DNA of 64,000 bases from IMG/VR virus record IMGVR_UViG_3300042924_004713, positions 1 through 64,000 of that record; one strand, given 5' to 3'. The notes under the pieces were generated by a model. The model was not told where the DNA came from. It was given only the letters and a program-made list of their open reading frames with translations, and ran no database searches. Numbering within the stretch: the first letter of the stretch is position 1; each line of letters starts with the position of its first letter. The DNA comes from a virus. A program made the position numbers and the translations under genes. Shown piece by piece: positions 1 to 64,000 of this stretch.

Positions 1-562
1 GTTCCAACATCTGCCTAGGAATATGATCTCTCACATAAGCTGAAATATCAGCGTAGTTTGAGATCAAATAATTTTTGTCAGGGTAGGTTTTTTGATAAAT
101 CAATTGGTTAGAGGGTAGTAGGTCAATCATTACTTCATATACTACCACAACGCTTTGAGCGTGTAACTTTTTGATACTTAAATCAAACCACTGTTGCTGA
201 CTCTCAATCACAGGATCTACATCTTCTGGTGTGAGAATTACAGGTTCAAGATTGGGTCGCTGATCTTGACTGGCCAAGTGCCAAAGTTCTAGCCTATTGG
301 ACAGAGCATGCGAAACCAAGGCTTCCACAAGATTTCTACGCACACTGTATATTGGTGTCACGTAGTCTAGCTCTTGTGGTGAAAAAAAGTTATGGCTATG
401 AAAACAGGTTGGAATGTTTTTAAGCCATTGGATTTTGTCTAGATCATCTTTACTTTCAAGATGCACTATCAAACTTTGATATTTTCTTCGAGCAATATAA
501 CTTGCTAATAACACCGAGCCTGTGCGGCCCGGTGTCAGTACTGCCACACTATTTTTAAACAT
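1..562 (-). CDS. Partial sulfotransferase-like (P-loop) protein, runs off the left edge
   Basis: Not in ORF track; ATG at 562 reads MFKNSVAVLTPGRTGSVLLASYIAR..., a PSB-loop-like RTGS motif, later HSH and RRNLVEALVS; TAAGTA just upstream on the minus strand. Confidence 0.55.
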   Translation of the reverse strand, partial: MFKNSVAVLTPGRTGSVLLASYIARRKYQSLIVHLESKDDLDKIQWLKNIPTCFHSHNFFSPQELDYVTPIYSVRRNLVEALVSHALSNRLELWHLASQDQRPNLEPVILTPEDVDPVIESQQQWFDLSIKKLHAQSVVVVYEVMIDLLPSNQLIYQKTYPDKNYLISNYADISAYVRDHIPRQMLE

Positions 563-569
563 CCTGTAC

Positions 570-1307
570 TTATGAGTACAATTTTAGGATGTCAGATATG
601 ATTGGGTGACGTCGAATATCGCGGGTGCCCATTTCAATAAGTGTTAGGCCATTGACTTTTTCGCTGCTGAGTCTGCGACAAAGATCCAGTAGACCGTTGG
701 TTTGGATATTCCGGTCCGCTTGTTCAGTGTCACCCGTAACTGTGATCTTGCTGTCCTCACCAATGCGAGTGAGCAGCATTTTGAACTGTGCAGGTGTGGC
801 GTTTTGCATTTCGTCAGCAATGATCCAAGATCGCTTGAAAGTGCGCCCACGCATATAGGCCAAGGGAGAGATTTCAATGATCTGATCTTCTATCATGCGA
901 GTGATATCTCGCTGGTGATAATATTCCTGCAGCACATCAAACAATGGACGAGTCCATGGCTCCATTTTGCTCACAAGATTACCCGGTAAAAATCCATGCT
1001 TTTCATCTTCAACGCCCACTGCTGGTCTAGTGAGAATCAATCTGTCAACCTGACGGCTGCGCAGTGCTCTAATAGCTGCCAGCATGGTCAGATAGGTTTT
1101 GCCAGTGCCTGCAGGGCCCACAGTGACCACAATGGGTGTGTTTTCATCTAGTAGATTAACCACTAGGCGTTCTTGATTTATGCTCTTGGGACGAAGTTCT
1201 ACGGTACGGTTTGAGTTGTGTTGGCTGGGGAAAAAACTTATGTTGTTTACATCTTGTTCTACCAGGGTCATGCGTTTTTGAGCTTTGGCTCCGCGGGCTC
1301 TAGACAA
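570..1307 (-). CDS. phoH: PhoH-family ATPase
   Basis: GPAGTGKT, LTRPAV, GFLPG, YMRGRTF, DEMQN, GDTEQAD motifs; start placed at TTG 1307 after SD AAAGGAGG. Confidence 0.95.
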   Translation of the reverse strand: MSRARGAKAQKRMTLVEQDVNNISFFPSQHNSNRTVELRPKSINQERLVVNLLDENTPIVVTVGPAGTGKTYLTMLAAIRALRSRQVDRLILTRPAVGVEDEKHGFLPGNLVSKMEPWTRPLFDVLQEYYHQRDITRMIEDQIIEISPLAYMRGRTFKRSWIIADEMQNATPAQFKMLLTRIGEDSKITVTGDTEQADRNIQTNGLLDLCRRLSSEKVNGLTLIEMGTRDIRRHPIISDILKLYS

Positions 1308-1468
1308 TTCCAATCCTCCTTTGATCATGTCGCTACCTCCATGGATATTTAGACTGTTGCGTAGGTCTATGTGTGCTGATGTATCTGCATGGTCAAGCAT
1401 CATAAGTAAAGAGCTTGTCAGTAATTTTCCTAAAACCCAGCACCTTGACAGAGTCAATAAATAAGAAC

Positions 1469-2071
1469 ATGGACAAAGACCTTTTTTCCGATCACAGAGA
1501 TTACTGGAACGTAGCCCAGAATATAAAAAATATCTACGTTAGTCAAAATAGCCTGCTGACTTTGCTGGACTTTGAGCGTGTGCTTGACGAACTGGATCTT
1601 TATGCATTTCGCAACTGGAGCCTGGGCGAGCTGGTGCAGGGACCAGATGTTGGAAAATACACCGTGAGCTGCACATTTATGTGGCCGGAAAAACTCATGC
1701 CTGATCCGCGTGGTGCCAAAAGACTGCTGCCATTTGACTGTAATATTGAATTCAAAAAAACCCAGATCAAAATTCCTGTGAAAATTCAAGATCCAGGTGA
1801 TTATATTCCTGGTACCAAGAAAGCACGTATCATAGAAAAACCCATTTGGCTTGTGGAAATCACCATGCCCAAGGCCTTGATCAGCGACATACGCACAGGC
1901 TCCGTGGAATTTGAAGACGAGGAAATAGATCTAGCAGATCTGGATCAAGCCTATGAAGACGACCTGGATCAAGAACAGTATCAAGATCAATCTGCCTCAC
2001 CTGCACAGCAGGCCTTGGCAGCACCGCAGGCTCAACCGCAGCCTGGTGCAGCAGGAGCGATCAATGTCTGA
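1469..2071 (+). CDS. Hypothetical phage protein with acidic/Gln-Ala tail
   Basis: ORF; ATG 5 nt after TAAATA (1458-1463). Confidence 0.7.
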   Translation: MDKDLFSDHRDYWNVAQNIKNIYVSQNSLLTLLDFERVLDELDLYAFRNWSLGELVQGPDVGKYTVSCTFMWPEKLMPDPRGAKRLLPFDCNIEFKKTQIKIPVKIQDPGDYIPGTKKARIIEKPIWLVEITMPKALISDIRTGSVEFEDEEIDLADLDQAYEDDLDQEQYQDQSASPAQQALAAPQAQPQPGAAGAINV

Positions 2072-2606
2072 TCTACAGCCAATTTTTGAATCCTTGGAAT
2101 ACAAGGATCTCGTGGGCATGATGAAACCCACTATTCACATCGATGAATTTAGCAGCAAAATGGGCGATGATGATGATGTGATTGTGATCAGTTTTTATCT
2201 GCGCGACCAGCAAGCCGCCAAGGATCTCATGAACTGGTTTGAAAAAGGCTATGATTTTGTACTAGACGCAGATAGATCGCCAGGTGAAATCAAGCCCAAC
2301 AGATATCTAGTGTACATTGAAATTCTGCGTCGTAGCACCGCAGGTGCCAAGGTGCAAGACCTACTACGAGATCTTGAAACACTCACAGAGTACAAACTAG
2401 ATGATTGGGTCATGCACTACGAGGGCAAGGAACAGCCATTTTCACGTGATGAATTTGATCAGCTGGTGCCGTTGACTCCTGCTGCATACCGCGCCAAAAA
2501 AGAATCAGATCTAAATGAATGGCGTCAGCGAGCTGGACTTGACACCAAACCTATACACGAAAGAGATAGGTTACTAAGACAGTTGCAGAACGCAGCAGGA
2601 ATCTAA
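2064..2606 (+). CDS. Hypothetical phage protein
   Basis: ATG 2064 after AGGAG; begins MSDLQPIFE. Confidence 0.7.
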   Translation: MSDLQPIFESLEYKDLVGMMKPTIHIDEFSSKMGDDDDVIVISFYLRDQQAAKDLMNWFEKGYDFVLDADRSPGEIKPNRYLVYIEILRRSTAGAKVQDLLRDLETLTEYKLDDWVMHYEGKEQPFSRDEFDQLVPLTPAAYRAKKESDLNEWRQRAGLDTKPIHERDRLLRQLQNAAGI

Positions 2607-2608
2607 AA

Positions 2609-2935
2609 ATGCTATTACTTGACTTGATCATGGAACAGACTATCACACAGCCACCTGGTAAAGTTCCAGCAGCTGGTGGAGTACCAGTGCCTCCCACTGT
2701 GGACACATCTGGTGATGCAGCCAAGGCAGTGATAGCCAGTCCAAAGCCTGCGCCCAGCACAGCCAAACCACAGCCCACTGGTCAACCTGCACAACAAGCA
2801 CAACAGGCCAAGGCCGCACAACCAGCTGCTCAATCAGCTGCCGCGGCACAGTCAGCAGCACAGGAAAGTCAGGCCGAACTAGAAGAGCGTGTGATGAAAC
2901 GCCTTCAACAGTTGGCTGGCATGCTAGGTCGTTGA
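2609..2935 (+). CDS. Low-complexity Pro/Ala/Gln-rich protein
   Basis: ORF contiguous with upstream gene; begins MLLLDLIME. Confidence 0.6.
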   Translation: MLLLDLIMEQTITQPPGKVPAAGGVPVPPTVDTSGDAAKAVIASPKPAPSTAKPQPTGQPAQQAQQAKAAQPAAQSAAAAQSAAQESQAELEERVMKRLQQLAGMLGR

Positions 2936-3664
2936 TTTAACATATTCAAAATACAGTCGGCTGTTGCTGTCTTTTTTAAAGGTAGCAAGATGCAGTGCAA
3001 ACTCAGTTTCAAATTGTTTTACTGTGGCAAAATCCCAAGGAAAAATATCTACCCAGGGTCCAGCAGCATGAGCAATGCCTGGATTCACCCGCAGGTACAT
3101 GTGTCCACCCGGCGTCAATAAATTCACACAGTGTGCGATCCGCGCCTGAATATCATCGCGACTGTTGAAATTAATGCTGCCAAGAGCAATGATATGATCA
3201 TGCGATTCAGGAGGCACCTGATATTCTAGAATATCCACTTGATAGTCAGCACAGTTGTTATAGGGATCAATACCTATTAGATTTTGAATTCGGCCTTTGA
3301 ATGGATGATATCCACAGCCTACGTCCAGCACTGACCGTGGATTGTGTTTGTTGATTTCGTCTGCCAGAGCCCAGCCTGTGTAGGTATATTCGTCGGTTCT
3401 AGGTTTCCAGATCTCTCCAAAGAATCTTGCACTGTAACGAGTGTCAAGGTCATGCACAATTTCATTCAGGGTGCCTACAAAATCACAGGAGAGCTGTAGT
3501 TCGCGTTCGATATTGTCTTTGAACTTTTTATATCGTGCAGGAGTCCATGGCAATGTGTGCACCTGTGTGCTTTGGTCAAACCCACTGGCCAAGTTTCGGT
3601 ATCTGGCTAGGCCAAAACTCTGCTGAAGATTTTCCAGTATCAAACGAAAAATTTTGGTATTCAT
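2924..3664 (-). CDS. Class I SAM-dependent methyltransferase with extra N-terminal helical domain
   Basis: VLDVGCG motif I, IGID, LLTPGG. Confidence 0.8.
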   Translation of the reverse strand: MNTKIFRLILENLQQSFGLARYRNLASGFDQSTQVHTLPWTPARYKKFKDNIERELQLSCDFVGTLNEIVHDLDTRYSARFFGEIWKPRTDEYTYTGWALADEINKHNPRSVLDVGCGYHPFKGRIQNLIGIDPYNNCADYQVDILEYQVPPESHDHIIALGSINFNSRDDIQARIAHCVNLLTPGGHMYLRVNPGIAHAAGPWVDIFPWDFATVKQFETEFALHLATFKKDSNSRLYFEYVKSTT

Positions 3665-3756
3665 TGAATTTTTTCTAAATGGACTAAATATTTGTACACA
3701 AAGCCGTAAAAAATTTTATCCCCTTGTGTTTCCACATATATATCCTAGGAGAAATC

Positions 3757-4455
3757 ATGTTAACAGGAAAACAATTTGTTGAAAAAATTCGTGCCGAAAA
3801 CTCAGCTCTGTTTGAGGCCAGTCGTCACAATGTTCGTGCCTACTTTGAAAGCCAGCCCAGCCAGCAAGAACTGGTAGACCATTTTGTTGGTCGCATGGTA
3901 AACGAGCGCATGAACATGGTAGAAATCAGCCAGGCCATTGCTAACCTGCCCGCTGACACTGATCCAGTTGAACTGCAATTGCTAACACAGCAGGCGCATG
4001 ACGAAGCTGTGCATTTCCGCATGGTCAAAGAAGTTATTGAACACATTCAAGGTTCAGAAGTTGATGTTGAAGCAGCCATTGCTCGTGAAACAGCCAAGCC
4101 CACTGCCAAGGGCGCTGGTCTATTGGAAAAATACGGCGCACAAAACGACGAAGCCGCACTGGCAGCATATCAGCTAGTGGCAGAAGGTCGTGCTGAAGCT
4201 GTGTGGAACGAAATGGCAGACTGCATTGAAGATCAATACATTGCCACTCGCTATGCTAAAATTGCTAGAGACGAAGGCTTTCACAGCAAGATTGGTGCAC
4301 GTAAACTGGCTCAATTGGTTGAAAGCGCAGAAGAACAAGCACGTATTGAAAAACTAGTGAGTGCAATGCGTCGTGATCTGTATGACATCAGCTGCCGTAA
4401 CACCACTGCGGCCGAAGCAGGTCGTAAGCTGGTATCAGAAGCCTACGGTTGGTAA
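3757..4455 (+). CDS. Ferritin-like diiron-carboxylate protein
   Basis: Two DExxH motifs (HDEAVH, RDEGFH), each preceded by a helix Glu; SD AGGAG. Confidence 0.8.
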   Translation: MLTGKQFVEKIRAENSALFEASRHNVRAYFESQPSQQELVDHFVGRMVNERMNMVEISQAIANLPADTDPVELQLLTQQAHDEAVHFRMVKEVIEHIQGSEVDVEAAIARETAKPTAKGAGLLEKYGAQNDEAALAAYQLVAEGRAEAVWNEMADCIEDQYIATRYAKIARDEGFHSKIGARKLAQLVESAEEQARIEKLVSAMRRDLYDISCRNTTAAEAGRKLVSEAYGW

Positions 4456-4456
4456 A

Positions 4457-5005
4457 TTGCGCATAGGACTTACACAACGAGTCCTATATCACAGAGGTAG
4501 GGCTTATGACTCACTAGAGCAAGTGTGGTACGAATTTCTAGATGGTCATAAGCTCTTTTTAATTCCCAATACCAAAGACTACGATTATCAAGAGCTGTGT
4601 GCAAATCTTGATTGTCTTATAATAACCGGTGGTGATGACAGTGCAGTGCGTAGACGCACAGAACTCAAGGTTGCCACTATCATGATGCAGAGTTTCAAAC
4701 CCATACTGGGCATTTGTCATGGTGCTATGTTGCTCACAGATGTGCTGGGAGGCACCGTGACTGGCACAGATGGACACAGTGACACTGTTCACGAAATAAA
4801 CTATGCAGGCAGACGTATCATGGTCAACAGTCATCATGATCAAACCATAGGACGAGCCCACAATGCTGCCCGGGTCTTGGCCACTGATGATGACGGAAAC
4901 TGTGAAGCCTGGATTGACGGATTATTGGCTGGAATAATCTGGCATCCAGAACGCATGAAAGCACCATTTATTCCAGCAGAAATTCAACAGGTAATAAAAC
5001 TATGA
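4457..5005 (+). CDS. Class I glutamine amidotransferase / peptidase C26-like
   Basis: ITGG, GICHG nucleophile elbow, NSHH, WHPE triad; TTG start inferred. Confidence 0.85.
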   Translation: MRIGLTQRVLYHRGRAYDSLEQVWYEFLDGHKLFLIPNTKDYDYQELCANLDCLIITGGDDSAVRRRTELKVATIMMQSFKPILGICHGAMLLTDVLGGTVTGTDGHSDTVHEINYAGRRIMVNSHHDQTIGRAHNAARVLATDDDGNCEAWIDGLLAGIIWHPERMKAPFIPAEIQQVIKL

Positions 5006-5664
5006 TGATCAATATTCAAGGTGTGTTTGAAACTCAGGATCGCTGGCCTTTGCGAATTATCAAACTAGAAACAGGCGAAAGTCGTGCGTTTGATTATACT
5101 CGTGGCACATACTATATCATGTTGCAGAATGCCAGTTACTACAGCGATAATGTCAAATTTGAAGATGTTGATGCTGCGCTGTGTGTTAATAATCACTTTA
5201 CAATCAAGTGCGCACGTGGCAGCGCAGTGGTCGTTGAATATCTAGGACTGCGTTTGCTAGAAAGTCGTTACTATGTTCAGGATCAACTAGGACAAGGTAA
5301 TTTAAGTTATATAGATGGTGGCACTAACACCACTGCGGTGAATCCAGGTAGACTGGGTGATCCTGTTATCAACTACGTTCATTTTCCTGCGGGCATGACG
5401 CAGACCCTACACACCCATCCTAGTCATCGTGTGGGCATGGTACTCAAAGGCCGTGGACTAGTTGAATTGGACAACAGCGATTTTCCATTAAAACAGGGTG
5501 ATGCGTTTTTTCTGCAGCGTAATGTTCTGCATAATTTTACATGTCCTTACGACGAAGACGTGGTTTTATTTGTGTTTGCTCCAGATTCGGGCACAGGTCC
5601 TACAGACGAAGTAAATCCATTAAAAATCCGTACCTATATTGGCCAACAACGATATGCCCGCTAA
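5002..5664 (+). CDS. Cupin-domain protein
   Basis: HTHPSHRVGMVLKGRG and GDAFF...NVLHNF cupin motifs. Confidence 0.8.
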   Translation: MMINIQGVFETQDRWPLRIIKLETGESRAFDYTRGTYYIMLQNASYYSDNVKFEDVDAALCVNNHFTIKCARGSAVVVEYLGLRLLESRYYVQDQLGQGNLSYIDGGTNTTAVNPGRLGDPVINYVHFPAGMTQTLHTHPSHRVGMVLKGRGLVELDNSDFPLKQGDAFFLQRNVLHNFTCPYDEDVVLFVFAPDSGTGPTDEVNPLKIRTYIGQQRYAR

Positions 5665-6316
5665 AAGACTATTGATCCTAACAGGGCCTCAGGGCTCTGG
5701 AAATCATGTGCTGAGTAGAGTTTTTTCCTGGCATCCTGAAGTGCGTGGCTGGGACGCACTGAAAAGCAATTATTGGGTACCCAGTGACCAAGAGCCATTT
5801 GCAGAATTTTGGGTGCATCCAGAGCGTTTGACTGCTGATTATTTTCGGGATCATCAATATTATTTTGCCAATGTGAGTGCACCATTTTTCTATGACGGTG
5901 TAAGACAGTTGCCAAAAATACGCGAAGTTGCTGAACGTGCTGAGAGTTTTGGCGTAGAGGTAGTAGTGGCCATAGTGAGTCGGGATAAAAATATCAATGC
6001 CTATCAACAAGAACGTGTGGGAGGTGAGGTCACGCTGTATTCTGCAATCGAATACTATCAATCCGAGCTGCTGGAAAACTTTGAATGTCATTTTATCAGC
6101 AATGAAACCTTTTTTCTTTGGCACACAAACTATCTACAGTACCTGTCACGGTTACTGAGATTCCCCATAGATCTAGAACACAGCACTGAAATGATTGATG
6201 CCAACCCCAACAGAAAATACGTGGCAGCAGTGATAGATCACTGGTTAGACAAACACATACAAGCCGGACGCAGAAAATTTGTGGATCGTGTGCTTGACAA
6301 ACTACAGGAGAAATAA
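5654..6316 (+). CDS. P-loop/sulfotransferase-like protein
   Basis: N-terminal LLILTGPQGSGNH. Confidence 0.5.
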   Translation: MPAKRLLILTGPQGSGNHVLSRVFSWHPEVRGWDALKSNYWVPSDQEPFAEFWVHPERLTADYFRDHQYYFANVSAPFFYDGVRQLPKIREVAERAESFGVEVVVAIVSRDKNINAYQQERVGGEVTLYSAIEYYQSELLENFECHFISNETFFLWHTNYLQYLSRLLRFPIDLEHSTEMIDANPNRKYVAAVIDHWLDKHIQAGRRKFVDRVLDKLQEK

Positions 6317-7171
6317 ATGGCAGAACGCATATTGGTCATGGGACTACCTGGTGCAGGTAAAACCTATTTCGCAGAACGCTTGAAACAGTATCTTGAGAAT
6401 CATGGTACTATCAACAATATTGACCCCTCAAGAGCCTTGAGCATGGAAAACTACATAGGTGATTATCGTGTGCAAGTGGACTGGTTCAACGCTGATGAAA
6501 TACGTCGCAGATTCAATGACTGGGATTTCAGCCGTGATGGACGTATTCGTCAGAGTCTGCGTATGTTTGAATTTGCCATGAAATGCTCGGGTGATTATGC
6601 CCTGTGTGATTTTGTGGCGCCTCTGCCGGAAATGCGTGCTAACTTCAAAGCAGACTGGACTGTGTGGATTGATACAATTGATGCAGGCCGTTATGAGGAC
6701 ACCAATCGTGCGTTTGTGCCTCCCGAAGTATATGATTTTAGAATCACAGAACAGCATGCTGAACGTTGGGTGGAGTTTGTAGGTGAACACATACTAGATC
6801 AACGTCGTAGGCCTACGTTTGATTATCGCCGAGAAACAGTGCAGATGCTGGGACGTTGGCAACCTTGGCATAAGGGACATCGTGCGCTGTTTGACAGGCT
6901 GATCACACGCACCGGACAGGTGGTAATTCAAATACGAGATGTACAAGGCTGGCAGGGATCCAATCCATTTAGTTTTGAACAGGTTCGTGAAAGAATTCGC
7001 AGAGATCTAGATCCCCTGTATCAAGGACAATATCTAATTCAGCTGGTGCCAAACATCGTACACATTGGCTGGGGTCGCAACGTGGGCTACACCGCAGCAG
7101 AAGAAATATTTGATGATGATATTAATTGCATCAGCGGCACTGCGATCAGAGCACAAATGGGCTTGAAATGA
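6317..7171 (+). CDS. Adenylylsulfate-kinase-like domain fused to HxGH nucleotidyltransferase domain
   Basis: MGLPGAGKT P-loop, NADEIR, DFSRDGR, FVAP (CysC-like); C-terminal GRWQPWHKGH and ISGTAIR. Confidence 0.75.
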   Translation: MAERILVMGLPGAGKTYFAERLKQYLENHGTINNIDPSRALSMENYIGDYRVQVDWFNADEIRRRFNDWDFSRDGRIRQSLRMFEFAMKCSGDYALCDFVAPLPEMRANFKADWTVWIDTIDAGRYEDTNRAFVPPEVYDFRITEQHAERWVEFVGEHILDQRRRPTFDYRRETVQMLGRWQPWHKGHRALFDRLITRTGQVVIQIRDVQGWQGSNPFSFEQVRERIRRDLDPLYQGQYLIQLVPNIVHIGWGRNVGYTAAEEIFDDDINCISGTAIRAQMGLK

Positions 7172-7806
7172 AATATATTTTTGTAACAGGTGCGCCGGGT
7201 AGTAAATGGAGTTCGGTAATAAAAAATATCTACTACAGCCGTGACATAGATCGTTCGGATTTTAGTCATGCCCGCACCTACTATCATGATGCCAACGGAC
7301 ACATGGATTTGATGCATCTGGGCAGCTATTTTGACCCTGGCATGGAATTTGGCGACTGGTTTGATCGCATTGAAGGACACACTCGCAAGGAGTGCGAGGC
7401 AGAATTTGATCGGCCTTTTTCAGGCACAGGCGTTAGAATTATTCGCAGTCATGTGTTTGCACACAACATAGCGTATCTACGCACACACTGGCCTGACTCG
7501 CCGGTGATCATGGTACATCGTTCCGATGACGCCTGCCTGGGCTGGTGGGTAAAATGCGGACATTTTGATATTACCTATCCAGACTACAGTGCATACTACA
7601 AAGACCTGCGTGTGATGGCGCATCGTATTGAACAGCAAAATGGTGACATCAGCATGGTATGGCGACAGCAACCTGGTGTTGAACCCAAAAACAACATCGA
7701 GCTGTGTGCTGCTCTGGGTATTTCGGCTCCCACTCTTTCCTCGCACAAGCAGGTATATGAATATCATGACATCGAAGTAAAAGTCCTGGGAGCAAGAAAT
7801 GTCTAA
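7168..7806 (+). CDS. P-loop/sulfotransferase-like protein
   Basis: YIFVTGAPGSKWS, IIRSH, VIMVHR pattern. Confidence 0.45.
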   Translation: MKYIFVTGAPGSKWSSVIKNIYYSRDIDRSDFSHARTYYHDANGHMDLMHLGSYFDPGMEFGDWFDRIEGHTRKECEAEFDRPFSGTGVRIIRSHVFAHNIAYLRTHWPDSPVIMVHRSDDACLGWWVKCGHFDITYPDYSAYYKDLRVMAHRIEQQNGDISMVWRQQPGVEPKNNIELCAALGISAPTLSSHKQVYEYHDIEVKVLGARNV

Positions 7807-8473
7807 CGATTCAAGTTCTTGGCAGTGGTGCAAACAGCGCAGCAACTATCATTTTGATAACACAACATACGATCAAGCAGGCGATTACATACATCTCATG
7901 GGCAGGTTTGTGGGCGACTGGTCTCAGGAACTTGATCAGGTGCTGCAACAAACTCACAGTGTGACCTGGAGCACTCGCAAGAATTATCAAGGACAGTCTC
8001 GTGTGAGTCCTATGTTGGCTCAAGAGCTCTATGACCTTGAGTCAGTGGGAGCCGATCCTGATCTAGTGCTCACTGATCGCATGGATTATCCGGATCAAGT
8101 GCCTGTGTTTGCTCGCATGATTGAATACTTTGGCATGGAAAATTGTCGTAGTCAGATACACATACAACGCACCGGACAGATGTTTAATCTACACATAGAC
8201 AAACTGTATGAATATGCAGACCGTGCTGAAGATGTGTTTAGATTTGTTGTGATGCTCGCAGACTGGGAGCCCGGACAGTTTTACTGCTATGGAACCTATC
8301 AATACACACACTGGCAGGCCGGAGACTTCCACTGGTTTGATTGGCCCAACGTTCCACATGCCACTGCCAATGCCAGTCACACACCGCGACCCACACTGCA
8401 AATCACAGGGCGTGCCACTGGTATTACCAAACAACGGATCAATCAATTACATCTGGACCCGGTGTTTGTTTGA
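7799..8473 (+). CDS. Fe(II)/2OG oxygenase-like (double-stranded beta-helix) protein
   Basis: HID...H metal triad (LHIDK, PHATAN) and RxTLQITG. Confidence 0.65.
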   Translation: MSNDSSSWQWCKQRSNYHFDNTTYDQAGDYIHLMGRFVGDWSQELDQVLQQTHSVTWSTRKNYQGQSRVSPMLAQELYDLESVGADPDLVLTDRMDYPDQVPVFARMIEYFGMENCRSQIHIQRTGQMFNLHIDKLYEYADRAEDVFRFVVMLADWEPGQFYCYGTYQYTHWQAGDFHWFDWPNVPHATANASHTPRPTLQITGRATGITKQRINQLHLDPVFV

Positions 8474-9606
8474 TCAGAATCATGTTCCAATAGTGGTACG
8501 TCGTGAAAACGCCTGAGTTCCTGGCGACTGTGATCCAGTAACTGTTGTTCGGTATAGGGTTCACCAAGGCCTCGACTTTCTACCCACTGATTATACCATT
8601 CAACTGATTGGTCAAAATTGCGTGTGAGCAGTTTCTTTTCCAGCATGGTTTGTAGTTTGATAGGCACGTTGCTTACCAGAATCTTGTGGTCAACCAGTTC
8701 ATCTATGGCCTGTTGACTTTTTTTGTAGTTCAGCGCATTGTCACGTAGAAACACTTGGTCACGACTGCTGAGTGTGGCCACGGCTTCTCTTACTGTGCGT
8801 GGTGGTGTGGGCAGCGCACGGTCTTGTGATGGCCCAGGCAGCAACAGAGTACGATCATGTTCTAGTCTGGCTCCCACTGCACTCATGTCACTCACTAGAT
8901 AATGACATCGATTCCAGTCTCCAAACTCTATACCAAACATGTTGTTCCAGCTCAAGCGTTGAGTCTGATTTTGGAAAATATCTAGACCTAGGATATAGCT
9001 TTCGATATTTTTCATGTGAGTATCATATTGAAAGTAACTGTTCACATGAAAGTGTCGGTCGCACCAGTCTAGATAGTCTCTATAGGCGTCAAGATATTTC
9101 CATAGATTGGTACGATCAACAGTGATGCCATGCTGATAGAGATCTGCTAGGGTCTCAAACTTTTGCTCATGACTATAAACATTCAGTTGTTTGGTCTTGG
9201 TCACTATACACCAGCTCAATGCATGCTCGAATAGATTTTCCCTGCGAGCACTGATGATGTAAAAATTGTCATTGAGATATTGATAAAAAGGAATCTGCTG
9301 TGCTAGACTGTCTTCACGATTGCGCAGATGATACAGAGCAAGCCTAGAAGTCTTGTAGTGCTTGACACTGTCAAGCAGTGTGGTTATCTGCTCTAGAGTC
9401 TGAAAATATCCATACTGTCCTTTTTCTTTGCTTTTGCCCAGCACCTCGGTACGAAACACCGGACTGTAGTATTTGATAATTCCGTTGGTGAGCTCGTGAA
9501 GATTGATCACTGGTTGATCAAATTCATGAAACTGCATGTAAATGGTAATTAAACGCTGTAAAAGTGTGCTGCCCACACGATCTGGCGTAAGTATAAGAAC
9601 ATTCAT
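8443..9606 (-). CDS. Sulfotransferase-like protein
   Basis: LILTPDRVGSTLL PSB-loop-like start; RRENLFEHALSW resembles the 3'-phosphate-binding motif. Confidence 0.55.
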   Translation of the reverse strand: MNVLILTPDRVGSTLLQRLITIYMQFHEFDQPVINLHELTNGIIKYYSPVFRTEVLGKSKEKGQYGYFQTLEQITTLLDSVKHYKTSRLALYHLRNREDSLAQQIPFYQYLNDNFYIISARRENLFEHALSWCIVTKTKQLNVYSHEQKFETLADLYQHGITVDRTNLWKYLDAYRDYLDWCDRHFHVNSYFQYDTHMKNIESYILGLDIFQNQTQRLSWNNMFGIEFGDWNRCHYLVSDMSAVGARLEHDRTLLLPGPSQDRALPTPPRTVREAVATLSSRDQVFLRDNALNYKKSQQAIDELVDHKILVSNVPIKLQTMLEKKLLTRNFDQSVEWYNQWVESRGLGEPYTEQQLLDHSRQELRRFHDVPLLEHDSDQTNTGSRCN

Positions 9607-9648
9607 GGTAGTTGATTACTTAGTGAATTTTTTCAAGGTGAACACAAG

Positions 9649-10104
9649 ATGTTTTGGATAATTTCTTATTTGCCCAGCGACCTACTGTCAGCTATTGGTC
9701 TTATATTGCTGGGCGCAGGCGTGTTGATCACTGCCCTGGCATCATTGATAAAATTTGTGCCTGTGATCAATATGTATCGTTTGCACTTTCAAGTCTTGGG
9801 TGTGATCATACTGTTGGCAGGTGTGTATTTGCGTGGTGTGTTTGAAACTGAAATAGTCTGGCGAGAACGAGTACGAGTAGCAGAAGAAAAAGTTCGAGCC
9901 GCAGAAAAACAAGCCCAAGAAGCCACTGCACAAGTGGTCACAGAATATCGTGATCGGGTGAAAGTTGTAAAGCAAAAGGTTGAAGTTGTGAAAAAAGAAA
10001 TACAGGTTCAACGCGAGGTTATCAATGCCGACTGTAGACTGAATCCCACTGCTGTGGATCTTTATAATCGCAGTATTGCTGCGCCTGTGGAGAACAAAAA
10101 ATGA
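9649..10104 (+). CDS. Membrane-anchored coiled-coil protein, putative i-spanin (Rz-like)
   Basis: N-terminal TM helices, coiled coil, C-terminal Cys; overlaps a lipoprotein gene; near endolysin. Confidence 0.6.
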   Translation: MFWIISYLPSDLLSAIGLILLGAGVLITALASLIKFVPVINMYRLHFQVLGVIILLAGVYLRGVFETEIVWRERVRVAEEKVRAAEKQAQEATAQVVTEYRDRVKVVKQKVEVVKKEIQVQREVINADCRLNPTAVDLYNRSIAAPVENKK

Positions 10105-10412
10105 CTTTGGAAAAGAACCAGCAAAAACGCAGCTTCCTGATTGGCATGCTGCTGCTAATCCTGTTTGTGGTTGCCATGTGTTCGGGCTGCTCCACTCCGG
10201 TGCCAGTCACACAGAAATTTCCCGCTGCTGATCCTGTGATGATGGAGCCTGCCCCAGCACTGGTGGCCTTGCCCAAGGACACGGTGGAACTGGACAAGCT
10301 GATTGAAAACACAGCAGAAAACTATGGACGTTATCATGAAATGGTGCGCAGACTAGAACTCTGGCAAACATGGTACACCAAGCAGAAAAAGATATTTGAC
10401 TCCGTGCAATAA
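10101..10412 (+). CDS. Lipoprotein, putative o-spanin (Rz1-like)
   Basis: Hydrophobic stretch then SGC lipobox, Pro-rich mature part. Confidence 0.6.
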   Translation: MTLEKNQQKRSFLIGMLLLILFVVAMCSGCSTPVPVTQKFPAADPVMMEPAPALVALPKDTVELDKLIENTAENYGRYHEMVRRLELWQTWYTKQKKIFDSVQ

Positions 10413-10413
10413 C

Positions 10414-11289
10414 ATGCTGTTTCCGGATTTGATCTTGCACAGCCGTGTGAATCAAACCTGGCATACGTCGGGCATGGACAGTCTAGAACACTGCAACGAT
10501 CCACAGCATTTTCAAAACTATCCTTGGCCCATTGTTTATCAATACAACAGTCGTGGCTTCCGCGATCAAGAGTGGCCTAATAATTTTCAAGATGTGATTT
10601 GGTGCGTGGGCGACAGCTTCACAGTGGGCATAGGCTCGCCCTTGGAACACACCTGGCCCTGGCTGTTATCACAACACCTAAATCGGCGTATCATCAATGT
10701 CAGCATGGATGGCGCCAGTAATCAATGGATAGCTCGTAGAGCCAGTGAAATACTTGCATCTGGACTGGCATCGCACATGGTGATACAATGGAGCTACACA
10801 CATCGCCGTGAGAATCAGGACCTTGAGCAGCTGATTGATCAAAGATGGCGTGCGTTCTATCAAGACGTAAGAGATCACAGCTGGCCAGCGTGTCCTGCCT
10901 GGCAGCAGCGTGATCAGTTGCCAGTGAGAATTCAACAGGAACTTGCTCGTGATCCCTACTGGCAACAGATTGATCAGATACACGACGAAGAACGTAGAAT
11001 AGATGTGCCTAGAAGAGAAGCAGTGCTGGATCCCACTTTGAATTCTCAAAACTTTCGCGAGTGTTTGAATCAAGTGGAACACAGTCAGGGCATGATCAAG
11101 GTACTGCATACCTTTATACCAGACTGGAGCAATGATCCAGCGTTGACAGCGGAAATTCAGCAATGGCCCAGGCATAGAACCTGGTTGCCTGAAATTCAAC
11201 GCCTGGACTGGGCTCGTGATCACCATCATTATGACCTTAAAACAGCACACAAACTGGTGCTGGACATCCAAAATAAACTACTAGTATAA
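10414..11289 (+). CDS. SGNH-hydrolase-like protein
   Basis: YNSRGFRD, VGDSFT, GASN, terminal DHHH. Confidence 0.6.
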   Translation: MLFPDLILHSRVNQTWHTSGMDSLEHCNDPQHFQNYPWPIVYQYNSRGFRDQEWPNNFQDVIWCVGDSFTVGIGSPLEHTWPWLLSQHLNRRIINVSMDGASNQWIARRASEILASGLASHMVIQWSYTHRRENQDLEQLIDQRWRAFYQDVRDHSWPACPAWQQRDQLPVRIQQELARDPYWQQIDQIHDEERRIDVPRREAVLDPTLNSQNFRECLNQVEHSQGMIKVLHTFIPDWSNDPALTAEIQQWPRHRTWLPEIQRLDWARDHHHYDLKTAHKLVLDIQNKLLV

Positions 11290-11348
11290 CCAAGTGTGAT
11301 AGCTGCCCCTGTTTGCTAAATATTGGCAAACTACAACAGGGAGCTACA

Positions 11349-11963
11349 ATGGAGCTAAAACTCAACCAACTCAAAGAGATGGTGCACGGCATACCCTATG
11401 CTGAACAATGGCACCACGCACTGGAGCAACTACTTCCAGACTATCAAATCAATACCCCCAAGCGTATCGCAGCGTTTATTGCTCAATGTGCGCATGAGTC
11501 AGGTGGGTTTAGATTTGTCAGCGAAAATCTCAACTACAAAGCGGAAAGTCTCATGAAGGTTTTCCCCAAGTATTTTCACACCAAGGAATTGGCCAATGCC
11601 TATGCTAAAAATCCTGAAAAAATCGCCAACAGAGTCTATGCCAATCGCATGGGCAACGGAGACGAAGCATCAGGTGATGGCTTTAAGTATCGAGGCCGCG
11701 GATTAATTCAACTCACTGGCAAAGAAAATTATTCTTGGTTCGCAGCCAGTCTGCAGATTTCCCCCGAAGAAGCCACAGAGTACATGAGCACTTTTGAAGG
11801 TGCTGCTCAGAGCGCCTGTTGGTTCTGGGAGACCAACAACCTAAACAAAGAAGCCGACGCAGGTGATATCAAGCTCATGACACGCAAAATCAATGGTGGT
11901 TTCATTGGACTTGAGGATCGTATCAAACACTATAATCATGCACTGCATGTGCTAGGAGTATAA
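11349..11963 (+). CDS. Glycoside hydrolase family 19 endolysin
   Basis: AQCAHESGGF, ENLNY, YRGRGLIQLTG, TRKINGG; SD GGGAG. Confidence 0.92.
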   Translation: MELKLNQLKEMVHGIPYAEQWHHALEQLLPDYQINTPKRIAAFIAQCAHESGGFRFVSENLNYKAESLMKVFPKYFHTKELANAYAKNPEKIANRVYANRMGNGDEASGDGFKYRGRGLIQLTGKENYSWFAASLQISPEEATEYMSTFEGAAQSACWFWETNNLNKEADAGDIKLMTRKINGGFIGLEDRIKHYNHALHVLGV

Positions 11964-11964
11964 C

Positions 11965-12111
11965 ATGGCCAAAGCAAAACAAAGCGCAACCGCTGTAACA
12001 CACACTTCGGTACACAAGCGTACCAGTCAAGGTGGACGCAAACCCAAGACCAGTAGCATGAACAAAAATCGTCGTCGTGGGTTCAAAAAGAATCGTGGAC
12101 AGGGAAGATAA
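11965..12111 (+). CDS. Small basic protein (48 aa)
   Basis: Not in ORF track; MAKAKQSAT...MNKNRRRGFKKNRGQGR; SD AGGAG. Confidence 0.7.
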   Translation: MAKAKQSATAVTHTSVHKRTSQGGRKPKTSSMNKNRRRGFKKNRGQGR

Positions 12112-12112
12112 T

Positions 12113-12346
12113 ATGTCTATGAAATATCTAATGGCGTTGCTGGCACTGCCAGTGCTCATGGGCTGTCAGGAAAACTATCGTTATCCCTGTCAGGATCCTG
12201 ACAATTGGGAGAAAAAAGAATGCCAAAAACCCTATTGTAGTGCCAACGGTACCTGCCCCGAAGACCTAACACACTATGAAAAAGAAAAAGTCAACAGCGC
12301 AGCACCTCAACCTGTGCCTGCGCCTGCTCAAGGAGAATGCAAATGA
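12113..12346 (+). CDS. Cys-rich lipoprotein
   Basis: MKYLMALLALPVLMGC lipobox, four further Cys. Confidence 0.7.
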   Translation: MSMKYLMALLALPVLMGCQENYRYPCQDPDNWEKKECQKPYCSANGTCPEDLTHYEKEKVNSAAPQPVPAPAQGECK

Positions 12347-12807
12347 TTAAAGACATGTGGGAAGGCCCAAGATACACCACAGAAGAACTAAATGCCAGAT
12401 TAAAATTCTTTATTGGAATTGTGCTGGGATTGACCCTGTTTGGCATTGTGTTTGTGGTGCTATACAGTTTGATTTTTGTCACACAGCCCATGAATGGCAT
12501 GAGCCCAGTGGATAATAAATTCTTTGAATTGATTATTCCCATTGCTACGTTCTTAACTGGAACACTGTCAGGAATCATGCTAGCAGGTGATGACAAGGAT
12601 CTGCGTGCCAAGGCTCTAGAGTCTGCCAACAAGCCTTACACACCACCACCTGCACCAGCTCCTGTGCCTGCAGCCAAGTCTGTGAACAGTTTTGCTCCAG
12701 TGGCCGCAGCAGCACCAGTGGCTGCGTTCAGTGATTTTGTTCCGCAAGTGGTATCAGGGTTTGGTGGCAAGCCAGCACCAACTGAACCTCCGCATCCGGA
12801 GCTGTGA
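12343..12807 (+). CDS. Two-TM membrane protein (holin-like)
   Basis: Two hydrophobic helices, Pro-rich tail, in lysis cluster. Confidence 0.55.
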   Translation: MIKDMWEGPRYTTEELNARLKFFIGIVLGLTLFGIVFVVLYSLIFVTQPMNGMSPVDNKFFELIIPIATFLTGTLSGIMLAGDDKDLRAKALESANKPYTPPPAPAPVPAAKSVNSFAPVAAAAPVAAFSDFVPQVVSGFGGKPAPTEPPHPEL

Positions 12808-13049
12808 ACATGACATGGCTATGTCGCATGCTCACAGCAGAAGGTGAACGTTATCCTAGCAGCAAGCGTGTGATAACGTTTGTGGCCTTTGTGCTGGTGG
12901 CCGTGGGATTTTTTGCTGAAACTTTTTTTGGTTATACCACAAAACAATTTACCATGGAAAGTTTGATGTATATAGTACTAGGAGGCCTAGGATTCACGGC
13001 CTCAGAAAAATTTTCTAGAAAGGAAAAACAAAATGACGTATCTCAGTAG
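12804..13049 (+). CDS. Small two-TM membrane protein (holin-like)
   Basis: SSKR then two hydrophobic helices and a charged tail. Confidence 0.55.
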   Translation: MNMTWLCRMLTAEGERYPSSKRVITFVAFVLVAVGFFAETFFGYTTKQFTMESLMYIVLGGLGFTASEKFSRKEKQNDVSQ

Positions 13050-13236
13050 CATTCTATTCGCAATTATGTTGGCCATGAGCCTGCCTGTAATGGCCAATAA
13101 TCATGAAGCCAAGCCTGAAACCAAAAAAGTCTGTATCAAGACCAAAGATGCAAAGAGCGGCAAAGAAATCGAAAAGTGCCGTGATGTTAAGATACATAAA
13201 AAGCTCGAGGGCACTGAAATTCCACCTAAAAAATAA
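13033..13236 (+). CDS. Small secreted basic protein
   Basis: Signal peptide ending VMA; two Cys; Lys-rich. Confidence 0.6.
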
Positions 13237-13242
13237 TAGGTG

Positions 13243-13268
13243 AAAAAGGCCCCGGTGGGCCTTTTTTT
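13243..13268 (+). terminator. Intrinsic terminator, possibly bidirectional
   Basis: AAAAAGGCCC-cggt-GGGCCTTTTT hairpin with T7 tract. Confidence 0.85.
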
Positions 13269-14048
13269 ATGGATCATTACAAAACACTAGGTGTAGATCG
13301 ACGAGCTTCAGCTGAAGATATCAAACGTGCATTCCGCAAGTTGGCCATGCAACATCATCCAGATCGCGGAGGAGACGAAGCTCGTTTCAAAGAAATTCAA
13401 GCGGCTTATGATGTGTTAAGCGATCAGCAGCGTCGTGCTGAATATGACAATCCACGACCACAGGGCTTTAGATTTTCCACAGGTCCAGGTGCTGGCGGCT
13501 TTGACTTTGATCAAATATTCAATATGTTTGGCACTGACATGGGCAGACGTCCCATGCGTAGTCAATTAAGACTGAGTCTATGGATCACACTGCGTGATGT
13601 GGCACAAGGCGGTCGTCGCACACTGAATGTGAGCAGCAGCGCAGGATCAAATCTAGTGGAAATTGAAATTCCCGCCATGATCGATGATGGTGCCACTGTG
13701 CAGTATCCTAAAATGGCACCAGATGGTTCGGATCTCTTGGTACAGTTTAGAATCAAACCAGATCCGGTTTGGCAGCGTCAGGGCAGCACCCTGTTATTGG
13801 ATAAACCTGTGCTGATCTGGACTCTGCTTCAGGGAGGAGAAATCACTGTTAACACTCTCACCGATCAAACACTCACAGTGCGAGTTCCTGCTCATACTCG
13901 TCCGGGCACCATGCTGCGTGTGCGCGGTCATGGCTTGAAAGACAATCAAGGACGATCCGGTGATCTCATGGTACGTGTGCAAGCACAGCTTCCGGACACA
14001 GTCAGTCCAGAATTAATGGCTGCTATTCAACGTGAAACCCATGGCTAA
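13269..14048 (+). CDS. dnaJ: DnaJ/CbpA-type co-chaperone (no zinc finger)
   Basis: J domain with HPD, G/F-rich linker, C-terminal GDL motif. Confidence 0.93.
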
Positions 14049-14068
14049 GTATTTTTATACCAAAACTG

Positions 14069-14097
14069 TTGATCACAAAACCAAACTGCTGTACAAT
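14069..14097 (+). promoter_or_regulatory. Sigma70-like promoter
   Basis: TTGATC-17 nt-TACAAT upstream of clpA. Confidence 0.55.
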
Positions 14098-14123
14098 ACA
14101 TACTCAACTACCAAGGACTGGCA

Positions 14124-16385
14124 ATGACCCCAAACCCAGATATTGAAAAAATTGTAGATCATGCAATACAGTTGGCCAAAAAGCGCCAAAATGCCTATAT
14201 CACCGTGGAGCACGTACTTTTGGCCATGGTTATGTATCCTAGTTTTCGTAGAATACTAGAACGTTTTGGAACCAACTGTGATGCCTTGCAAGGTGAGGTC
14301 GAAGCCTATATTGACTCACAGAAAAACACAGCTCGTAATCCCACGGATCAGCCTAGAAAAACACACGCACTGGAGCGACTGTTTAATCGAGCACTGACTT
14401 CTGTGATGCTCACAGGTCGTCGTCAAACCAATGTGATCGATATCTATCTTAGTATCATGGCAGAATCACACAGCCATGCTCAGTATTTTTTGTTGAAGCA
14501 CGGAGTCAACAAACAGGCGTTCCTGGAGTTCTACAACAAACTACAAGGACGTGACGACGCTAGACTCAGTCCAGATCAGGCTAATGAAATTCTCAATGAG
14601 TACTGTACCAATCTCACTGACATGGCCAATCGTAGCCAGCTGGAGCCCATGATTGGTCGTGAGCGCGAAGTTGAAGAAATGATCACGGTGCTGGCCAAGA
14701 GATTCAAGAGCAATGTGCTCATGGTGGGCGATCCTGGTGTGGGCAAAACAGCCATTGTTGAAGGCCTAGCACAGGAAATGGCAGCAAATCGTGTGCCAGA
14801 GTTTCTACATGATCATGAACTATACAGTCTTGAAGTAGGCAGCTTGTTGGCAGGGTCAAAGTACCGCGGCGAATTTGAAGAAAAATTCAAGCTGGTCATG
14901 GCCGCATTGGAAACCAAAAAGAAATGCGTGTTGTTTATTGACGAAGCACACACCATGCGAGGCGCAGGTAGTTCAGGATCCAGTACCCTGGACATGGCCA
15001 ATATGATCAAGCCTGCTATCACCAAGGGCGCACTGAAAGTGATTGCCAGTACCACCTGGGAAGAGTATTACGAAAGTTTTGAAAAAGATCGTGCGCTGAT
15101 GCGACGTTTCTACAGACTCAGTATTGACGAACCCACGCCAGAGGTAACCGAACAGATCTTGATTGGCCTGAGTCCTAGATTAGAAAAGTTTCACAACGTG
15201 GAAATTACCACAGAAGCCATTACCACTGCGGTTGAACTTGCAGGTCGTTACATACACGACAAAAAGAATCCAGACAAGAGCATTGACCTTATTGATGCTG
15301 CCTGCGCACGTGAGCGTGTGAAAGACGCAGGCACTGTGCCTATCACTGCTGCCTTGATACAGGAACAGCTCAGCAAGGTCAGCGGAGTGCCTGTGGACAG
15401 ACTAACATCTGAAAGCAGCCAAAATGTCATTGGACTGGAAGGCAACATCAAGAGTCGACTGTATGGGCAAGACTCAGCTGTTGACTCTGTGTTGGAGAGA
15501 ATCTATATCAGCTTTGCAGGCATTGCCAAGGTGGGCAGACCCATTGCCAGCTTTTTGTTCCTAGGTCCAACGGGCACAGGCAAGACCGAACTGGCCAAGC
15601 TGTTGAGCAGCAATCTTGACATGAAGCTGCTGCGCTATGACATGAGTGAATATCAAGAGCGCCACACAGTGAGCAGTCTGATTGGTGCACCGCCCGGCTA
15701 TGTGGGCTTTGAAGACGGCAACGTGGGCGGTGGCAAGCTGATTTCAGATCTCAATAAAAATCCGTTTTCTATTCTTTTGTTTGACGAAATTGAAAAAGCA
15801 CACCCTGATGTGATCAATATCATGTTGCAGTTGCTGGACGAAGGACGCATTACCTCCAGTAATGGCAAAACAGTGGACTGCAAAAACACCATTGTGATCA
15901 TGACATCCAACCTGGGCGCACGTGACAACGAAAACAACAACATTGGTTTCAGTACCGAACTAGAACGCTCGGGCGAAGAAGATCGAGCCATGAAAGAGTT
16001 CTTCCGTCCTGAACTGCGCAATCGTATTGATCAGATCTGCAAGTTTAACAAACTTGACACTCTGGCAATCAAGAAGATCGTGGTTAAATTTGTTGAAGAA
16101 CTACGTGCGGGACTAACACAACACAATATTCGCATCAGTCTCAGCGAACCTGCTGTGAACTATCTGGCTGAACAGGGCTACGACAGCAAAATGGGCGCAC
16201 GTCCACTGAGTCGCAAGATTGATGAACTTATCCGTGTGCCATTGAGCAAGCGCATATTGTTTGAAAAACTGCGTGACTGTCAGATACATGTGGACTACGA
16301 TCAAGAGCTGAAGTTTGATGTCAAGCCCTTGATGACACATCGTGTGGAAAGTGACGGGCTCATAGTTGTAGACACGCCAGAATAA
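14124..16385 (+). CDS. clpA: ClpA-like AAA+ chaperone
   Basis: Clp N domain, two Walker A motifs (GDPGVGKT, GPTGTGKT), KYRGEFEE, PPGYVG, IGF loop, GARP; no ClpB middle domain. Confidence 0.92.
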   Translation: MTPNPDIEKIVDHAIQLAKKRQNAYITVEHVLLAMVMYPSFRRILERFGTNCDALQGEVEAYIDSQKNTARNPTDQPRKTHALERLFNRALTSVMLTGRRQTNVIDIYLSIMAESHSHAQYFLLKHGVNKQAFLEFYNKLQGRDDARLSPDQANEILNEYCTNLTDMANRSQLEPMIGREREVEEMITVLAKRFKSNVLMVGDPGVGKTAIVEGLAQEMAANRVPEFLHDHELYSLEVGSLLAGSKYRGEFEEKFKLVMAALETKKKCVLFIDEAHTMRGAGSSGSSTLDMANMIKPAITKGALKVIASTTWEEYYESFEKDRALMRRFYRLSIDEPTPEVTEQILIGLSPRLEKFHNVEITTEAITTAVELAGRYIHDKKNPDKSIDLIDAACARERVKDAGTVPITAALIQEQLSKVSGVPVDRLTSESSQNVIGLEGNIKSRLYGQDSAVDSVLERIYISFAGIAKVGRPIASFLFLGPTGTGKTELAKLLSSNLDMKLLRYDMSEYQERHTVSSLIGAPPGYVGFEDGNVGGGKLISDLNKNPFSILLFDEIEKAHPDVINIMLQLLDEGRITSSNGKTVDCKNTIVIMTSNLGARDNENNNIGFSTELERSGEEDRAMKEFFRPELRNRIDQICKFNKLDTLAIKKIVVKFVEELRAGLTQHNIRISLSEPAVNYLAEQGYDSKMGARPLSRKIDELIRVPLSKRILFEKLRDCQIHVDYDQELKFDVKPLMTHRVESDGLIVVDTPE

Positions 16386-16418
16386 TATCTTGGTGTTTAA
16401 TGAGCTAAATAACACACT

Positions 16419-16589
16419 ATGGCAAAAATACACGAAGAAGTATTGGTTATCAAAGTCAGCAGGTTAGTCAAAGACGATCAAAGTCTTGCTCATGGTTCCC
16501 TTATCACACCAGAAGCTGTGTCTGCGCTTGAACAGGTAGCACAGGAACTGGTGGGACCTGGGTCTGTTGTAGAAGTAGAACAGGCCTGA
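16419..16589 (+). CDS. Small hypothetical protein (56 aa)
   Basis: Not in ORF track; MAKIHEEVLVIKVSRLVKD...VVEVEQA; TAAATA at 16406-16411. Confidence 0.7.
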   Translation: MAKIHEEVLVIKVSRLVKDDQSLAHGSLITPEAVSALEQVAQELVGPGSVVEVEQA

Positions 16590-16614
16590 ACTACCCGCAC
16601 TTGCCCGGCACTGC

Positions 16615-17049
16615 ATGGCCTCAGTGACTTTTTCCTGCGACATTTCAGCACCCCTAGACGCGAACTTGCGTCTAGAAGTTTTCTGTGACGGTGCATCAGC
16701 AGCGGTATTTGAACCCGTACACAATCACAAATTCACATACACTTTTGCAGACAGTGTGGAACTCACGGATCACAAGATTGAGTTTGTGATGACAGGCAAA
16801 ACTCAGGATCACACTCAGGTTGATCACGCAGGCAATATCACAAGCGATTGCTTGATCTATATCACAAACAAACAGTTTGAAAACATTGATGTCAACTATG
16901 CTTTTGACAGCCATGCTGTGTATCACCATGATTTCAATGGCACCGCTGCTGCTGTGCAAGACGGTTTTTCAGGCATCATGGGCTGTAATGGACGTGTGAG
17001 TTTTGAGTTTACAACTCCTATCTACCTTTGGATGCTAGAAAACCTCTAG
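16615..17049 (+). CDS. Hypothetical protein
   Basis: ORF in operon context. Confidence 0.65.
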   Translation: MASVTFSCDISAPLDANLRLEVFCDGASAAVFEPVHNHKFTYTFADSVELTDHKIEFVMTGKTQDHTQVDHAGNITSDCLIYITNKQFENIDVNYAFDSHAVYHHDFNGTAAAVQDGFSGIMGCNGRVSFEFTTPIYLWMLENL

Positions 17050-17065
17050 CGGTAAATAATAGATC

Positions 17066-18124
17066 ATGCAAACACTTGTGATCTATCCCGGCCGTTTTCA
17101 TCCATTTCATCGTGGCCATTTGGCCAGTTATCACTGGCTCACCAAGAAATTTGGGGACAACTCTGTATTTGTGGCCACTTCAGGCAAACAGGAACCCGAA
17201 ACATCTCCGTTTAGCTTTGCAGACAAGCAGATGATGATGGTCAAACTGGGTATTCCCGCAGGACACGTGGTACAGGTCAAAAACCCTTACCAGGCACAGG
17301 AAATCACACAGAACTTTGATCCCAACGACACAGTGTTGATATTTGCTATCAGCGAAAAAGACGCTGAACGCATCAGTTTCAAACCCAAGCGTGATGGATC
17401 GCCTAGTTATCTACAGCCATTTCCTGAAAACGGCAAAGGACTCAAGCCCATGAGTCAGCATGGTTATGCCATACTAACTCCCAAGGTCAACTTCCGTGTA
17501 CAGGGTCAAGACGCAGACAGTGCTAGTCAGATACGCAAACTCTATGCACAAAGCAACGACTCGGGGCGTGACAGTATACTAGTGGATCTCTACGGTGATG
17601 CGGATGGTAATCTAAGAAAGATATTTGATCAACGGTTATTGCAGTCTGATGAAGCAGTGGTCAACGAAACTGTGTTGATCAATGATCCCGAGGCTGGCAT
17701 ACAGCTACGTCCGCCAGGCGGCATGGGCACATGGGATGAATCAAGTCTGGTTAAAAATCTCACCAGCAAGATAACCGATCTCAATAGACTGCTGTCAACT
17801 GGACAATATCGAGCACTATACCAGGTAATCTATGATCGCGGTACCTTGGAAAGCATGATCAAGGCACTGGCTGATCTAGAAAAATTCCGTGAACGTCAGG
17901 GACGTCGTCCCATTGCTCGTGGGCGTCAAATTGATATCAGTGCTGATTACCTTGAAGAAAAATGGAGTGAAAAATACAAACGCAGCATCAACTGCGCCAA
18001 TCCTCGAGGATTCAGCCAAAAGGCACACTGTGCTGGCCGTAAGAAAAACGAAGCCGCACTGGAATCCCTACGCCGTATGAAACAACGCATTCTAGAAATG
18101 CGCAAACGTTCAAAAGCCAAGTAA
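17066..18124 (+). CDS. HxGH nucleotidyltransferase-like domain plus C-terminal modules including a basic two-Cys peptide
   Basis: YPGRFHPFHRGH, SASQIR; tail EEKWSEKYKRSINCANPRGFSQKAHCAGRKK. Confidence 0.75.
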   Translation: MQTLVIYPGRFHPFHRGHLASYHWLTKKFGDNSVFVATSGKQEPETSPFSFADKQMMMVKLGIPAGHVVQVKNPYQAQEITQNFDPNDTVLIFAISEKDAERISFKPKRDGSPSYLQPFPENGKGLKPMSQHGYAILTPKVNFRVQGQDADSASQIRKLYAQSNDSGRDSILVDLYGDADGNLRKIFDQRLLQSDEAVVNETVLINDPEAGIQLRPPGGMGTWDESSLVKNLTSKITDLNRLLSTGQYRALYQVIYDRGTLESMIKALADLEKFRERQGRRPIARGRQIDISADYLEEKWSEKYKRSINCANPRGFSQKAHCAGRKKNEAALESLRRMKQRILEMRKRSKAK

Positions 18125-18182
18125 TTTTCTGCCTCTCTGTGCTACAATTAAATATCAAGCACTTTTTATCAGAGAGGAATTT

Positions 18183-19145
18183 ATGGTTGACCAAACAACA
18201 AACGACAGCGTAGCAGCAGAAAGTCTGCCCGTTGAATCTGCACCTGCTGAAGCACCTGCCGCGGATAACAACTCAACACAAATTCAAGTTAATGTTGATT
18301 TCCTAAGAAAAACTCGAGTACACATCTGCATGCCCTGCTATGGCGGCATGCTCACAGAACAATGCTTTATGAGCTTTGTTAAATGGGGCAATGCCTGCAG
18401 ACAACTGGGCATTGACTGGACTGTGGAAACCATGACCAATGAGAGTCTGATTTCACGAGCACGAAACACACTAGTGGCCAAATTCCTCAGTAATCCAGAA
18501 AGCACACACTTGATGTTTATTGACGCAGACATCGGCTGGGAGCCTTGGCATCTGCTGGCTCTGCTTAACCATGACAAGGATGTTGTGGGAGGTCTTTATC
18601 CCATGAAAACCATTCCTGTGAAATGGTGTGTGAACGGCATTCCTGGTGCTCCAGACAATGACCCCAATGGACTACTAGAAGTTACCAAGACTGGCACAGG
18701 ATTTCTGTTGATCAAACGCGAGGTATTTGAAAAACTCAAGGCACACCCTGCTGTAAAGCCTTTTGCCAATGACATTGGACTTGACGCTAGCCTAGACAAA
18801 GACATGAAAACCTACTTTGACACTGCTGTGCGCGAAAATCGTTACTACAGTGAGGATTGGACCTTCTGCGAAAACTGGCGCGATCTGGGCGGTCAGGTCT
18901 GGGTGGATAAGCGTATTCTTCTGCGTCATGTGGGCACACATACCTTTGATTTCGCTACACAGGAAAACATGTATCGTGAACTGCACAAAGTAGCACAGGC
19001 CAATGGCAAAGCCTTGAACGCCGACAGTGATCTAACACAGCCTGTGCCTGCTCCTGTGGTATCAGGTCCAGAACCAGTGGCTGCTCCTGTGAAAGCTCGC
19101 GTACTAAGCGCCAGCGAGAATCTAGAAACCGAGCCAGCTGCCTAA
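18183..19145 (+). CDS. GT-A-fold glycosyltransferase-like protein
   Basis: ICMPCYGG, ISRARN, LMFIDAD, GTGFLLIKR, SEDWTFC. Confidence 0.75.
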   Translation: MVDQTTNDSVAAESLPVESAPAEAPAADNNSTQIQVNVDFLRKTRVHICMPCYGGMLTEQCFMSFVKWGNACRQLGIDWTVETMTNESLISRARNTLVAKFLSNPESTHLMFIDADIGWEPWHLLALLNHDKDVVGGLYPMKTIPVKWCVNGIPGAPDNDPNGLLEVTKTGTGFLLIKREVFEKLKAHPAVKPFANDIGLDASLDKDMKTYFDTAVRENRYYSEDWTFCENWRDLGGQVWVDKRILLRHVGTHTFDFATQENMYRELHKVAQANGKALNADSDLTQPVPAPVVSGPEPVAAPVKARVLSASENLETEPAA

Positions 19146-19163
19146 ACAATAAATACAGTTCAT

Positions 19164-22100
19164 ATGCATATCGATGAACTGGAAAATTATAATTTAGCCG
19201 ACGCTGTACGATTTCACGACGAGCTGAATCCTGGACTTTGGGGCAAAGACGAACATCTGCGCCCCGAAGTTCGTGAAGCACTGCTGCGCATTGCAGACGA
19301 TTTTCGTGAATTTCTAGGTGTTAGTGATCTTGAAGTTCAAGACATCACTATTTCTGGCAGCAATGCTGCCTATAATTACACCCCCAACAGTGATATTGAT
19401 CTACATCTAGTGGTCAATATTCCCGAGCTTGACGATGAAGTCTATCGCGAATTATTCAACGCGAAAAAATATCAATACAACGATCAGCACGATATTCGTG
19501 TGCGCGACGCTGATGTTGAACTCTATGTGCAACCAGCCAATGATCCGCATATCAGCCAAGGCATCTATAGCCTAGTAAACAACAAGTGGCTGTCAGTTCC
19601 CCGACGTCAACGAGCCAAGATAGATGACGACAGTGTGCGTCACAAGGCCGAAGATCTAGAAGCTAGAATCAATCAGGCCATTGAATCTGGCGATCGTGAA
19701 ACCATGGATCGCTTGTGGCAAAAGATCAAGGACATGCGCAAAAGCGGACTAGAACAAAAAGGTGAATTCAGTACAGAAAACCTAGTGTTCAAGATGCTGC
19801 GTGTGAACAAATTAATAGAACGTCTGCAAACAGCACGTCAAGCAGCACGTGATCAAGAACTCAGCCTTAGCGAAAGAAAACGCAAGAAGTCTCGTAAACG
19901 CTATGCATATGGTGGTTACTGGTATCCAGGCTACAGCTATTATGGCAGCGGTTCTGAAGGCAGTGACAGTGGTGGCGATGGCGGCGGTGAAAGTGTTCAA
20001 GAAGACGTAGGCTCAACCTGGGATGGAGTGAGTCCTACCACAAGAATGTTCACTAGCGAACAAGAACACACTGAAAACAAAAACGTAATTGGTAAATTTG
20101 CTAGATTTGTGGCACAGCAGATAGGCATGAGCAAGTTGCCACGTATCCGTGTCACACGAGATCCAAAATGGAGTTCCAAAAACGGTACATTTGGACACTA
20201 TGATCAAAATACACAAACACTGACCATTAGTCTGGCCAATCGCCATATCATGGATGTGCTTAGAACCATGGCTCACGAGCTAGTGCATGCACATCAGGAT
20301 CGCGAACATGGCTTGCCTAGCACAGCTGGCAAGACTGGTAGTCCATATGAAAACGAAGCCAATGCGGTGGCGGGTCGTATCATGCGACGTTGGGCCAAGA
20401 AACATGGCAATATGTTTGATCAGCCTGCCACAGAAGACTATGATCCCAATGCCAGACCTCCAGGACCTGAAACCAAACCCACTATGCCAGCTGGCACTGT
20501 GAGAGTTGATGTTAGTGATGTGTATGACTGGTACAAACTAGGACAGCACATCAGTGACCTCGAAGGTCTAGGCAAACATGATTTTGGCAAAGGACCGCCT
20601 AGTGCTATTTTTAGTTTTGGTGACGAAGACACCGAACACAAATATATTAACAATCTGAAGCGCACTGGCCTTGATGTCACGGACATTGATCCACGCGATC
20701 CCAATCAGCCGCCAGGCATGAAGAAAATCAAAACAGATCCAACCTATAATGTTGATGAAGATTGGAAAAGCAGTCTAGGTGCAGCAGCCGCGGCTGCATG
20801 TATTGCAGGCACACCAGGCTGTGCTACCACTAACACAGATAGCAGTCCCACTGCTGATGTGCTAAGAGGTGTACAAACTGTAGGACGTACAGCACAGGCA
20901 GTAAAGGACATGGGCGTGGGTGGCGCCAAAGAAGAACTAATCAATCAACTTCGTGACAAACTGCGCGGTATACGTGAAGCCACTGGTTACATTCCCACAA
21001 AAAAACAAGCTCGTGATCCTAGATTCTCCATGGCCTTGACAAAGGATATTCAGCCAGGCCAGATTGGCAAGGAAGCAAACAAACTAAAGTTAGACACTGA
21101 CAGTCAAGGTCATCCTGCGCTGTTAATGAAACGTCTTAACAATCTGCTGGAATCAGTTAAGACAGACGAACAATTAGACGAAGACGAACTGTTTGAACTC
21201 AAAATGAGTCCCAGCAATCTGGCCAAAATGGCCAAAGACATTGATGCTAGAGCTGGTCTAGAGTTTGAAATGTATGTGCCTAATGTAGACGCCGACGACG
21301 AGGAATTTGAATCCGAGCCGGATTACGGTGCCGACGAATATTTCCCTATGGGTCCAGGCTGGCAGAGTGATGTTATGGATTTCTTCCGTGGTGGAGATAT
21401 GAGCAGTCCTAGAGTTCTTATTCAACGGGCAATTGATGAACTAAATGAAAATTTTTATGAGTGGGTTGGCGAGCAAGAAGAAGAGTTTTTAGCATCCAAC
21501 GAAGGACGAGAACGAGCCATAGAAATCGCTACCAGCAATGTAAGCAGAGACGATTTTGAAACAGACGAAGAATATGAAGCTGCCGTTCGCGAATACCTGA
21601 CAGACAATGAAGACGACATTAGAGATGAATTAATAGACGAATTCCGCGATGATCTTGATAGCAAGTTCGAAGAATGGCTAGACGATCAAGGCATTCGTAT
21701 GATGGCAGATTTTGCGAGCGAATACGGTTTAGAATGGCCATATTGGACCGAGCCAGATGATTACAGCAGAGGCGGAGCAGACATCGACGACGTAGCACGA
21801 GACTTCCAAGATGCTGTTGGACGTCCGGTGAAAACTGGTGGTTATCACAGCGGTGCTTATAGTCAAACCAATAACTATCGTGTGGAAACAGACAGTAGCT
21901 TGAGTGATCCAGACGAACCAGGTGATGCAGGCTTGGAGTTTATCAGTCCGCCCTTGACCATTCCTGAGATGCTGGGAGATATCAAAAAGATCACTGCCTG
22001 GGCTAATCGTGTGGGTGCATATACCAATGACACCACTGGCCTACACATGAATATCAGTGTACCAGGGTACAGCATGCAAAAGCTAGACTATGTAAAGTTG

Positions 22101-23975
22101 GCCATGTTCTTGGGCGACAACTATGTTCTAGAGCAGTTTGGTCGTGCAGGAAATACCTATTGCAAGTCAGCCCTGAATAAAATCAAAGCAGAAGTAAAAC
22201 AAGATCCCGCAAGACTCAAAAACATGCTTCAGGCCATGCAGGGAGAATTAAACAGCATAGCCAGCAAAATTGTTCATACCGGCAACACTGACAAATATAC
22301 CAGCATCAACACCAAGGACAATCGTGTGGAGTTTCGCAGTCCTGGCGGCGATTATCTTGACATATTAGCCAACGATCCTGCACAGATCACAAACACACTG
22401 CTGCGCACAGTGGTAGCTTTGGATGTGGCCATGAAACCTGAAGCGTTCCGTCAAGAGTACATGAAAAAGCTGTACAAGACTCTCACACCAACGGAATTCA
22501 CAGGCGGTCGAGGCGAGCGTCAAACTAGATTGGAATCACAGACCAACGAGGTCGCTGACCTGCTCAGCAAGTACATCGCAGGTGAATTGCCGCAGTCAGC
22601 ACTAAAAAGCTTTATCCAGCAGATTAAGAAAAAGCGTGACGATAAGAAGCAGCCACCAGAAACGCAAACACCTAGTCGTGATCAAGAGTTTTCAGGCACT
22701 TGGGAAATTGTGGCTCGTAATACCGACGAAGTAGTACGCCAATTTAGTGGTGTTGGTAATGCCATAAGAGATGCTGAAGTGTGGGCAAGAAGATGGGCAA
22801 TGGATACCGGATATGATGATCCGTACTATGTGCGCCCTGTAATGCGACCAAGAACCGCGCCACCTGAAACCTCCATTTATCAAATTGTAAACTACCAAGA
22901 CGGTGAAGTGTTAAGTCCGGGACTAAACATGCCTTGGGTTTATGCTCGTGCTCTTGCTGATGATATAGCTCGGCGTCGTGGTATGGGTAGAGCCGACATC
23001 AGAATTGTTGACCTAGAAAACAATCAGACCTATAGTTTTGAAGGTAGACTGATACAGCCAAGTGTGAGAGCCACTGCCGGGGAACCTGTACCAGCTGGTA
23101 GTGTAGGTGGTGGATTCGCTCGAGCACCACATACCAGCATATATCAATTGATTGATAATAGAAATGGTCAAATAATGCTAGGCGGCGAAACAAGAACTTT
23201 TGCTGACACCGTAGAGAAGGCCAATATTTTAATGCGTGACTATAGGCTTACAGCTGATGATATTAGAATTGTTGATATGTATACCAATACTGTATATGAT
23301 ATCAATGGTCGTCCTGTAAGTGGCAACAATGCTAATACTTCTAGCATAGATGGCGAGCAAAGCACAGATGCCAACTACGAAATCATTGATCTTGAAACTC
23401 GTGGACCAGTTTTTAGATTCATTGCCAACACCGATCAAGAAGCACAGAGAAAGTTTATAGATTGGTTGGAAGCAGGTGATCGCTTTATTGGCCAGTATTA
23501 TTGGCGTAGAATTGAAGGTCGTGGCATACCAGGGTCAACAGCAGAACTGCAACGACAGCGATCAGATCAGCAAGTACAAGGTTTTAGAGTCTCTTATACC
23601 GTTACCCATGACGATGAAGTTAGAAATAACACTGTGACTATTCAAGCCCGTAATGCTGACGCTGCAATGGATGTTATGAGAACTAATTTACAACGGGCTG
23701 GATATGAGGTTCTTAGAATTGAAGCTGAACCTGTGGCACAAACTCTAGAGCCACCACCAGAAACAGTAGATATTTCAATGCCCGGTCAGGCTCGCGGAAC
23801 AGAAAGCTTACCACCCGGCAACACTCGCTGGTTGATACTTGATCCAAACGACCGTGAAGTATATAGTTTTGTACATCGTAGTAATCAAGGCGAAGCAAAT
23901 CAATATGCTGTGAACTGGCTAAGACAAAACGGTCTACTAGGCAGTGGCGAATTCATGGTGGTGCCAGCAAGATGA
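19164..23975 (+). CDS. Large polyvalent protein: Pol-beta nucleotidyltransferase, HExxH metallopeptidase, putative amidoligase, C-terminal repeats
   Basis: GSNAAY..SDIDLH; MAHELVH..E.EANA; GLEFE, GLEFISPP, TGLHMNIS, VEFR; duplicated TSIYQ...DIRIVD modules. Confidence 0.8.
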   Translation: MHIDELENYNLADAVRFHDELNPGLWGKDEHLRPEVREALLRIADDFREFLGVSDLEVQDITISGSNAAYNYTPNSDIDLHLVVNIPELDDEVYRELFNAKKYQYNDQHDIRVRDADVELYVQPANDPHISQGIYSLVNNKWLSVPRRQRAKIDDDSVRHKAEDLEARINQAIESGDRETMDRLWQKIKDMRKSGLEQKGEFSTENLVFKMLRVNKLIERLQTARQAARDQELSLSERKRKKSRKRYAYGGYWYPGYSYYGSGSEGSDSGGDGGGESVQEDVGSTWDGVSPTTRMFTSEQEHTENKNVIGKFARFVAQQIGMSKLPRIRVTRDPKWSSKNGTFGHYDQNTQTLTISLANRHIMDVLRTMAHELVHAHQDREHGLPSTAGKTGSPYENEANAVAGRIMRRWAKKHGNMFDQPATEDYDPNARPPGPETKPTMPAGTVRVDVSDVYDWYKLGQHISDLEGLGKHDFGKGPPSAIFSFGDEDTEHKYINNLKRTGLDVTDIDPRDPNQPPGMKKIKTDPTYNVDEDWKSSLGAAAAAACIAGTPGCATTNTDSSPTADVLRGVQTVGRTAQAVKDMGVGGAKEELINQLRDKLRGIREATGYIPTKKQARDPRFSMALTKDIQPGQIGKEANKLKLDTDSQGHPALLMKRLNNLLESVKTDEQLDEDELFELKMSPSNLAKMAKDIDARAGLEFEMYVPNVDADDEEFESEPDYGADEYFPMGPGWQSDVMDFFRGGDMSSPRVLIQRAIDELNENFYEWVGEQEEEFLASNEGRERAIEIATSNVSRDDFETDEEYEAAVREYLTDNEDDIRDELIDEFRDDLDSKFEEWLDDQGIRMMADFASEYGLEWPYWTEPDDYSRGGADIDDVARDFQDAVGRPVKTGGYHSGAYSQTNNYRVETDSSLSDPDEPGDAGLEFISPPLTIPEMLGDIKKITAWANRVGAYTNDTTGLHMNISVPGYSMQKLDYVKLAMFLGDNYVLEQFGRAGNTYCKSALNKIKAEVKQDPARLKNMLQAMQGELNSIASKIVHTGNTDKYTSINTKDNRVEFRSPGGDYLDILANDPAQITNTLLRTVVALDVAMKPEAFRQEYMKKLYKTLTPTEFTGGRGERQTRLESQTNEVADLLSKYIAGELPQSALKSFIQQIKKKRDDKKQPPETQTPSRDQEFSGTWEIVARNTDEVVRQFSGVGNAIRDAEVWARRWAMDTGYDDPYYVRPVMRPRTAPPETSIYQIVNYQDGEVLSPGLNMPWVYARALADDIARRRGMGRADIRIVDLENNQTYSFEGRLIQPSVRATAGEPVPAGSVGGGFARAPHTSIYQLIDNRNGQIMLGGETRTFADTVEKANILMRDYRLTADDIRIVDMYTNTVYDINGRPVSGNNANTSSIDGEQSTDANYEIIDLETRGPVFRFIANTDQEAQRKFIDWLEAGDRFIGQYYWRRIEGRGIPGSTAELQRQRSDQQVQGFRVSYTVTHDDEVRNNTVTIQARNADAAMDVMRTNLQRAGYEVLRIEAEPVAQTLEPPPETVDISMPGQARGTESLPPGNTRWLILDPNDREVYSFVHRSNQGEANQYAVNWLRQNGLLGSGEFMVVPAR
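22869..23320 (+). repeat. Diverged tandem protein repeat (2 copies, about 60 aa)
   Basis: TSIYQIVNYQDGEVL...ADIRIVDLENNQTYSFEGR vs TSIYQLIDNRNGQIM...DDIRIVDMYTNTVYDINGR; boundaries approximate. Confidence 0.75.
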
Positions 23976-25549
23976 GAGCCAGCGAGTTTATTGTAGAATC
24001 AAAGATACCTGATGTGGTCTATCACGGCACGGCATCTGCCAACCTCACCAACATAATGAAACACGGTATCAAACCCAAGTTAAATCGTTATGCATACTCC
24101 AATAGACAACACGGTGGCGGAATAGCAACAGGTTTAGAACTAGAGCCAGGTAAACGTAGAAGTGATTTAGAAACTATCAGCACCAGTGTGAACTTTGACA
24201 ACAGTTTAGAGTATGCCAAATTGGGTGGCAGCACAGGTTCAGGCTCTCCTGGCGTGGTACTAGCGTTTCGTCCATTGCCCAGTGATAGCTTTGAAGAAAC
24301 CGGCATGCCTGGTGAAGTTGTATTCCGCAATGCTATCTCTCCAGATAGACTACAAATAGTCTGGCCCCAACGACTAGCGGGCAAAGAAAAACAACTCGCA
24401 CAAAAAGCCGAAAAGAAAAAACAATCAGGTGCTGAAAAAACACAGCAGATCAAAAGCATTAACCAGCAACTCAAAGCCGCAGGTTCTAGTATAAGAATCA
24501 AGTCAACCAACCCTAATACTGCAAGAATTGCCATATGGTTTATGGATCCTGACAACCCTGTACAGGTAGGCAACACCAACATAGATGATCAAAATTTCGC
24601 AGTATTCTTGAAAAAAGAACTAGCTAACCCTGCACCCAACAAACAACGCTATTATGGTAGAACCAATTGGTTAAATGAATTCGCTCCTGAAGGATTTGAG
24701 CAATACAGTTTATACACCGGTGATGGTGTTAGAAATCATTTAGTTGATAAATTTTCGTCATTAAACGCAGCCAAGGAAGAAGTTGAGTTTATATGGGACT
24801 CAGATCCCGAAGCTCGTCTGGCTATATGGTTTATTAAAAATCTAAATGATGAAGTGGTGTGGTCCTATGATCCACAGGAAATAGCGGATGCGCCAAGATA
24901 TCAGTTTAGAAAAAAATCTGATGATCTTGAAGAAATGAATCGTAGAGGATTCCTAGGAGCCATGGGAGCAGGTGCAATGGCTGCTGCGGGAGTTCCCTCA
25001 CAAGCAGCTAACAAGGTGGGACCACCCATGCTCAGTGCCAACATTGGTGCAGAAGAGGCTCTTCATCGTGCGGCTCGTGCTGCTGGCATACGTGGCGTGG
25101 AACTTGCGCAGTTTCTAGCACAGTGTTATCATGAGTCTGGCGGCTTTAAATACATGCAAGAACTAGGTGATCCACGTTATTTTCTACGATACGATCCTAG
25201 AGTAGATCCTGCCAAGGCACGTGTGCTAGGTAATGTAAAGCCAGGAGATGGTGAACGCTACAAGGGTCGTGGATTTATACAGATCACTGGCAGAGATAAC
25301 TATCGTAGAGCCGGTGAAGCTCTGGGTCTGCCCTTGGAAGACCGGCCAGAACTCGCAGCTAGAATGGATGTGGCAGCACGTATTGCAGTATGGTATTGGA
25401 AACAAAGAGTCAAGCCCAATGTGTCTAATTTCAATGACACTCGTGCGGTGACTCGGCAAATCAATCCCAACATGCGCGGTCTTGAAGATCGACATGAAAA
25501 TTTCAAAGACTATAAAAAGGTCTTTAGTATGAATTGGAAAGCTGTATGA
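23972..25549 (+). CDS. Polyprotein: ADP-ribosyltransferase-fold domain, middle module, Tat-signal-like segment and GH19 lysozyme
   Basis: VYHGT..STS..YA..EVVF; EEMNRRGFLGAMGAG; AQCYHESGGF, YKGRGFIQITG. Confidence 0.8.
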   Translation: MRASEFIVESKIPDVVYHGTASANLTNIMKHGIKPKLNRYAYSNRQHGGGIATGLELEPGKRRSDLETISTSVNFDNSLEYAKLGGSTGSGSPGVVLAFRPLPSDSFEETGMPGEVVFRNAISPDRLQIVWPQRLAGKEKQLAQKAEKKKQSGAEKTQQIKSINQQLKAAGSSIRIKSTNPNTARIAIWFMDPDNPVQVGNTNIDDQNFAVFLKKELANPAPNKQRYYGRTNWLNEFAPEGFEQYSLYTGDGVRNHLVDKFSSLNAAKEEVEFIWDSDPEARLAIWFIKNLNDEVVWSYDPQEIADAPRYQFRKKSDDLEEMNRRGFLGAMGAGAMAAAGVPSQAANKVGPPMLSANIGAEEALHRAARAAGIRGVELAQFLAQCYHESGGFKYMQELGDPRYFLRYDPRVDPAKARVLGNVKPGDGERYKGRGFIQITGRDNYRRAGEALGLPLEDRPELAARMDVAARIAVWYWKQRVKPNVSNFNDTRAVTRQINPNMRGLEDRHENFKDYKKVFSMNWKAV

Positions 25550-26274
25550 AAATCACAGAATTTGTCACGGAAGACTGGCAAAAGACCAATCGCAAGGACA
25601 AGACCTCGGGCATGAGCCGCAAGGCAGTTAAACAATACCGCCGTGAAAATCCCGGCAGTAAACTGCAAACCGCTGTGACCACCAAGCCCAGCAAGTTGAA
25701 AAAAGGTTCTAAGAGCGCCAAGCGTCGCAAGAGCTTTTGTGCTAGAATGCGTGGCATGAAGAAATCACGCACTTCAGCCAAAACAGCTAGAAATCCCAAT
25801 TCAAATATTAATAAAGCACTGCGCCGTTGGAACTGCGAAAGCATTGAGCAAATGCAAGAGCTGGTAATGATTGCCGAGCAAAAGATCGCTGCGTTGCGGC
25901 AAGGTGTGGCGGAAGATCAAGAAGATATCGTAGCCGTCATTGATGGTGTACGTTCGGATAGAACTTACAACGATAGATATCACGCACACAATTCTTTATC
26001 AAAACTAGTGGGATATGGCAAAGCCAAGGTAGCAGAATTGTATATTAACGGCGAAAAAGTAGAACACTTTGAACTAGGAAAAAAATATATTGATTTTGAA
26101 CCCAAGAGTCTAGGTTCAATGTCAGAGGCAGGTCCATTCTCATACGGTGCCAAGAAGCCTAGAAAAGGTAGTGTGGCAGATCTTGCTGCAAAGAAACGCC
26201 AAGAACAGGAAAAAGGCAAGCTGCCTGCGGAACCTAAAGACCATATGGTTGGCACAGCACGGATAATCAAATAA
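25546..26274 (+). CDS. Modular protein with very basic N-terminal module
   Basis: MKITEFVTE, then K/R-rich RRKSFCARM...ALRRWNC; further modules after VAE and MSE. Confidence 0.75.
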   Translation: MKITEFVTEDWQKTNRKDKTSGMSRKAVKQYRRENPGSKLQTAVTTKPSKLKKGSKSAKRRKSFCARMRGMKKSRTSAKTARNPNSNINKALRRWNCESIEQMQELVMIAEQKIAALRQGVAEDQEDIVAVIDGVRSDRTYNDRYHAHNSLSKLVGYGKAKVAELYINGEKVEHFELGKKYIDFEPKSLGSMSEAGPFSYGAKKPRKGSVADLAAKKRQEQEKGKLPAEPKDHMVGTARIIK

Positions 26275-26275
26275 A

Positions 26276-26812
26276 ATGAGAGCACAAGAATTTTTAAAAG
26301 AAGAAACAGGCAATGAGCAAGATTTAGAATCTCTCAAGGAAGCCTGCGAAAACTGGATGGAAATGTATTTTGATGCTAATGACATCAATACAATTTTAAC
26401 ACATCCTTATAGTCAACAATTCAAGCAACCACCAGCCGGTATAGAAAAACTTTATCGTGGACTGGTAGTTGCCGGTGGAAAAGTAAAGGCGGTGCCCGGT
26501 AAAAGCAATAGAAAGTTTGTGGCCTATGCCACACACCCCTACGGTGCTGAAGCATTCTTGGCCAGTCTTGATGTTGGCGGTCGTAAAGTAATCATTGAAA
26601 AACAGTTTAACCCCGCTGACTTTGTGTTAGACTTCACAGGCCTGTATGAAAGTTTGTTTCCTGATCAAGGTCTTCACAATCGGTATGAAACTGAATACGA
26701 AGTTTGGATGCGAGCCACAAGATACTATCAGTCAGCGTCAGAGCAAGAAATAATTAAAGACACTGCCTGGGGTCAGACCGACGACGGTGAACCAGGTAGA
26801 GGAAATCTCTAA
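26276..26812 (+). CDS. Putative ADP-ribosyltransferase-fold protein
   Basis: MRAQEFLKE tag; LYRGL, aromatic-AT strand, ETEYEV (ExE). Confidence 0.55.
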   Translation: MRAQEFLKEETGNEQDLESLKEACENWMEMYFDANDINTILTHPYSQQFKQPPAGIEKLYRGLVVAGGKVKAVPGKSNRKFVAYATHPYGAEAFLASLDVGGRKVIIEKQFNPADFVLDFTGLYESLFPDQGLHNRYETEYEVWMRATRYYQSASEQEIIKDTAWGQTDDGEPGRGNL

Positions 26813-27357
26813 TGAGAGCTTCTGAGTTTATCGCAGAAGGTGTGTCAGTGAGAGATCAGATCCTAGCTGATGTTAAAAAACACGGCGGTGATACCGATGA
26901 TTACTTTGTAAGATACACCAGTGTTGATAAACTAGGCTTCAGCGCACGTCAATGGTTTTCTAGAACCCCCGATGTGGATCATCCAAAATTTCACGTGGAC
27001 TTTATAGGACACGATGTGGGTCGATTGGCACTTTGGTTTTATCCCTTGAAAACTGCCATGGACACCAGTAGAACTCTGTATGGCAGTGAACAACCCTATG
27101 TATGGTTGGTCAAGCTCCGTCCTGATGCTTGGCTACAGACTGTCAAGCGTGGCGACAACACAGTTGAGCCGCCACCTCCAGGCAAACAAAGAGTGGGAAT
27201 ACTGCGCATGAGTCAACCTCCTGCTGCTATCTTTTTCCGGCCCGCATTTGATGTGATTGGTAGATATTATGATTATGCCTCTAGACACAAAAGACATGGT
27301 GAAGTCAAAGGGCCTCCCCCGCCCACACTGTTCCAAAGAATTCGGGGTGAACGATGA
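26812..27357 (+). CDS. Hypothetical protein with MRASEFIAE tag
   Basis: ORF coupled to upstream stop (TAATG). Confidence 0.7.
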   Translation: MRASEFIAEGVSVRDQILADVKKHGGDTDDYFVRYTSVDKLGFSARQWFSRTPDVDHPKFHVDFIGHDVGRLALWFYPLKTAMDTSRTLYGSEQPYVWLVKLRPDAWLQTVKRGDNTVEPPPPGKQRVGILRMSQPPAAIFFRPAFDVIGRYYDYASRHKRHGEVKGPPPPTLFQRIRGER

Positions 27358-27377
27358 AAACATTTAGGAACTAGACC

Positions 27378-28475
27378 ATGCGCTTACACGAAATTCAACA
27401 ACAGCGTAGACCGCATCTTTTTCTTGACATGGATGGTGTTCAAGCAGACTTCTTTTCAGCCTGGGCACGCTTGTTTGGCAAAGAACGCTACAAAGAAATA
27501 GGCAATCGCGCACAACGCGAAGCCACTATCGCAGATCTCAATGCACGTGGTCCTGAATTTGTAGAAGAATTCTTTACAAACTTGCCTGTGTTGCCTGGTG
27601 CGCAGACTCTAATTAAGTTTCTACGTGACAATGATATCAAGTACACAATTCTAAGTGCGCCGCTGCGTGGCAACGAAGCTGCTAGTATCCGCGGAAAGTT
27701 GGCATGGTTAGATCGCCATCATCCTGGCACATCTGCCACTGCGATCTTCACAGGCGAAAAACAACGCTATGCCACTACCAATGGTGAACCAAATGTGCTA
27801 GTTGATGACTTCAAGAAATATGTGAATGCCTGGACCGCAGATGGTGGCATTGCTGTGCTGTATCGTTGGAATAATGTTGGCGCTGCAATTGAACAGTTGA
27901 AAAAGATCTATGGATTAGAGCCAGGTGCTCAGGTCAACAGTCTTGATGCATTACAAGAGGCAGTGGTAGGCACGCTGTATCCTAAAAAAATACTAGGCAC
28001 TGCTAGAGTAGGTGACTTGTCTATTCCTATACACCGTCATCTATATGATCAAGCGCAGAGCCGTGGAATTGATCTAAAAACCATAGAACGCACACTGCGT
28101 AGACTGCCCAGAATAGCCAGCAAACTCAAAAAAATTGAAGCAGGAAACAAGGTATGGGTTTACAACCCTCACGATGAAATTAGTCTAGGCTTTTTTGCAC
28201 TGGACAGTGGTGGATATTTGTTGAACACAGTGATTCCCAATGCGCCACATCAACAGGGAGTTACTGATGTGATACGCATGTATGAAGCAGACATTGAAGA
28301 AAATTTTGCAGACGGTAAAGTCAAGGGCCGGAGCCGGCCTGGGCGTGTAAAACGTGCGGGTGCCAGTTGTGATGGCAGTGTAACCAGTTTAAGAGCCAAG
28401 GCCAAAAAATACAGCGGCGAACGAGGTCGAATGTACCATTGGTGTGCAAACATGAAATCAGGACGTCAAAAATGA
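27378..28475 (+). CDS. HAD-family 5'(3')-deoxyribonucleotidase-like domain plus two extra modules
   Basis: LFLDMDGV, ILSAP, K, LVDD; tail ENFADGKVKG...C...HWCANMKSGR. Confidence 0.8.
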   Translation: MRLHEIQQQRRPHLFLDMDGVQADFFSAWARLFGKERYKEIGNRAQREATIADLNARGPEFVEEFFTNLPVLPGAQTLIKFLRDNDIKYTILSAPLRGNEAASIRGKLAWLDRHHPGTSATAIFTGEKQRYATTNGEPNVLVDDFKKYVNAWTADGGIAVLYRWNNVGAAIEQLKKIYGLEPGAQVNSLDALQEAVVGTLYPKKILGTARVGDLSIPIHRHLYDQAQSRGIDLKTIERTLRRLPRIASKLKKIEAGNKVWVYNPHDEISLGFFALDSGGYLLNTVIPNAPHQQGVTDVIRMYEADIEENFADGKVKGRSRPGRVKRAGASCDGSVTSLRAKAKKYSGERGRMYHWCANMKSGRQK

Positions 28476-28894
28476 GAGACCTACTTAATATACTAGAAGC
28501 AGTGAGCCGCGGCTGTCCTCCTGCAACACAAGACATTGATCTTAATCTAAAGAATCGTCAGAAGGCCATAGAAGAATATCATTATGGCCCGCTGAATCCC
28601 AATGAACCCAATGAAGAATACTGGGCTGAACTAGCCGACAAATGGAATACCAGTGATATTGAATCTGTAAAACAGAATCGCTGTGGCAACTGTGCTGCAT
28701 TTGACATCTCAGAAAAAATGCTGGACTGCATTGCCACTGGTATTGGTGCAGAACCCGGATCAGATCCACATGATACCATAGATGCTGGTCAGCTAGGCTA
28801 CTGTAAGTTTTTGAAATTCAAATGTGCTGCCAAGCGTACCTGCGATGCCTGGGTAGAGGGTGGTCCTGTGACAGGAGAAAAAAATGAGAGCTAA
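28472..28894 (+). CDS. Cys-rich protein with HiPIP-like Cys spacing
   Basis: RCGNCAAF...GYCKFLKFKCAAKRTCDAW. Confidence 0.55.
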   Translation: MRDLLNILEAVSRGCPPATQDIDLNLKNRQKAIEEYHYGPLNPNEPNEEYWAELADKWNTSDIESVKQNRCGNCAAFDISEKMLDCIATGIGAEPGSDPHDTIDAGQLGYCKFLKFKCAAKRTCDAWVEGGPVTGEKNES

Positions 28895-29258
28895 AGAATT
28901 TGTAAAAAAGTCCGCCACTGAAGCTGAAATGCCCTGGAAGGATGCAGTGGATGCAGGTGCCATGACCACACAACAGGGTGCCAAAATAGCTGCCAGTGAT
29001 ATTTCTCAAGCCATTGGTGATTTGGAAAAAAATCAAGCTGCCATTGGTAAAGAAATTGCCACACAAAGAGCTGCTGCCAATTCAGTGCCCTCCAACGTAC
29101 AAGTGACCAGCATGAAGCCAGATGGCAGTTGGACCGGACGTGAGCTACCCAAAACTACTAAAATTGGTCCTATTTCAATTACACGAGGCAGCGGTAATCC
29201 TGTAGCCGGCGGTGCAGTGAAAAAAGCACCACCTGCCTATCCCCCAGGCGCCATCTAA
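28884..29258 (+). CDS. Hypothetical protein with MRAKEF tag
   Basis: SD AGGAG; ORF. Confidence 0.65.
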   Translation: MRAKEFVKKSATEAEMPWKDAVDAGAMTTQQGAKIAASDISQAIGDLEKNQAAIGKEIATQRAAANSVPSNVQVTSMKPDGSWTGRELPKTTKIGPISITRGSGNPVAGGAVKKAPPAYPPGAI

Positions 29259-29323
29259 AAATACACCTGCTGATTTCAGGCCACTAAGTACCAGGCGAAA
29301 ATTCGCTTTTTATAGGAGACTTT

Positions 29324-30262
29324 ATGGCAACCAAAAAACCGGCCAAAAAAACAGCAGCGCCAGCTAAGAAAGCAGCCGCTCCTGTAGCCAAAAAACCCGT
29401 GGCAAAAGCAGCCAAGGCCAAACCCAAGGCTCGAGCCAAACCCCGTGCGCAGGTAGTTGAAGCTGTGGAACAGGAACTGGAATTCAAACCAGTGAGCAGT
29501 TTCTTGAGCATGCATGCTGCCATGGATCCCGAGGCACAAGCAGCCATGATCGCAGAGCAGACCAAACGTGCGTTTGATGTTGAAGCCTATGTACAATTTA
29601 ATGTGGCTCAAACACAGGTAGCAAGATCAATCGTTGAAGAAAACGTCACTGACGCCATGCAGAGCTGGGCTATCAATGCCGGTGGTAATCGTGAAATGAT
29701 CATGCGTACCACAGACGATGTTTATCGCAATCGTCTCATGATGTTGAATCTGTTGAAGCCCGAGAATCCTGTGGAAGCAGCGTTTCAGGAAAGCATGATC
29801 AACAAGACCAAACTGGAATATCTGCAACATCGTAATGTCATGAACCGTCGCATGGCTGATATTGCATATGAAATGGCCAATGCTATCAAGGCCATTGGTG
29901 CAGCGTCGGAGAAATTCTATAATGCCAACGAAGAAATGGCAGCATTTATCAACGACACCGCAGACGAAAATGCAGTATGGTTTGATGGTGAGCTGCGTAA
30001 AATGATGCGTGAAGCCTCAAATGTCACAAATGATCAGCGTATTCAGCACACCATGGAAGTGAGTCAGCTGCTAGCAAATGATGCACAAACAGGCCGTGCT
30101 CGTATTCGCGAAGTTGCAGAATTTGCACAGGGTCTTGGTGACAGTCTGCAGGAACTGCAAGAGTCAGGCAATGAACTGCGCGAAGAAGTGATTAATATTC
30201 GTGAAAAGATCGACGCAGGTCAACGCCGTATCGCTGACACCATTGTAAACAAGCGTAAATAA
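29324..30262 (+). CDS. Coiled-coil protein with histone-H1-like Lys/Ala/Pro N-terminus
   Basis: KKPAKKTAAPAKKAAAPVAKK; SD AGGAG; TAAGTA upstream. Confidence 0.75.
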   Translation: MATKKPAKKTAAPAKKAAAPVAKKPVAKAAKAKPKARAKPRAQVVEAVEQELEFKPVSSFLSMHAAMDPEAQAAMIAEQTKRAFDVEAYVQFNVAQTQVARSIVEENVTDAMQSWAINAGGNREMIMRTTDDVYRNRLMMLNLLKPENPVEAAFQESMINKTKLEYLQHRNVMNRRMADIAYEMANAIKAIGAASEKFYNANEEMAAFINDTADENAVWFDGELRKMMREASNVTNDQRIQHTMEVSQLLANDAQTGRARIREVAEFAQGLGDSLQELQESGNELREEVINIREKIDAGQRRIADTIVNKRK

Positions 30263-30264
30263 AT

Positions 30265-30516
30265 GTGGCCCAGATACGTTGGTGCTGGCGTTGGTACGAT
30301 GGACATACCGCAGTAGCTAGAAACAGTCTGCGTAGGTCCCGTATACTAAACCAGTTACGCCGTATACATAGACAACACCCCGCTTTGAAATTCACAGTCA
30401 AACGCGGGGAGTTTTTTATAGAAGCATGGTTTGTGGATACAAATGATCTGCTGATATTTGCTTTGATATGGCCACCAACTTGTCCTGTGTGGGAGAAATT
30501 TGATGATATTTCCTGA
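30265..30516 (+). CDS. Hypothetical protein
   Basis: ORF fills the gap between genes. Confidence 0.5.
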   Translation: MAQIRWCWRWYDGHTAVARNSLRRSRILNQLRRIHRQHPALKFTVKRGEFFIEAWFVDTNDLLIFALIWPPTCPVWEKFDDIS

Positions 30517-30787
30517 TATGCCTAAACGTCAACACTGGTGGGATCAACACACTGAACCTGTGTCGCCAGTTGCAGTTGAAACCCACACTGTGGTTGTGCC
30601 AGAACTCACGGCTGTCAGCGCCGAAGAATGGTTTGCCAAACATTTTCCAGACACAGTGCCCACAGCTTTGCCCAGTCACCGTGAGCCTTTTGACTGGCGT
30701 AAAGATCCACGGGGCACAGCAGAATTTGCTGCGCTGTGTGGGTTCTTGATAGCATGGGTAGCCTACTGGTATCAAGTATCTCACTAA
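30503..30787 (+). CDS. Hypothetical protein with C-terminal TM helix
   Basis: ORF; hydrophobic C-terminus. Confidence 0.5.
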   Translation: MIFPDMPKRQHWWDQHTEPVSPVAVETHTVVVPELTAVSAEEWFAKHFPDTVPTALPSHREPFDWRKDPRGTAEFAALCGFLIAWVAYWYQVSH

Positions 30788-30794
30788 ATAATTG

Positions 30795-31010
30795 ATGCGC
30801 TTGAATGAACTATTTGAAAACTTGGTACAAAACTATGATCTATACCAAGCTCAGGTGAAAATACAGCAGCCTGGTTATCTAGGACGTATCAACGTCACGG
30901 TGAGTGCGCCCAGCGCCGCTGCGGCACGAGCACTGATCAAAGCACAGTATAATGTAAAAACACATGATATTGGCCAAGTTCGTCGCATGCCCGCAGGAAA
31001 GAAACTATAA
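30795..31010 (+). CDS. Small protein with MRLNELFE tag
   Basis: TAAATA 30785-30790 directly upstream. Confidence 0.7.
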   Translation: MRLNELFENLVQNYDLYQAQVKIQQPGYLGRINVTVSAPSAAAARALIKAQYNVKTHDIGQVRRMPAGKKL

Positions 31011-31432
31011 TGCGTGCTAGAGAGTTTGTTCCAAGAGCCTGGTATGTAACAGTAAACGGTGATCCTGGCATTCTCACAAGAAACACCACACCTGGTGAAC
31101 AGCCCTGGAGAGTCACTTGGTTTGATAGAGAAGATCATGAACCCAATGGTCACACGGACATCAGCAAACTACAAGCCCGTCAGATTCAACGCGGTAACAA
31201 CATAGAAGTTGTAGATCAAGACATAATTTACTATATAGATGCCGGTGAAGAACTTGCGGAAAACAGTTTGTTCTGGCGCCAATATCCTTGTACCAAAGAC
31301 TGTTCAGGTCACCAAGCAGGTGATTCCTGGGCACAGGCACGCGGTATCACAGATGTAACACAATGCCCTCCTGGCAACAGCAACAGCTGGTGGGAAGGCT
31401 GCAAAAGCGAAGCCGAAAAACGTCCTTATTAA
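31010..31432 (+). CDS. Two-module protein with MRAREF tag and Cys-rich tail
   Basis: CTKDCSGHQAG...C...WWEGC after ELAE. Confidence 0.7.
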   Translation: MRAREFVPRAWYVTVNGDPGILTRNTTPGEQPWRVTWFDREDHEPNGHTDISKLQARQIQRGNNIEVVDQDIIYYIDAGEELAENSLFWRQYPCTKDCSGHQAGDSWAQARGITDVTQCPPGNSNSWWEGCKSEAEKRPY

Positions 31433-31435
31433 GCT

Positions 31436-33334
31436 ATGAAACAAAATGTGTATCTTTATGCTCCTAACTTTGAGTCAGGACATGGAAATGTAACGTCGGT
31501 GTGGCTACCCTATACAGTGGGCTGTATCTGGAGTTACGCCATGACCGATCAAAGGCTACGAGATAACTTTAATTTGTGTGGTCTTGGGTTCCTGCGTGAT
31601 CCAGTTGATCAAGTGGTTGATAGTCTTGACAACCCAGCGGTGTGTGGATTTAGTACCTATATCTGGAACGAAAACTACAACCTTGCTCTCAGTAAGGCTA
31701 TCAAGCAAAGGTATCCCAATTGCTTGATCTTGTTTGGTGGTCCTAATGTGCCCAATGAAGAAGAAGTTCTGCGACAGTGGCGCAAGGATCATGCCTGGAT
31801 TGATGTATCCATTAGATACGAGGGAGAAATTGCGTTTAAAAATGTGTTGCATGATATTCTTGACAACAAGGTCAAAAGAGACTATGTGGCACATAGAGTA
31901 GAAGATCTTGAAGTGCCTAGTCCTTATCTAACCGGACTGTTTGACGACATTGTCAAAGACAAACAATTCATGTACTCCATGACCATTGAGACCAATCGTG
32001 GTTGTCCATTTCCCTGTACCTTTTGCGACTGGGGTAGTTTGACCTATGCCAAGATCAAGAAATTTCCCTTGGAAAAAGTTTTTGCAGAAATAGAGTGGTC
32101 AGGACGTAACCAAATTGAGTTTATTAGTCTAGCTGATGCTAACTTTGGCGTGTTTCCTGAGCGTGATCAAGCCATTGCCGAATGTTTTATTGAAACCAAG
32201 AAAAAATATGGGTATCCACAGCAGATCAGTTGTACATGGTACAAAAACTCCAATGAAGTAATTTTAAACATAGCCGAGGATCTTACACGTCATGGCCTAA
32301 ACCGTGGACTCACACTAAGTGTACAAAGCATGCACGAGCCCACGCTCACTGCTATCAAACGCAAGAACATGAAGATCAATGATCAGAGTCTGCTGTTTCA
32401 AGAATGCAATCGTAGACACATACCTTTTTATACCGAGCTGATTCTAGGCATGCCCGAAGAAACACTGGCCAGCTGGCGTCAAGGCCATTTGGATCTAATT
32501 GAAATGGGCCAGCATGGTTGTGTGTACATGGCTCCCATTGAGCTGCTGCGCAACGCAGAAATGACCAAACAGATTGATCAGTACAAGATCAAAAGCACAG
32601 TGATATCTGACTATTGGACCTGTGCTCGCAGCGGTATCAGCGAGTGCCAACACATAGCCACGGAAACCAATACCATGTCCACTGATGACATGATAGATGC
32701 TACTATTTTTTCCTGGATGATAATTTCATTTCATCATCACGGCTGGACAGAGCTATATTCAAGATATCTACACAAGCGTGGCTGGAGCTACAAACAGATC
32801 TACGATAATCTTGAAACATGGTTAATGAGCCACCCTTACTACAGCCAACAAATAGCAAAGTTTAGAAGCACAGTGAGTGATTTTTACCATCACAGTAGAA
32901 GCATTGAATACTATGCTCTCTGGGAAGGCGTAAAAAACATGTATGTGGATAGACAACAACATCTTGACAACATAGCAGCATGGTTTCAAACTCTTTGTCA
33001 AGATGACTGCTGCGATGAAATAATTGAACTACAAAGGCATTGGATAATTGATCCATATGGAACCAGTAAGAACACAGTGGAACTGCCCAGTAACTTGATC
33101 TATTGGATATTAGATCTAGAACCCGTGGTAACCAAATCCCCCATACAGTGTGAATTTTCCACTAGCCAAACCGAGTCATGGGCTAACCTAGAGGAGTTCC
33201 TGAGTTTTGTTGTGCTACGCAGAAAAGAAAGTTTTGGCAAAGCCATTGTTAATATTTTGCCGCAACAAACACCAGCTGATTTTGAACTAAATATGGAATG
33301 TCCAATGACATTGTCAAACTTGTCTGTAAGCTAG
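31436..33334 (+). CDS. B12-binding-domain radical SAM protein
   Basis: GFSTYIWN, GGP, EGE, RGCPFPCTFC (CxxxCxxC), DANFG, ELILGMPEET. Confidence 0.9.
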   Translation: MKQNVYLYAPNFESGHGNVTSVWLPYTVGCIWSYAMTDQRLRDNFNLCGLGFLRDPVDQVVDSLDNPAVCGFSTYIWNENYNLALSKAIKQRYPNCLILFGGPNVPNEEEVLRQWRKDHAWIDVSIRYEGEIAFKNVLHDILDNKVKRDYVAHRVEDLEVPSPYLTGLFDDIVKDKQFMYSMTIETNRGCPFPCTFCDWGSLTYAKIKKFPLEKVFAEIEWSGRNQIEFISLADANFGVFPERDQAIAECFIETKKKYGYPQQISCTWYKNSNEVILNIAEDLTRHGLNRGLTLSVQSMHEPTLTAIKRKNMKINDQSLLFQECNRRHIPFYTELILGMPEETLASWRQGHLDLIEMGQHGCVYMAPIELLRNAEMTKQIDQYKIKSTVISDYWTCARSGISECQHIATETNTMSTDDMIDATIFSWMIISFHHHGWTELYSRYLHKRGWSYKQIYDNLETWLMSHPYYSQQIAKFRSTVSDFYHHSRSIEYYALWEGVKNMYVDRQQHLDNIAAWFQTLCQDDCCDEIIELQRHWIIDPYGTSKNTVELPSNLIYWILDLEPVVTKSPIQCEFSTSQTESWANLEEFLSFVVLRRKESFGKAIVNILPQQTPADFELNMECPMTLSNLSVS

Positions 33335-33585
33335 ATTGCCGCTGGGAAGGGCTTGCCCCAACCTATCGCGCCTGGGTCAACAATGAGCTGTTTACCGAAC
33401 GCACTTGGATTTGGACTGAAAACTATATTGAAGAAATATTTCAAGTCAAGGCCATACCCGGAAAATACCGTATTAGATTTGAGTTGGTACAGCCCTGTCT
33501 AGCGGACTTGATTTTTCTAGAAATGCGAGCATTGCACGGTCCAGTGCGTGTAAAAAGTGGTGGCATATTTTTGATTGATTCTTAA
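33298..33585 (+). CDS. Hypothetical protein
   Basis: TAAATA 33288-33293 upstream. Confidence 0.6.
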   Translation: MSNDIVKLVCKLDCRWEGLAPTYRAWVNNELFTERTWIWTENYIEEIFQVKAIPGKYRIRFELVQPCLADLIFLEMRALHGPVRVKSGGIFLIDS

Positions 33586-33586
33586 C

Positions 33587-33763
33587 ATGAGAGCAAGAGA
33601 ATTCATAGGCGAAGATGTATCAACTACCAGCGCCAGTATTGCCCCGGTTGCACAGAGCCTGGGACACATGCCAATGATCAGTCGCATGGGCCGAGTGCCT
33701 ACTGTGCATAAATATCAGACTAGAAAACCTAAACGGACTAAAAATGCTGGCAGAATCGCTTAA
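33587..33763 (+). CDS. Small basic protein with MRAREFIGE tag
   Basis: Shared N-terminal tag. Confidence 0.65.
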   Translation: MRAREFIGEDVSTTSASIAPVAQSLGHMPMISRMGRVPTVHKYQTRKPKRTKNAGRIA

Positions 33764-34187
33764 AACTATATTGGCTTCAAGCTACGCTTATGTGATCAAA
33801 GCGCAGTTTTTTCATTGGAACGTAGAAGGGCCTGACTTTGCTCAACTGCATGATTTCTTTGGCAAGATCTACGAAGAAGTCTATGACAATTCCATTGATC
33901 GCTGTGCTGAATTCATCAGAGTACTTGATGACTACGCTCCGGGTAGTTTTGAACGATTCGCGGAACTGTCTATTATATCTGGACAAATCAAAGTACCTCG
34001 TGCTCGACTCATGCTGGAAGAACTATTACAAGATACAAATAATATGTTGGCATTGTTAAACACTGCGTTTCAAGAAGCAGATGCAGATCAACAGCAAGGT
34101 ATTGCTGACTTTCTGGCCGAACGAATTGACGCCATGGGCAAACATCGTTGGATGTTGAGATCGTTTCTCAAGGAAGCACGAGCATGA
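33744..34187 (+). CDS. dps: Dps/ferritin-family protein
   Basis: HWNVEGPDFAQLHDFF, DRCAE, KHRWML. Confidence 0.92.
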   Translation: MLAESLKTILASSYAYVIKAQFFHWNVEGPDFAQLHDFFGKIYEEVYDNSIDRCAEFIRVLDDYAPGSFERFAELSIISGQIKVPRARLMLEELLQDTNNMLALLNTAFQEADADQQQGIADFLAERIDAMGKHRWMLRSFLKEARA

Positions 34188-35065
34188 ACGATATCTACAC
34201 CATCCTAGCCAGACTGGAAGCCATACAAGAAGGCAGTACCACGCCAACTAAACTGTCAAAAGATCTCAACCCGCAACAAAAAGCAGTGCCTCAATTGCCT
34301 GCTCTGTTCAAGCCTAATAAGATTTCAGTTCTGGGTGCCAAAACTGATCCAGATCATCCCATGCGTGGTTACGCAGTGGGTGCAAGTGAAAGTGCTGAAA
34401 CCGAAGTAGAAGAAGACTGGCGCAGTGCCGCAGCAGCAGGTGCATTGGCCGCTGCTAACCTTCTGGGTACACCGGCTCAAGCAACAGAACCTGTGAAACC
34501 AATCACAGTAGCGCATGTGACCATAGATGGTGAAACACGCACATACAATCTTGGTGATAGATTTAAAAGTTCCAAAGAAGCAGAAAAGTTTATCAGCGAT
34601 GTACTAGATCGTCAAGGGCTGTCAGGTTACAGTCTTGACATCAAGACCGGCGTGCCAAAGAACACAGACAGCACAGCAATGAAAGAACAAATAATCGCAG
34701 CCGAAGACATGCTGGGCAAAATACGTCGTGACTTAGCAGATTACCTCCGCAGCGTAGAAGATGAACTAGTGGGACGAGATAGATCACTGATACGCAAGGC
34801 CAAGCAAGAACTCGCCAAACCTGACATTGAAAAGTTTCTACCAGTCAAAGTTATCAGCACCGACGATGGTAAAGAACTCAGAATACATGGCAACGAAGAC
34901 GATGGATTTAGAATCAGTGTGCATGAAAAAATGCTACCCACTGCATTTGAAAGCCTTGAAGAAGCCAGCATGGCCTGCGAAATGTACTGTGCTCGTAGGC
35001 GTGGCCAGCCCATGGAAGCCAATCCAGACTACGTGGATGAGCGCGACAGCACAGCAAAGCATTAG
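34184..35065 (+). CDS. Modular hypothetical protein with internal signal-peptide-like segment
   Basis: MNDIYTILARLEAIQE; internal VEEDWRSAAAAGALAAANLLGTPAQA. Confidence 0.7.
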   Translation: MNDIYTILARLEAIQEGSTTPTKLSKDLNPQQKAVPQLPALFKPNKISVLGAKTDPDHPMRGYAVGASESAETEVEEDWRSAAAAGALAAANLLGTPAQATEPVKPITVAHVTIDGETRTYNLGDRFKSSKEAEKFISDVLDRQGLSGYSLDIKTGVPKNTDSTAMKEQIIAAEDMLGKIRRDLADYLRSVEDELVGRDRSLIRKAKQELAKPDIEKFLPVKVISTDDGKELRIHGNEDDGFRISVHEKMLPTAFESLEEASMACEMYCARRRGQPMEANPDYVDERDSTAKH

Positions 35066-35067
35066 AT

Positions 35068-35149
35068 GACCACCTTAGGACCGTAAGTGTTGGTCGTAGG
35101 CGGCTGCTGCCTGTGAACTAGAACCGCTACCTCTCGTTCCAAAGTGAGC
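35068..35149 (+). ncRNA. Candidate structured RNA (three hairpins, possible pseudoknot), family not recognised
   Basis: GC-rich intergenic; GACCA/TGGTC with CTTA/TAAG; AGGCGG/CTGCCT; GAAC.AGA/TCT.GTTC. Confidence 0.5.
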
Positions 35150-35168
35150 TTTTATAATAACAATAATA

Positions 35169-35372
35169 ATGATCTACACCAGATGGATCGACGACGAAGA
35201 ATGGTACCATGTGTGCAATGATCATGGCGACTGTTTGATCCACACACGCAACCGACAACTGGCCTATTTTGTAGAACAACACAGTCGTGGTCTACCCCGT
35301 GGTTTATATCTGAGCATTGGCGGAGATCGACGTAGAGATAAAAAGCGTCCGTTGTTTAGGCGTCAACGCTGA
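35169..35372 (+). CDS. Hypothetical protein
   Basis: ORF. Confidence 0.5.
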   Translation: MIYTRWIDDEEWYHVCNDHGDCLIHTRNRQLAYFVEQHSRGLPRGLYLSIGGDRRRDKKRPLFRRQR

Positions 35373-36109
35373 CGCTGCCAAACATACCTTGCACCACGAT
35401 TTAGCGTTTGATCCTGAGTTTCACCAATGAATCCTTGATAGGCTGACATCACAGGCGTTTGTCCTAGAGCTTCGCTGATCATGGGCACAACACTGAGATG
35501 ATCTATACGAATGTCCATGCACAGCCTGCCTCCAATTCGCAAACTTTGCAACACCTGTGGCCAGTACATTTCAAACGGTAGATGCCAACACCAGCACCAT
35601 GTGCTGATCACAAGATCTAGATCCTGTGGCCAAGGGCTATCTGGTGGTTGGAGCACGAAACGCTGCCTAGCCAACTGGTTCGCTGTTAACAATTCTTCAA
35701 CCACGGGCCAAGAATTATAATAGGGATGATCTGATCCATGTCTGACATAGTATGCAGGATCATAGGTAAAGTCGTTTTGATCAACCAGCCAAAATCTAGA
35801 TTCTGGAAGTATCTTGGCAGCTATGATGTCCAGTATGCCTAATCCAGAACCAAGGTCCAATATCCTAGCATCAGCAGCTAGATCAAACGCACCTAGACGT
35901 TCGCATCTTTGCCAGTGCCATGTATAATATTCTGACAGTTTACCGGAAAGATCAGGAGCTGCACTGTTGATAAAATTACCGGTTTGAATTTTAACTAGAT
36001 TCTCACAGAGAGGATCTATAGGAAACTGTAGATCAACATTTTGGAATTTAGTTACAACAGAAAAATCTATCTGTGGAAATGTGGGTTTGAAAGTCAAAAC
36101 AGTTGACAC
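35363..36109 (-). CDS. Class I SAM-dependent methyltransferase
   Basis: ILDLGSGLG, WLVD, DLVIS, LRIGG; start uncertain. Confidence 0.8.
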   Translation of the reverse strand: MSTVLTFKPTFPQIDFSVVTKFQNVDLQFPIDPLCENLVKIQTGNFINSAAPDLSGKLSEYYTWHWQRCERLGAFDLAADARILDLGSGLGILDIIAAKILPESRFWLVDQNDFTYDPAYYVRHGSDHPYYNSWPVVEELLTANQLARQRFVLQPPDSPWPQDLDLVISTWCWCWHLPFEMYWPQVLQSLRIGGRLCMDIRIDHLSVVPMISEALGQTPVMSAYQGFIGETQDQTLNRGARYVWQRQR

Positions 36110-36131
36110 CTATTGAAGTAGAAGCTAAAAT
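36103..36131 (+). promoter_or_regulatory. Sigma70-like promoter
   Basis: TTGACA-17 nt-TAAAAT. Confidence 0.8.
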
Positions 36132-36149
36132 ACTTATCTAGGAGGATTT

Positions 36150-36407
36150 ATGAACCGAACATTCAGTGCAGAACAAAAAGCCAAACTCACGCAATTGATC
36201 AACGAAGGCATGCAGGTCATGCACGAAGTTGAAACACTCAATGGTGGTTTGAGCGACACTATCAAGGCAGTTGCAGAAGAATTGGAAATCAAACCCAATG
36301 TTTTGAAAAAAGCCATTAGACTCGCTCACAAAGCTGAATTTGGCAAAGAACAGCAGGATCATGCACTACTAGAAGAGATTCTTACCACAGTAGGCAAGAC
36401 TTTGTGA
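36150..36407 (+). CDS. Small dsDNA-binding protein (T4 DsbA/GapR-like)
   Basis: Size and helical pattern (IKAVAEELEIKPNVLKKAIRLAHK); SD AGGAGG. Confidence 0.55.
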   Translation: MNRTFSAEQKAKLTQLINEGMQVMHEVETLNGGLSDTIKAVAEELEIKPNVLKKAIRLAHKAEFGKEQQDHALLEEILTTVGKTL

Positions 36408-37450
36408 CCCGTAGAATCATTTTATTTGATTCAAAAAACTATCAAAACCAGGTCTGTCTAAGTCCGTTTGTCAGTGTTGAAATAGATGTACAAGGTAATG
36501 TGCGAATGTGTGGCTGTCAGGCCTGGATGCCCACCATCGTAGGAAATCTGTTTGAACAGAGTTTGCCAGAGATGTTGTCGTCGCCTTTGGCTCGTGCTAT
36601 TAGAACCAGTATAGCCGATGGAACCTATAGATACTGCAATGAAAAAACCTGTGGTATTATTGCCAGTGGAGCACTGAACAGTGTTCACACAGTTCCACCA
36701 GAAGTCGCACTGCAACTCAAAGACAACACCAGATGGAGCTTGCCACATGAAATTTTCTTGGCAGGTGACTTGACCTGTAATCTAAGCTGTCCAAGCTGTA
36801 GGAACAGTGTGATCACAGTGCCTGATCACGAAGTAGAGCAACAGATGCGGCTTGGTGAAATTCTCAGAGCTAATCTTTTTCCTGAACCCACTGATCAGTC
36901 AATAAAAATACATGTCAGCACCAGTGGTGAGGTGTTTGCAAGCCCAAGACTACTGTCTTTTATCAACAGCCTGGATGTTGATCAGTTTCCTAATCTTAGA
37001 CTACATCTGCAGACCAATGGACTACTGATGCCTGCAAGATGGCATCGTTTGGGCAACATGGCTCAACGAGTTGACAAGGTCACAGTCACAGTTGATGCTG
37101 CCCAAGCTAATACATATGAGCTCCTAAGACGCGGCGGTCGTTGGGCCGACATTGTCAAAGCTCTGGAGTGGAGTTCAGATCACTGTGTGGCCAACAACAT
37201 TGACCTGCATCTTCGTATGGTGGTTCAACGTGACAATTGGCAGCAGATGCAAGAGTTCTATGACATGGCCATGCTATATAAAGCAACCCTGGTTGAGTTT
37301 ACTCGCATCAGCAACTGGGGGACTTTTGATGCTGTGGCCTTTGCTGAGGTTGACGTTTTTGATCCACAACATGATCAATATGTTCCAGCACAAAACCTGC
37401 TACAACAAATAAGAATTTTGCCAAATGTGTTTGTTTCTGGCGGATTATAA
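36404..37450 (+). CDS. Radical SAM protein with N-terminal SPASM/twitch-like Cys domain
   Basis: CLSPF..GNVRMC..GNL..C; TCNLSCPSC; SGE, LQTNG. Confidence 0.85.
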   Translation: MTRRIILFDSKNYQNQVCLSPFVSVEIDVQGNVRMCGCQAWMPTIVGNLFEQSLPEMLSSPLARAIRTSIADGTYRYCNEKTCGIIASGALNSVHTVPPEVALQLKDNTRWSLPHEIFLAGDLTCNLSCPSCRNSVITVPDHEVEQQMRLGEILRANLFPEPTDQSIKIHVSTSGEVFASPRLLSFINSLDVDQFPNLRLHLQTNGLLMPARWHRLGNMAQRVDKVTVTVDAAQANTYELLRRGGRWADIVKALEWSSDHCVANNIDLHLRMVVQRDNWQQMQEFYDMAMLYKATLVEFTRISNWGTFDAVAFAEVDVFDPQHDQYVPAQNLLQQIRILPNVFVSGGL

Positions 37451-37459
37451 GATTGTTTG

Positions 37460-37488
37460 TTGACATTCTTTGCTTTTTTATATACAAT
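37460..37488 (+). promoter_or_regulatory. Sigma70-like promoter; probably leaderless transcript
   Basis: TTGACA-17 nt-TACAAT, ATG 6 nt after the -10 box. Confidence 0.8.
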
Positions 37489-37494
37489 AACTAG

Positions 37495-40161
37495 ATGAGT
37501 TATGTTGACGCCCTTTTTGATCGTGACCACGATCGCATACATGTAGTAGAACGCAGAAACGGCGAACGCCGTTATCAAGAATATCCTGCCAACTATGTTT
37601 TCTATTATGATGATCCTCGCGGTAAGTTTCAGAGCATATATGGAACTCCCGTGTCTAGATTCTCTACACGGAGTAACAAGGAGTTTCGTAAGGAACTGCG
37701 TATTCAAAGTGGAAAACAATGTTATGAGTCGGACATCAATCCGGTATTTCGTTGTCTAGAGGACAACTACAAAGGCCAGGATGCACCCAAACTCAACGCA
37801 GCATTTTTTGACATTGAAGTAGACTTTGATCCTGAACGTGGTTACAGCAGACCCGACGATCCTTTCAACGCAATCACAGCCATCTCGGTATATCTTGGTT
37901 GGTTGGATCAACTAGTGACCATGGCAGTGCCACCGCGCAGTGTGAGCATGGAGACTGCACAGGATCTTGTGAAAGATTTCCCCAACACTTTTTTGTTTGG
38001 CACAGAAGCAGAGATGTTGGCTATGTTTTTGGATCTCATAGACGATGCTGACGTGCTGTCGGGTTGGAACTCAGAAGGCTATGATATTCCCTACACAGTT
38101 CAACGTATCACTAGAGTTCTCAGCAAAGATGACACACGCAAATTCTGTTTATGGGGACAGTTTCCAAAACAACGAACGTTTGAACGCTTTGGTGCAGAAG
38201 CCCTGACATTTGACCTTGTGGGTCGAGTGCATATGGACTATATGCAACTTTATAGGAAATACACTTATGAAGAACGTCACAGCTACAGCCTTGATTCAAT
38301 CCTTGAATACGAAGAACTTGAGGGCAAGACCAAATACGAAGGTACGTTGGATCAACTCTACAATCAAGACTTCCGCAAGTTCATCGAGTATAACAGACAA
38401 GACGTTAATGGACTGGCCTCGCTCGACAAAAAGCTCAAGTTCTTGGATCTAGCCAACACACTAGCACATGAAAACACAGTGCTGCTGCCTACCACAATGG
38501 GTGCAGTGGCTGTGACAGAACAGGCTATTATTAACGAAGCCCACGAACGTGGTATGGTTGTGCCCAACAGACAGGAGAGACACAGTGATGACGACACACA
38601 AGCGGCAGGTGCCTATGTTGCTTATCCCAAAAAAGGGCTCCACGAATGGATTGGCTCCATTGACATCAACAGCCTCTATCCCTCAGCGATCCGCGCTCTT
38701 AACATGGCACCGGAGACCATTGTTGGCCAACTCCGGCCGCACATGACCAATCGGTATATACAAGAAAGGCAACAGCAAGGCATGAGCTTTGCTGCTTCAT
38801 GGGAAGGATTGTTTGGCACACTAGAATATACCGCTGTTATGGAACAACAGCGGGGCACTGAAATCATTATTGATTGGCAATCAGGCGAAGAGTCAGTTCA
38901 CAGTGCAGCAGAAGTATGGCGCATGATTTTTGACAGTCGTCAACCTTGGATGCTCAGTGCCAATGGTACTATTTTTACTTACGAACGCGAAGGCGTGGTT
39001 CCTGGCTTGCTGAAACGTTGGTATGCTGAACGTAAGGACATGCAGAAAAAAGCCAGAGAATACGAAGGAGTAGATGATGCACAATTTGAATACTGGGACA
39101 AACGCCAACTCGTCAAGAAGATTAATCTTAATAGTTTGTATGGCGCTATTCTTAACCCCGGTTGTAGGTTTTTTGATAAGCGCATTGGTCAGTCTACTAC
39201 TCTTACTGGACGGGCGATTGCGAAGCACATGGACGCACACGTCAACGAATGCCTCACAGGACGATACGACCACGTCGGAGAAACCATAATCTATGGCGAC
39301 ACAGACTCATGTTACTTTTCTGCTTGGCCTGTGCTCAAGAAAGAAGTAGAGTCTGGGCGAATGGAATGGAACAGCGATATCTGTATTCAACTCTACAATG
39401 GCATTGCAGATCAAGTCAACGAAAGCTTCCCTGCTTTCATGGAAACAGCTTTTCATGTGCCAAGAGAAATGGGTTCAGTGATACGCGGCGGGCGTGAACT
39501 TGTGGCCACCAAGGGTCTGTTTATCACCAAGAAACGCTATGCTGTGATGTACATAGACAAAGAAAACAAACGTGTTGACATCAACGGCAAGCCGGGCAAG
39601 GTCAAGGCCATGGGGCTTGATCTCAAACGTTCAGACACTCCCAAGGTAATTCAAGACTTCTTGAGTGAAGTTCTCAATGATGTGCTACAAGGCGCCAATC
39701 GTGAACAGATAGTGGAAAAGATACGTCAGTTTAAATTTGATTTTAAAGAGCGCCCAGGTTGGGAAAAAGGTTCACCCAAGCGTGTGAACAACTTGACCAA
39801 GTTTGTGAAAGCCGAAGAACGCGAAGGTAGAGCCAATATGCCAGGACATGTACGTGCTGCCATGAACTGGAATGTTATGCGTAAAATGATGGGCGATAAC
39901 TATTCAATGCAGATCATGGATGGCGCCAAGGTAATTGTTTGTAAACTCAAAAACAATCCATTGAACTGGACATCAATTGCCTATCCCACAGATGAGCTGC
40001 ACTTGCCTCAATGGTTTAGAGAACTGCCATTCGATGACAATGGCATGGAATCAACTGTGATTGATGGCAAAGTAGATAATCTACTGGGTGTGTTGGACTG
40101 GGATCTGGAAGGCTCAACCAATACTACCAACACTTTTCAAAGTCTATTTGATTTTTCATGA
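37495..40161 (+). CDS. Family B DNA polymerase (T4 gp43-like)
   Basis: FDIE, GWNSEGYD, YNRQD exonuclease motifs; DINSLYPS, KINLNSLYG, YGDTDS, KKRY. Confidence 0.97.
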   Translation: MSYVDALFDRDHDRIHVVERRNGERRYQEYPANYVFYYDDPRGKFQSIYGTPVSRFSTRSNKEFRKELRIQSGKQCYESDINPVFRCLEDNYKGQDAPKLNAAFFDIEVDFDPERGYSRPDDPFNAITAISVYLGWLDQLVTMAVPPRSVSMETAQDLVKDFPNTFLFGTEAEMLAMFLDLIDDADVLSGWNSEGYDIPYTVQRITRVLSKDDTRKFCLWGQFPKQRTFERFGAEALTFDLVGRVHMDYMQLYRKYTYEERHSYSLDSILEYEELEGKTKYEGTLDQLYNQDFRKFIEYNRQDVNGLASLDKKLKFLDLANTLAHENTVLLPTTMGAVAVTEQAIINEAHERGMVVPNRQERHSDDDTQAAGAYVAYPKKGLHEWIGSIDINSLYPSAIRALNMAPETIVGQLRPHMTNRYIQERQQQGMSFAASWEGLFGTLEYTAVMEQQRGTEIIIDWQSGEESVHSAAEVWRMIFDSRQPWMLSANGTIFTYEREGVVPGLLKRWYAERKDMQKKAREYEGVDDAQFEYWDKRQLVKKINLNSLYGAILNPGCRFFDKRIGQSTTLTGRAIAKHMDAHVNECLTGRYDHVGETIIYGDTDSCYFSAWPVLKKEVESGRMEWNSDICIQLYNGIADQVNESFPAFMETAFHVPREMGSVIRGGRELVATKGLFITKKRYAVMYIDKENKRVDINGKPGKVKAMGLDLKRSDTPKVIQDFLSEVLNDVLQGANREQIVEKIRQFKFDFKERPGWEKGSPKRVNNLTKFVKAEEREGRANMPGHVRAAMNWNVMRKMMGDNYSMQIMDGAKVIVCKLKNNPLNWTSIAYPTDELHLPQWFRELPFDDNGMESTVIDGKVDNLLGVLDWDLEGSTNTTNTFQSLFDFS

Positions 40162-41102
40162 AACTAAGTGATTTGGTTCACTACAGAAACATACTACTGG
40201 CCAATCGCAGCCAGGAATGGCGCTGGCCTTTGCAAAACTATCTTGATCTGCAACAACGCAGTATGAGACAAAATGTTGATACCCGTAATAAGTTTGAAAC
40301 ACAATTGGAACACAACATTGGTCAAGTGGCCACGGCACTGGGAAATCTAGAAGACTGTATCACTGACATCATTGCCAATGTAAACAAGATGATATCAGAA
40401 ATAGAACCACAGTACTTTGCTAAAAGCTACAATTGGTATCAACAAGAATCCAGTTTTGAAACAGTGGATTACATATTGAATCGTAGACTACGGGTGCCTG
40501 CGGAAGACTTTGAACCTTTGCAATATCGTGTTAAAAATCTTACCGACTGGCGTTATCCATTGCTGTGCATACGCCCCGGACGTGAAGATCATATACGCTG
40601 GTTGGTGCCAGCGCATCCGTTGTATATTGCAGATACCGAACATGAACTGTTAAAACCTGCCATTGAACTGTTCAATCCTAAATATCAAAGACATCTACGT
40701 CCTTATAAGATTCGCGAGGATCACAGTCAGATGTTTGACTTTATTCCAGACGAACAGTTGGGGTTGATCTATTCCTATTACTTTTTTAATTTTAGACCGT
40801 TTGAAGTAATCAAACGATATCTGTCTGAACTGTATCACAAACTCAGACCAGGTGGATCAATCATCTTTACCTTTAACAACTGCGACTACTCAGGCGGTGT
40901 GCGTTTAACTGAAAATCAGTTTTGTTGTTACACTCCTGGTAAGATGTTGCAACGCTTGGTTGAAAGTCTGGGTTTTATCCACATGGAAACCTGCAACACC
41001 GACAACGGACTATACTGGATGCACCTACAACGTCCGGGCAATCTTGAAACTTTACGTGCTGGGCAGAACCTTGCAAAAATCATTCCTAAAACAGTTGAAT
41101 GA
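40158..41102 (+). CDS. Coiled-coil plus degenerate methyltransferase-like domain
   Basis: LYHKLRPGGSIIFTF; motif I degenerate. Confidence 0.5.
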   Translation: MKLSDLVHYRNILLANRSQEWRWPLQNYLDLQQRSMRQNVDTRNKFETQLEHNIGQVATALGNLEDCITDIIANVNKMISEIEPQYFAKSYNWYQQESSFETVDYILNRRLRVPAEDFEPLQYRVKNLTDWRYPLLCIRPGREDHIRWLVPAHPLYIADTEHELLKPAIELFNPKYQRHLRPYKIREDHSQMFDFIPDEQLGLIYSYYFFNFRPFEVIKRYLSELYHKLRPGGSIIFTFNNCDYSGGVRLTENQFCCYTPGKMLQRLVESLGFIHMETCNTDNGLYWMHLQRPGNLETLRAGQNLAKIIPKTVE

Positions 41103-41140
41103 TCTAAATATCTCTGTTATCATATACAAAAGGAGAACAC

Positions 41141-41863
41141 ATGAGAGACCAATTACTTGATCTAGTTGAACACACCTATGACCTTGGCTGCATTGATCTA
41201 ATCAAGATCGATGGCACGGACAAAGAAACCACAATTTTTGGCTACGCCGAAAACAAAAACGTAGTACTAGAAGGCAAATTTCATACACCAGTGGCCGAAT
41301 TCATTGGACACTTTGGTATGCCCAATCTCAGCAAGTTGAAAATTCTGCTGAACTTGCCTGAGTATCGAGAAAACGCCAAGCTCAGTATCACCAAGAAAAC
41401 CAACGGTGATCCTGATGGCGTATACTTTGAAAATCAAACAGGTGACTTTCACAACACCTATAGATTCATGTCAGCTGACATCGTGAGTCAACAAGTGAAA
41501 GATGTCAAGTTCAAAGGAGTGAACTGGGACGTGGAGTTTGAACCCACTGTGGCGTCAATTCAAAGACTTCGCATGCAGGCACAGGCCAACTCAGATGAAC
41601 CTTTGTTGCAGGTACAGGTTGACAAACAGAATCTCAAGTTCTTGTTTGGTGATCACAGCACACATGCTGGCAACTTTGTGTTTCATGCAGGAGTATCCGG
41701 TGTTCTAAAACGTCCATGGGCATATCCAGTGGCAGTGGTACAATCAATTTTGAATCTCAATGGTGACAAGAAAGTTCGTTTTTCAGATGGTGGAGCTGCT
41801 GAAATCGTGGTTGATTCTGGATTGGCTACCTACAGCTACATTATGCCCGCACATCAGAAATGA
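41141..41863 (+). CDS. Probable DNA polymerase sliding clamp (gp45-like)
   Basis: 240 aa, close to the polymerase, FGMPNLSKL pattern, terminal YSYIMPA strand. Confidence 0.55.
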   Translation: MRDQLLDLVEHTYDLGCIDLIKIDGTDKETTIFGYAENKNVVLEGKFHTPVAEFIGHFGMPNLSKLKILLNLPEYRENAKLSITKKTNGDPDGVYFENQTGDFHNTYRFMSADIVSQQVKDVKFKGVNWDVEFEPTVASIQRLRMQAQANSDEPLLQVQVDKQNLKFLFGDHSTHAGNFVFHAGVSGVLKRPWAYPVAVVQSILNLNGDKKVRFSDGGAAEIVVDSGLATYSYIMPAHQK

Positions 41864-42228
41864 TAAAAACTATTTCGTCTTCTAGCGCCTTTGTTCAAGT
41901 CACTGGTGGTTTTCCATCAAGCGGACCATACCTACAGACTCCCGCAGTGGCAGGACCTCCTCCTGCTGTTGGAGCTGTGAAATTTGATTCTGCCTCACAA
42001 AACCTACAGGTATGGGATGGCTTCAACTGGTTGAATATGTACACTAGTCATGCCATGGTTGGTTTAAACCCAGCCGCTGAAGACGCAATTAAGTGGGCTC
42101 AACAAAAACAAAAAGAAGAACAAGAACTTGAAGAACTTATGCAACGATCTCCTGCGCTGCGTGATGCCTATGAAAAATTCCAAATAGTAAAGACACTAGC
42201 CACTAATGAAAACAGACAACCAGCATGA
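41860..42228 (+). CDS. Hypothetical phage protein
   Basis: ORF; C-terminal PALRDAYEKF helix. Confidence 0.65.
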   Translation: MIKTISSSSAFVQVTGGFPSSGPYLQTPAVAGPPPAVGAVKFDSASQNLQVWDGFNWLNMYTSHAMVGLNPAAEDAIKWAQQKQKEEQELEELMQRSPALRDAYEKFQIVKTLATNENRQPA

Positions 42229-43744
42229 TCTAACTGCTGCACAAAACGACTATGCTGTGTTTCTTCCAGCAGTGAGTAGTTTTTACAGTACCTATATAGG
42301 ACGTCAACGCTATGAACAGTATGTAGAAGCCACACGCATGCCTGCAGGCATTCCTGACATGGAAATGATGAACTTCTTTAATGATCAAAAGGCATTGTTT
42401 CCTTATCGTTGGGCACTGTATTCTGCAGGACATGCCAATCTGGATCTTACCAAACCAGATCCACGTGAAGACATGATGCGTAATCGAGGTAGTCACACAA
42501 CTCTACTCTGTGACTCTGGTGGATTTCAGATTGCCAAGGGTGTATGGGAGGGAGACTGGCGAGATCCTAAATGTCCGCGAGCTCAAAAGAAACGCGAAGC
42601 AGCACTGAAGTGGCTTGATGGCATGGCTGACTATGGCATGACCTTGGATATTCCCACATGGACTGCCAATGTACCTGGCGCTACAGAAAAAACAGGCATT
42701 AGAGACTACAACGATGCTGTTGCGGCTACACACTATAACAATGAATATTTCATTAAACATCGTCGTGGTGTTGCAGAAGGTGGCACACGTTTCTTGAACG
42801 TTTTGCAAGGAGCCAATCATACCGAAGCAGACGCATGGTATGATCTAATGAAACAGTATTGTGATCCCAAAAAATATCCTGGGCGCCATTTCAACGGCTG
42901 GGGCATGGGAGGACAAAACATGTGTGATGTGCATCTGGTTCTCAAAAGAATAATCACATTGATACATGACGGCTTGTTAGAAAAGGGTGTACATGACTGG
43001 ATGCACTTTTTAGGTACCTCCAAACTTGAGTGGGCAGTATTGCTTACAATCATACAACGCTCAGTACGGCGATACCACAACTCCGACTTCACCATTTCAT
43101 TTGACTGTGCTAGTCCATTTTTGGCCACAGCCAATGGACAACTATATCACACCATTACCACAAAAGATCGAGATAAATGGAGTTATCAAATGAGTCCCAC
43201 AGCAGACAACAAAAAGTTTGCCACTGACTCTAGATCATTCCGTGATGCTGTGATGCAAGAAGGTATTCATCCTGCGTTTGAAGATTCTCCAATATCTGCT
43301 AGACTAAAAATATCCGACGTGTGTGTATACAAGCCTGGCGACCTAAACAAAATTGGCAAGGAAGGACGCACATCATGGGATAGTTTCAGTTATGCCTTGC
43401 TCATGGGACACAATGTGTGGATGCATATCGAAGCCGTACAACGTGCCAACCGAGAGTTTGACACAGGAACATCTCCAGACATGCTGGTGCATCCTCTCAA
43501 TTCAGACTATGATGTGGCAAAAATTATTGATCAAATATTTGCCGCACGTGATCGACAACGCAGTCTACAGATCATAGATGATCATGCTCGTGTGTGGGAA
43601 CGAGTGATTGGGACTCGCGGTTTCACTGGTAAACGAGCAGTCAATGCCAACTCAATGTTCAACAGTCTGTTTGAAACAGTTGAAGACATCGAAACCACAG
43701 ATGAATTGGATCAGGCCAAACTGGATGCATTGGAAGCTGAGTAA
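42206..43744 (+). CDS. dpdA: TGT-fold transglycosylase, DpdA-like (7-deazaguanine insertion)
   Basis: DSGGFQ, MTLDIP, VLQG, GMGG, HFLG, SFD motifs; located with replication and folE/queD/queE genes. Confidence 0.8.
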   Translation: MKTDNQHDLTAAQNDYAVFLPAVSSFYSTYIGRQRYEQYVEATRMPAGIPDMEMMNFFNDQKALFPYRWALYSAGHANLDLTKPDPREDMMRNRGSHTTLLCDSGGFQIAKGVWEGDWRDPKCPRAQKKREAALKWLDGMADYGMTLDIPTWTANVPGATEKTGIRDYNDAVAATHYNNEYFIKHRRGVAEGGTRFLNVLQGANHTEADAWYDLMKQYCDPKKYPGRHFNGWGMGGQNMCDVHLVLKRIITLIHDGLLEKGVHDWMHFLGTSKLEWAVLLTIIQRSVRRYHNSDFTISFDCASPFLATANGQLYHTITTKDRDKWSYQMSPTADNKKFATDSRSFRDAVMQEGIHPAFEDSPISARLKISDVCVYKPGDLNKIGKEGRTSWDSFSYALLMGHNVWMHIEAVQRANREFDTGTSPDMLVHPLNSDYDVAKIIDQIFAARDRQRSLQIIDDHARVWERVIGTRGFTGKRAVNANSMFNSLFETVEDIETTDELDQAKLDALEAE

Positions 43745-43751
43745 ACTGAGT

Positions 43752-43780
43752 TTGACATAATTTGTGTTGTGTTATAAAAT
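43752..43780 (+). promoter_or_regulatory. Sigma70-like promoter
   Basis: TTGACA-17 nt-TAAAAT. Confidence 0.75.
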
Positions 43781-43810
43781 TGCAATAGATTATTTGTGAC
43801 AGGAAAAAGA

Positions 43811-44020
43811 ATGTACCAAGATCAAATACGCCAACTAGAAGTTCAACATCGAGACCTAGACAACAAGATTGACACACTGGAAAAAACCGGCATCTATGAA
43901 GACCTGCGTTTGCAAGAGCTCAAAAAACGCAGACTCATGGTACGAGATCAACTCAGTGAACTAAGACGCAGACAGTTTGAACACGATCACGAACGAGTTA
44001 ATTACGACGATTATGAATAG
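43811..44020 (+). CDS. DUF465/YdcH-like small coiled-coil protein
   Basis: LEVQHRDLDNKI...LQELKKRRLMVRDQL. Confidence 0.7.
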   Translation: MYQDQIRQLEVQHRDLDNKIDTLEKTGIYEDLRLQELKKRRLMVRDQLSELRRRQFEHDHERVNYDDYE

Positions 44021-44543
44021 ATTAGGACATCACAACGCCAACTTCTTTATTGGTAATGAAGTTGAGCATACACCCGCACACGGCAAGCGAACTCTGTTTG
44101 TGGTTGGGTATCAACCCGTGGAAGATATACAGGCAGTGTTAGATGAACACAACAGTTGGACAGACCCTGCTCTACATATCAAGCATATCTTTTTTGGTGC
44201 CAATGACAGCTATCATCCATTGACCAACCCAGATATCGTGGGCTGGGAAAACATCATACACAGTTTTTTGATGCGAGGATACTGGTGTAGTCTTGACATT
44301 CCTTTCAAGTACGTGGCTGAATTCAACGAAAGTGGGCTGTGCGAACACAATCGCTTTATTCCTATAATCAAGGTTCCTGTGCCTTATATCAGATTGTGGA
44401 ACTATAATACCTGTGTGAAAATTGATGACAAAGATTTCGCTGATACCAATCCAGGTGTCTGGGTACACAGACTGCATGACCTCATGCACACAGATTGCTT
44501 TACTGATTGGAGCATGTACAACGACGACAAGGTGACAACATGA
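44013..44543 (+). CDS. Hypothetical phage protein
   Basis: ORF between dpdA-like and dpdL-like genes. Confidence 0.7.
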   Translation: MNRLGHHNANFFIGNEVEHTPAHGKRTLFVVGYQPVEDIQAVLDEHNSWTDPALHIKHIFFGANDSYHPLTNPDIVGWENIIHSFLMRGYWCSLDIPFKYVAEFNESGLCEHNRFIPIIKVPVPYIRLWNYNTCVKIDDKDFADTNPGVWVHRLHDLMHTDCFTDWSMYNDDKVTT

Positions 44544-44851
44544 AATGGTTTGATCAATGGTTTATACGTAAATCTAAATGGGCCTGGGAAAACAAACATT
44601 TGGTGCGTGATGCATACGAAAGCGAGGGTAAATTGGTGAGTTCACAAGCAGTGGAAACTGACCTACATGACTTTAACGATGGTTTGAGAATAGCTGTGAA
44701 AAAAGTTATAGGTGGGTCTGTGGTTACATTCAAAACCTACGATAGAAAAATTGATCGTAGCACAGACAGAACCTATATAATCACTAACGAACAAGATTTC
44801 AATACCGAACTTGGTAAGATTATTACCATGGAAAGTATGCGTCAACATTAA
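44540..44851 (+). CDS. Hypothetical protein
   Basis: ATGA-coupled ORF. Confidence 0.65.
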   Translation: MKWFDQWFIRKSKWAWENKHLVRDAYESEGKLVSSQAVETDLHDFNDGLRIAVKKVIGGSVVTFKTYDRKIDRSTDRTYIITNEQDFNTELGKIITMESMRQH

Positions 44852-45306
44852 TGCAACAACCTCCAAAAATCCTTTATCGCGTAACCAGTCTCGCTGACAG
44901 ATCGGTTAGAGTTCATCATGTTTTACAGCGTCTGAGTAGGGACCAGGTTGTGCGCATTGACCAGTGGTATATGTGGGGGCAAGGCTTTGTTGCCGAGCAC
45001 ACAGATCTCGCCAGATATACCAAGTTTATTGAATGTGATCCCGAGCTAGGTTACCAGGTAGAAAACGAAGTTGCATCAAACTTTCAGTGGGAAGGACCAG
45101 ACTGGAATGAAAAAGCTCAACATCGCATGCAAAAAGATCTTGCCAAAGGTGGAGTACAAAGAATAGTGGAACAACAAAGCAGTTGGAAGCTGCTTGAAAC
45201 AAAAATATGGATCAATGCACCGTTTAGAGTTGACGAAGTTGACTTTTTAAACAATAATATAGTACTCAAGATTGATGTACCTTACAAAGGACAGATTAGA
45301 GCATGA
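44851..45306 (+). CDS. Hypothetical protein
   Basis: TAATG-coupled ORF. Confidence 0.6.
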   Translation: MQQPPKILYRVTSLADRSVRVHHVLQRLSRDQVVRIDQWYMWGQGFVAEHTDLARYTKFIECDPELGYQVENEVASNFQWEGPDWNEKAQHRMQKDLAKGGVQRIVEQQSSWKLLETKIWINAPFRVDEVDFLNNNIVLKIDVPYKGQIRA

Positions 45307-45788
45307 ACTCACAAGAATACATTGACGTTTTAGAATCACACCTACAGGCCTCATTGGACACTAGGAATCGTATTGTGCAACAGGCCAAAAGACAGATTTG
45401 GGTTACGTTCCGCAAAGAAGGCATTCACAAGTATCCAGCGGCTGCTACTGATCCTAATCTAGCCACAGGAGATGCATATGACGTTTCGTTTTTGGCCAAT
45501 GCACATCGCCATATATTTCATTTTAGGGTGTCAATCGACGTATGGCACAATGACCGTGATATCGAGTTCATCCAATTCAAACGATGGCTGGAATCACTGT
45601 ATTCAGGGCAAGAAAATTGTTTGCGATTGGACTACAAAAGCTGCGAAATGATCGCAGATGACTTATACAATCAGATTGCTCAACGTTACCCAGATCGAGA
45701 TATCTGTATTGAAGTAAGTGAAGATGGTGAAAACGGTTGCTGTGTTTACTACAACACACATCAACCTTCTATGAAAGTAAAAATCTAA
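45303..45788 (+). CDS. T-fold QueD paralogue, DpdL-like
   Basis: EGIH, LANAHRHIF (LxxxHRHxF), IEF, SCEMIA, VSEDGENG. Confidence 0.65.
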   Translation: MNSQEYIDVLESHLQASLDTRNRIVQQAKRQIWVTFRKEGIHKYPAAATDPNLATGDAYDVSFLANAHRHIFHFRVSIDVWHNDRDIEFIQFKRWLESLYSGQENCLRLDYKSCEMIADDLYNQIAQRYPDRDICIEVSEDGENGCCVYYNTHQPSMKVKI

Positions 45789-45797
45789 AGGACTACT

Positions 45798-45989
45798 ATG
45801 CCTAATCTAAATAAACTAAACAAGGTTAATGAAACAGTATCAATCTATCGCTATGACAACGGTTGGATGGTTGAAGTTGGTGGCCGTGATGACGACGATG
45901 AGTGGGTAACTGCTAAAGTGATTTGCAACACAGAAGTAGAAGTACTTGATTTAATTAAACAATACAATACACTACCATTGGTGAACTAA
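45798..45989 (+). CDS. Small hypothetical protein
   Basis: ORF with SD. Confidence 0.6.
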   Translation: MPNLNKLNKVNETVSIYRYDNGWMVEVGGRDDDDEWVTAKVICNTEVEVLDLIKQYNTLPLVN

Positions 45990-45999
45990 GGAGATTGAA

Positions 46000-46218
46000 A
46001 TGGCCAAGCCTGTAATCAAGCCAAACCCTCGTGTAACTCAAGTGTTTGATGACCTCGAACGTTATCTTGAATTCTGTCAAGAGTTTGGTTACCGTTACAA
46101 TGAAGCAGAACTTTACAACTGGAAGAGCTATGCTTATCAACAGTTTATGAAGTTCTCTCAAGGCAAACCAGTAAAAGACATGTGGTTTCAAGACCAGCGT
46201 AGGCCTGGGAGACCATAA
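46000..46218 (+). CDS. Small hypothetical protein
   Basis: SD AAGGAG. Confidence 0.65.
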   Translation: MAKPVIKPNPRVTQVFDDLERYLEFCQEFGYRYNEAELYNWKSYAYQQFMKFSQGKPVKDMWFQDQRRPGRP

Positions 46219-46220
46219 TA

Positions 46221-47423
46221 ATGAAAAAACTTTACTACATGGGGCTTGAAAGTTATCAAGCTCGTTACACTCTACAACTAACTGAATGGAATCGACGTGT
46301 GTTTGAACGTCGTGGGTTAGATGTGGTATATGTTCCAGGCACTGCTATAGACAACTCACAGGCCATATCTGTGGGACAGGTTCTAGACGCACATGGTAGA
46401 AGTTACTTTGGCATGAGCCAAATGATGAATCTCGTGCAAATGCATAAGAACGGAGAGATTAGGCATGATGATGTTATCTACTTTGAGGACATGTTTCAAC
46501 CCGGTATCGAGAGCCTACCTTACATATTTGATCAGGTCCCTCGTGATCAGCGTCCCCGTGTTTTTGTTAGGTGTCTTGCTCAGTCCATTGATCCTGATGA
46601 CTTTGTTCATGTATGGGGTCTTGAAAAGTGGATGGCGCATTACGAACGCATGGTCAATGAGTTCGCTACCGGAATTCTCGCCACAAATGAGGAGATGGTT
46701 GCTCATATGCGTATTGCTGGATGGCGTGCTCCTATCTATAATATTTCTGGCCTAGCATTTGGCAAACAAGAAGTGCTGGAACGCATTGGTGGTTCTGACA
46801 ACATCACTCCATTCAACCAACGTCCCATGAGAGTGGGCTTTGCTGCTCGATTTGATCAAGAAAAGCAGCCAGGCTTTTACATGGACTTGATTGATATGTG
46901 GAACAACCAAGCTGATTTCCCAGTGGAGTTTTGCTTGTTCTCTGGTGGGCCACTGCGTTCGAACAATCCAGAGTATATCGCTCGAGCTCGTGATCTTGAA
47001 GCACAAGGTCTCCTGACCATTCATGAGAATCTAACCAAGAATGATTACTATGATCTGCTCAATAACACGCGAGTTCTTTTCAATTGCGCACTACAAGATT
47101 GGGTGTCAAACACTGTTAGTGAAGCTGATACCCTGGGTTGCAATGTATTATACCCTGCTTATCGTAGCTTCCCAGAAACTTTTGCAAATGATCCCAACCG
47201 TCTTTATGTTCCTTGGAGCATTGATGATGCATTCCACAAGCTGGAGAATCTACTGAAAGCACCACATCACAACATGGGCTTGATTTCAGATTGGAACGAT
47301 GGCACAGTGGATCGTGTGGTCGATATCATACTAGGACATGGTGAACAATGGAATCGCAGCGGCAATCGCTACAGAGATCATTTGCCCGGTGACAAATATC
47401 ATGTTAGAAAAATAGGTGAGTAA
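46221..47423 (+). CDS. GT-B-fold glycosyltransferase
   Basis: FAARFDQEKQP, ALQDWVSNTVSEA, LYPAYRSFPE. Confidence 0.8.
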   Translation: MKKLYYMGLESYQARYTLQLTEWNRRVFERRGLDVVYVPGTAIDNSQAISVGQVLDAHGRSYFGMSQMMNLVQMHKNGEIRHDDVIYFEDMFQPGIESLPYIFDQVPRDQRPRVFVRCLAQSIDPDDFVHVWGLEKWMAHYERMVNEFATGILATNEEMVAHMRIAGWRAPIYNISGLAFGKQEVLERIGGSDNITPFNQRPMRVGFAARFDQEKQPGFYMDLIDMWNNQADFPVEFCLFSGGPLRSNNPEYIARARDLEAQGLLTIHENLTKNDYYDLLNNTRVLFNCALQDWVSNTVSEADTLGCNVLYPAYRSFPETFANDPNRLYVPWSIDDAFHKLENLLKAPHHNMGLISDWNDGTVDRVVDIILGHGEQWNRSGNRYRDHLPGDKYHVRKIGE

Positions 47424-47462
47424 CTTGCTGGCTAAATACTGGCTCTACTCAATAACTCCCCC

Positions 47463-48383
47463 ATGAAAATATTCATTACCGGCAGTAACGGCTTTATCGG
47501 CCAACATCTTTTGCCTTTGTTACAACAACGTCATACTGTGGTTGAGCTTGTTAGCGACCTTAGAGATCATGCCAAGGTTGTAGCTGAACTGCAAGCAGCT
47601 AACCCAGATATAGTAGTACATCTGGCTGCTCGCACCGAAGTTGAAAAAAGTTTTTATGAGCAAGTTACTTTTAGTGACATCAACTACGTGGGCAGTGTTA
47701 ATCTCATCGACGCAGCCAGCAAGTTAAGTAATCTCAAAAACTTTGTGTTTGCTAGTACCATGGAAGTCTATGGCTGGCAACCTATCAGCGATGAAGTCCG
47801 TGATCATGGCAAACCACTTGTGTCATTGGCTTTTGACGAAAACACTGTGCCCAATCCCAATGCTCCTTATGCAGTGGCAAAGCTAGCAGTGGAAAAATAC
47901 TTGGAATATGCTCATCGTGCTCTAGGTCTACCTTTCACAGCATTACGACAAACCAACAGCTATGGTCGTGGTGACAATGACTTCTTTGTAACAGAACAAA
48001 TTGTCACACAGATGTTGCAAGGTCTTGATGTAGTGAAGTTAGGCTATGCCGAACCCTATAGAAACTTTATCTGGATTGAAGATTTGTTGCAAGCCTGGAT
48101 GCAAGTGATTGAAAATCCTGAGCAATGCAATCAAGGCAAGATCTACACCGTGGGTCCTGACAATCCAATCAAGATAAGAGATTATGCAGAAAAGATTGCA
48201 GGCATGATTGGCTGGCAAGGCGAAATAAAATGGAATACCAAGCCGCATCGTCCCGGAGAAATCTACTGGTTAAATTCGGGTACCACAGCTATTACTCGTG
48301 ATCTTGGATGGCGCCCTGTGATTGATATGGACACAGGTTTAGAAAAGACTATAAAAATATGGCGCCAGAAATTCAACAAATAA
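47463..48383 (+). CDS. NAD-dependent nucleotide-sugar epimerase/dehydratase
   Basis: ITGSNGFIG, HLAA, ASTMEVYG, PYAVAK (YxxxK). Confidence 0.92.
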   Translation: MKIFITGSNGFIGQHLLPLLQQRHTVVELVSDLRDHAKVVAELQAANPDIVVHLAARTEVEKSFYEQVTFSDINYVGSVNLIDAASKLSNLKNFVFASTMEVYGWQPISDEVRDHGKPLVSLAFDENTVPNPNAPYAVAKLAVEKYLEYAHRALGLPFTALRQTNSYGRGDNDFFVTEQIVTQMLQGLDVVKLGYAEPYRNFIWIEDLLQAWMQVIENPEQCNQGKIYTVGPDNPIKIRDYAEKIAGMIGWQGEIKWNTKPHRPGEIYWLNSGTTAITRDLGWRPVIDMDTGLEKTIKIWRQKFNK

Positions 48384-48913
48384 AACAAGGACACATTGAC
48401 CTATCACGGTTTGGTGATTGGCACGAGAACTGTGATTTTGTTACACACCCAGATCCATGGAGTGGATTTAGTCCTGTGTATGCAGTTGATCGAGAACGTT
48501 ATTTTAATATCACTGAGATAGCCATTGCTCGCAACATACCCGAGAGTCTTGAACACTATCTCTCGCAGCAATTTGCTTTTTTGTCCGATAAAGTTTATGC
48601 AGCACATCTAATTCCAGCAGGCAAGATATTACCATGGCATCAAGATGCATATCGAATCTACTGTGAAAAACGAGCAATCACAGATTTATCATTGATCACT
48701 AGAGTAATCATCTTTGTACAGGACTGGAAGGTTGGACACGGTCTACAAGTGGGTGATAGATCCATTGGCACCTGGCAGCGAGGAGATTGGGTGTCATGGC
48801 AAGGCGATACTCCGCATCTAGTGTATAACCTAGGTCAAGATCCAAGATATACCCTGCAGATTACTGGCACAAAAATGTCAAACAATCTTGACCACGACCT
48901 AAATATTCTGTAA
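48359..48913 (+). CDS. Fe(II)/2OG oxygenase-like protein
   Basis: PWHQD...PHLVYN...RYTLQITG; same motif layout as 7799-8473. Confidence 0.65.
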   Translation: MAPEIQQIKQGHIDLSRFGDWHENCDFVTHPDPWSGFSPVYAVDRERYFNITEIAIARNIPESLEHYLSQQFAFLSDKVYAAHLIPAGKILPWHQDAYRIYCEKRAITDLSLITRVIIFVQDWKVGHGLQVGDRSIGTWQRGDWVSWQGDTPHLVYNLGQDPRYTLQITGTKMSNNLDHDLNIL

Positions 48914-48922
48914 ACTAGCAAC

Positions 48923-48947
48923 AGTCATCCTCGACTCAAACTCGGAG
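48923..48947 (+). promoter_or_regulatory. Candidate SD-occluding mini-pseudoknot in the folE leader
   Basis: AGTC/GACT stem, loop ATCCTC whose TCC complements GGA of the SD. Confidence 0.35.
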
Positions 48948-48954
48948 AAAAACA

Positions 48955-49779
48955 TTGTCAAACACTTATACCCCTGATCCACTACTCAACACACCTGTAG
49001 ACACAGAGTTTCAGCCACAAACCTATCAAGATCGATATGTGCCTTTGCCCACAAAGGTCTATGTCAAGGCCGGCGAAGTTGGACGACGCCAAGAATATGT
49101 GTCAGATCTAATCAAAGCTCGGATGAAGACTGATAACAAACGTTTTTGGGCCGGTGACAACATCAGTGACTATATCACAGCAGAACAAAAGAGTCAGCTA
49201 ATTGATGAAGCCACCGAAGCCTTTGAGCTTGTGTTGGATCGATTGTTGATTGATCGTGAAAACGATCCTAACTCACAAGGCACAGCCAGGCGCTTGGCCA
49301 AGATGTACTTCAATGAAATAATGGCAGGTAGATACGAACCAAGTCCCAACGCCACAGCTTTTCCAAACGACACAGAAGATCGTTATGAGGGCATGCTGGT
49401 TGTACGCAGTGAGCTTCGTAGTATGTGTAGTCACCATCACCAACCAGTCAGCGGAGTTGCATATATTGGTATCATTGCTGCGGAAAAACTCATTGGTTTG
49501 TCTAAGTACACTCGTATCGCCCAATGGTGCGCTCGTCGTGGCACACTACAGGAAGAGCTGTGCAATGATATCGCCAGAGAAATCATGAAAGCCACAGGCA
49601 GCAAAAACGTAGGTGTATACATTCAAGCCACACACGGTTGCTGTGAAAATCGCGGCATCATGGCACATTCAAGTCTAACACAAACCACTGTATTGACCGG
49701 AGCTTTCAAAGACGATCCCAGCGTCAAGAAAGAGTTCATGGACAATATCAAACTTCAACAAGAATTCGCTCCGAGGTAA
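48955..49779 (+). CDS. folE: GTP cyclohydrolase I
   Basis: TARRLAK, SMCSHH, IGLSKYTR, LQEEL, HGCCENRG; TTG start after GGAG. Confidence 0.95.
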   Translation: MSNTYTPDPLLNTPVDTEFQPQTYQDRYVPLPTKVYVKAGEVGRRQEYVSDLIKARMKTDNKRFWAGDNISDYITAEQKSQLIDEATEAFELVLDRLLIDRENDPNSQGTARRLAKMYFNEIMAGRYEPSPNATAFPNDTEDRYEGMLVVRSELRSMCSHHHQPVSGVAYIGIIAAEKLIGLSKYTRIAQWCARRGTLQEELCNDIAREIMKATGSKNVGVYIQATHGCCENRGIMAHSSLTQTTVLTGAFKDDPSVKKEFMDNIKLQQEFAPR

Positions 49780-49781
49780 TC

Positions 49782-49949
49782 ATGGAAATACAACCCAAAG
49801 ACACAAGCAAAGGACATTTTTATGTTAGTCTTGCCAAAAGCGGCATTAGGATATTTGCTGGAGGCGTGTTGATGGTAGGAAACTTTTGGCTAGCAGGAGT
49901 ATGCATCGTACTGGCTGAAGTATTAGGCGTAGTGGAGGAAATAGTATGA
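49782..49949 (+). CDS. Small membrane protein (55 aa)
   Basis: Not in ORF track; MEIQPKDTSKGHFYVSLAKSGIRI...LAEVLGVVEEIV; SD GAGG; ATGA coupling. Confidence 0.7.
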   Translation: MEIQPKDTSKGHFYVSLAKSGIRIFAGGVLMVGNFWLAGVCIVLAEVLGVVEEIV

Positions 49950-50314
49950 GTGTGTTTCTAGACCAGATGGCTTTTATGTTGGCTTGCGATCAAACAGTTG
50001 GCAAGTTCAACCAAGAACAATTCAACATGTATCTAAGCTTGATACAAGAAGAAGCAGACGAACTTGCACAAGCTATCCAACAGCATGACAAAGTTGAAAC
50101 CTTGGATGCATTGATTGACATCTTAGTGGTTACCATTGGTGCTATTCACAGCCTTGGAGTAGATGCCGAGGGAGCCTGGAACGAAGTGTTGGTTAGTAAT
50201 TTGGCCAAGATTGACAAAGACACTGGTAAAGTGCGCAAACGCGAAGATGGCAAAGTTCTTAAACCAGAAGGCTGGCAACCTCCTAATCTTGGAAAATACG
50301 TTCGTCCACTGTAA
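49946..50314 (+). CDS. MazG-like all-alpha NTP pyrophosphohydrolase
   Basis: LIQEEADEL, ETLDALID, SNLAK, DGKVLKP. Confidence 0.85.
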   Translation: MSVFLDQMAFMLACDQTVGKFNQEQFNMYLSLIQEEADELAQAIQQHDKVETLDALIDILVVTIGAIHSLGVDAEGAWNEVLVSNLAKIDKDTGKVRKREDGKVLKPEGWQPPNLGKYVRPL

Positions 50315-50324
50315 AGGATTCAGC

Positions 50325-50573
50325 ATGAAGAATGAACTACCAAAAGACTTTTACAAAAACCAAGCCAGTGCTGTGATAGATCGAGTTAGAAATCTCAAAA
50401 CCTGGGAAATCACTAGAGTGCTTGACGAGCCGTTGGAATTTAGAGGAGGTCCTGTGCCTTTTGATATCAAGGCCGATCAAAAACGTGCTTGGTTCAAAGT
50501 GATAGCATTGACCAAACAAGAAGCAGAGCAGATGGTCGATGATTGGATGCGAGGAGCAGACCATGATCTCTGA
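50325..50573 (+). CDS. Hypothetical protein
   Basis: SD AAGGA; ORF. Confidence 0.6.
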   Translation: MKNELPKDFYKNQASAVIDRVRNLKTWEITRVLDEPLEFRGGPVPFDIKADQKRAWFKVIALTKQEAEQMVDDWMRGADHDL

Positions 50574-50952
50574 TCTTGATCGTGCTATCGCAGACAAAAG
50601 AGCTCCTTGGACTGAGATAGAACGCACCGAATCTTTGTACACAGTGTTCAGAGATGCATTTGCAGTGACTCCTGGACATTTGTTGTTTGTTCCCGCACAA
50701 GAAACCTGGGAATGTGTTGCGGCCTGCTATCAAGCTGCTTACGAAACTGGAGCAGCCGGTGTGACGCAGGGTCAATGGGACGCTTTTAACATCGGACAAA
50801 ATGTTGGTGAGGCTGCTGGACAAACTGTGATGTATCCACATGTTCACATGATACCACGTAGACAAGGTGATTGTGCTGATCCCACGGGTGGAGTACGTGG
50901 AGTGATTTCCAGTCAACAAAACTACAAACGACCTGGATATATCAAACCATGA
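50563..50952 (+). CDS. HIT-family nucleotide hydrolase
   Basis: VTPGHLL, NVGEAAGQTV, YPHVHMIPR. Confidence 0.9.
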   Translation: MISDLDRAIADKRAPWTEIERTESLYTVFRDAFAVTPGHLLFVPAQETWECVAACYQAAYETGAAGVTQGQWDAFNIGQNVGEAAGQTVMYPHVHMIPRRQGDCADPTGGVRGVISSQQNYKRPGYIKP

Positions 50953-51851
50953 AGAAACTTTTGACTATGTTGTTGCTGTTGACTATGTCAGTTTCAGTCA
51001 ACGCTAAAAAATCTACGTCGCATCACCCAGCAGTTTGGGTCTACAACATTACCAAACAAGAGATAGTTACCGCACGGTTTCACAATGAGACCATGCCCAT
51101 TGCCAGTATAACCAAACTCATGACCGCCATGGTATCCTTGGATTATGATCGCGATCTTGAGAGAAAAATCACAATGTTGCCGGGTGGACGACTGCCCGCA
51201 GGTGAACACAGTCGTCGTGATGTAATGACAGCAATGTTGGTGCGCAGTGATAACATAGCAGCCGAAAGCATAGCCAGGGACTATCCTGGAGGTCGTAAAG
51301 ACTTTATCAAGGCCATGAATCGCAAGGCACAGGAGATTGCCATGGTTGGTGCCAGATTCATGGATCCCACAGGACTGAGTTCTAGCAACGAAGCCACTGC
51401 TGGCAGCGTGGGCAACATGGTGCAGATTGCATCACTGTATCCTTTCATTGTGGAAACCAGTGTGAAAAAGCATGTGCTATTTGAGGTCAATAGAAAACGA
51501 AAGATTAGAACAATTTCTATTGACAATACTAACAAGCCCTTGCTTATGGAGTTTGACCAAATACGTGTGAGCAAAACTGGTTTTACAAATTCAGCTGGTT
51601 GGTGTGTGGGCATGTTAGTAGAAAGCAAAGGTCAGGAGTTTGTGATTGTGATTCTTCACAGTGAAAGCAAACAAAAAAGATATGAGCTAGCGAAATCTAC
51701 CATTTACAATAATTTGGTTGATCATGAAGTTGATAATGTGGTCAATGACTCAGATCCCCAACCAGAACCTGCGCCAGAACCAGAAACCATTGACAAAACA
51801 ATTTATAGATGGTATAATAAGTTTTGGCTGTCAATAACCGGCAAATCCTAA
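50949..51851 (+). CDS. Peptidase S11 D-Ala-D-Ala carboxy/endopeptidase (PBP7-like), secreted
   Basis: Signal peptide; ASITK (SxxK), SDN, KTG. Confidence 0.92.
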   Translation: MKKLLTMLLLLTMSVSVNAKKSTSHHPAVWVYNITKQEIVTARFHNETMPIASITKLMTAMVSLDYDRDLERKITMLPGGRLPAGEHSRRDVMTAMLVRSDNIAAESIARDYPGGRKDFIKAMNRKAQEIAMVGARFMDPTGLSSSNEATAGSVGNMVQIASLYPFIVETSVKKHVLFEVNRKRKIRTISIDNTNKPLLMEFDQIRVSKTGFTNSAGWCVGMLVESKGQEFVIVILHSESKQKRYELAKSTIYNNLVDHEVDNVVNDSDPQPEPAPEPETIDKTIYRWYNKFWLSITGKS

Positions 51852-51865
51852 CTGGGAGAAATAAC

Positions 51866-52474
51866 ATGGCTAATTGGAAGGTTTCAACCTACTATAAAAA
51901 GTCCTGCGAAGAACATGAGTACTATTACAAAGATGGTGCTAGTATCATCCGTAAAACAGGTTATCGTTGGAGTAGTTTTTTTATAGAAACAGACGACGAC
52001 AATCCTCCTGAGTTTGAATTTGACTACGTACCAGGGGGCGACGGCAAACTAGACAGCATCAACATGTATGATTGCTGTGTAAACAACATTGTAAATTCAG
52101 AACTTGATTCAATGAGCGATGGCTGTTGGGAAGATATTGAGTTTCCTGAAGACATGGATGAGGAAGAACAAGAACGCTTGCTAGAAGCGTTTGATGAATC
52201 CAGCATCTACGAAGTTCTTGAAGGCGAAGAAGGTTGGAGTCAAAACGATACTGAAGCCTGGGTATGGGGACCAATTCTTATTGAAGACGAACAAGGTAAT
52301 CGTGTGAAAATCATCTGCGCTGACAAACAAGGTCGTGCTGTGGAATTCAAAGAGGATGATGAAGAAGAAATTACCTTTGACGAACTGGCCCAAATCAATC
52401 CCGAAGAACAAGCTGTTCGAGATAGTATGCCTGTATGGCCTTTCCCCACTGGTACTAGCGAGGAATCAAAATGA
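51866..52474 (+). CDS. Acidic hypothetical protein
   Basis: SD GGGAG; D/E-rich. Confidence 0.7.
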   Translation: MANWKVSTYYKKSCEEHEYYYKDGASIIRKTGYRWSSFFIETDDDNPPEFEFDYVPGGDGKLDSINMYDCCVNNIVNSELDSMSDGCWEDIEFPEDMDEEEQERLLEAFDESSIYEVLEGEEGWSQNDTEAWVWGPILIEDEQGNRVKIICADKQGRAVEFKEDDEEEITFDELAQINPEEQAVRDSMPVWPFPTGTSEESK

Positions 52475-52788
52475 CTCTAGAAGAAGCAGTTGAACTAATA
52501 GAAAATCTCAACGAAGAAGCACATCAACTGGCATGGGATGCGTGGACCGAAGCAGATGAACTAGGAGACTCCGAAGACGAGGATGACTGGATCGCTGCTG
52601 AAGAAAAACGTGAAGAAGCCAGTGAGGAACAGTCGCAACACTTCAGAGATCTGTATCATGAGTTGTCAGAAGAAGATCAAGCCGGTATTATTAATTGGCT
52701 TCAACAAGACGAAGACTTTAGAGAGCAGTTTTCTTCGTGGTTTGGTGATGATCAATATCAAATTGAGTTTGATTTTTTAGAAGACTAA
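52471..52788 (+). CDS. Very acidic small protein
   Basis: 37 D/E and 4 K/R in 105 aa (hand count). Confidence 0.7.
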   Translation: MTLEEAVELIENLNEEAHQLAWDAWTEADELGDSEDEDDWIAAEEKREEASEEQSQHFRDLYHELSEEDQAGIINWLQQDEDFREQFSSWFGDDQYQIEFDFLED

Positions 52789-52799
52789 ATATCAATCAC

Positions 52800-52863
52800 A
52801 GCGGCCTTCCTGGCTCTTCATCCCGCTTTACAAATTCTGCAGGCCTATATTAACTTATAGGAG
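52800..52863 (+). promoter_or_regulatory. Candidate switchable RNA leader of queD
   Basis: AGCGG/CCGCT stem; CCTATA/TATAGG hairpin over the SD; alternative GGCCT/AGGCC pairing. Confidence 0.5.
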
Positions 52864-52869
52864 AATTAC

Positions 52870-53388
52870 GTGCTTTACCTAAATGAAACACAACCCCCAA
52901 GAACTTACAAATATGTAAGCACCAAAGAGTATCATGATGCTTTTCCCTGTGCGTATCGCCAATGGCGTGCGGATAGTCATTGTAACTTGATTCATGGTTA
53001 CAGTTTTAGCATGAAGTTCTACTTTGGCACAGATCTACTTGATGTGCGCAACTGGGCAGCTGACTATGGCGGCCTTAAAGAGCTTAAAAAGATTCTAGAA
53101 GATCAATTTGATCATACCTTGCTAGTAGCCATGGATGACCCAGAACTAGAAACATTCAAATTACTGCAAGAAAAGAAGTTAGCCAAACTTACTATTCTTC
53201 CTAGACTAGGCTGCGAAGGCCTAGCCGATATGCTGTACAAGTATGTGAATGGCGTGTATATTCCTGATATGTGGGGGCCTGGAGAGTCTGAAAGACTTTG
53301 GTGCTTCCGTGTGGAAGTACGCGAAACACAAAGCAACATGGCGTTCCGTGAGGGTCACCGTGAATGGGATGAAGATCTGTTTGCGTAA
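52870..53388 (+). CDS. queD: 6-carboxy-5,6,7,8-tetrahydropterin synthase
   Basis: HCNLIHGY, DYGGLKELK, FDHTLL, CEGLA, VEVRET. Confidence 0.88.
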   Translation: MLYLNETQPPRTYKYVSTKEYHDAFPCAYRQWRADSHCNLIHGYSFSMKFYFGTDLLDVRNWAADYGGLKELKKILEDQFDHTLLVAMDDPELETFKLLQEKKLAKLTILPRLGCEGLADMLYKYVNGVYIPDMWGPGESERLWCFRVEVRETQSNMAFREGHREWDEDLFA

Positions 53389-53539
53389 TTTTTGGAGACT
53401 ATGGGCCAAAGCCCTAGGAGAAAAAGCCACTCAATCTGATTCTGAATCTGACAAAGTGGCTTTGATTCGCTCTGGTATTGTACTGATCTACATTGTCACA
53501 AATTTTTTTATCATAGCAGGTATTATTAGGCACTGGTAG
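53381..53539 (+). CDS. Small membrane protein
   Basis: WRLWAKALGEKA followed by a TM helix; TTG start inferred. Confidence 0.6.
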   Translation: MRNFWRLWAKALGEKATQSDSESDKVALIRSGIVLIYIVTNFFIIAGIIRHW

Positions 53540-53557
53540 TGTGCTAGGAGTAAACAT

Positions 53558-53773
53558 ATGAGTCAACGTATTCAAGAACTTGCCGATCAAGCCAAAGAGT
53601 CAGTGCCAAAAAATATACTGGCTCCTGATCTATGGATAAAAGAATACAATCGAATATTTGCGGAATTGATCATCAAAGAATGTGCTGGTCAGTTTAATCT
53701 TGTGTATACTGACGAGCAGTATCAACGTAGAATAGACAAAACTATACTCAAACATTTTGGCTTGTACGCATGA
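53558..53773 (+). CDS. Hypothetical phage protein
   Basis: SD AGGAG; FAELIIKEC motif also in 54247-54579. Confidence 0.65.
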   Translation: MSQRIQELADQAKESVPKNILAPDLWIKEYNRIFAELIIKECAGQFNLVYTDEQYQRRIDKTILKHFGLYA

Positions 53774-54009
53774 GATACTGGACCATATGTTATCCTGATC
53801 GTCATCCCACACAAGACTTTGATATTGATCGCTGGGAGACTCTGTCAGATCAGGAGATACTGGATTCCTATTGGGATTATTGGTCAGGTAAAATGCTTGA
53901 AAAAGGTCCTAATGATTCTTGCACCTATGAGAACTGCATTACTGATTGGTGTATTGTACACTGGGCAGCTCGCAATCGTTGGCGTGAAATCAAGGAGTAC
54001 TATGAATGA
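53770..54009 (+). CDS. Hypothetical phage protein
   Basis: ATGA-coupled, Trp-rich. Confidence 0.65.
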   Translation: MRYWTICYPDRHPTQDFDIDRWETLSDQEILDSYWDYWSGKMLEKGPNDSCTYENCITDWCIVHWAARNRWREIKEYYE

Positions 54010-54263
54010 AACCCTTGATCTATAAGTTTCATCATTGGGCCAAGATTTGGGAACGAATCAAACAAGATAATCCTCCCAGTGTATATCTCATACGCAGCAA
54101 CATGCGGAAGACGCTGGGATTCACAGTGCGTGAGCATTTACACTTTGACAGAGAAAGTCATAGCTATCGGCCTGAGGTACATCTAGATTTTTATGGTGAA
54201 AAGTACCTTAGTCATTTTTTACTCAAGTACGGAAATATCAAACATCATGACGAGACCAAGTGA
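54006..54263 (+). CDS. Hypothetical phage protein
   Basis: ATGA-coupled. Confidence 0.65.
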   Translation: MKPLIYKFHHWAKIWERIKQDNPPSVYLIRSNMRKTLGFTVREHLHFDRESHSYRPEVHLDFYGEKYLSHFLLKYGNIKHHDETK

Positions 54264-54579
54264 TTTCCCTGACTTTGATCGAGCCTACAAGTCGGTGCTG
54301 TTACCAGACAATCCTGACAGGTTTGACCATATAGCGGCACAGGCTAATTTTAATATCTATCACAACGATCTTTGGCGCGGCACAGCGCGACGATTCGCTG
54401 AGTACATCGTGGAAGAGTGTGCGCAGTGCTGTGGAAGCCAGGCAGACAAAAAGGCCATACGAAAAAGATTTGGTTTGCCTATTGAAGATCCAGTGAAATA
54501 TCCGGGACCGGATCCCTTGGGCAGTGTACAATCTCAATATGCCCGAGAGTATAATCTTCCAAAAACAGATGAAACCTAG
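54247..54579 (+). CDS. Hypothetical phage protein
   Basis: ORF; FAEYIVEEC motif. Confidence 0.55.
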   Translation: MTRPSDFPDFDRAYKSVLLPDNPDRFDHIAAQANFNIYHNDLWRGTARRFAEYIVEECAQCCGSQADKKAIRKRFGLPIEDPVKYPGPDPLGSVQSQYAREYNLPKTDET

Positions 54580-55684
54580 CCATTTTTATTTTGACAATCG
54601 CATTCTAGAAAAAGAACAACTGCTGTTCAATCATGCTCGTTATGTGGGACATGAACTGTTGGTTCCTGGCCTGGGTAACTATGCTGTGATCCCACAGGAA
54701 GGCGATGGTAGAATGTTGATCAACAACAGTGATGGCGTGCAACTCATGAGCAATGTGTGCAGACATCGACAAGCAACTATCTTGCAGGGATCAGGACATC
54801 ATGCACAAATTGTTTGCCCACTGCATGGTTGGACCTATGACAATCACGGCAAGCTCATTGGTGCGCCTTTTTTTGATCCATGCCCAGATCGACATTTACA
54901 AAAGTTTACCACTCAATCCTGGCATGGATTGATATTTGAACAAGGTCATTTTGATCTGGTAAAAGCACTAGATCAAATCACTCACAAGTCTTATTTTAAC
55001 TTTAACAACTATGCGTTTCACAGCCGCCAGCAGCATTGGTGCAACTATAATTGGAAGACCTTTGTTGAAGTATACTTAGAAGACTATCATGTGGATGCAT
55101 TTCATCCAGGACTAGGTAACTTTGTAGATTGCAAACAGCTTACTTGGCAATTCAATGATCACTACAGTGTGCAGAGTGTGGGGATCAAACAGCGTTTACA
55201 GACTCCGGGCACACCTGTGTATCGTACCTGGCACAAAGCAGTAACTGACAGATGCCGTCCAAATCTACCAGACTATGGAGCCATTTGGTTGTTGATATAT
55301 CCCAACGTCATGGTAGAGTGGTATCCAGAGGTCTTGGTAATCAGCAGTGTATGGCCAGAGTCACCACAACGAACTTTGAACATAGTGGACTTTTACTATC
55401 CCGAAGAAATCGCACACTTTGAAGCAGATTTCGTAGAAGCACATCAAGCTGCCTACATGGAGACCTGCTACGAAGATGATGAAATAGCTGAACGCATGGA
55501 TCGCGGTCGTAGGCATCTTGACAGTCGAGGAGCCAATGACACAGGTCCTGTACAAGATCCTATGGAAACAGGACTAAAGAAATTTCATGATTACTACGAC
55601 CAATGGATTTTTACAGAACAACATAGAGCGTATGTCGCGCCGCGCATTGAAGATCCAGGCAGCGAAGGCGGAACATTGGATTGA
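54569..55684 (+). CDS. Rieske non-heme iron oxygenase alpha subunit
   Basis: NVCRH...CPLHGWTY Rieske motif; NWK..E...EDYHVDAFH and ED mononuclear iron site. Confidence 0.93.
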   Translation: MKPSHFYFDNRILEKEQLLFNHARYVGHELLVPGLGNYAVIPQEGDGRMLINNSDGVQLMSNVCRHRQATILQGSGHHAQIVCPLHGWTYDNHGKLIGAPFFDPCPDRHLQKFTTQSWHGLIFEQGHFDLVKALDQITHKSYFNFNNYAFHSRQQHWCNYNWKTFVEVYLEDYHVDAFHPGLGNFVDCKQLTWQFNDHYSVQSVGIKQRLQTPGTPVYRTWHKAVTDRCRPNLPDYGAIWLLIYPNVMVEWYPEVLVISSVWPESPQRTLNIVDFYYPEEIAHFEADFVEAHQAAYMETCYEDDEIAERMDRGRRHLDSRGANDTGPVQDPMETGLKKFHDYYDQWIFTEQHRAYVAPRIEDPGSEGGTLD

Positions 55685-55976
55685 TCAGATCATGCCCATA
55701 GCTCGAATACCCAACTCATTGCTGCAAGAAGTAGGACAATGGAGTTTGATACGCTCGGAGATCAACAAAACCATTGCAGAGCAAAACAATCACGCTAATT
55801 ATCAGCAGCAGCAACGTATTGATCAACTGCATGAGGCACGTAGAATTCTACGTAACTACCACTATCAGAAAGACACTGAATGGATACGCAATTACGAATT
55901 CTATGAGTCGATCAAAGAACAACGCCTACTAGCAAGACACACCGTGAGAGGTATTTTTGTCGATCGTTACGTTTAA
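55632..55976 (+). CDS. Hypothetical protein
   Basis: ORF; start uncertain. Confidence 0.45.
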   Translation: MSRRALKIQAAKAEHWIDQIMPIARIPNSLLQEVGQWSLIRSEINKTIAEQNNHANYQQQQRIDQLHEARRILRNYHYQKDTEWIRNYEFYESIKEQRLLARHTVRGIFVDRYV

Positions 55977-55996
55977 ATTACAAGCAAGGAAACAGA

Positions 55997-56833
55997 ATGG
56001 AAAATTCCAAAAATCACAAATTTGATATAGCAGTGTTGCTGCCTACTAGAGGTCGTACCACTGCACTGATGCGCAGCATCATGAGTCTAGTTAATAGAAC
56101 AAGAAATCTTGATCGTATTCAATTCTTTATTGGGCTTGATGAAGATGACACAGTGGGTATAAACTATTGGCAGACCGAAGTAGAACCATTGCTGCGTCAA
56201 CGCTCTGCTAACTTTACTGCCATGGTATTTGAGCCTTTGGGATATATCAGACTCAACGAATATGTAACCGAACTAGCCAAACATTCGGATAGCAAGTGGT
56301 TGATGTTCTGGAATGACGATGCAATCATGGAGAGTCAGAACTGGGACGAGGAAATAATGAAATATCAAGGACAGTTCAAGGTGCTAGCAGTACACACGCA
56401 TCGTGAACATCCTTATAGCATTTTCCCCATAGTGCCAAGAGATTGGCTGGATCTTTTTGGTTACATGAGTCCACATCAACTCAGCGATGCTTGGATCAGT
56501 CAGATAGGATATTTGGTTGATATCTGGGAACGCATACCAGTTTGGGTCACACATGATCGTTTTGACCTCACCGGCAACAACAACGATGACACGTACAATA
56601 ATCGTCCTCAATTAGAAAATCAACCTGACAATCCAGAAGATTTTCACAGCAACAAATGGCACACTCGCAGAGTCAATGATGCTGAACGTTTGAGTCAACT
56701 GTTGGCTTCTAGAGGCATTGATCAAACTTGGTGGGAAAATTGCAAATCAGGCAAACAAGATCCCTGGGTCAAACTCAGTGCTAACGACATAAACAAACAA
56801 ATGACACAAACGAGAACAGTTAATGGCCAATAA
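55997..56833 (+). CDS. GT2-like glycosyltransferase
   Basis: IAVLLPTRGR, LDEDD, MFWNDD. Confidence 0.75.
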   Translation: MENSKNHKFDIAVLLPTRGRTTALMRSIMSLVNRTRNLDRIQFFIGLDEDDTVGINYWQTEVEPLLRQRSANFTAMVFEPLGYIRLNEYVTELAKHSDSKWLMFWNDDAIMESQNWDEEIMKYQGQFKVLAVHTHREHPYSIFPIVPRDWLDLFGYMSPHQLSDAWISQIGYLVDIWERIPVWVTHDRFDLTGNNNDDTYNNRPQLENQPDNPEDFHSNKWHTRRVNDAERLSQLLASRGIDQTWWENCKSGKQDPWVKLSANDINKQMTQTRTVNGQ

Positions 56834-57605
56834 CAGTGAACTGGTAGAAAAAATTCAAGCCTATTGGGACAGGCAACCCTGTAACATTAGGCATAGTCAA
56901 AAACCTCTAGGCAGCGTAGAATACTTTGAAGAAGTCACAGCTCGTCGCTATAGAGTTGAGCCTCATATCTTGGACTTTGCGCAGTTTCATCGCTGGCAGG
57001 GCAAGAGAGTATTAGAAATTGGCTGTGGTATTGGCACTGATGCCGAGCAGTTTGTGCGTCATGGTGCAGAATATGTGGGCATTGACATATCAGATGCCAG
57101 TCTACAAATCTGTCGTGAAAGATTCAAGGTCATGGATCTTCATGGAGAATTCCACAATGTAAACCTATTGGATCCAGATCACATGGATCTTGGTCAGTTT
57201 GATCTTGTGTACAGTTATGGAGTCATACATCATAGTCCAGACATTGATCATCACATCACTGAGATACACAAGCTTTTGCGACCAAACGGTGAGTTTAGAT
57301 TCATGGTCTATGCCAAGAATTCATGGAAATATGCCATGATTCAAAAAGGACTTGATCAGTTTGAAGCACAAGCAGAATGTCCTTATGCTGAGGCCTTTAC
57401 TAGAGATGAAATTGAGGACATGTTAGATGGAATTTTTGACATCGAACGTATTAGACAAGCGCACTGTTTCATGTATAATGTAGCTGCATATCGCGAAGGT
57501 AGATATGAACTTGAACCCTGGTTTGCAGCAATGAGTGACACTATGCGTGATGCTGTGAGAGAATATCTGGGTTGGCATCTTTTGGTCAAGGCACGTAAAA
57601 AATGA
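56823..57605 (+). CDS. Class I SAM-dependent methyltransferase
   Basis: VLEIGCGIG, GIDIS, FDLVYSYGVIHH, LRPNG. Confidence 0.92.
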   Translation: MANNSELVEKIQAYWDRQPCNIRHSQKPLGSVEYFEEVTARRYRVEPHILDFAQFHRWQGKRVLEIGCGIGTDAEQFVRHGAEYVGIDISDASLQICRERFKVMDLHGEFHNVNLLDPDHMDLGQFDLVYSYGVIHHSPDIDHHITEIHKLLRPNGEFRFMVYAKNSWKYAMIQKGLDQFEAQAECPYAEAFTRDEIEDMLDGIFDIERIRQAHCFMYNVAAYREGRYELEPWFAAMSDTMRDAVREYLGWHLLVKARKK

Positions 57606-58168
57606 AAAAAATTCATATTTCTGACAAAGAAGTACGAGGCATGGTATTGGATATCCTGCGTCAAATGACTCAAGATCGTTGGCTTCCGGACTATGTGGTT
57701 GGACTCACTCGTGGTGGACTTGTACCTGCTAACATGATAAGCCAGTACTTGAAAGTGCCCATGGAGACTCTCAAGGTCAGCCTGCGTGACCAAAATTCTG
57801 AACCCGAAAGTAATCTGTGGATGGCCGAGGATGCATTTGGTTACATACCTCAAGAACAGCGAGGTGCGTCAGGAACAGTGACTGATCCTGCACTGCGCAA
57901 AAAAATCTTGATTGTGGACGATATCAACGACAGCGGCGCTACATTCAACTGGATTACCAAAGATTGGCCATCTGGCTGTATGCCAAATGAAACACATGTT
58001 TGGCGAGCTATTTGGAATCATTCGGTGAGATTTGCTGTGTTGGTAGACAACGCCAGCAGCAAGTCTGAGGTTTCTATGAACTATAGTGCTCGTACAATCA
58101 ACAAGTTCGAAGATCCTAGTTGGATTGTTTTTCCCTGGGAGCAATGGTGGCATCCAACAAAAATTTGA
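57602..58168 (+). CDS. Type I purine phosphoribosyltransferase (Gpt-like)
   Basis: VGLTRGGLVPA, ILIVDDINDSGAT PRPP loop, WIVFPWE. Confidence 0.9.
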   Translation: MKKIHISDKEVRGMVLDILRQMTQDRWLPDYVVGLTRGGLVPANMISQYLKVPMETLKVSLRDQNSEPESNLWMAEDAFGYIPQEQRGASGTVTDPALRKKILIVDDINDSGATFNWITKDWPSGCMPNETHVWRAIWNHSVRFAVLVDNASSKSEVSMNYSARTINKFEDPSWIVFPWEQWWHPTKI

Positions 58169-58193
58169 CACAACACACTAACTCAAGTATAAT
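58165..58193 (+). promoter_or_regulatory. Consensus sigma70 promoter; probably leaderless transcript
   Basis: TTGACA-17 nt-TATAAT, ATG 6 nt after the -10 box. Confidence 0.88.
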
Positions 58194-58199
58194 CTACAC

Positions 58200-59066
58200 A
58201 TGGAAAAGATAACCTATACTGAAATTTTCTACAGCCTACAAGGCGAAGGAATGTATGCTGGCGTGCCCAGCATTTTCTTTCGTACCTATGGTTGTAACTT
58301 TAGATGCCGTAAATTTGGTAGATCACAAGATGAACAGATTGACGGACATAATCCTGAAGTGGTTGAAATCATCAAAAACATTGCACAGTACAATAAATTT
58401 GAAGACCTACCTCTGGTGACCACAGGATGCGATACCTATGCGTCAATCTATCCCGAGTTCAAGCGTTTCAATCAACAAGAAACAGTGTCAACCATTGCTG
58501 ATCAAATCCATGCACTATTGCCTGGTAACGTATGGCAAGATTCACATTTGATCATCACAGGTGGTGAGCCCTTGCTGGCCTATCAACAACTGTATCCGGA
58601 ACTCTTAGAACTGTGTAGAGCCAAGGGACTGCGACATCTTACATTTGAAACCAACGGTACTCAAAAGATCTATCCTGAAGTAGAAGAATATCTGTTTCAA
58701 GAGTTCACAAGACATGGACGCGACTTTGAGAACTTGACATTCAGTGTGAGTCCTAAACTGCCGTGTTCTGGTGAACCGTTTGAACGAGCCATACAACCTG
58801 AAGTTGTGCATCAATACGCATTGTATGGTCGAGTATACTTGAAATTTGTAGTGGCTACTCAGCAAGACGTAGAAGACGCAGAACGTGCTGTGGCCGAGTA
58901 TCGCAAACACAACGTGAACTGTCCAGTGTATCTCATGCCTGTGGGTGGTGTACCACAGGTGTATAACTTGAATACTCAACAGGTTGCACAGCTAGCACTG
59001 GAGAGAGGATGGCGTTACAGTCCAAGGCTACAAGTTGATATTTGGCGCAACGCATGGGGAACGTAA
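58200..59066 (+). CDS. queE: 7-carboxy-7-deazaguanine synthase (radical SAM)
   Basis: EIFYSLQGEG, RTYGCNFRC...GCDT, ITGGEPL, ETNGT, SPK, SPRLQ. Confidence 0.93.
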   Translation: MEKITYTEIFYSLQGEGMYAGVPSIFFRTYGCNFRCRKFGRSQDEQIDGHNPEVVEIIKNIAQYNKFEDLPLVTTGCDTYASIYPEFKRFNQQETVSTIADQIHALLPGNVWQDSHLIITGGEPLLAYQQLYPELLELCRAKGLRHLTFETNGTQKIYPEVEEYLFQEFTRHGRDFENLTFSVSPKLPCSGEPFERAIQPEVVHQYALYGRVYLKFVVATQQDVEDAERAVAEYRKHNVNCPVYLMPVGGVPQVYNLNTQQVAQLALERGWRYSPRLQVDIWRNAWGT

Positions 59067-59209
59067 GCAGTCCTTGTGTGAATATCTGTCGCATGCAAAA
59101 CAACATCTGTATAGGCTGCTTGAGAACATTAGAAGAAATAGCCAATTGGCTTTATTATAGTGATCAAGAGAAACAGGAAATATTACAACAACTGGAGACA
59201 AGAAAATGA
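59054..59209 (+). CDS. DUF1289-like four-Cys protein (51 aa)
   Basis: Not in ORF track; SPCVNICRM...CIGCLRTLEEIANW. Confidence 0.8.
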   Translation: MGNVSSPCVNICRMQNNICIGCLRTLEEIANWLYYSDQEKQEILQQLETRK

Positions 59210-59433
59210 CAGAAACCAAACAACGTACCATTGCTAGAATGGTAAGCTATCGCATCACAGCCTGGCTGTTTACTATCTTCTGGACTTGGTTGTTCACAGA
59301 AGATGTAGCATCTGCCACAACGTTTGCCACTGCCTTGCATATCTTGCTCAGTATTGATTATTACATTCACGAACGTGTATGGCTAAAGATCAAATGGGGC
59401 AAAATAACGGACAAAGATCATGGGACTGTTTGA
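59206..59433 (+). CDS. DUF2061-like small membrane protein
   Basis: ETKQRTIARMVSYR...YYIHERVWLKIKWG. Confidence 0.75.
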   Translation: MTETKQRTIARMVSYRITAWLFTIFWTWLFTEDVASATTFATALHILLSIDYYIHERVWLKIKWGKITDKDHGTV

Positions 59434-59827
59434 TAAATTTTTTAAATCTAAACCAGAAAAGTCAGTGCAACCACGCACTAGCGAGACTGAGCATAGACCA
59501 CCTCCAGCACGTAAAAAAACTGCCAAGGAACTGGCCACTGAACGTGGAGAAGCCTATGTTGGTATTGTGAGTTTTGATCTTAATGCTGACGACATCAACT
59601 CAGGCAGTTTTGAACTAGAGTGGAATGACAAATTTATCACAAATCTTGTGCGTGCTGGATATCAAATGAAGCCAAACGAGCCCGAAGACGTGATTGTGGA
59701 TCGTTGGTTTCAAAACATCTGCCGAAATGTTGTAATGGAAACCTGGGAACAGGAACAAGCAATGCGTGCCTCGGGTATCTATGTGCGTACCACTGACATA
59801 GGCAATGGTCGCAGCGAGGTTTCATGA
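59420..59827 (+). CDS. Hypothetical phage protein
   Basis: ORF. Confidence 0.7.
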   Translation: MGLFDKFFKSKPEKSVQPRTSETEHRPPPARKKTAKELATERGEAYVGIVSFDLNADDINSGSFELEWNDKFITNLVRAGYQMKPNEPEDVIVDRWFQNICRNVVMETWEQEQAMRASGIYVRTTDIGNGRSEVS

Positions 59828-60015
59828 TTGAACGTGAACGCATAAACTATCTACTACTGAGTGCGCTGGGCAGTGCAGAACTAGTTTACCAATGGTGGCA
59901 TTCCAGAAATGCGGCTTTTGAATACGCTACACCTGAAGAGATCTGGCAGGAAGCACCTGAACGTGTGGCCAATTATGTGATACGAGCAGTAAACGTGGGA
60001 GGAGATTACTTTTGA
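59824..60015 (+). CDS. Small protein resembling the Xre/MbcA/ParS antitoxin C-terminal domain
   Basis: LGSAELVYQWWHSRNAAFEYATPEE pattern. Confidence 0.5.
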   Translation: MIERERINYLLLSALGSAELVYQWWHSRNAAFEYATPEEIWQEAPERVANYVIRAVNVGGDYF

Positions 60016-60485
60016 TTTTTAATCATATCAAAACTCTCAAAGAACAAGGCAAGCGTATAGGCATAACTTTTAGCACGTTTGATCTGTTGCATGCAGGGCA
60101 TGTGGCCATGTTGGCCGAAGCTAAGAATCACTGTGACTATTTGATTGCAGGTCTACAAACTGATCCAACCATTGATAGACCTGATACTAAAAATGCTCCA
60201 ATACAAAGCATTGTTGAGCGGCAGATTCAACTAGCTGCCTGTAGATATGTTGACGAAGTCGTGGTGTATCAAACCGAACAGGATCTAATTGATCTGCTGC
60301 TGATCTTGCCCTTGGATGTTAGAATACTGGGTGTAGAATACAAAGAACGTTCGTTCACTGGTGACAACGAATGTTATAATCGTGGTATCGAACTGGTTTT
60401 CAATTCTAGAGATCATAGTTTTTCCAGTTCCAGTCTTCGCAAACGTGTGATACATGCCGAAACACAACGTGCTCTGCAGTCATGA
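60012..60485 (+). CDS. Cytidylyltransferase (TagD/RfaE-like)
   Basis: STFDLLHAGH, YVDEV, FSSSSLR. Confidence 0.9.
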   Translation: MIFNHIKTLKEQGKRIGITFSTFDLLHAGHVAMLAEAKNHCDYLIAGLQTDPTIDRPDTKNAPIQSIVERQIQLAACRYVDEVVVYQTEQDLIDLLLILPLDVRILGVEYKERSFTGDNECYNRGIELVFNSRDHSFSSSSLRKRVIHAETQRALQS

Positions 60486-60691
60486 GACGATACTTCGCTA
60501 GCACATTCAATATCACTGACACTGATATGGATATCATGGAGCACATACGTTGGTGCAGAAATAATCTAGGTGAACGTGGCCGTGACTGGGACTTCAGCGG
60601 CAATAACCGACGAGTACAGGTCTGGGTCAGAGAAGGGTCGCCTCAATTTACTTTTTACGAACTAAAATATGGTAGTCTACGTCAACGGTGA
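60482..60691 (+). CDS. Hypothetical protein
   Basis: ATGA-coupled. Confidence 0.6.
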   Translation: MRRYFASTFNITDTDMDIMEHIRWCRNNLGERGRDWDFSGNNRRVQVWVREGSPQFTFYELKYGSLRQR

Positions 60692-61367
60692 TAGTCATGC
60701 TGCTGCGGCCGAAGCAGCGGTGCCATTTGGTTGGGCCGAAGACGATCCCTTTTATTATGGCATGGGCAAAAGACCACACCCTGAAAATGAACGTGTGAGT
60801 TTTGGTTGTGAGATAGCCAATCGTCTACATGCTATCTTGGACATAGATGCACAGTCCGGAGCCAGTAATGCCAGAATCATGCGCACCACTAGGCAATGGT
60901 TGGATCATGCACAACCCAGTGCCAAAGACCTTGTGATAATTCAATGGAGTACCTGGGAACGCGAAGAGTGGTTGATTGATGGTGAATACTACCAAGTGGG
61001 CGCATCAGGCACTGATTCAGTTCCCGAATCACACCAAGACCAATACAAAGAATTTGTTCAAAAGGTGGATTGGGTGGCCTGTAGAAATCATTGGCACCGA
61101 GCTATATGGAATCTACACTGTGAACTAGCCGAGCAAAAAGTTCCACATTTATTCTTCAACGGTAATAACCATTTCCTAGGCGAAACTGAGTTGTTGGACT
61201 GGCAACACAGTTTTATTGGGCCCTATGATCCAAACAGCACCTACGATGCCCTACTGCGCCTAAATGGTTACAAACCTGTTAACAGTCACAGCTGGCATTT
61301 TGGAGCAGATGCCCATTGCTTTTGGGCGGATTATGTGCTACAATATGTTCACGATCATATACTCTAG
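60669..61367 (+). CDS. SGNH-hydrolase-like protein
   Basis: VNGDSH, GASNARI, IQWS, terminal HFGADAH. Confidence 0.6.
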   Translation: MVVYVNGDSHAAAAEAAVPFGWAEDDPFYYGMGKRPHPENERVSFGCEIANRLHAILDIDAQSGASNARIMRTTRQWLDHAQPSAKDLVIIQWSTWEREEWLIDGEYYQVGASGTDSVPESHQDQYKEFVQKVDWVACRNHWHRAIWNLHCELAEQKVPHLFFNGNNHFLGETELLDWQHSFIGPYDPNSTYDALLRLNGYKPVNSHSWHFGADAHCFWADYVLQYVHDHIL

Positions 61368-61374
61368 GTGACCT

Positions 61375-62397
61375 ATGCATTACTTGCTGATTGACACTGC
61401 CAACATGTTTTTCCGAGCTCGACATGTGGCACACAGAGCCAGTTCCACTGAAGAAAAAGTTGGTTATGCTCTACACATCACCCTGGCTGCTATCAATAAG
61501 GTAGCCAAGAAATTCAATGCTGATCACGTGGTGTTTGCATTGGAGGGACGGTCGTGGCGCAAAGACTTCTACGCTCCCTACAAGAAAAACCGTGCTGTGG
61601 CTCGTGCTGCGCTCACAGAAGCAGAAGCCGAAGAAGATCGAGTGTTTTGGGAAACCTATGATCACTTTACTAAATACCTAGAGCAGGGCACAAACTGTTC
61701 GGTCATACGTCACCCTGAAGCAGAAGCTGACGATATCATTGCTAGATGGATACATCTGCATCCCCAGGATCATCACACTATTGTCAGCAGTGACACTGAT
61801 TTTGTGCAACTCATCGCCCCTAATGTAAATCAATTCAATGGTATTCAAGACGAGTTGATCACACTAGAAGGTGTGTTTGATGCACGTGGTCGTGAAGTCG
61901 TAGATAAAAAAACCAAACAACCTAAACGTATCCCCGACCCAGAGTGGTTATTGTTTGAAAAATGCATGCGAGGCGATGCATCTGACAATGTGTTCTCTGC
62001 ATATCCAGGTGTTCGTGTCAAGGGCACAAAAAACAAAGTAGGATTAATGGAAGCATTTGAAGATCGCCATGCACGTGGTTATGCATGGAACAATCTGATG
62101 TTGCAAAGGTGGACAGATCATGATGGTCAAGAACATCGTGTGTTAGATGACTACATTCGCAACAAACAACTTATTGACCTCACAGCTCAGCCTGACGAAG
62201 TCAAGTATAAAGTTGACTCAGCTATTCGTGAACAGGTTTCGCACAAAGACATTGGACAAGTAGGTGTGCGATTCATGAAGTTCTGTGGTAAGTTTGATTT
62301 GCAAAAAATCAGCGAACAGGCAGAACAGTATGCACAATGGTTGAATACAATATACCAAGGAGTATTGAATGATAATAGCCAAGCCCGTAGTACCTGA
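61375..62397 (+). CDS. 5'-3' exonuclease / T4 RNase H-like (FEN family)
   Basis: LLIDTAN, SWRK..YK.NR, EADD, SSDTDF.QL, GDASDN. Confidence 0.92.
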   Translation: MHYLLIDTANMFFRARHVAHRASSTEEKVGYALHITLAAINKVAKKFNADHVVFALEGRSWRKDFYAPYKKNRAVARAALTEAEAEEDRVFWETYDHFTKYLEQGTNCSVIRHPEAEADDIIARWIHLHPQDHHTIVSSDTDFVQLIAPNVNQFNGIQDELITLEGVFDARGREVVDKKTKQPKRIPDPEWLLFEKCMRGDASDNVFSAYPGVRVKGTKNKVGLMEAFEDRHARGYAWNNLMLQRWTDHDGQEHRVLDDYIRNKQLIDLTAQPDEVKYKVDSAIREQVSHKDIGQVGVRFMKFCGKFDLQKISEQAEQYAQWLNTIYQGVLNDNSQARST

Positions 62398-62803
62398 TCG
62401 TTTTTGGATACTAAAACAAAACGACGAAAAGGTCGGAAACATTCAGGCCACTGCTAATGGATACACAGTTAAAATTCTAGATCAAGTTGAGATCTACAAA
62501 AGTGTTCGCACAATCAAACAACGTGTGGGCATTGACTTTGAACCAGCTGTTAAGACCAACAAAAAGCCTCAGAATCAAGTACATGGATTTGAAACTGGTT
62601 GTAATGCATACAACGGCATCTATGAAGTGCGTAGGCAGTTACCACTGTTTACCAAAACTCGCAAGAGCAAGAGTTGGTATGCAGCTGGATGGTATAAGGT
62701 AATGCAGAATCGCACATGGCGTGTGGTACGCAATCCAAAACTGATCACACTGCAACGCTATCCCTATCATGGCCCTTTTCACAGTGAACAGGAAGCACAA
62801 TGA
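62369..62803 (+). CDS. Hypothetical phage protein
   Basis: SD AAGGAG. Confidence 0.7.
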   Translation: MIIAKPVVPDRFWILKQNDEKVGNIQATANGYTVKILDQVEIYKSVRTIKQRVGIDFEPAVKTNKKPQNQVHGFETGCNAYNGIYEVRRQLPLFTKTRKSKSWYAAGWYKVMQNRTWRVVRNPKLITLQRYPYHGPFHSEQEAQ

Positions 62804-63006
62804 GCATGCACATCAATCGCTTTGTGGACAGGATCAAAGCACATGAAAGTCGTGCGGCCAAGGACTTTGTTATGACCATGCAGGATGCAAGGGATCTGCA
62901 TGCTGACATTACCAAGCTCTTGATGCAGCTACAAGCCGCTGCTGAACAAAAGAATTCTCAAAGCGAAGTCATAAACATCGAAGTCACTGGTGGTGGCTTT
63001 AAATAA
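62800..63006 (+). CDS. Hypothetical phage protein
   Basis: ATGA-coupled. Confidence 0.65.
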   Translation: MSMHINRFVDRIKAHESRAAKDFVMTMQDARDLHADITKLLMQLQAAAEQKNSQSEVINIEVTGGGFK

Positions 63007-63055
63007 AAACTACATGGTTTTTGGCATAAATATTGAATTGAAGTAAGGAGATGCT

Positions 63056-63376
63056 GTGTCTAGACCCAAGCCAAAAATCCTAGTAGAACTCACAGATAAA
63101 AATACCTATCGTACAGAACAAGTGCTGGCCAGCGAGGGTATCTGGGCTGTGTTTTTTGATGGCGCTCCTATCAATCTCAAAACTGCCAACATGTTGCAGC
63201 AGTTTCCTGGTCCCAAATACAAAAAGGTCAGCTTTAGCAATCCCGGACATGCAATCAACTTGGCCAAAAAGCTGAATAGCCAATTTCGTACCAACAAATT
63301 CACCGTGGTGTTGCTACGTGCTGGAGATCAAGTGTATCCTCCGGTCACTGGAACCTCCAGTGAATCGCAAAGCTGA
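63056..63376 (+). CDS. Hypothetical phage protein
   Basis: TAAATA 63027-63032, SD AAGGAG, GTG start. Confidence 0.7.
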   Translation: MSRPKPKILVELTDKNTYRTEQVLASEGIWAVFFDGAPINLKTANMLQQFPGPKYKKVSFSNPGHAINLAKKLNSQFRTNKFTVVLLRAGDQVYPPVTGTSSESQS

Positions 63377-63722
63377 AATCACTCGTAGAGTATTAGATCT
63401 GCTGCCTGAGCCAGATCGTGTGCCTTTTGAAGTTGCCATGAACACCTGGTGGCGTAATCTTAGAAACAAAGGTGGTTTGTCGCTGACCGATCTAGGACTA
63501 CGTGTGTTCAAAGAGCAAGCAGAATTGGAGTGTCATGAATTTGTGATACCACGAGATCAGCCCATATCGCAAGGTAGCCTGTTGAGATTGGATCGTGGAC
63601 AACAGTGGCCATATCACTTGGATAAAAAGAGACGTATTACCTTTTTTGGCAGCAGAGAAGCCATGATGATGGCGCTGTACGGTAATTTTTCTAACTACGT
63701 ATACAGATTATCAGAACGTTAG
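63360..63722 (+). CDS. Hypothetical phage protein
   Basis: ORF; GTG start inferred. Confidence 0.6.
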   Translation: MNRKAEITRRVLDLLPEPDRVPFEVAMNTWWRNLRNKGGLSLTDLGLRVFKEQAELECHEFVIPRDQPISQGSLLRLDRGQQWPYHLDKKRRITFFGSREAMMMALYGNFSNYVYRLSER

Positions 63723-63792
63723 CAAAACAACAACTCTTGCATCTTTGTTAAGAAATTTGGCGAAATGTCTGTTGTTTTTTTCAAAAACTAGG

Positions 63793-63821
63793 TTGACCTG
63801 GTATAAATAAAAATGTAAAAT
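63793..63821 (+). promoter_or_regulatory. Sigma70-like promoter with nested T4-type late motif
   Basis: TTGACC-17 nt-TAAAAT; TATAAATA at 63802-63809 inside the spacer. Confidence 0.7.
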
Positions 63822-63828
63822 AGATGCT

Positions 63829-63954
63829 ATGATGACTTCAATACTTTCATTATCCGCGATGCACAAATGTCCCACACAGAGTGGCCTATCAACATGGCTC
63901 CAGTTTGGGTATACCCGTGCGATCAAGATTAATGATAGTGGGGGGTCCAAGTAG
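63829..63954 (+). CDS. Putative leader peptide (41 aa)
   Basis: Not in ORF track; MMTSILSLSAMHKCPTQSGLSTWLQFGYTRAIKINDSGGSK; ATG 7 nt after the -10 box; stop lies inside a hairpin. Confidence 0.5.
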   Translation: MMTSILSLSAMHKCPTQSGLSTWLQFGYTRAIKINDSGGSK

Positions 63955-63990
63955 ATCAAGCATCAAGCAACATGCGTCTACTAGGGCCCT
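63942..63990 (+). promoter_or_regulatory. Hairpin overlapping the leader stop codon (antiterminator-like)
   Basis: GGGGTCC/GGGCCCT, AGTAGA/TCTACT and GCAT/ATGC pairings. Confidence 0.55.
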
Positions 63991-64000
63991 GGAAGTAAAA

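Follow-up and report, generated by a model that had tools for sequence, protein, structure and literature searches.

The gene block described here is probably a DpdL-type module, a published kind of phage DNA-modification system, which would replace guanine with a 7-deazaguanine base (we put the probability at about 0.6), and among known systems it comes closest to the form of DpdL module carried by phages ACP17, PA5oct, and BUCT-ZZ01. The source of the module is a giant lake-water phage, whose record spans 166 kb and is about 48% complete; the window refers to the whole 64,000-nucleotide stretch of that record that was analysed, and a 93% complete relative (G001) served as a second genome for absence searches. 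All module genes lie on the plus strand, and their order—PolB, DpdA-like transglycosylase, o188, DpdL, GT4-like glycosyltransferase, epimerase, FolE, QueD, phosphoribosyltransferase (PRTase), QueE—is kept in 38 relatives. Because the order persists despite transglycosylases that are only 56–91% identical among these relatives, the arrangement is not a product of chance. The original prediction proposed a QueC-less pathway leading to unsubstituted 7-deazaguanine in DNA, possibly inserted at the nucleotide level before replication. The genes that it named (FolE, QueD, QueE, a DpdL-like protein, a TGT-fold enzyme, a PRTase, and MazG-like and HIT proteins) are all present where it placed them and its observation is confirmed, while its interpretation as a whole is partly supported.

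37495..40161, plus strand: PolB, family B DNA polymerase, heading the conserved block (PF00136, E 5.4e-35; PF03104)
42206..43744, plus strand: P0001, TGT-fold DpdA-like transglycosylase of the PA5oct type, 512 aa (fold and catalytic aspartates)
44013..44543, plus strand: o188, conserved protein of unknown function, true start at the ATG at 44013 (conservation)
45303..45788, plus strand: DpdL homologue, T-fold QueD paralogue (motif LANAHRHIF; phrog_17812, E 9e-34)
46221..47423, plus strand: GT4-like (GT-B) glycosyltransferase (PF13524, weak; Atlas neighbours are Glycos_transf_1 / GT4 families)
47463..48383, plus strand: NAD-dependent sugar epimerase/dehydratase (PF01370, E 1.4e-41; PF16363, E 1.8e-38)
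48955..49779, plus strand: FolE, GTP cyclohydrolase I, with an N-terminal extension of about 90 aa (PF01227, E 4.7e-40, residues 97-265)
49946..50314, plus strand: MazG/PRA-PH-type NTP pyrophosphohydrolase (PF01503, E 2.6e-12)
50539..50952, plus strand: HIT-family protein, semi-conserved (PF01230, E 6.9e-9)
52870..53388, plus strand: QueD, phage type, C-x3-H-G-Y (PF01242, E 1.5e-14; phrog_2389, E 2.5e-35)
54524-55684, plus strand: Rieske oxygenase (Pfam and PHROG matches)
55997-56833, plus strand: second glycosyltransferase (Pfam and PHROG matches)
56823-57605, plus strand: SAM methyltransferase (Pfam and PHROG matches)
57602..58168, plus strand: purine-type PRTase, ending 32 nt before queE (PF00156, E 3.7e-14)
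58200..59066, plus strand: QueE, 7-carboxy-7-deazaguanine synthase (phrog_2076, E 3.4e-51)

The span also holds genes that the original prediction did not mention, namely the GT4-like glycosyltransferase, the epimerase, the conserved protein at 44013-44543, the Rieske oxygenase, the second glycosyltransferase, the SAM methyltransferase, and an S11 peptidase. With occurrences in 0, 11, and 3 of the 38 relatives, respectively, the Rieske oxygenase, second glycosyltransferase, and methyltransferase are variable, tailoring-type genes and not core components.

A probable QueC-less route to 7-deazaguanine

Enzymes of the FolE, QueD, and QueE families are established to convert GTP into 7-carboxy-7-deazaguanine (CDG), and the three encoded here would do the same. 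FolE matches the NCBIfam FolE models, is 38% identical to its phiST counterpart, and is found within 10 kb in 34 of the 38 relatives. QueD is 54% identical to that of ACP17 and shares its HGY variant with the dPreQ0 phage Iggy, while QueE, recovered in all five large relatives, carries the cluster cysteines C32-x3-C36 ... C77 and matches five NCBIfam models for QueE (E 1e-13 to 1e-16), each short of its own cut-off. Neither the 166-kb record nor G001 yielded QueC, QueF, the ArcS core DUF5591, or a Pfam TGT match; the sole weak QueC match in G001 was rejected as an NAD synthase. A credible QueC is likewise missing from 12 of 13 cultured DpdL phage lineages. Without QueC the pathway would stop short of preQ0; these results support a QueC-less, DpdL-type reading of the module.

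DpdL would then strip the carboxyl group from CDG to give 7-deazaguanine, a role proposed in the literature (PMC10516641) and given correctly in the original prediction. The DpdL homologue occurs in 38 of 38 relatives; its identity to the DpdL of phiST is 33% (E 1e-17), to that of ACP17 49–54%, and to that of PA5oct 55–57%. It is in the Cellulophaga phage phiST, with its set of FolE, QueD, QueE, DpdL, DpdA3, and a MazG-like protein, that the product of such a system, dDG, was chemically shown (Hutinet, Cui et al., NAR 2023, PMC10516641), and measurements of dDG are confined to the phiST group. In E. coli, no dDG was formed when phiST or ACP17 DpdL was co-expressed with its own DpdA, after which the same authors suggested that other enzymes may be needed (PMC10516641).

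The module resembles phiST in its QueC-less FolE/QueD/QueE set, in a DpdL with the LxxxHRHxF motif, in a divergent TGT-superfamily enzyme by the polymerase genes, and in a PRTase homologue, which in phiST lies elsewhere in the genome (33% identical). It differs in its transglycosylase, whose 512 aa are barely related to the 259-aa DpdA3, in possessing GT4, epimerase, and o188 genes that phiST lacks, and in its MazG, which belongs to a different family from the phiST MazG-like gp039 and has no BLAST similarity to it. Likeness to ACP17, PA5oct, and BUCT-ZZ01 is greater, with DpdL 49–57% identical and a GT4-like gene beside it. An o188 homologue lies directly before the ACP17 transglycosylase, and PA5oct and BUCT-ZZ01 place the PRTase beside QueE, whereas ACP17 has no PRTase. 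PA5oct also shares the PolB-to-QueE synteny and a 35% identical transglycosylase (EST35_0316), while the enzymes of ACP17 and BUCT-ZZ01 come from another large transglycosylase family (A1 profile E 4e-9, or no match). Relative to this form, the window adds MazG, HIT, the Rieske oxygenase, the second glycosyltransferase, and the methyltransferase. The literature searched held no DNA chemistry for these phages, though PA5oct DNA resists cleavage at G-containing restriction sites, and a modified-G-recognising defence nuclease attacks it (PMC12191111).

The transglycosylase and its probable target

P0001 has no match in Pfam, PHROG, NCBIfam, or PDB sequences, and its assignment comes from structure: the AF2 model (pLDDT 91.4) returned tRNA-guanine transglycosylases as all of its best 50 Foldseek matches in the PDB (E about 5e-8), and in BFVD it matched the Motura TGT (1e-11), nt-1 R9TGF0 (2.7e-10), and phiST DpdA3 (2.9e-3). 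In the family alignment (A1), D103, S104, and G106 of the DSGGFQ motif and D300 are invariant and D148 is nearly so, in keeping with the three-aspartate rule for TGT and DpdA enzymes (PMC10164549). A TGT-fold enzyme with the catalytic aspartates is encoded in all 80 related loci, each with PolB upstream (2 kb upstream here), a synteny that matches PA5oct. P0001 is a member of a large, Pfam-invisible family that keeps three catalytic aspartates; profile alignment to the ACP17 transglycosylase scored 96.5% (hhalign). Assignment to DpdA3 was rejected, as the phiST protein is much shorter and only remotely similar (hhalign 71%). P0001 shares with the S. Montevideo DpdA (PDB 7UI4, PMC10164549) and the Z. 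mobilis TGT a TIM-barrel fold with acid/base (DSGGFQ-type), base-recognition, and nucleophile aspartates in the same order. It departs from bacterial DpdA and TGT enzymes in having no sequence match to Pfam TGT or any PDB chain, in a C-terminal extension of about 180 aa, in a substrate base that is presumably not preQ0, and, compared with bacterial DpdA, in the lack of any DpdB-type ATPase partner seen here.

With these aspartates kept, P0001 would swap guanine for the deaza base in finished phage DNA, and we infer that DNA, rather than tRNA or nucleotides, is its target. That the enzyme instead modifies tRNA, or that the product of the cluster is a small molecule, a free deazapurine nucleoside or glycoside, seems very improbable: tRNA-guanine transglycosylases are indeed the closest solved structures, and the PRTase, glycosyltransferases, methyltransferase, and epimerase recall deazapurine natural-product clusters, but those clusters lack a transglycosylase (bioRxiv 10.64898/2026.04.15.718813), and P0001 shows neither a Pfam TGT match nor a tRNA-binding PUA-type domain. 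Its genomic neighbours are replication genes, as in PA5oct with its DNA that resists restriction at G sites, and its structural matches include proteins of the DNA-modifying phages Motura and nt-1.

The phosphoribosyltransferase and the timing of insertion

The best PDB matches of the PRTase are archaeal purine PRTases (1vdm, 4z1o), and the aspartate of the VDDxxD(S/T)G motif of 6-oxopurine PRTases is kept in 10 of 10 aligned sequences. In those enzymes the residue acts on the N7 atom, which is missing from 7-deazapurines. From this one conserved residue and the best database matches, the PRTase is most likely a salvage enzyme for a normal 6-oxopurine; it would turn the expelled guanine back into GMP and then GTP, from which the pathway starts. 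MazG and HIT are accessory genes.

The original prediction instead had the PRTase and MazG acting before replication. In such a route the PRTase would join CDG or 7-deazaguanine to PRPP, either preceded or followed by decarboxylation by DpdL; deaza-dGTP would arise through kinases and ribonucleotide reductase, MazG would lower dGTP, and the polymerase would write the deaza base into DNA. Its precedent is the tubercidin pathway of Streptomyces tubercidicus, which is also QueC-less from GTP to CDG (TubA/B/C) and reaches an unsubstituted 7-deazapurine through a CDG-specific PRTase (TubE) and decarboxylation after ribosylation (TubF; PMC6112128). By analogy, TubE keeps the pre-replicative idea alive, although TubF is a UbiD/prFMN decarboxylase acting on the nucleotide, as opposed to a T-fold DpdL, and that pathway has no transglycosylase and yields a free nucleoside (PMC6112128). 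Linkage of the PRTase to queE here, in PA5oct, BUCT-ZZ01, G001, G002, and G003 also favours this route, as do its presence in phiST, where G is 100% replaced (hard to achieve by base exchange alone), the ribonucleotide reductase encoded in relatives, the position of MazG next to folE, and two MazG-like genes at the usual PRTase position in G005. We nevertheless regard it as unlikely and the prediction as poorly supported on this point. The transglycosylase with intact aspartates, universal across the 80 loci, would be redundant; the PRTase, while present in five of six large clade records, is found in no more than 4 of the 13 cultured lineages with DpdL and retains its N7-acting aspartate; and a search found no guanylate-kinase-type gene. 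MazG lies within 10 kb in only 2 of the 38 relatives, and no PRA-PH-type MazG was found in G001, G002, G004, or the cultured DpdL phages apart from a sub-threshold match in BUDD; HIT falls between FolE and QueD in 15 of the 38. For phiST itself, insertion was concluded to be post-replicative (PMC10516641).

Conserved partners of DpdL and a possible sugar

Decarboxylation by DpdL followed by base exchange by P0001 would give no part to GT4, the epimerase, or o188, which are nearly universal, clade-wide partners that may decorate the base further. GT4 directly follows DpdL in 36 of the 38 relatives, and an SDR epimerase follows GT4 in 35, mostly as a paralogue of about 22% identity. In all 38, the transglycosylase gene is followed by o188, whose product has 27 invariant residues and a model with pLDDT 87 for which no fold match was found. 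The claim that the base is unsubstituted is insecure, with GT4 and epimerase locked to DpdL and dDG known from a group whose DpdA3 differs and which lacks the glycosyltransferase.

Tentatively, GT4 could glycosylate the deazaguanine, as the free base or in DNA, from a sugar nucleotide that the epimerase has shaped, a possibility that refines rather than excludes base exchange through the DpdL route. Beyond the clade, a 66% identical GT4 adjoins DpdL in BUCT-ZZ01, an otherwise unrelated cyanophage; in ACP17, PA5oct, BUDD, and BCSR5 the DpdL gene has a weaker GT4 copy beside it, and in Phosso it is followed by an annotated glycosyltransferase. Vibrio phage 2.275.O combines QueC with a transglycosylase of the family seen here and has neither DpdL nor GT4, so GT4 tracks DpdL rather than transglycosylase type. 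There is also chemical precedent in natural products: in the making of huimycin, HuiG, a member of the GT4 family, uses UDP-GlcNAc to glycosylate a 7-deazapurine base, and dapiramicin bears a deoxy-sugar disaccharide (bioRxiv 10.64898/2026.04.15.718813). The further enzymes invoked after the failed dDG reconstitution would fit such a step (PMC10516641). Against it, phiST has no GT4 and its product is plain dDG, and 7 of the 13 cultured DpdL lineages have no GT4 match (Phosso, with its annotated glycosyltransferase, being one of them). Plain 7-deazaguanine offers no obvious hydroxyl acceptor, so a sugar would need N2 or another nitrogen, and GT4 could instead act in virion glycosylation, given the other sugar islands of these phages. 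We also know of no sugar-modified purine in any DNA; if the base is decorated in this way, the genome carries a sugar-bearing 7-deazapurine not yet described.

Gene content and order of the cluster

The source record is linear, 166,408 bp long and an estimated ~48% complete, and the window is its first 64 kb. Every gene listed in the original prediction—FolE, QueD, QueE, a TGT-fold protein, a T-fold paralogue of QueD, a PRTase, MazG, and HIT—was recovered by Pfam, PHROG, NCBIfam, motif, or predicted fold, and the + strand carries nearly all genes between 42206 and 59066. Besides the TGT-fold protein, hereafter the transglycosylase (42206-43744), the main features are:

37495-40161, +, PolB
45303-45788, +, second T-fold protein (DpdL homologue), with the motif LANAHRHIF
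48955-49779, +, FolE (PF01227, E 4.7e-40)
49946-50314, +, MazG/PRA-PH protein, downstream of folE
50539-50952, +, HIT protein, downstream of folE
52870-53388, +, QueD (PF01242, E 1.5e-14; phrog_2389, E 2.5e-35)
57602-58168, +, purine-type PRTase (PF00156, E 3.7e-14), ending 32 nt 5' of queE
58200-59066, +, QueE (phrog_2076, E 3.4e-51; several QueE NCBIfam models)

When the span was compared by megablast with 50,697 phage records, nothing matched. We fetched 80 related loci and took order and counts from the 38 that extend 10 kb or more downstream. The order in these is PolB, o314, o240, transglycosylase, o188 (a conserved protein), DpdL, GT4 (a GT4-like glycosyltransferase), epimerase, FolE, (HIT), QueD, (GT2, MTase), PRTase, and QueE.

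Table. Genes found in the 38 related loci.
DpdL: 38/38
o188: 38/38
GT4: 36/38
Epimerase: 35/38
FolE: 34/38 (the remaining loci end before it)
HIT: 15/38
Second glycosyltransferase: 11/38
Methyltransferase: 3/38
MazG: 2/38
Rieske oxygenase: 0/38
S11 peptidase: 0/38

Two genes within the cluster, encoding an S11 D-Ala-D-Ala carboxypeptidase (50949-51851) and the alpha subunit of a Rieske-type ring-hydroxylating oxygenase (54524-55684), have no counterpart at this position in any of the 38 relatives and are probably recent insertions. Directly 5' of PolB lies a radical-SAM/SPASM protein (36404-37450; PF04055, E 5e-11; PF13186, E 2e-7), seen in only 16 of the 80 loci, while cytidylyltransferase-like (60012-60485) and DUF6071-like (60669-61367) proteins are encoded just 3' of the cluster, the former also occurring close to QueE in a few relatives (L024, L068). 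Ahead of its GTP cyclohydrolase I domain, which Pfam places at residues 97-265 of 274, FolE has some 90 additional N-terminal residues.

Predicted fold and kinship of the transglycosylase

The 512-aa transglycosylase was identified only by predicted fold and hhalign, and sequence-level searches were all empty: the protein had no Pfam, PHROG, or NCBIfam match and none by phmmer in the PDB, a profile of 66 family sequences found no PDB chain, and the Pfam TGT domain (PF01702) was matched neither in the protein nor anywhere in the 166-kb record. Published DpdA3 and DpdA4 were likewise recognised only via HHpred (PMC10516641). The sequence contains the motifs DSGGFQ, VLQG, HFLG, and a Gly-rich GWGMGG, and at least 7,970 entries of a 90%-clustered metagenome collection match its family (928 clusters at 50% identity), none of them with a precomputed Pfam domain.

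The alignment of 66 members (26-42% identity) shows no variation at D103, S104, G106, P150, H267, G270, and D300 and keeps D148 at a level of 90% or more. The AlphaFold2 model built from this alignment (pLDDT 91.4, pTM 0.90) was searched against the PDB with Foldseek, and the best 50 matches were all Z. mobilis TGT (E 5e-8 to 6e-7, probability 1.00; TM 0.37-0.43 by query and 0.48-0.57 by target). Three active-site aspartates—acid/base, base recognition, and nucleophile—are invariant across TGT and DpdA (PMC10164549), and D103 (within DSGGFQ), D148, and D300, assigned by motif order along the barrel, fit this pattern. With a TIM-barrel TGT fold predicted and the three aspartates kept, the initial reading of the gene as TGT-fold and DpdA-like was right.

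Among cultured phages, the closest homologues are those of PA5oct and its kin (35% identity), Phosso, and Vibrio phage 2.275.O, with a remote homologue in ACP17 (hhalign 96.5%); Foldseek neighbours include the Motura "tRNA guanine transglycosylase" (1e-11) and a protein of Vibrio phage nt-1 (2.7e-10). Membership of the DpdA3 subfamily of phiST and CP220 was considered and rejected: the protein has 512 aa against 259 aa, BLASTP to DpdA3 of Cellulophaga phage phiST was not significant, hhalign reached 71% over only 82 columns, and in Foldseek (E 2.9e-3; TM 0.25 by query, 0.44 by target) DpdA3 was more distant than the Motura and nt-1 proteins. Phage 2.275.O encodes a true QueC (E 1.7e-51) and has no DpdL match, so this transglycosylase family serves preQ0-type and DpdL-type pathways alike. 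The 2.275.O member (L097; W14:330306-331961) is a single 610-aa frame matched by the profile in two pieces, which indicates an insertion of ~100 aa; QueC lies 3 kb downstream.

The PolB neighbourhood, the PA5oct-like synteny, and the phage structural neighbours suggest that the enzyme would exchange guanine in DNA rather than in tRNA, and we regard a role of the cluster outside DNA as very improbable.

DpdL, the absence of QueC, and the forms of QueD and QueE

The chemically defined system of this type is that of phiST, which encodes FolE, QueD, QueE, a MazG/dUTPase-like protein, DpdL with LxxxHRHxF, and the distant TGT homologue DpdA3 but no QueC, and in whose DNA G is fully replaced by the 7-deazaguanine deoxynucleoside, dDG (302,000 per 10^6 nucleotides; PMC10516641). 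DpdL is the proposed decarboxylase of 7-carboxy-7-deazaguanine (CDG), and co-expression in E. coli of phiST or ACP17 DpdL with its own DpdA yielded no dDG (PMC10516641). In the second T-fold protein of our cluster, LANAHRHIF (residues 64-72) aligns with the motifs of phiST, ACP17, and BUCT-ZZ01, with LxxxHRHxF in place of CxxxHGH. The protein is 33% identical to phiST DpdL (gp040/CGPG_00067; E 1e-17) and 49-54% identical to that of ACP17 (E 3e-34 to 2e-42), or 49-57% when the PA5oct copies are included.

The lack of queC, queF, and arcS noted for the window also held: searches for QueC, QueF, and the ArcS core domain were empty across the whole 166-kb record. Because the record is a fragment, we extended the QueC search to five large related records, including G001 (320 kb, 93% complete), and found none, although QueE is present in all five; QueF was likewise found in none of the five, nor the ArcS core in G001. 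Candidate QueC genes in G001, G002, and G004 were discarded as weak PF06508 matches over the PP-loop only, the G001 gene being an NAD synthase (PF02540, E 6e-47). Across the 13 DpdL phage lineages in culture, no credible QueC came up apart from a partial match in D479. FolE, QueD, QueE, and a DpdA-like enzyme thus occur here with DpdL and without QueC, bearing out the QueC-less DpdL reading, and the core of the cluster belongs to the DpdL-type system already published. A post-replicative 7-deazaguanine module of this type is the best explanation of the cluster, to which we assign a probability of about 0.6.

QueD matches the PTPS family but carries C-N-L-I-H-G-Y instead of the textbook CxxxHGH. 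Both phiST and Iggy, a phage that makes dPreQ0, share this HGY variant, which therefore probably represents a working phage type. Most phage QueD examined (the window; L115:92-550; L002, L003, L087, and L101-L111) combine C-x3-H-G-Y with (F/Y)RQW rather than the textbook C-x3-H-G-H with AAHRL, those of Iggy and phiST among them, so that tyrosine seems to occupy two of the three canonical zinc-histidine positions throughout a phage QueD subfamily; RHph_I1_18 has the HGY motif and no clear (F/Y)RQW, PA5oct one gene of each type (HGH and HGY), and Bakedbeans the HGH type only. We considered whether this QueD and DpdL, which keeps the histidines and has lost the cysteine, form one complementing enzyme, giving DpdL a function other than decarboxylase, and rejected the idea because Iggy, with its HGY QueD, has QueC and no DpdL match and makes dPreQ0. 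The cluster cysteines of QueE in this clade, PA5oct, and BUCT-ZZ01 follow the pattern C-x3-C, an insert of ~40 aa, then C (C32, C36, and C77 in the window); the radical-SAM cysteines are CX3CX2C in ACP17 and CX3CX7C in phiST.

The PRTase, GT4, epimerase, and o188

The PRTase is a candidate 6-oxopurine (Gpt/Hpt-like) enzyme; it scores 35 bits against the xanthine PRTase model, far short of the cut-off of 138, and finds its best PDB matches among archaeal purine PRTases. Its gene adjoins queE in the window, PA5oct, BUCT-ZZ01, and three large relatives (G001, G002, and G003), and phiST encodes one too; G005 has no detectable PRTase and carries two MazG-like genes directly 5' of QueE at the usual PRTase place (C1:31694-33215). 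The motif VDDxxD(S/T)G is kept in all 10 aligned phage sequences. In HGPRT and XGPRT its last Asp acts on purine N7, an atom that 7-deazapurines lack, which points to guanine, xanthine, or hypoxanthine as the likelier substrate. Judged by this Asp and the best database matches, a salvage role is more likely than one in building the modified nucleotide: the PRTase would recycle guanine expelled by base exchange to GMP and on to GTP, the substrate of FolE.

In o188 (44013-44543, 176 aa; the listed ORF begins too early, at the TTG at 43977), whose gene directly follows that of the transglycosylase in most of the 38 relatives, 27 residues are invariant, including E16, E18, H58, D95, K136, D138, D139, and H152. 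A homologue directly precedes the ACP17 transglycosylase gene. With its predicted model (pLDDT 87), Foldseek returned nothing below E 0.03, and the best score of an exhaustive VIA search (Z 6.4; RsbS, QueE, and others) is within the stated noise. GT4 (46221-47423) adjoins DpdL in cyanophage BUCT-ZZ01 at 66% identity, has weaker copies beside DpdL in ACP17, PA5oct, BUDD, and BCSR5, and is annotated beside DpdL in Phosso; none was found in phiST or Vibrio phage 2.275.O.

The original prediction also proposed that the PRTase, with MazG clearing dGTP, supplies a deaza nucleotide before replication, and this part finds little support. The precedent is TubE, a CDG-specific PRTase of the QueC-less tubercidin pathway in which decarboxylation follows ribosylation (PMC6112128); the PRTase–queE adjacency and the phiST PRTase point the same way, complete replacement of G in phiST is hard to reach by base exchange alone, and relatives encode RNR, though none was found in the 166-kb fragment. 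Yet all 80 loci encode a transglycosylase whose catalytic residues are intact, only four of 13 cultured DpdL lineages have the PRTase (nine lack it), no guanylate kinase was found in the record or its relatives, and the N7-type motif recurs in all ten aligned PRTases. PRA-PH-type MazG is missing from G001, G002, G004, and the cultured DpdL phages (one sub-threshold match, BUDD); poorly conserved and with no BLAST kinship to the MazG-like gene of phiST, it was dropped as an integral partner. We therefore consider a TubE-like route unlikely, and less likely than a further elaboration of the base, which is compatible with the post-replicative DpdL module and would refine it. That the base is unsubstituted stands for the phiST group, the only one in which dDG has been measured; that group, however, has no GT4, whereas here GT4 and the epimerase (47463-48383) are tightly linked to DpdL, as in unrelated cultured phages. 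The biosynthesis of huimycin and of dapiramicin offers known cases of GT4-family enzymes that attach sugars to 7-deazapurine bases (bioRxiv 10.64898/2026.04.15.718813), and the published dDG reconstitution did not succeed. Together these points leave room for a decorated base, and we tentatively raise the possibility that in this abundant freshwater giant-phage clade, PA5oct, BUCT-ZZ01, and ACP17, G may give way to a 7-deazaguanine that GT4, the epimerase, and o188 have glycosylated or otherwise built up further; against this, GT4 went unmatched in roughly half of the cultured DpdL lineages.

Within the DpdL-type module, the cluster differs from that of phiST in its large, PA5oct-type transglycosylase, structurally nearer the nt-1 and Motura proteins than DpdA3, in its conserved GT4, epimerase, and o188, and in the linkage of the PRTase to queE. 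It shares its synteny with PA5oct, whose deazaguanine system was already noted (PMC7824862) and whose DNA is G-modified by restriction tests (PMC12191111). As the Pfam-invisible transglycosylase family is very common (at least 7,970 metagenome proteins), G-modified DNA may be widespread in uncultured freshwater giant phages. Phage DNA that contains 7-deazaguanine bases is protected against restriction enzymes and some other defences aimed at DNA, and such bases also interfere with sequencing and with enzymatic work on DNA. The published model, which did not reconstitute dDG, leaves GT4, the epimerase, o188, and the PRTase unexplained, and the value of the cluster is that these are concrete, testable candidates for the missing components of the dDG pathway; should the base prove to be glycosylated, DNA would have its first known sugar-bearing purine.

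Follow-up and report, generated by a model that had tools for sequence, protein, structure and literature searches.

Gene content of the locus

The window analysed here comprises 64,000 nucleotides of the IMG/VR virus record IMGVR_UViG_3300042924_004713, that of a giant phage from a lake, and contains a tightly packed module of co-directional genes, in which a glycosyltransferase (GT) gene lies among homologs of 7-deazaguanine pathway genes (Table 1). All open reading frames that an initial annotation had listed between 45303 and 49779 were re-identified on the + strand, in the order dpdL-like gene, two small ORFs, GT, SDR epimerase, 2OG-like oxygenase and folE. No terminator-like site was seen on this strand between 43.7 and 50.4 kb. 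A promoter-like site at 43752-43780 matches at 11 of 12 positions.

Table 1. Features of the module, with the evidence for each assignment.
Feature	Position	Strand	Basis
DpdA-like DNA/guanine transglycosylase, long type (512 aa)	42206..43744	+	DSGGFQ motif, PA5oct homolog
g188, conserved, no family	43977..44543	+	kept in 72/80 relatives
DpdL homolog, QueD-like T-fold, proposed 7-carboxy-7-deazaguanine decarboxylase	45303..45788	+	LxxxHRHxF motif, phrog_17812
Small variable ORF s63 (63 aa)	45798..45989	+	ORF call
Small conserved ORF s72 (72 aa, basic, pI 9.1)	46000..46218	+	78/80 relatives
GT-B glycosyltransferase, retaining GT4 type, "RYT" subfamily	46221..47423	+	AF2 model, structural matches, synteny
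Extended-SDR NDP-sugar epimerase/dehydratase/reductase, variable cassette member	47463..48383	+	PF01370, PF16363
Small 2OG/Fe(II)-oxygenase-like DSBH protein (184 aa), accessory	48359..48913	+	invariant HxD...H, AF2 + Foldseek
FolE (GTP cyclohydrolase I), N-terminal extension ~95 aa	48955..49779	+	PF01227, phrog_2197
QueD (CPH4 synthase / PTPS)	52870..53388	+	PF01242 at 1.5e-14
Rieske ring-hydroxylating oxygenase alpha subunit, accessory	54524..55684	+	PF00848 at 1.3e-36, PF00355
Probable second glycosyltransferase, GT2/GT-A-like	55997..56833	+	nearest Atlas cluster, motifs
SAM-dependent methyltransferase	56823..57605	+	PF08242, PF13649, PF08241 at 1e-17 to 1e-19
Purine-type phosphoribosyltransferase	57602..58168	+	PF00156 at 3.7e-14
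QueE-like radical-SAM enzyme (CDG synthase)	58200..59066	+	weak Radical_SAM + Fer4_12 matches

The DpdL homolog (68% identical to the protein of Phosso, 49% to that of ACP17 and 33% to phiST DpdL; phrog_17812 at 9e-34) carries the residues L-ANA-HRH-I-F, corresponding to the published DpdL signature LxxxHRHxF (Cui et al., 2023; PMC10516641). DpdL has been proposed to decarboxylate 7-carboxy-7-deazaguanine (CDG) to 7-deazaguanine and is predicted to work on the free base (PMC10516641). A tblastn search with DpdL was positive for 29 of 50,697 phage records, phiST and ACP17 among them, and all records with a GT of the RYT type described below fall within these 29. FolE matches PF01227 over residues 97-265 (4.7e-40), the QueE-like protein is 29-50% identical to annotated phage QueE, and the phosphoribosyltransferase (PRTase), weakly xanthine-PRTase-like in NCBIfam, has homologs in the modules of BUCT-ZZ01 and PA5oct as well as in L095 and L098. 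Searches of the record and of two complete relatives (347 and 353 kb) found neither QueC nor a ThyA-family hydroxymethylase, leaving no canonical alternative acceptor route.

The long DpdA-like protein is 35% identical (E 2e-87) to a 540-aa protein encoded directly upstream of the GT of PA5oct. It aligns with the DpdA-like proteins of ACP17, BUDD, BCSR5 and BUCT at 87.5% probability in hhalign and has the DSGGxQ motif in common with them; a Pfam search gave no match to PF01702. Among the small genes, g188, which probably starts at M13 (44013), lies between DpdA and DpdL in the relatives that keep it and adjoins the module in ACP17 and L103, and was assigned to no Pfam, PHROG, NCBIfam or Atlas family. 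A homolog of s63 is present in only 19 of 80 relatives, mostly at other positions, while s72 directly precedes the GT, its stop lying 3 nt before the GT start; no family match was obtained for s63 (Pfam, PHROG) or for s72.

A glycosyltransferase of the GT4 type

The initial call of a GT-B glycosyltransferase is borne out by the AF2 model (pLDDT 93.1, pTM 0.90), which shows a GT-B fold and matches retaining GT4 enzymes (Foldseek, VIA) with Z scores of 25-27 over ~320-340 residues, among them BshA, MshA and sucrose-phosphate synthase (Z 27 for these three) and glycogen synthase. The Pfam match of the protein itself stays below threshold (PF13524, 18.4 bits); members of its family exceed the thresholds of PF00534/PF13692. 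Within the subfamily, which comprises more than 8000 clusters at 90% identity and ~800 at 50%, R210-x4-K215 and E301 are invariant; D293-x7-E301, which stands where GT4 enzymes have ExxxxxxxE, is invariant or nearly so, and so are E10, R15, Y16 and T17 of an N-terminal motif, LE(P/S)xExRYT, after which we refer to it as the RYT subfamily. The proteins are acidic, with a pI of ~5.5 and a net charge of -3 to -13. On its predicted structure and its conserved donor-binding residues, the gene product would be an active, NDP-sugar-dependent GT-B enzyme of the retaining, GT4-like type.

The likeness to the T-even DNA glucosyltransferases drawn in the initial annotation found no support: the fold belongs to the retaining GT4 type, and among the 50 structural matches listed there is no T4 enzyme. 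The matches listed act on acceptors other than nucleic acids (small molecules and glycans), so that a small-molecule acceptor would fit the enzyme equally well.

Linkage to deazaguanine genes

The initial annotation had made its reading depend on a linkage of the GT with dpd/7-deazaguanine genes, and this linkage was found in every metagenomic relative examined and, among isolates, in seven lineages at least. GTs of the RYT subfamily adjoin DpdL, a DpdA-like transglycosylase, QueE or FolE in differing gene orders: DpdA-GT-DpdL-QueE in ACP17 (GT E 6e-12; HMM 6e-42), DpdA-GT-DpdL...QueE in PA5oct, FolE...GT-DpdA-DpdL-QueE in BUDD/X1, DpdL...GT-DpdA...QueE in BCSR5, DpdL-GT-x-FolE...QueE in Phosso, and QueE-PRT-QueD-FolE-GT1-DpdA-DpdL-GT in the cyanophage BUCT-ZZ01. 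It holds in all 80 IMG/VR relatives and in MAG-binned contigs, and is kept in distant members of the GT family (L103-L106, 31-52% identity). Each fully sequenced GT-bearing isolate examined also encodes a DpdA-like transglycosylase of the long type (416-540 aa), adjacent to the GT in most; that of Phosso lies ~170 kb away, and adjacency to DpdL is more consistent than adjacency to DpdA. The GT is located in DNA-replication modules next to PolB, and its conservation within the clade (median 79%) is like that of PolB, FolE and QueD (75, 80 and 84%, respectively). We suggest that the GT is a dedicated component of a QueC-less, DpdL-type pathway of 7-deazaguanine DNA modification, an explanation to which, taken as a whole, we give about an even chance.

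It is unlikely, though worth serious consideration, that the GT instead glycosylates a free small molecule from the same GTP-derived pathway and that the product never enters DNA, such as a 7-deazapurine base (as in huimycin and dapiramicin) or a pterin (as with the cyanobacterial UDP-glucose:tetrahydrobiopterin glucosyltransferase), yielding a metabolite that might, for instance, serve as an inhibitor or a storage form or be a by-product made harmless. Structurally, the GT is best matched by GT4 enzymes, of which many (BshA, MshA, LmbT, SenB) use small acceptors, and BGluT matches it at Z 23-24; this enzyme was described from the very Synechococcus strain that is the host of BUCT-ZZ01, and FolE together with a PTPS-fold enzyme could yield pterins. 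The acidity of the GT, the precedent of HuiG discussed below and the closer association with DpdL, a predicted free-base enzyme, than with DpdA point in the same direction. However, BGluT is structurally no closer than generic GT4 enzymes, and both the co-occurrence with a DpdA-like transglycosylase and the location beside PolB count against this reading, as does the modified G carried by PA5oct DNA (PMC12191111). The hypervariable sugar cassette described below is likewise hard to square with an intracellular metabolite.

We consider it distinctly unlikely that the GT and the cassette serve an unrelated glycan (a virion protein, host LPS or a surface polysaccharide) and lie near deazaguanine genes only through shared blocks of early or auxiliary genes. 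Phage GT4 enzymes and cassettes of SDR, aminotransferase or C-methyltransferase genes typify glycan loci, a GT2-like second gene is found nearby, and the paper on X1 treats tagE/tarM-like genes as surface-modification genes. The outgroup GT of the PhiXhv-12 group, moreover, lies beside GlmS and an LmbE-type deacetylase, with no dpd genes; this protein, however, lacks the RYT motif and scores 82 bits as against 132-492. Chance cannot account for a GT adjacent to DpdL/DpdA in seven or more unrelated lineages that otherwise differ in gene order; all distant family members examined show adjacency to dpd genes, and a sugar cassette is missing from the majority of GT-bearing isolate lineages.

The variable sugar cassette and the accessory oxygenases

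Across the 80 relatives, the interval between the GT and folE is a hypervariable cassette of many NDP-sugar tailoring enzymes, including other SDRs, an aminotransferase-like gene, a sugar C-methyltransferase, a 4,6-dehydratase and radical-SAM enzymes, while the GT itself stays ~80% identical. In the window phage it holds one SDR and the 2OG-oxygenase-like protein. That the gene next to the GT encodes an NDP-sugar SDR, as first annotated, is well supported (PF01370 at 1.4e-41, PF16363 at 1.8e-38): it resembles NDP-sugar 4,6-dehydratases, epimerases and reductases, with dTDP-glucose 4,6-dehydratase, LegB and GalE as the best NCBIfam matches, all under the equivalog cut-off. It is not a stable partner of the GT, since SDRs of another type (c1) replace it in most relatives, only five of which share its type (c6), and its median identity to the relatives' SDRs is 23%. 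Most GT-bearing isolate lineages do without any such cassette; in the window phage and its relatives, it is the position of the cassette that leads us to infer a functional link with the GT; that the GT changes little while the cassette varies counts against such a link. As the cassette genes vary, the sugar would differ between close relatives.

The 184-aa protein has no Pfam match. Its H94-x-D96...H153 triad and R163 are invariant, and the AF2 model (pLDDT 86.7) shows a double-stranded beta-helix that matches prolyl hydroxylases (P4H), AspH, PHD2 and other 2OG oxygenases in Foldseek (E 3e-5, TM 0.56-0.60). These features, the overlap of its gene with that of the SDR, co-directional with the GT, and the presence of a Rieske oxygenase in the cluster are what favours the mechanism first proposed for this locus, in which a 2OG/Fe oxygenase hydroxylates the base (deazaguanine, or thymine as in base J) and the GT glycosylates the new hydroxyl. 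We regard this mechanism as extremely improbable. The gene is an accessory one, present in 13 of 80 relatives and forming only 11 protein clusters overall, the Rieske gene is found in just 6 of 80, and neither occurs in the modules of ACP17, PA5oct, BUDD, BCSR5, Phosso or BUCT-ZZ01. The 2OG-like gene usually accompanies the c6 SDR (c6-c2), a better fit to sugar tailoring; a Tet/JBP search gave no match, though its control was also silent.

At least 44 of the 80 relatives also encode the second GT, which has no Pfam match. In the Atlas, the cluster closest to it is "glycosyltransferase family 2" (score 0.99; 62% of the members carry PF00535), and its sequence shows an N-terminal VLLPTRGR motif and a DxD-like WNDD motif; it is a probable GT2/GT-A-like enzyme, an assignment to be taken as a lead, not proof.

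A proposed pathway and its relation to known systems

In the pathway that we propose, FolE, QueD and QueE would produce CDG, DpdL would decarboxylate it to 7-deazaguanine, as has been proposed, and the long-type DpdA would exchange guanine in phage DNA for this base. The GT would then attach a sugar to the deazaguanine-derived base, most likely after insertion into DNA, or alternatively on the free base beforehand, with the genes between GT and folE supplying and remodelling the nucleotide sugar. That the GT puts a sugar, varying between relatives, on a base of the DpdL pathway is in our judgement a fifty-fifty proposition, in which we infer the acceptor, the glycosylated atom and the action at the DNA level. 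7-deazaguanine has no obvious O-nucleophile, and we know of no precedent for N2-, O6- or C-glycosylation in DNA; that no conserved hydroxylase accompanies the GT counts against a sugar on the base.

The virion DNA of PA5oct resists cleavage at G-containing restriction sites and is targeted by modified-G-sensing nucleases (PMC12191111), indicating an action of the module on phage DNA in one member at least. This also bears on the idea, which we hold to be very unlikely, that the DpdA-like protein and the GT act on tRNA of the phage or the host, first inserting a deazaguanine and then glycosylating it. The long DpdA-like proteins have diverged far from their TGT relatives, and there is an analogy with the mannosyl- and galactosyl-queuosine of animal tRNAs. 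The animal mannosyl-queuosine transferase, too, is a GT4-family enzyme. However, PA5oct has the same DpdA-GT-DpdL module, DpdL of phiST accompanies complete replacement of dG in DNA, and Pfam gave no similarity to an N-domain of the DUF3524/GTDC1 type.

In phiST (PMC10516641), as in the window phage, FolE, QueD, QueE, a DpdL with LxxxHRHxF and a DpdA-family transglycosylase are encoded within the replication module, and QueC is missing. It differs in its short DpdA3, a kinase-like gene and plain dDG in its DNA, whereas the window phage, ACP17, PA5oct, BUDD, BCSR5, Phosso and BUCT-ZZ01 combine a long DpdA with a GT4-like GT, on which the published phiST/DpdL work is silent (PMC10516641). Since phiST reaches 100% dDG without an RYT-type GT, the DpdL step as such does not require the GT. 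Cui et al. found that DpdL and DpdA of ACP17 gave no dDG in E. coli, and raised the possibility that further enzymes are required (PMC10516641); the GT gene of ACP17 lies between the two.

The T4 alpha- and beta-glucosyltransferases of 5-hydroxymethylcytosine are, like the RYT GT, phage-encoded GT-B enzymes with a nucleotide sugar donor, with no detectable sequence relationship to this acidic protein. They act post-replicatively, hypermodifying a DNA base and thereby evading restriction. In contrast to T4, the window phage has no ThyA-family dCMP/dUMP hydroxymethylase, hence no hmC or hmU acceptor. Base J of kinetoplastids (glucosyl-hydroxymethyluracil) shares the idea of an oxygenase followed by a glycosyltransferase on a DNA base, but here the oxygenase is an accessory one that cannot be shown to belong to the JBP type, the GT has a GT-B fold and nothing points to hmU.

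The huimycin/dapiramicin clusters resemble the module in that they combine FolE/QueD/QueE-type genes with a glycosyltransferase (PF13439, which we take to be of the GT4 type) and the SAM methyltransferase HuiC, and in that a pyrrolopyrimidine base receives a sugar, with deoxysugar tailoring in the case of dapiramicin. They belong to the secondary metabolism of actinomycetes, include QueC (preQ0 core) and lack a nucleic-acid insertion enzyme, whereas the window phage has DpdL and DpdA in a phage replication module. The tubercidin pathway is likewise QueC-less, proceeds through CDG and pairs a purine-type PRTase, like those of the window phage, BUCT-ZZ01 and PA5oct, with decarboxylation; it differs in using a UbiD-type decarboxylase in place of the T-fold DpdL, in having no GT and no DpdA, and in its product, a free nucleoside antibiotic. 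HuiG glycosylates the free 7-deazapurine base with UDP-GlcNAc, and its gene cluster family is reported to encode PF13439 glycosyltransferases (bioRxiv 10.64898/2026.04.15.718813); HuiG provides a chemical precedent for a GT acting on a deazapurine.

We found no paper describing a GT-linked, sugar-bearing deazaguanine. If our explanation is true, these phages would carry in their DNA a hitherto undescribed, sugar-bearing form of 7-deazaguanine, and a sugar that differs between close relatives would be what an arms race with modification-sensing enzymes leads one to expect.

Gene content of the deazaguanine module

The record of which the window forms the first 64 kb is 166 kb long and 48% complete (CheckV), and two complete close relatives with direct terminal repeats measure 346,856 and 352,754 bp, which identifies the clade as one of jumbo phages. 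Some clade contigs are held in MAG bins of Haliscomenobacter sp. and Chitinophagales (L094 and L096, both NZ_JBBAKG01 contigs, and L095); this may be contamination, or it may point to a host among the Saprospiraceae/Chitinophagales. The gene list of the initial annotation was correct, with all ORFs found on the + strand where it had placed them. Downstream of FolE follow MazG-like, HIT, peptidase S11, QueD, Rieske oxygenase, 278-aa protein, SAM methyltransferase, phosphoribosyltransferase (PRTase) and QueE genes. The peptidase, a D-alanyl-D-alanine carboxypeptidase (Peptidase_S11, 1e-30), lies amid this nucleotide-metabolism block and is found at that position in only one of the 80 IMG/VR relatives compared. 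The sole sizeable gap, from the DpdA-like gene to g188, holds a near-consensus sigma-70-like promoter, and no terminator-like site was found on the + strand from there to 50.4 kb. The genes from g188 to that of the 184-aa protein may thus be transcribed as a single unit.

Features of the window discussed in the text
Feature	Position	Strand	Remark
Family-B DNA polymerase (PolB)	37495-40161	+	upstream of the module
DpdA-like protein, 512 aa	42206-43744	+	DSGGFQ, invariant
Promoter-like site	43752-43780		TTGACA, 17 nt, TAAAAT; 11/12 positions
g188	43977-44543	+	conserved family; followed by two small variable ORFs
DpdL	45303-45788	+	LxxxHRHxF
Small ORF	45798-45989	+	ORF call
Small ORF (s72)	46000-46218	+	ORF call
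Glycosyltransferase (GT)	46221-47423	+	GT-B fold in AF2 model
SDR	47463-48383	+	between GT and 184-aa gene
184-aa protein	48359-48913	+	double-stranded beta-helix fold, HxD...H
FolE	48955-49779	+	ends the GT-FolE interval
Peptidase_S11	50949-51851	+
278-aa protein	55997-56833	+	between Rieske oxygenase and methyltransferase
Purine-type PRTase	57602-58168	+

The DpdL homolog, a QueD paralog proposed to decarboxylate 7-carboxy-7-deazaguanine, carries L-ANA-HRH-I-F, in place of the CxxxHGH of QueD, and so fits the motif defined by Cui et al. (PMC10516641); in tblastn it is 49% identical to the protein of ACP17 (3e-34) and 33% to that of phiST (1e-8). Neither the record nor the two complete relatives gave a match to QueC (PF06508). 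The motif, the homology and the combination of FolE, QueD and QueE without QueC all fit a DpdL. The DpdA-like protein, a candidate member of the DpdA/TGT superfamily by its DSGGFQ motif, aligned with ACP17-type proteins in hhalign (87.5% probability, E 3.6e-6), a protein of this type having served as DpdA in Cui et al. (PMC10516641); it matched neither PF01702 nor any PDB sequence. The g188 protein belongs to a conserved family with the motifs F-x-G-x-E-V-E-H-T, GANxSF, KIDD and NPGVW; in the jumbo clade its gene falls between those of DpdA and DpdL, and in ACP17 (L005:4249-4761) and at the locus L103 (7423-7962) it adjoins the module. The ACP17 ORF appears longer than its annotation.

A GT4-type glycosyltransferase family

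The AF2 model of the glycosyltransferase (pLDDT 93.1) has two Rossmann-like domains in GT-B topology and superimposes in VIA on sucrose-phosphate synthase, MshA, BshA, PglA and PimA with Z 25-27 and rmsd 3.2-3.9 Å over 317-339 aligned residues; the Foldseek E value was 1e-12. The model thus predicts a GT-B fold of the retaining GT4 type (Pfam Glycos_transf_1 clan). Two residues, R210 and K215, never vary in the family, and E301 varies little or not at all; the first acid is D293, giving D-x7-E. Judged by alignment position, R210-x4-K215 probably takes the place of the R-x4-K that binds the donor diphosphate in GT4 enzymes, and D293-x7-E301 that of their C-terminal E-x7-E, in the region where the nucleotide sugar is bound. 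Searches of Pfam, PHROGs, NCBIfam and PDB sequences were uninformative for this protein as well as for g188, s72, the 184-aa protein and the DpdA-like protein, the only Pfam hit of the window enzyme being PF13524 at 18.4 bits, under the cut-off of 25. Other family members do exceed their cut-offs (P0257, PF00534, 29.4 against 26.4; P0180, PF13692, 34.8 against 27), and some records already label the gene plainly as a glycosyltransferase.

The family is large: at E <= 0.001, over 8000 of the 90%-identity clusters belong to it, and about 800 of the 50%-identity clusters in an exhaustive search. Fused forms were searched for and none was found, longer members adding no Pfam domain. In GTDB genomes, scanned with a profile from a 12-sequence alignment, the gene occurs only on phage-like MAG contigs, and three distant members (P0215, P0250, P0190) used as single queries gave no match among viral contigs.

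Association with DpdL

Searches by tblastn and with an HMM of alignment A1 located the glycosyltransferase in the GenBank phages BUCT-ZZ01 (65% identical), the PA5oct group, BUDD/X1, BCSR5, ACP17 and Phosso, and in each of them the gene lies inside a 7-deazaguanine cluster.

Gene order around the glycosyltransferase in GenBank phages
Phage	Order
ACP17	QueD-FolE-x-DpdA-GT-DpdL-QueE
PA5oct	PolB...DpdA(540 aa)-GT-DpdL...QueE
BUDD	FolE...GT-DpdA-DpdL-QueE
BCSR5	DpdL...GT-DpdA...QueE
Phosso	DpdL-GT-x-FolE...QueE
BUCT-ZZ01	QueE-PRT-x-QueD-FolE-GT1(447 aa)-DpdA-DpdL-GT

The order DpdA-g188-(x)-DpdL-s72-GT-...-FolE is common to all 80 IMG/VR relatives, and distant members of the family (31-52% identical; L103-L106) again adjoin DpdL, a DpdA-like gene, QueE and FolE. 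Since DpdL is present in only 29 of 50,697 phage records, the association is not due to chance. Linkage to dpd genes, on which the initial annotation had staked its proposal of a glycosylated base, is thus kept in every isolate that carries the gene as well as in 80/80 relatives. In BUCT-ZZ01 a second, generic GT1-family glycosyltransferase (L002:7011-8354, PF13692/PF00534) separates FolE from the DpdA-like gene, which makes two GT-B enzymes in one module.

The sole family-like proteins outside a deazaguanine context come from the Xanthomonas PhiXhv-12 group, with HMM scores of 82 bits against 132-492 and without the N-terminal LE(P/S)xExRYT motif of the subfamily; we treat them as an outgroup, presumably with a different acceptor. 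There the gene forms a trio with GlmS and an LmbE-type deacetylase (PhiXhv-12, L107:6747-9981; also Ep026, Ep032, PhiXhv-15 and PhiXhv-16) and no deazaguanine genes are present, a layout reminiscent of mycothiol and bacillithiol synthesis, where a GT is likewise paired with a deacetylase. Given the constant company of DpdL, we regard it as quite unlikely that the window enzyme serves an unrelated glycan.

DpdL occurs without any member of the family in phiST, MA9V-3, RHph_I1_18, Ahp1, D479, Bakedbeans and Roos. In phiST, dG is wholly replaced by 7-deazaguanine deoxynucleoside (dDG) (PMC10516641), so the DpdL step itself can do without the glycosyltransferase. A short DpdA3 and a kinase-like gene occur in phiST and MA9V-3, while D479, Ahp1, Bakedbeans and RHph_I1_18, which have neither the glycosyltransferase nor a phiST-type DpdA3, share proteins of about 285 aa that form a family apart (41-53% identical) and could be a further insertion enzyme; no partner was identified in Roos. 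Its genes (L091:8692-9549, L007:7471-8343, L090:15123-16049 and L006:9071-10339), labelled DUF3310 in RHph_I1_18, lie downstream of DpdL by 40-80 bp in D479 and Ahp1, about 1.7 kb in RHph_I1_18 and about 6.7 kb in Bakedbeans. A longer ORF ends in DpdL in the Vibrio phage Bakedbeans (gp176, L090:7245-8396, 383 aa) and in Chryseobacterium phage MA9V-3 (L092:7524-8405, 293 aa), the N-terminal extensions showing no recognised similarity. All phages with the glycosyltransferase, in contrast, have a long DpdA-like protein (416-540 aa) of one of two remotely related types with DSGGxQ in common, so that the enzyme sets one version of the DpdL pathway apart.

A hypervariable interval between the glycosyltransferase and FolE

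The glycosyltransferase is as conserved in the clade (median identity 79%) as the core enzymes PolB (75%), FolE (80%) and QueD (84%). Relatives of the window SDR at the same position are only about 23% identical, and clustering of the ORFs between the glycosyltransferase and FolE at 72 loci gave 51 clusters in about 40 architectures, the commonest consisting of another SDR and a DegT/DnrJ/EryC1-like fragment. Elsewhere the interval encodes GDP-mannose-4,6-dehydratase-type SDRs, TylC3-type sugar C-methyltransferases (PF08421 with PF08484), B12-binding and other radical-SAM enzymes and several unassigned proteins; the window pair of SDR (cluster c6) and oxygenase-like protein (c2), whose genes travel together, is one of the less common variants. 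In some relatives the interval reaches at least 5 kb, as at L018:9204-14839 (4,6-dehydratase, TylC3-type sugar C-methyltransferase, SDRs), and at L065:3268-6511 an expanded interval combines an SDR with a radical-SAM enzyme (about 628 aa) of the B12-binding kind. From this gene content the interval looks like a hypervariable deoxy- or amino-sugar tailoring cassette and a hotspot of turnover. The cassette is absent from the other isolate lineages, where the glycosyltransferase would consequently need a common host nucleotide sugar.

The initial annotation had called the 184-aa product an oxygenase, and this identity is borne out by its AF2 model (pLDDT 86.7), a double-stranded beta-helix with an HxD...H triad that matched prolyl-4-hydroxylase, AspH, PHD2 and AusE in Foldseek (E 3e-5 to 4e-4). 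All 11 sequences compared keep H94, D96, H153 and R163, and the protein is predicted to be 2OG/Fe(II)-oxygenase-like, with R163 as the probable 2OG-binding basic residue. Its proposed pairing with the glycosyltransferase as a mechanism did not hold up: the gene is accessory, occurring at 13 of the 80 loci (the Rieske oxygenase at 6), a distribution that rules out an obligate partner. Hydroxylation of the base by this enzyme followed by glycosylation, as in base J, where a JBP oxygenase acts with a glycosyltransferase, is accordingly the least probable of the alternatives we considered; Tet/JBP (PF12851) had no match in G000, G001 and G002, and equally none in the control genomes. A role in sugar tailoring fits the 184-aa protein better than one in hydroxylating the base.

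Two further genes of the module deserve mention. The 278-aa protein, present in at least 44 of the 80 relatives, has a GT family 2 cluster as its nearest Atlas neighbor (score 0.99), a VLLPTRGR motif at its N terminus and a WNDD motif; it looks like a second glycosyltransferase of GT2/GT-A type, which might add a second sugar. The purine-type PRTase recurs in QueC-less deazaguanine modules, namely those of the window, BUCT-ZZ01 (L002:5094-5555), PA5oct (L004, about 11333-11767), L095 and L098. It parallels the tubercidin pathway, which likewise proceeds from 7-carboxy-7-deazaguanine (CDG) without QueC, through a PRTase and a decarboxylase (bioRxiv 10.64898/2026.04.15.718813), and may be a sign that, besides DpdA, a pre-replicative branch works at the nucleotide level.

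The acceptor

Sugar-modified phage DNA bases are known for pyrimidines, as glucosyl- and arabinosyl-hmC and hmU derivatives, and the eight 7-deazaguanine DNA modifications described all carry small groups only. The DNA of T-even phages is glycosylated by GT-B enzymes, and the window enzyme is also GT-B; T4 alpha-GT and beta-GT are absent from the matches listed for it by Foldseek and VIA. Their acceptor hmC is made by a ThyA-family hydroxymethylase, whereas no match to this family (PF00303) was found in the 166-kb record or in the complete 347- and 353-kb relatives, the controls being positive. With neither a ThyA-family gene nor QueC, the canonical route to hmC/hmU is lacking, and CDG or 7-deazaguanine (DG) is where the pathway stops; glycosylation of hmC or hmU was rejected on this ground.

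The most economical reading, on which our confidence is evenly balanced, is that the enzyme glycosylates the deazaguanine-derived base of the DpdL pathway. External support comes from published work. PA5oct virion DNA resists restriction at sites containing G and is a target of modified-G-sensing defence nucleases, the base not being named by the authors (PMC12191111); ACP17 DpdL and DpdA, between whose genes the glycosyltransferase sits, gave no dDG, and missing enzymes were suspected (Cui et al., PMC10516641); HuiG (KALB_4073) of huimycin synthesis, likened to the window enzyme from its published description, puts a sugar on a 7-deazapurine base (bioRxiv 10.64898/2026.04.15.718813); and the tubercidin pathway joins a PRTase to a decarboxylase in the absence of QueC. 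With the virion DNA of PA5oct so affected, we consider it very unlikely that the glycosyltransferase and the DpdA-like protein act on tRNA.

At which level the sugar would be added is a separate matter. Two observations speak against DNA as the acceptor: proteins of the family are acidic (pI about 5.5), and the structural matches listed act on acceptors other than nucleic acids, many of them small molecules. Overall charge does not settle the choice, since the DpdA-like protein is acidic as well. Within the preferred reading, we give the DNA level somewhat more weight than the free base or nucleotide. Glycosylation of a free metabolite agrees with the small-molecule matches; we think it unlikely, though the strongest of the rivals.

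Implications

We suggest a scenario in which a GT4-type enzyme acting on the DpdL/DpdA pathway would make a glycosylated 7-deazaguanine, and a hypervariable tailoring cassette would swap the sugar between close relatives. As 7-deazaguanine has no hydroxyl, candidate acceptor atoms would be N2, O6 or the electron-rich pyrrole carbons. That such a base is present in the DNA of the widespread jumbo clade of lakes and the sea, PA5oct, ACP17, BUDD/X1, BCSR5, Phosso and BUCT-ZZ01, with the sugar exchanged by cassette, is possible, at perhaps one chance in three. The initial annotation knew of no sugar-modified 7-deazaguanine in DNA, and our search of the available literature likewise found none, nor was this glycosyltransferase named there as part of a dpd/DpdL module. 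DNA glycosylation by phage GT-B enzymes and 7-deazaguanine DNA are each known separately; if the chemistry holds, their combination would be new.

The glycosyltransferase may be a reason why ACP17 DpdL and DpdA alone failed to yield dDG, and it is a concrete candidate behind the modified G of PA5oct; its presence in cultured phages makes the hypothesis testable at once. The family is very abundant: besides its more than 8000 clusters (90% identity), its carriers include jumbo phages of some 350 kb in lakes. If the proposal is true, a dedicated glycosyltransferase in a deazaguanine module would represent a new class of purine hypermodification, the purine counterpart of glucosyl-hmC, and would directly affect restriction, defence by glycosylases and END nucleases, the way DNA of this kind is sequenced, and the labelling of DNA with enzymes.

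Follow-up and report, generated by a model that had tools for sequence, protein, structure and literature searches.

A candidate translation-sensing attenuator at the head of the tRNA island of giant phages

A compact RNA unit of about 230 bases stands at the head of a tRNA island in uncultured giant phages, and in our judgement it is probably a ribosome-mediated (leader-peptide) transcription attenuator that senses translation in general and heads an island of tRNA and small-RNA genes. From its anatomy and conservation, its two mutually exclusive helices, the placement of its stop codon and the amino-acid coverage of its leader, all of which are described below, we infer that the open reading frame is translated, that read-through of the terminator is regulated and what the signal may be. 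Leaderless translation in the host is assumed throughout.

The leader unit, its relatives and the island downstream

The window, i.e. the whole 64,000-base stretch that was analysed, corresponds to positions 1-64000 of a 166,408-base virus record (G000) from a giant lake phage, and the record is estimated to hold about half of a giant phage genome. For the sequence past the window the following 14 kb were used (L002; window coordinate = L002 coordinate + 63000).

The unit occurs as a single copy in the window phage, and all its parts lie on the plus strand. It begins with a sigma-70-type promoter (63793-63821; -35 box TTGACC at 63793-63798, 17-base spacer, -10 box TAAAAT at 63816-63821) that matches the consensus at 10 of 12 positions. 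The leader ORF of 41 codons and a TAG stop (63829-63954) starts 7 bases past the -10 box, so no Shine-Dalgarno sequence is possible in a transcript from this promoter. Segment 1 (63834-63839) is the predicted 5' partner of segment 2 (63942-63948, a G-run followed by UCC), and their pairing, which closes a rod-like fold over the entire ORF, appears in the single-sequence fold, in the consensus fold and in the terminator-state folds of 14 variants. Segment 2 can pair alternatively with segment 3 (63984-63990). The latter pairing extends an upper hairpin (63950-63982; arms 63950-63956 and 63976-63982) to a long one, in which 63942-63956 pairs with 63976-63990, and the stop codon (63952-63954) sits in the 5' arm. 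Segment 3 is also part of the 5' arm of an intrinsic terminator (5' arm 63986-63993, nine-base loop, 3' arm 64003-64010, T tract 64011-64022), the shared stretch being 2-4 bases long; the window edge at 64000 falls in the terminator loop. The transcript from 63829 to the T tract is predicted to fold as a rod, with the start and the end of the ORF paired, followed by the hairpin and the terminator (-63.7 kcal/mol; z = -3.5 against shuffled sequences). The initial annotation, made from the letters of the window, had described the promoter, the leaderless ORF and the hairpin, all of which are present, and the half-stem that it had noticed at the window edge is indeed completed by the complementary arm and the T tract past position 64000.

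Uncultured giant phages, mostly from freshwater, yielded about 25 sequence variants of the unit, which represent at least 13 lineages. They were gathered by the upstream neighbour gene, by DNA patterns and by homologues of the 51-codon gene that follows the unit. One relative (G005) is represented by its complete genome of 355 kb, which has terminal repeats, and one relative carries a second, diverged copy of the unit (L027b). Every variant has a sigma-70-type promoter with both boxes kept and a start codon 6-9 bases past the -10 box, from which it follows that the mRNA should be leaderless or nearly so. The leader frame is 33, 36 or 38-42 codons long and always in frame, the stop codon (UAG, UGA or UAA) always falls within the 5' arm of the long hairpin, and the 3' arm of the hairpin always overlaps the terminator by 2-4 bases. 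In other words, the frame, its approximate length and the stop position are kept among homologous leaders, as the initial annotation had anticipated. A T4-type late promoter (TATAAATA in the spacer) was also considered and rejected, as the motif is absent from L027, L031, L045 and L051.

Wherever the available downstream sequence suffices, a tRNA block on the same strand lies 0.1-2 kb 3' of the unit, and the genes upstream of the unit vary by lineage. This assigns the unit to the head of the tRNA island. In L032 the gene directly upstream (2307-3818, minus strand) encodes a 503-residue protein which, from the look of its sequence, we take to be AhpF-like (alkyl hydroperoxide reductase subunit F); such a gene is unusual for a phage.

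Among isolated phages, searches by DNA gave no match, and a pattern scan of 185,579 prokaryote genomes returned chance matches only, none with both promoter and terminator. Rfam 15 (including T-box, 6S, tmRNA and known leaders) had no match at E <= 1 over 63793-64025, and Rfam on the 15 kb around the unit gave none at the unit itself. The closest isolate by the RNaseH-like gene is the Pseudomonas jumbo phage PA5oct (53% identity). In the window a QueE-like radical SAM gene and an RNaseH/flap-endonuclease gene (58200-62397) are spaced by about 2.3 kb, and the same arrangement is seen in PA5oct (227441-230331); the gene pair points to a distant kinship with the PA5oct phage family. A match of PA5oct to the model of the unit was rejected as a terminator look-alike lying across coding genes, and PA5oct is without a homologue of the unit.

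In the window phage a predicted gene of 51 codons without a promoter of its own (64032-64187, plus strand; L002 1032-1187) begins ten bases past the T tract. Its product forms 17 clusters of 74-98% identity, with homologues in G005 and G006 too, and its pN/pS is 0.18-0.39 with a third-position excess. The predicted fold consists of just two helices (pLDDT 82); no protein family was matched, and the protein atlas search was also empty. A gene for a small helical protein starts about 10-20 bases past the T tract in most lineages. Downstream of the 51-codon gene lies a second conserved RNA of about 110-130 bases (64190-64320; L002 1190-1320) with the invariant blocks AACGAGG and ACGGGCGG and no Rfam match. 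In L015, L028, L031, L032, L067 and L027b this RNA comes directly after the leader terminator, and no conserved -10 box was found between the two. More generally, there is no conserved promoter between the T tract and the next gene or RNA.

The island itself holds 28 tRNA genes on the same strand (64719-70545), followed by a two-piece (permuted) tmRNA (76184-76612; L002 13184-13612) with the tag ANAANDEVFALAA; the initial annotation had predicted tRNA or translation genes at this place. The tmRNA is of the betaproteobacterial type, which hints at a betaproteobacterium as host. The array opens with the tRNAs for Lys, Met, Glu, Asp, Tyr and Asn, and several of these tRNAs are nuclease targets. 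No terminator was found between the leader unit and the tRNA array. The second RNA and the tRNA genes of the window phage have internal consensus promoters at 64160, 64320 and 64876, so read-through would add to tRNA transcription and not be its sole source; it is strictly needed only for the 51-codon gene in this phage. In L015, L028, L031, L032 and L067, where no conserved promoter precedes the second RNA, that RNA would depend on read-through as well.

Near-consensus promoters with a GGTTGACC start and a TATAAT-like end were noted at 64320, 64876, 71313, 83236, 83592, 84056, 85894 and 88606, and promoters of this type (range 63793-88606) cluster within the tRNA island and beyond it. The promoter at 64320 is followed by a tRNA-shaped RNA with a closing stem of about 23 pairs (about 64357-64470; L002 1357-1470) that is called neither by ARAGORN nor by the Rfam tRNA model. 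A similar long stem on a CCATATTGAA motif occurs between tRNA genes of L015 and may be a processing site.

Alternative helices, stop codon and read-through

The position of the stop codon relative to the hairpin was measured in 15 variants. Irrespective of which stop codon is used, it begins 8-15 bases into the long helix, counted from the 5' end, and further lineages likewise have it within the hairpin's 5' arm, so that a ribosome terminating there would cover this arm. The stop codon is UGA in L044 and UAA in L051 and L027b, and in L044 a frameshift near the end of the ORF is offset by a new stop two bases further on. In L045, L051, L074 and L027b the hairpin arms are swapped for different sequences that are still complementary.

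Base-pair conservation was assessed by folds constrained for each sequence and by the energies of cognate and non-cognate duplexes, since the model-fitted alignment (A3) was too poor for pair counts in the divergent variants. Segment 2 consists of a G-run, then U and a few bases, and segment 3 ends in CC or CCC, which is at the same time the start of the terminator 5' arm. Covariation is seen between segments 2 and 3: cognate duplexes have a mean energy of -10.8 kcal/mol and non-cognate ones -8.1, and in three divergent types segment 2:3 reaches -9.5 to -12.2 with its own partner against about -6 kcal/mol with partners of the majority type. The covariation of segments 1 and 2 is weak (cognate -6.2, non-cognate -5.2 kcal/mol). 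The terminator stem covaries in other lineages, in four versions. The 2:3 helix and the terminator are thus two mutually exclusive structures, both covarying and of nearly equal energy, which supports the terminator/antiterminator design that the initial annotation had proposed.

With segment 2 free, 16 of 17 variants show an energy gap of -1.3 to +3.1 kcal/mol between antiterminator and terminator, and five further lineages one of -4.7 to +1.9 kcal/mol. In the full RNA, in which segment 1 is able to take segment 2, the terminator is favoured by 1-8.4 kcal/mol in 15 of the 17. The window copy, with a full-length gap of +8.4 kcal/mol, is the most terminator-biased of the family. Other strong terminators of the same phages hold out better against such competition, with a median of +5.2; the median of the family is 2.0 (p = 0.004; n = 13 and 7, small and related samples).

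The effect of a ribosome was modelled at equilibrium. A ribosome at the stop codon gives a terminator probability of 1.0 in 12 of 12 variants. One held within about the first ten codons lowers the terminator probability in half of them (6/12), the window copy being unaffected; in that copy the terminator state wins at every modelled ribosome position. Switching was predicted only for stalls at about codons 2-10, plus codons 28-34 in some homologues. By this model it is not obvious that stalling would be sensed at each of the 20 amino acids, and ribosomes queued behind the stalled one could widen the effective range. The initial annotation had suggested that stalling at any depleted or cleaved tRNA would switch the downstream genes on; in the model only some of the stalls would do so.

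The proposed course of events is as follows. Host RNA polymerase would start at or next to the A of the start codon and produce a leaderless mRNA. If no ribosome engages, segment 1 would pair with segment 2 and the rod would close over the ORF, leaving segment 3 free for the terminator, and an RNA of about 190 bases would be released. If a ribosome translates quickly to the stop, it would cover segment 2 and the 5' arm of the hairpin, the terminator would form and transcription would again end. A ribosome that has started but lags or stalls would cover segment 1 or unwind the rod, and segment 2 would be free to pair with segment 3, lengthening the hairpin downward. This pairing would take away 2-4 of the basal pairs of the terminator beside the T tract, and the polymerase would read on into the small helical-protein gene, the second conserved RNA and the tRNA genes.

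Some of the same observations can be read in another way, namely that the unit is a stand-alone dual-function gene which makes a structured RNA of about 190 bases and a micro-peptide, with a constitutive terminator and basal leak-through into the genes downstream, the alternative helix serving the stability of the RNA or its action in trans and not the control of termination. The unit does have its own strong promoter and a strong terminator, its rod-like fold is conserved and constraint is stronger on its nucleotides than on the peptide; the terminator wins throughout in the window copy, and the tRNA genes are served by internal promoters. A terminated attenuator RNA that acts in trans is reported in the case of rnTrpL (PMC6614838). 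We nevertheless consider this unlikely. A stop position that is kept while the identity of the stop and the sequence of the arm change would be left unexplained, and so would two covarying, exclusive helices balanced within about 2 kcal/mol, the promoterless genes abutting the T tract and the near-complete coverage of the 20 amino acids.

Reading frame and amino-acid coverage of the leader

In ten lineages with 30-65% nucleotide identity the leader frame is open from the start codon to the hairpin, and frames 2 and 3 of the same sequences contain 1-5 stops. Under shuffling, the probability of an open frame is 0.08-0.14 per lineage; the product is 5e-11, an optimistic figure as the lineages are related. 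The pairwise pN/pS of the leader is 0.4-1.2, and the changes are spread evenly over codon positions with no third-position excess. The two flanking genes have a pN/pS of 0.15-0.39 and a clear third-position excess. The pS of the leader is about half that of the flanking genes, i.e. its synonymous sites are about twice as conserved. Taken together, the open frame, the pN/pS values and the low pS indicate that selection keeps the frame and the RNA sequence and not the peptide.

This pattern bears on the idea that the ORF is an ordinary small protein gene, whose 41-residue product would be functional (e.g. a fast-evolving host-takeover or anti-defence peptide) and whose RNA structure would stabilise the mRNA. 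The frame is open in all lineages and some residues recur: an N-terminal MMT, a Trp, a Tyr-x-Arg and an Asn-Ser-Asp stretch. However, the substitution pattern just described speaks against it, no match to the leader peptide was found among 5.8 billion proteins (predicted ones included), in Pfam or in PHROGs, and rare residues such as Cys are kept at shifting positions. The features of a type I toxin were not found either; the leader peptides are polar and varied and have no hydrophobic span. We regard a protein-coding role of this kind as improbable.

Slightly less probable still is an attenuator for a specific signal. In one form of it a small molecule would arrest the nascent peptide at the stop, TnaC and SpeFL being precedents, and in the other a CUA-anticodon tRNA would read through UAG. 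The best conserved region of the peptide is its C-terminal part, which would fit an arrest peptide, but the synonymous sites of these C-terminal codons are conserved too and the codons are paired within the rod. As to the second form, the phage has a tRNA with a CUA anticodon (165074-165147, minus strand; called Pyl by ARAGORN), and TAG is its least used stop codon (11 of 96 long ORFs). Amber-suppressor read-through was rejected for the varying identity of the stop (UGA and UAA in the three variants named above) and for an in-frame extension that is not conserved, the next stop coming after 1, 4, 9 or more than 20 codons. The CUA-anticodon tRNA is also present in the 355 kb relative (L077 2226-2299), and the phages carrying it use the standard code otherwise.

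Our recount agrees with the initial annotation that the window leader uses 29 different codons and 18 amino acids (E and V missing); Ile is written with three codons and Leu with four, and W, C, H, F and Y occur once each. That annotation had also held such diversity to be not unusual in a single leader, and it is in fact ordinary (P = 0.29 for codons and 0.23 for amino acids). The family as a whole gives another picture. Leaders of 33-42 residues contain 18-20 kinds of amino acids, many of them all 20, where the proteins of the window phage would predict 16.0-16.4 (sd 1.7) and nucleotide shuffles with the frame left open 16.6-17.2 (sd 1.3). Combined by Fisher's method over 13 lineage representatives, the excess has p = 3e-6, again optimistic given that the lineages are related. 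The diversity of homologous leaders, which the initial annotation had named as a check, is thus well above expectation.

High coverage persists in variants with only 30-50% of their bases in common. The leaders are enriched in the rare residues Cys, Trp, His and Met and depleted in the common Asp, Glu, Ala and Val, and Cys is retained although its position shifts. By comparison, the neighbouring 51-residue protein has only 15 kinds of amino acids (hand count). As a rule a single leader represents nearly every amino acid, and the set of tRNAs behind it is near-complete. The exception is L027b, with 16 kinds and without Cys, Glu, His and Tyr; the tRNA block between both copies serves seven amino acids, among them these four. 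A matching of the leader to the tRNA block that follows it was considered for G005 and rejected: its leader contains all 17 served amino acids plus the unserved Gly and Val, and the share of block-served residues is about that of chance by a rough estimate, not a computed one.

Since nearly all 20 amino acids are present and no single residue forms a run, the signal is most likely the general speed of decoding, i.e. a shortage of or damage to any tRNA, or general translation stress. A stronger version would make the leader a test strip for all amino acids, on which the ribosome is slowed when any tRNA is short, cleaved or inactivated, with the effect that transcription of the near-complete phage tRNA set and its companion genes rises. 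We put this forward as a possibility, though on balance a doubtful one. The slowing on the leader might, for example, be brought about by anticodon nucleases of the host during infection, and if the test-strip reading is true, the unit would be part of an inducible counter-defence and translation-rescue circuit.

Comparison with known systems

Classical attenuators (trpL, hisL, leuL, thrL, pheL and the ilv leaders) have a run of control codons and a Shine-Dalgarno sequence and precede biosynthetic genes. The phage unit resembles them in its promoter-proximal ORF, in its 2:3 and 3:4 segments with an intrinsic terminator and a predicted 1:2 pairing, in a stop codon so placed that a terminating ribosome would block the antiterminator, and in the expectation that absence of translation leads to termination. 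It differs in that there is neither a run of control codons, the trait of classical amino-acid operons, nor a Shine-Dalgarno sequence, and in that the genes downstream are not biosynthetic. Furthermore, the predicted 1:2 pairing of the phage unit is a rod over the whole ORF, and its antiterminator and terminator overlap by only 2-4 bases.

A terminated leader can itself be a stable, structured RNA that encodes a peptide, as reported for rnTrpL and its peptide peTrpL (PMC6614838, PMC7968998). The likeness to these and to other dual-function RNAs (PMC12612679) lies in a terminated RNA that encodes a peptide, and a role in trans is possible for the phage unit as well.

The abstracts of several studies present phage tRNAs as a counter-defence against host systems that cleave tRNAs (PMC10264068, PMC11464382, PMC11555353). 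Such cleavage would give a phage a reason to sense tRNA damage and to supply tRNAs, and the same abstracts describe no sensing or regulated expression of phage tRNA genes. In our literature search no published description of this kind of control before phage tRNA genes came up. These genes are now viewed as a counter-measure to tRNA-cutting defences, and their control is hardly known. If the leader does probe the decoding of the 20 amino acids, it would mean that phages monitor the host translation machinery and respond to it, and that leader-peptide attenuation extends from single amino acids to the entire code. If it works as proposed, the unit could be used as a general sensor of translation stress, which is easily testable with a reporter.

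Among published systems the closest functional analogue is PA5471.1/armZ of P. aeruginosa, in which full translation of the leader leads to termination, and stalling refolds the RNA and allows read-through; the system answers to disturbances of translation in general, ribosome-targeting drugs and loss of the tRNA CCA-adding enzyme among them, and not to one amino acid (PMC13041342). Both systems have a short leader ORF followed by the logic of a 3:4 terminator. PA5471.1/armZ differs in being chromosomal and in controlling a regulator of an efflux pump, and it has no sequence likeness to the phage unit, which is leaderless, lies before a tRNA island and a small helical-protein gene and has a peptide with nearly all of the 20 amino acids. 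The phage unit is attenuator-like but not of the classical single-amino-acid type; it is nearer to the PA5471.1 type.
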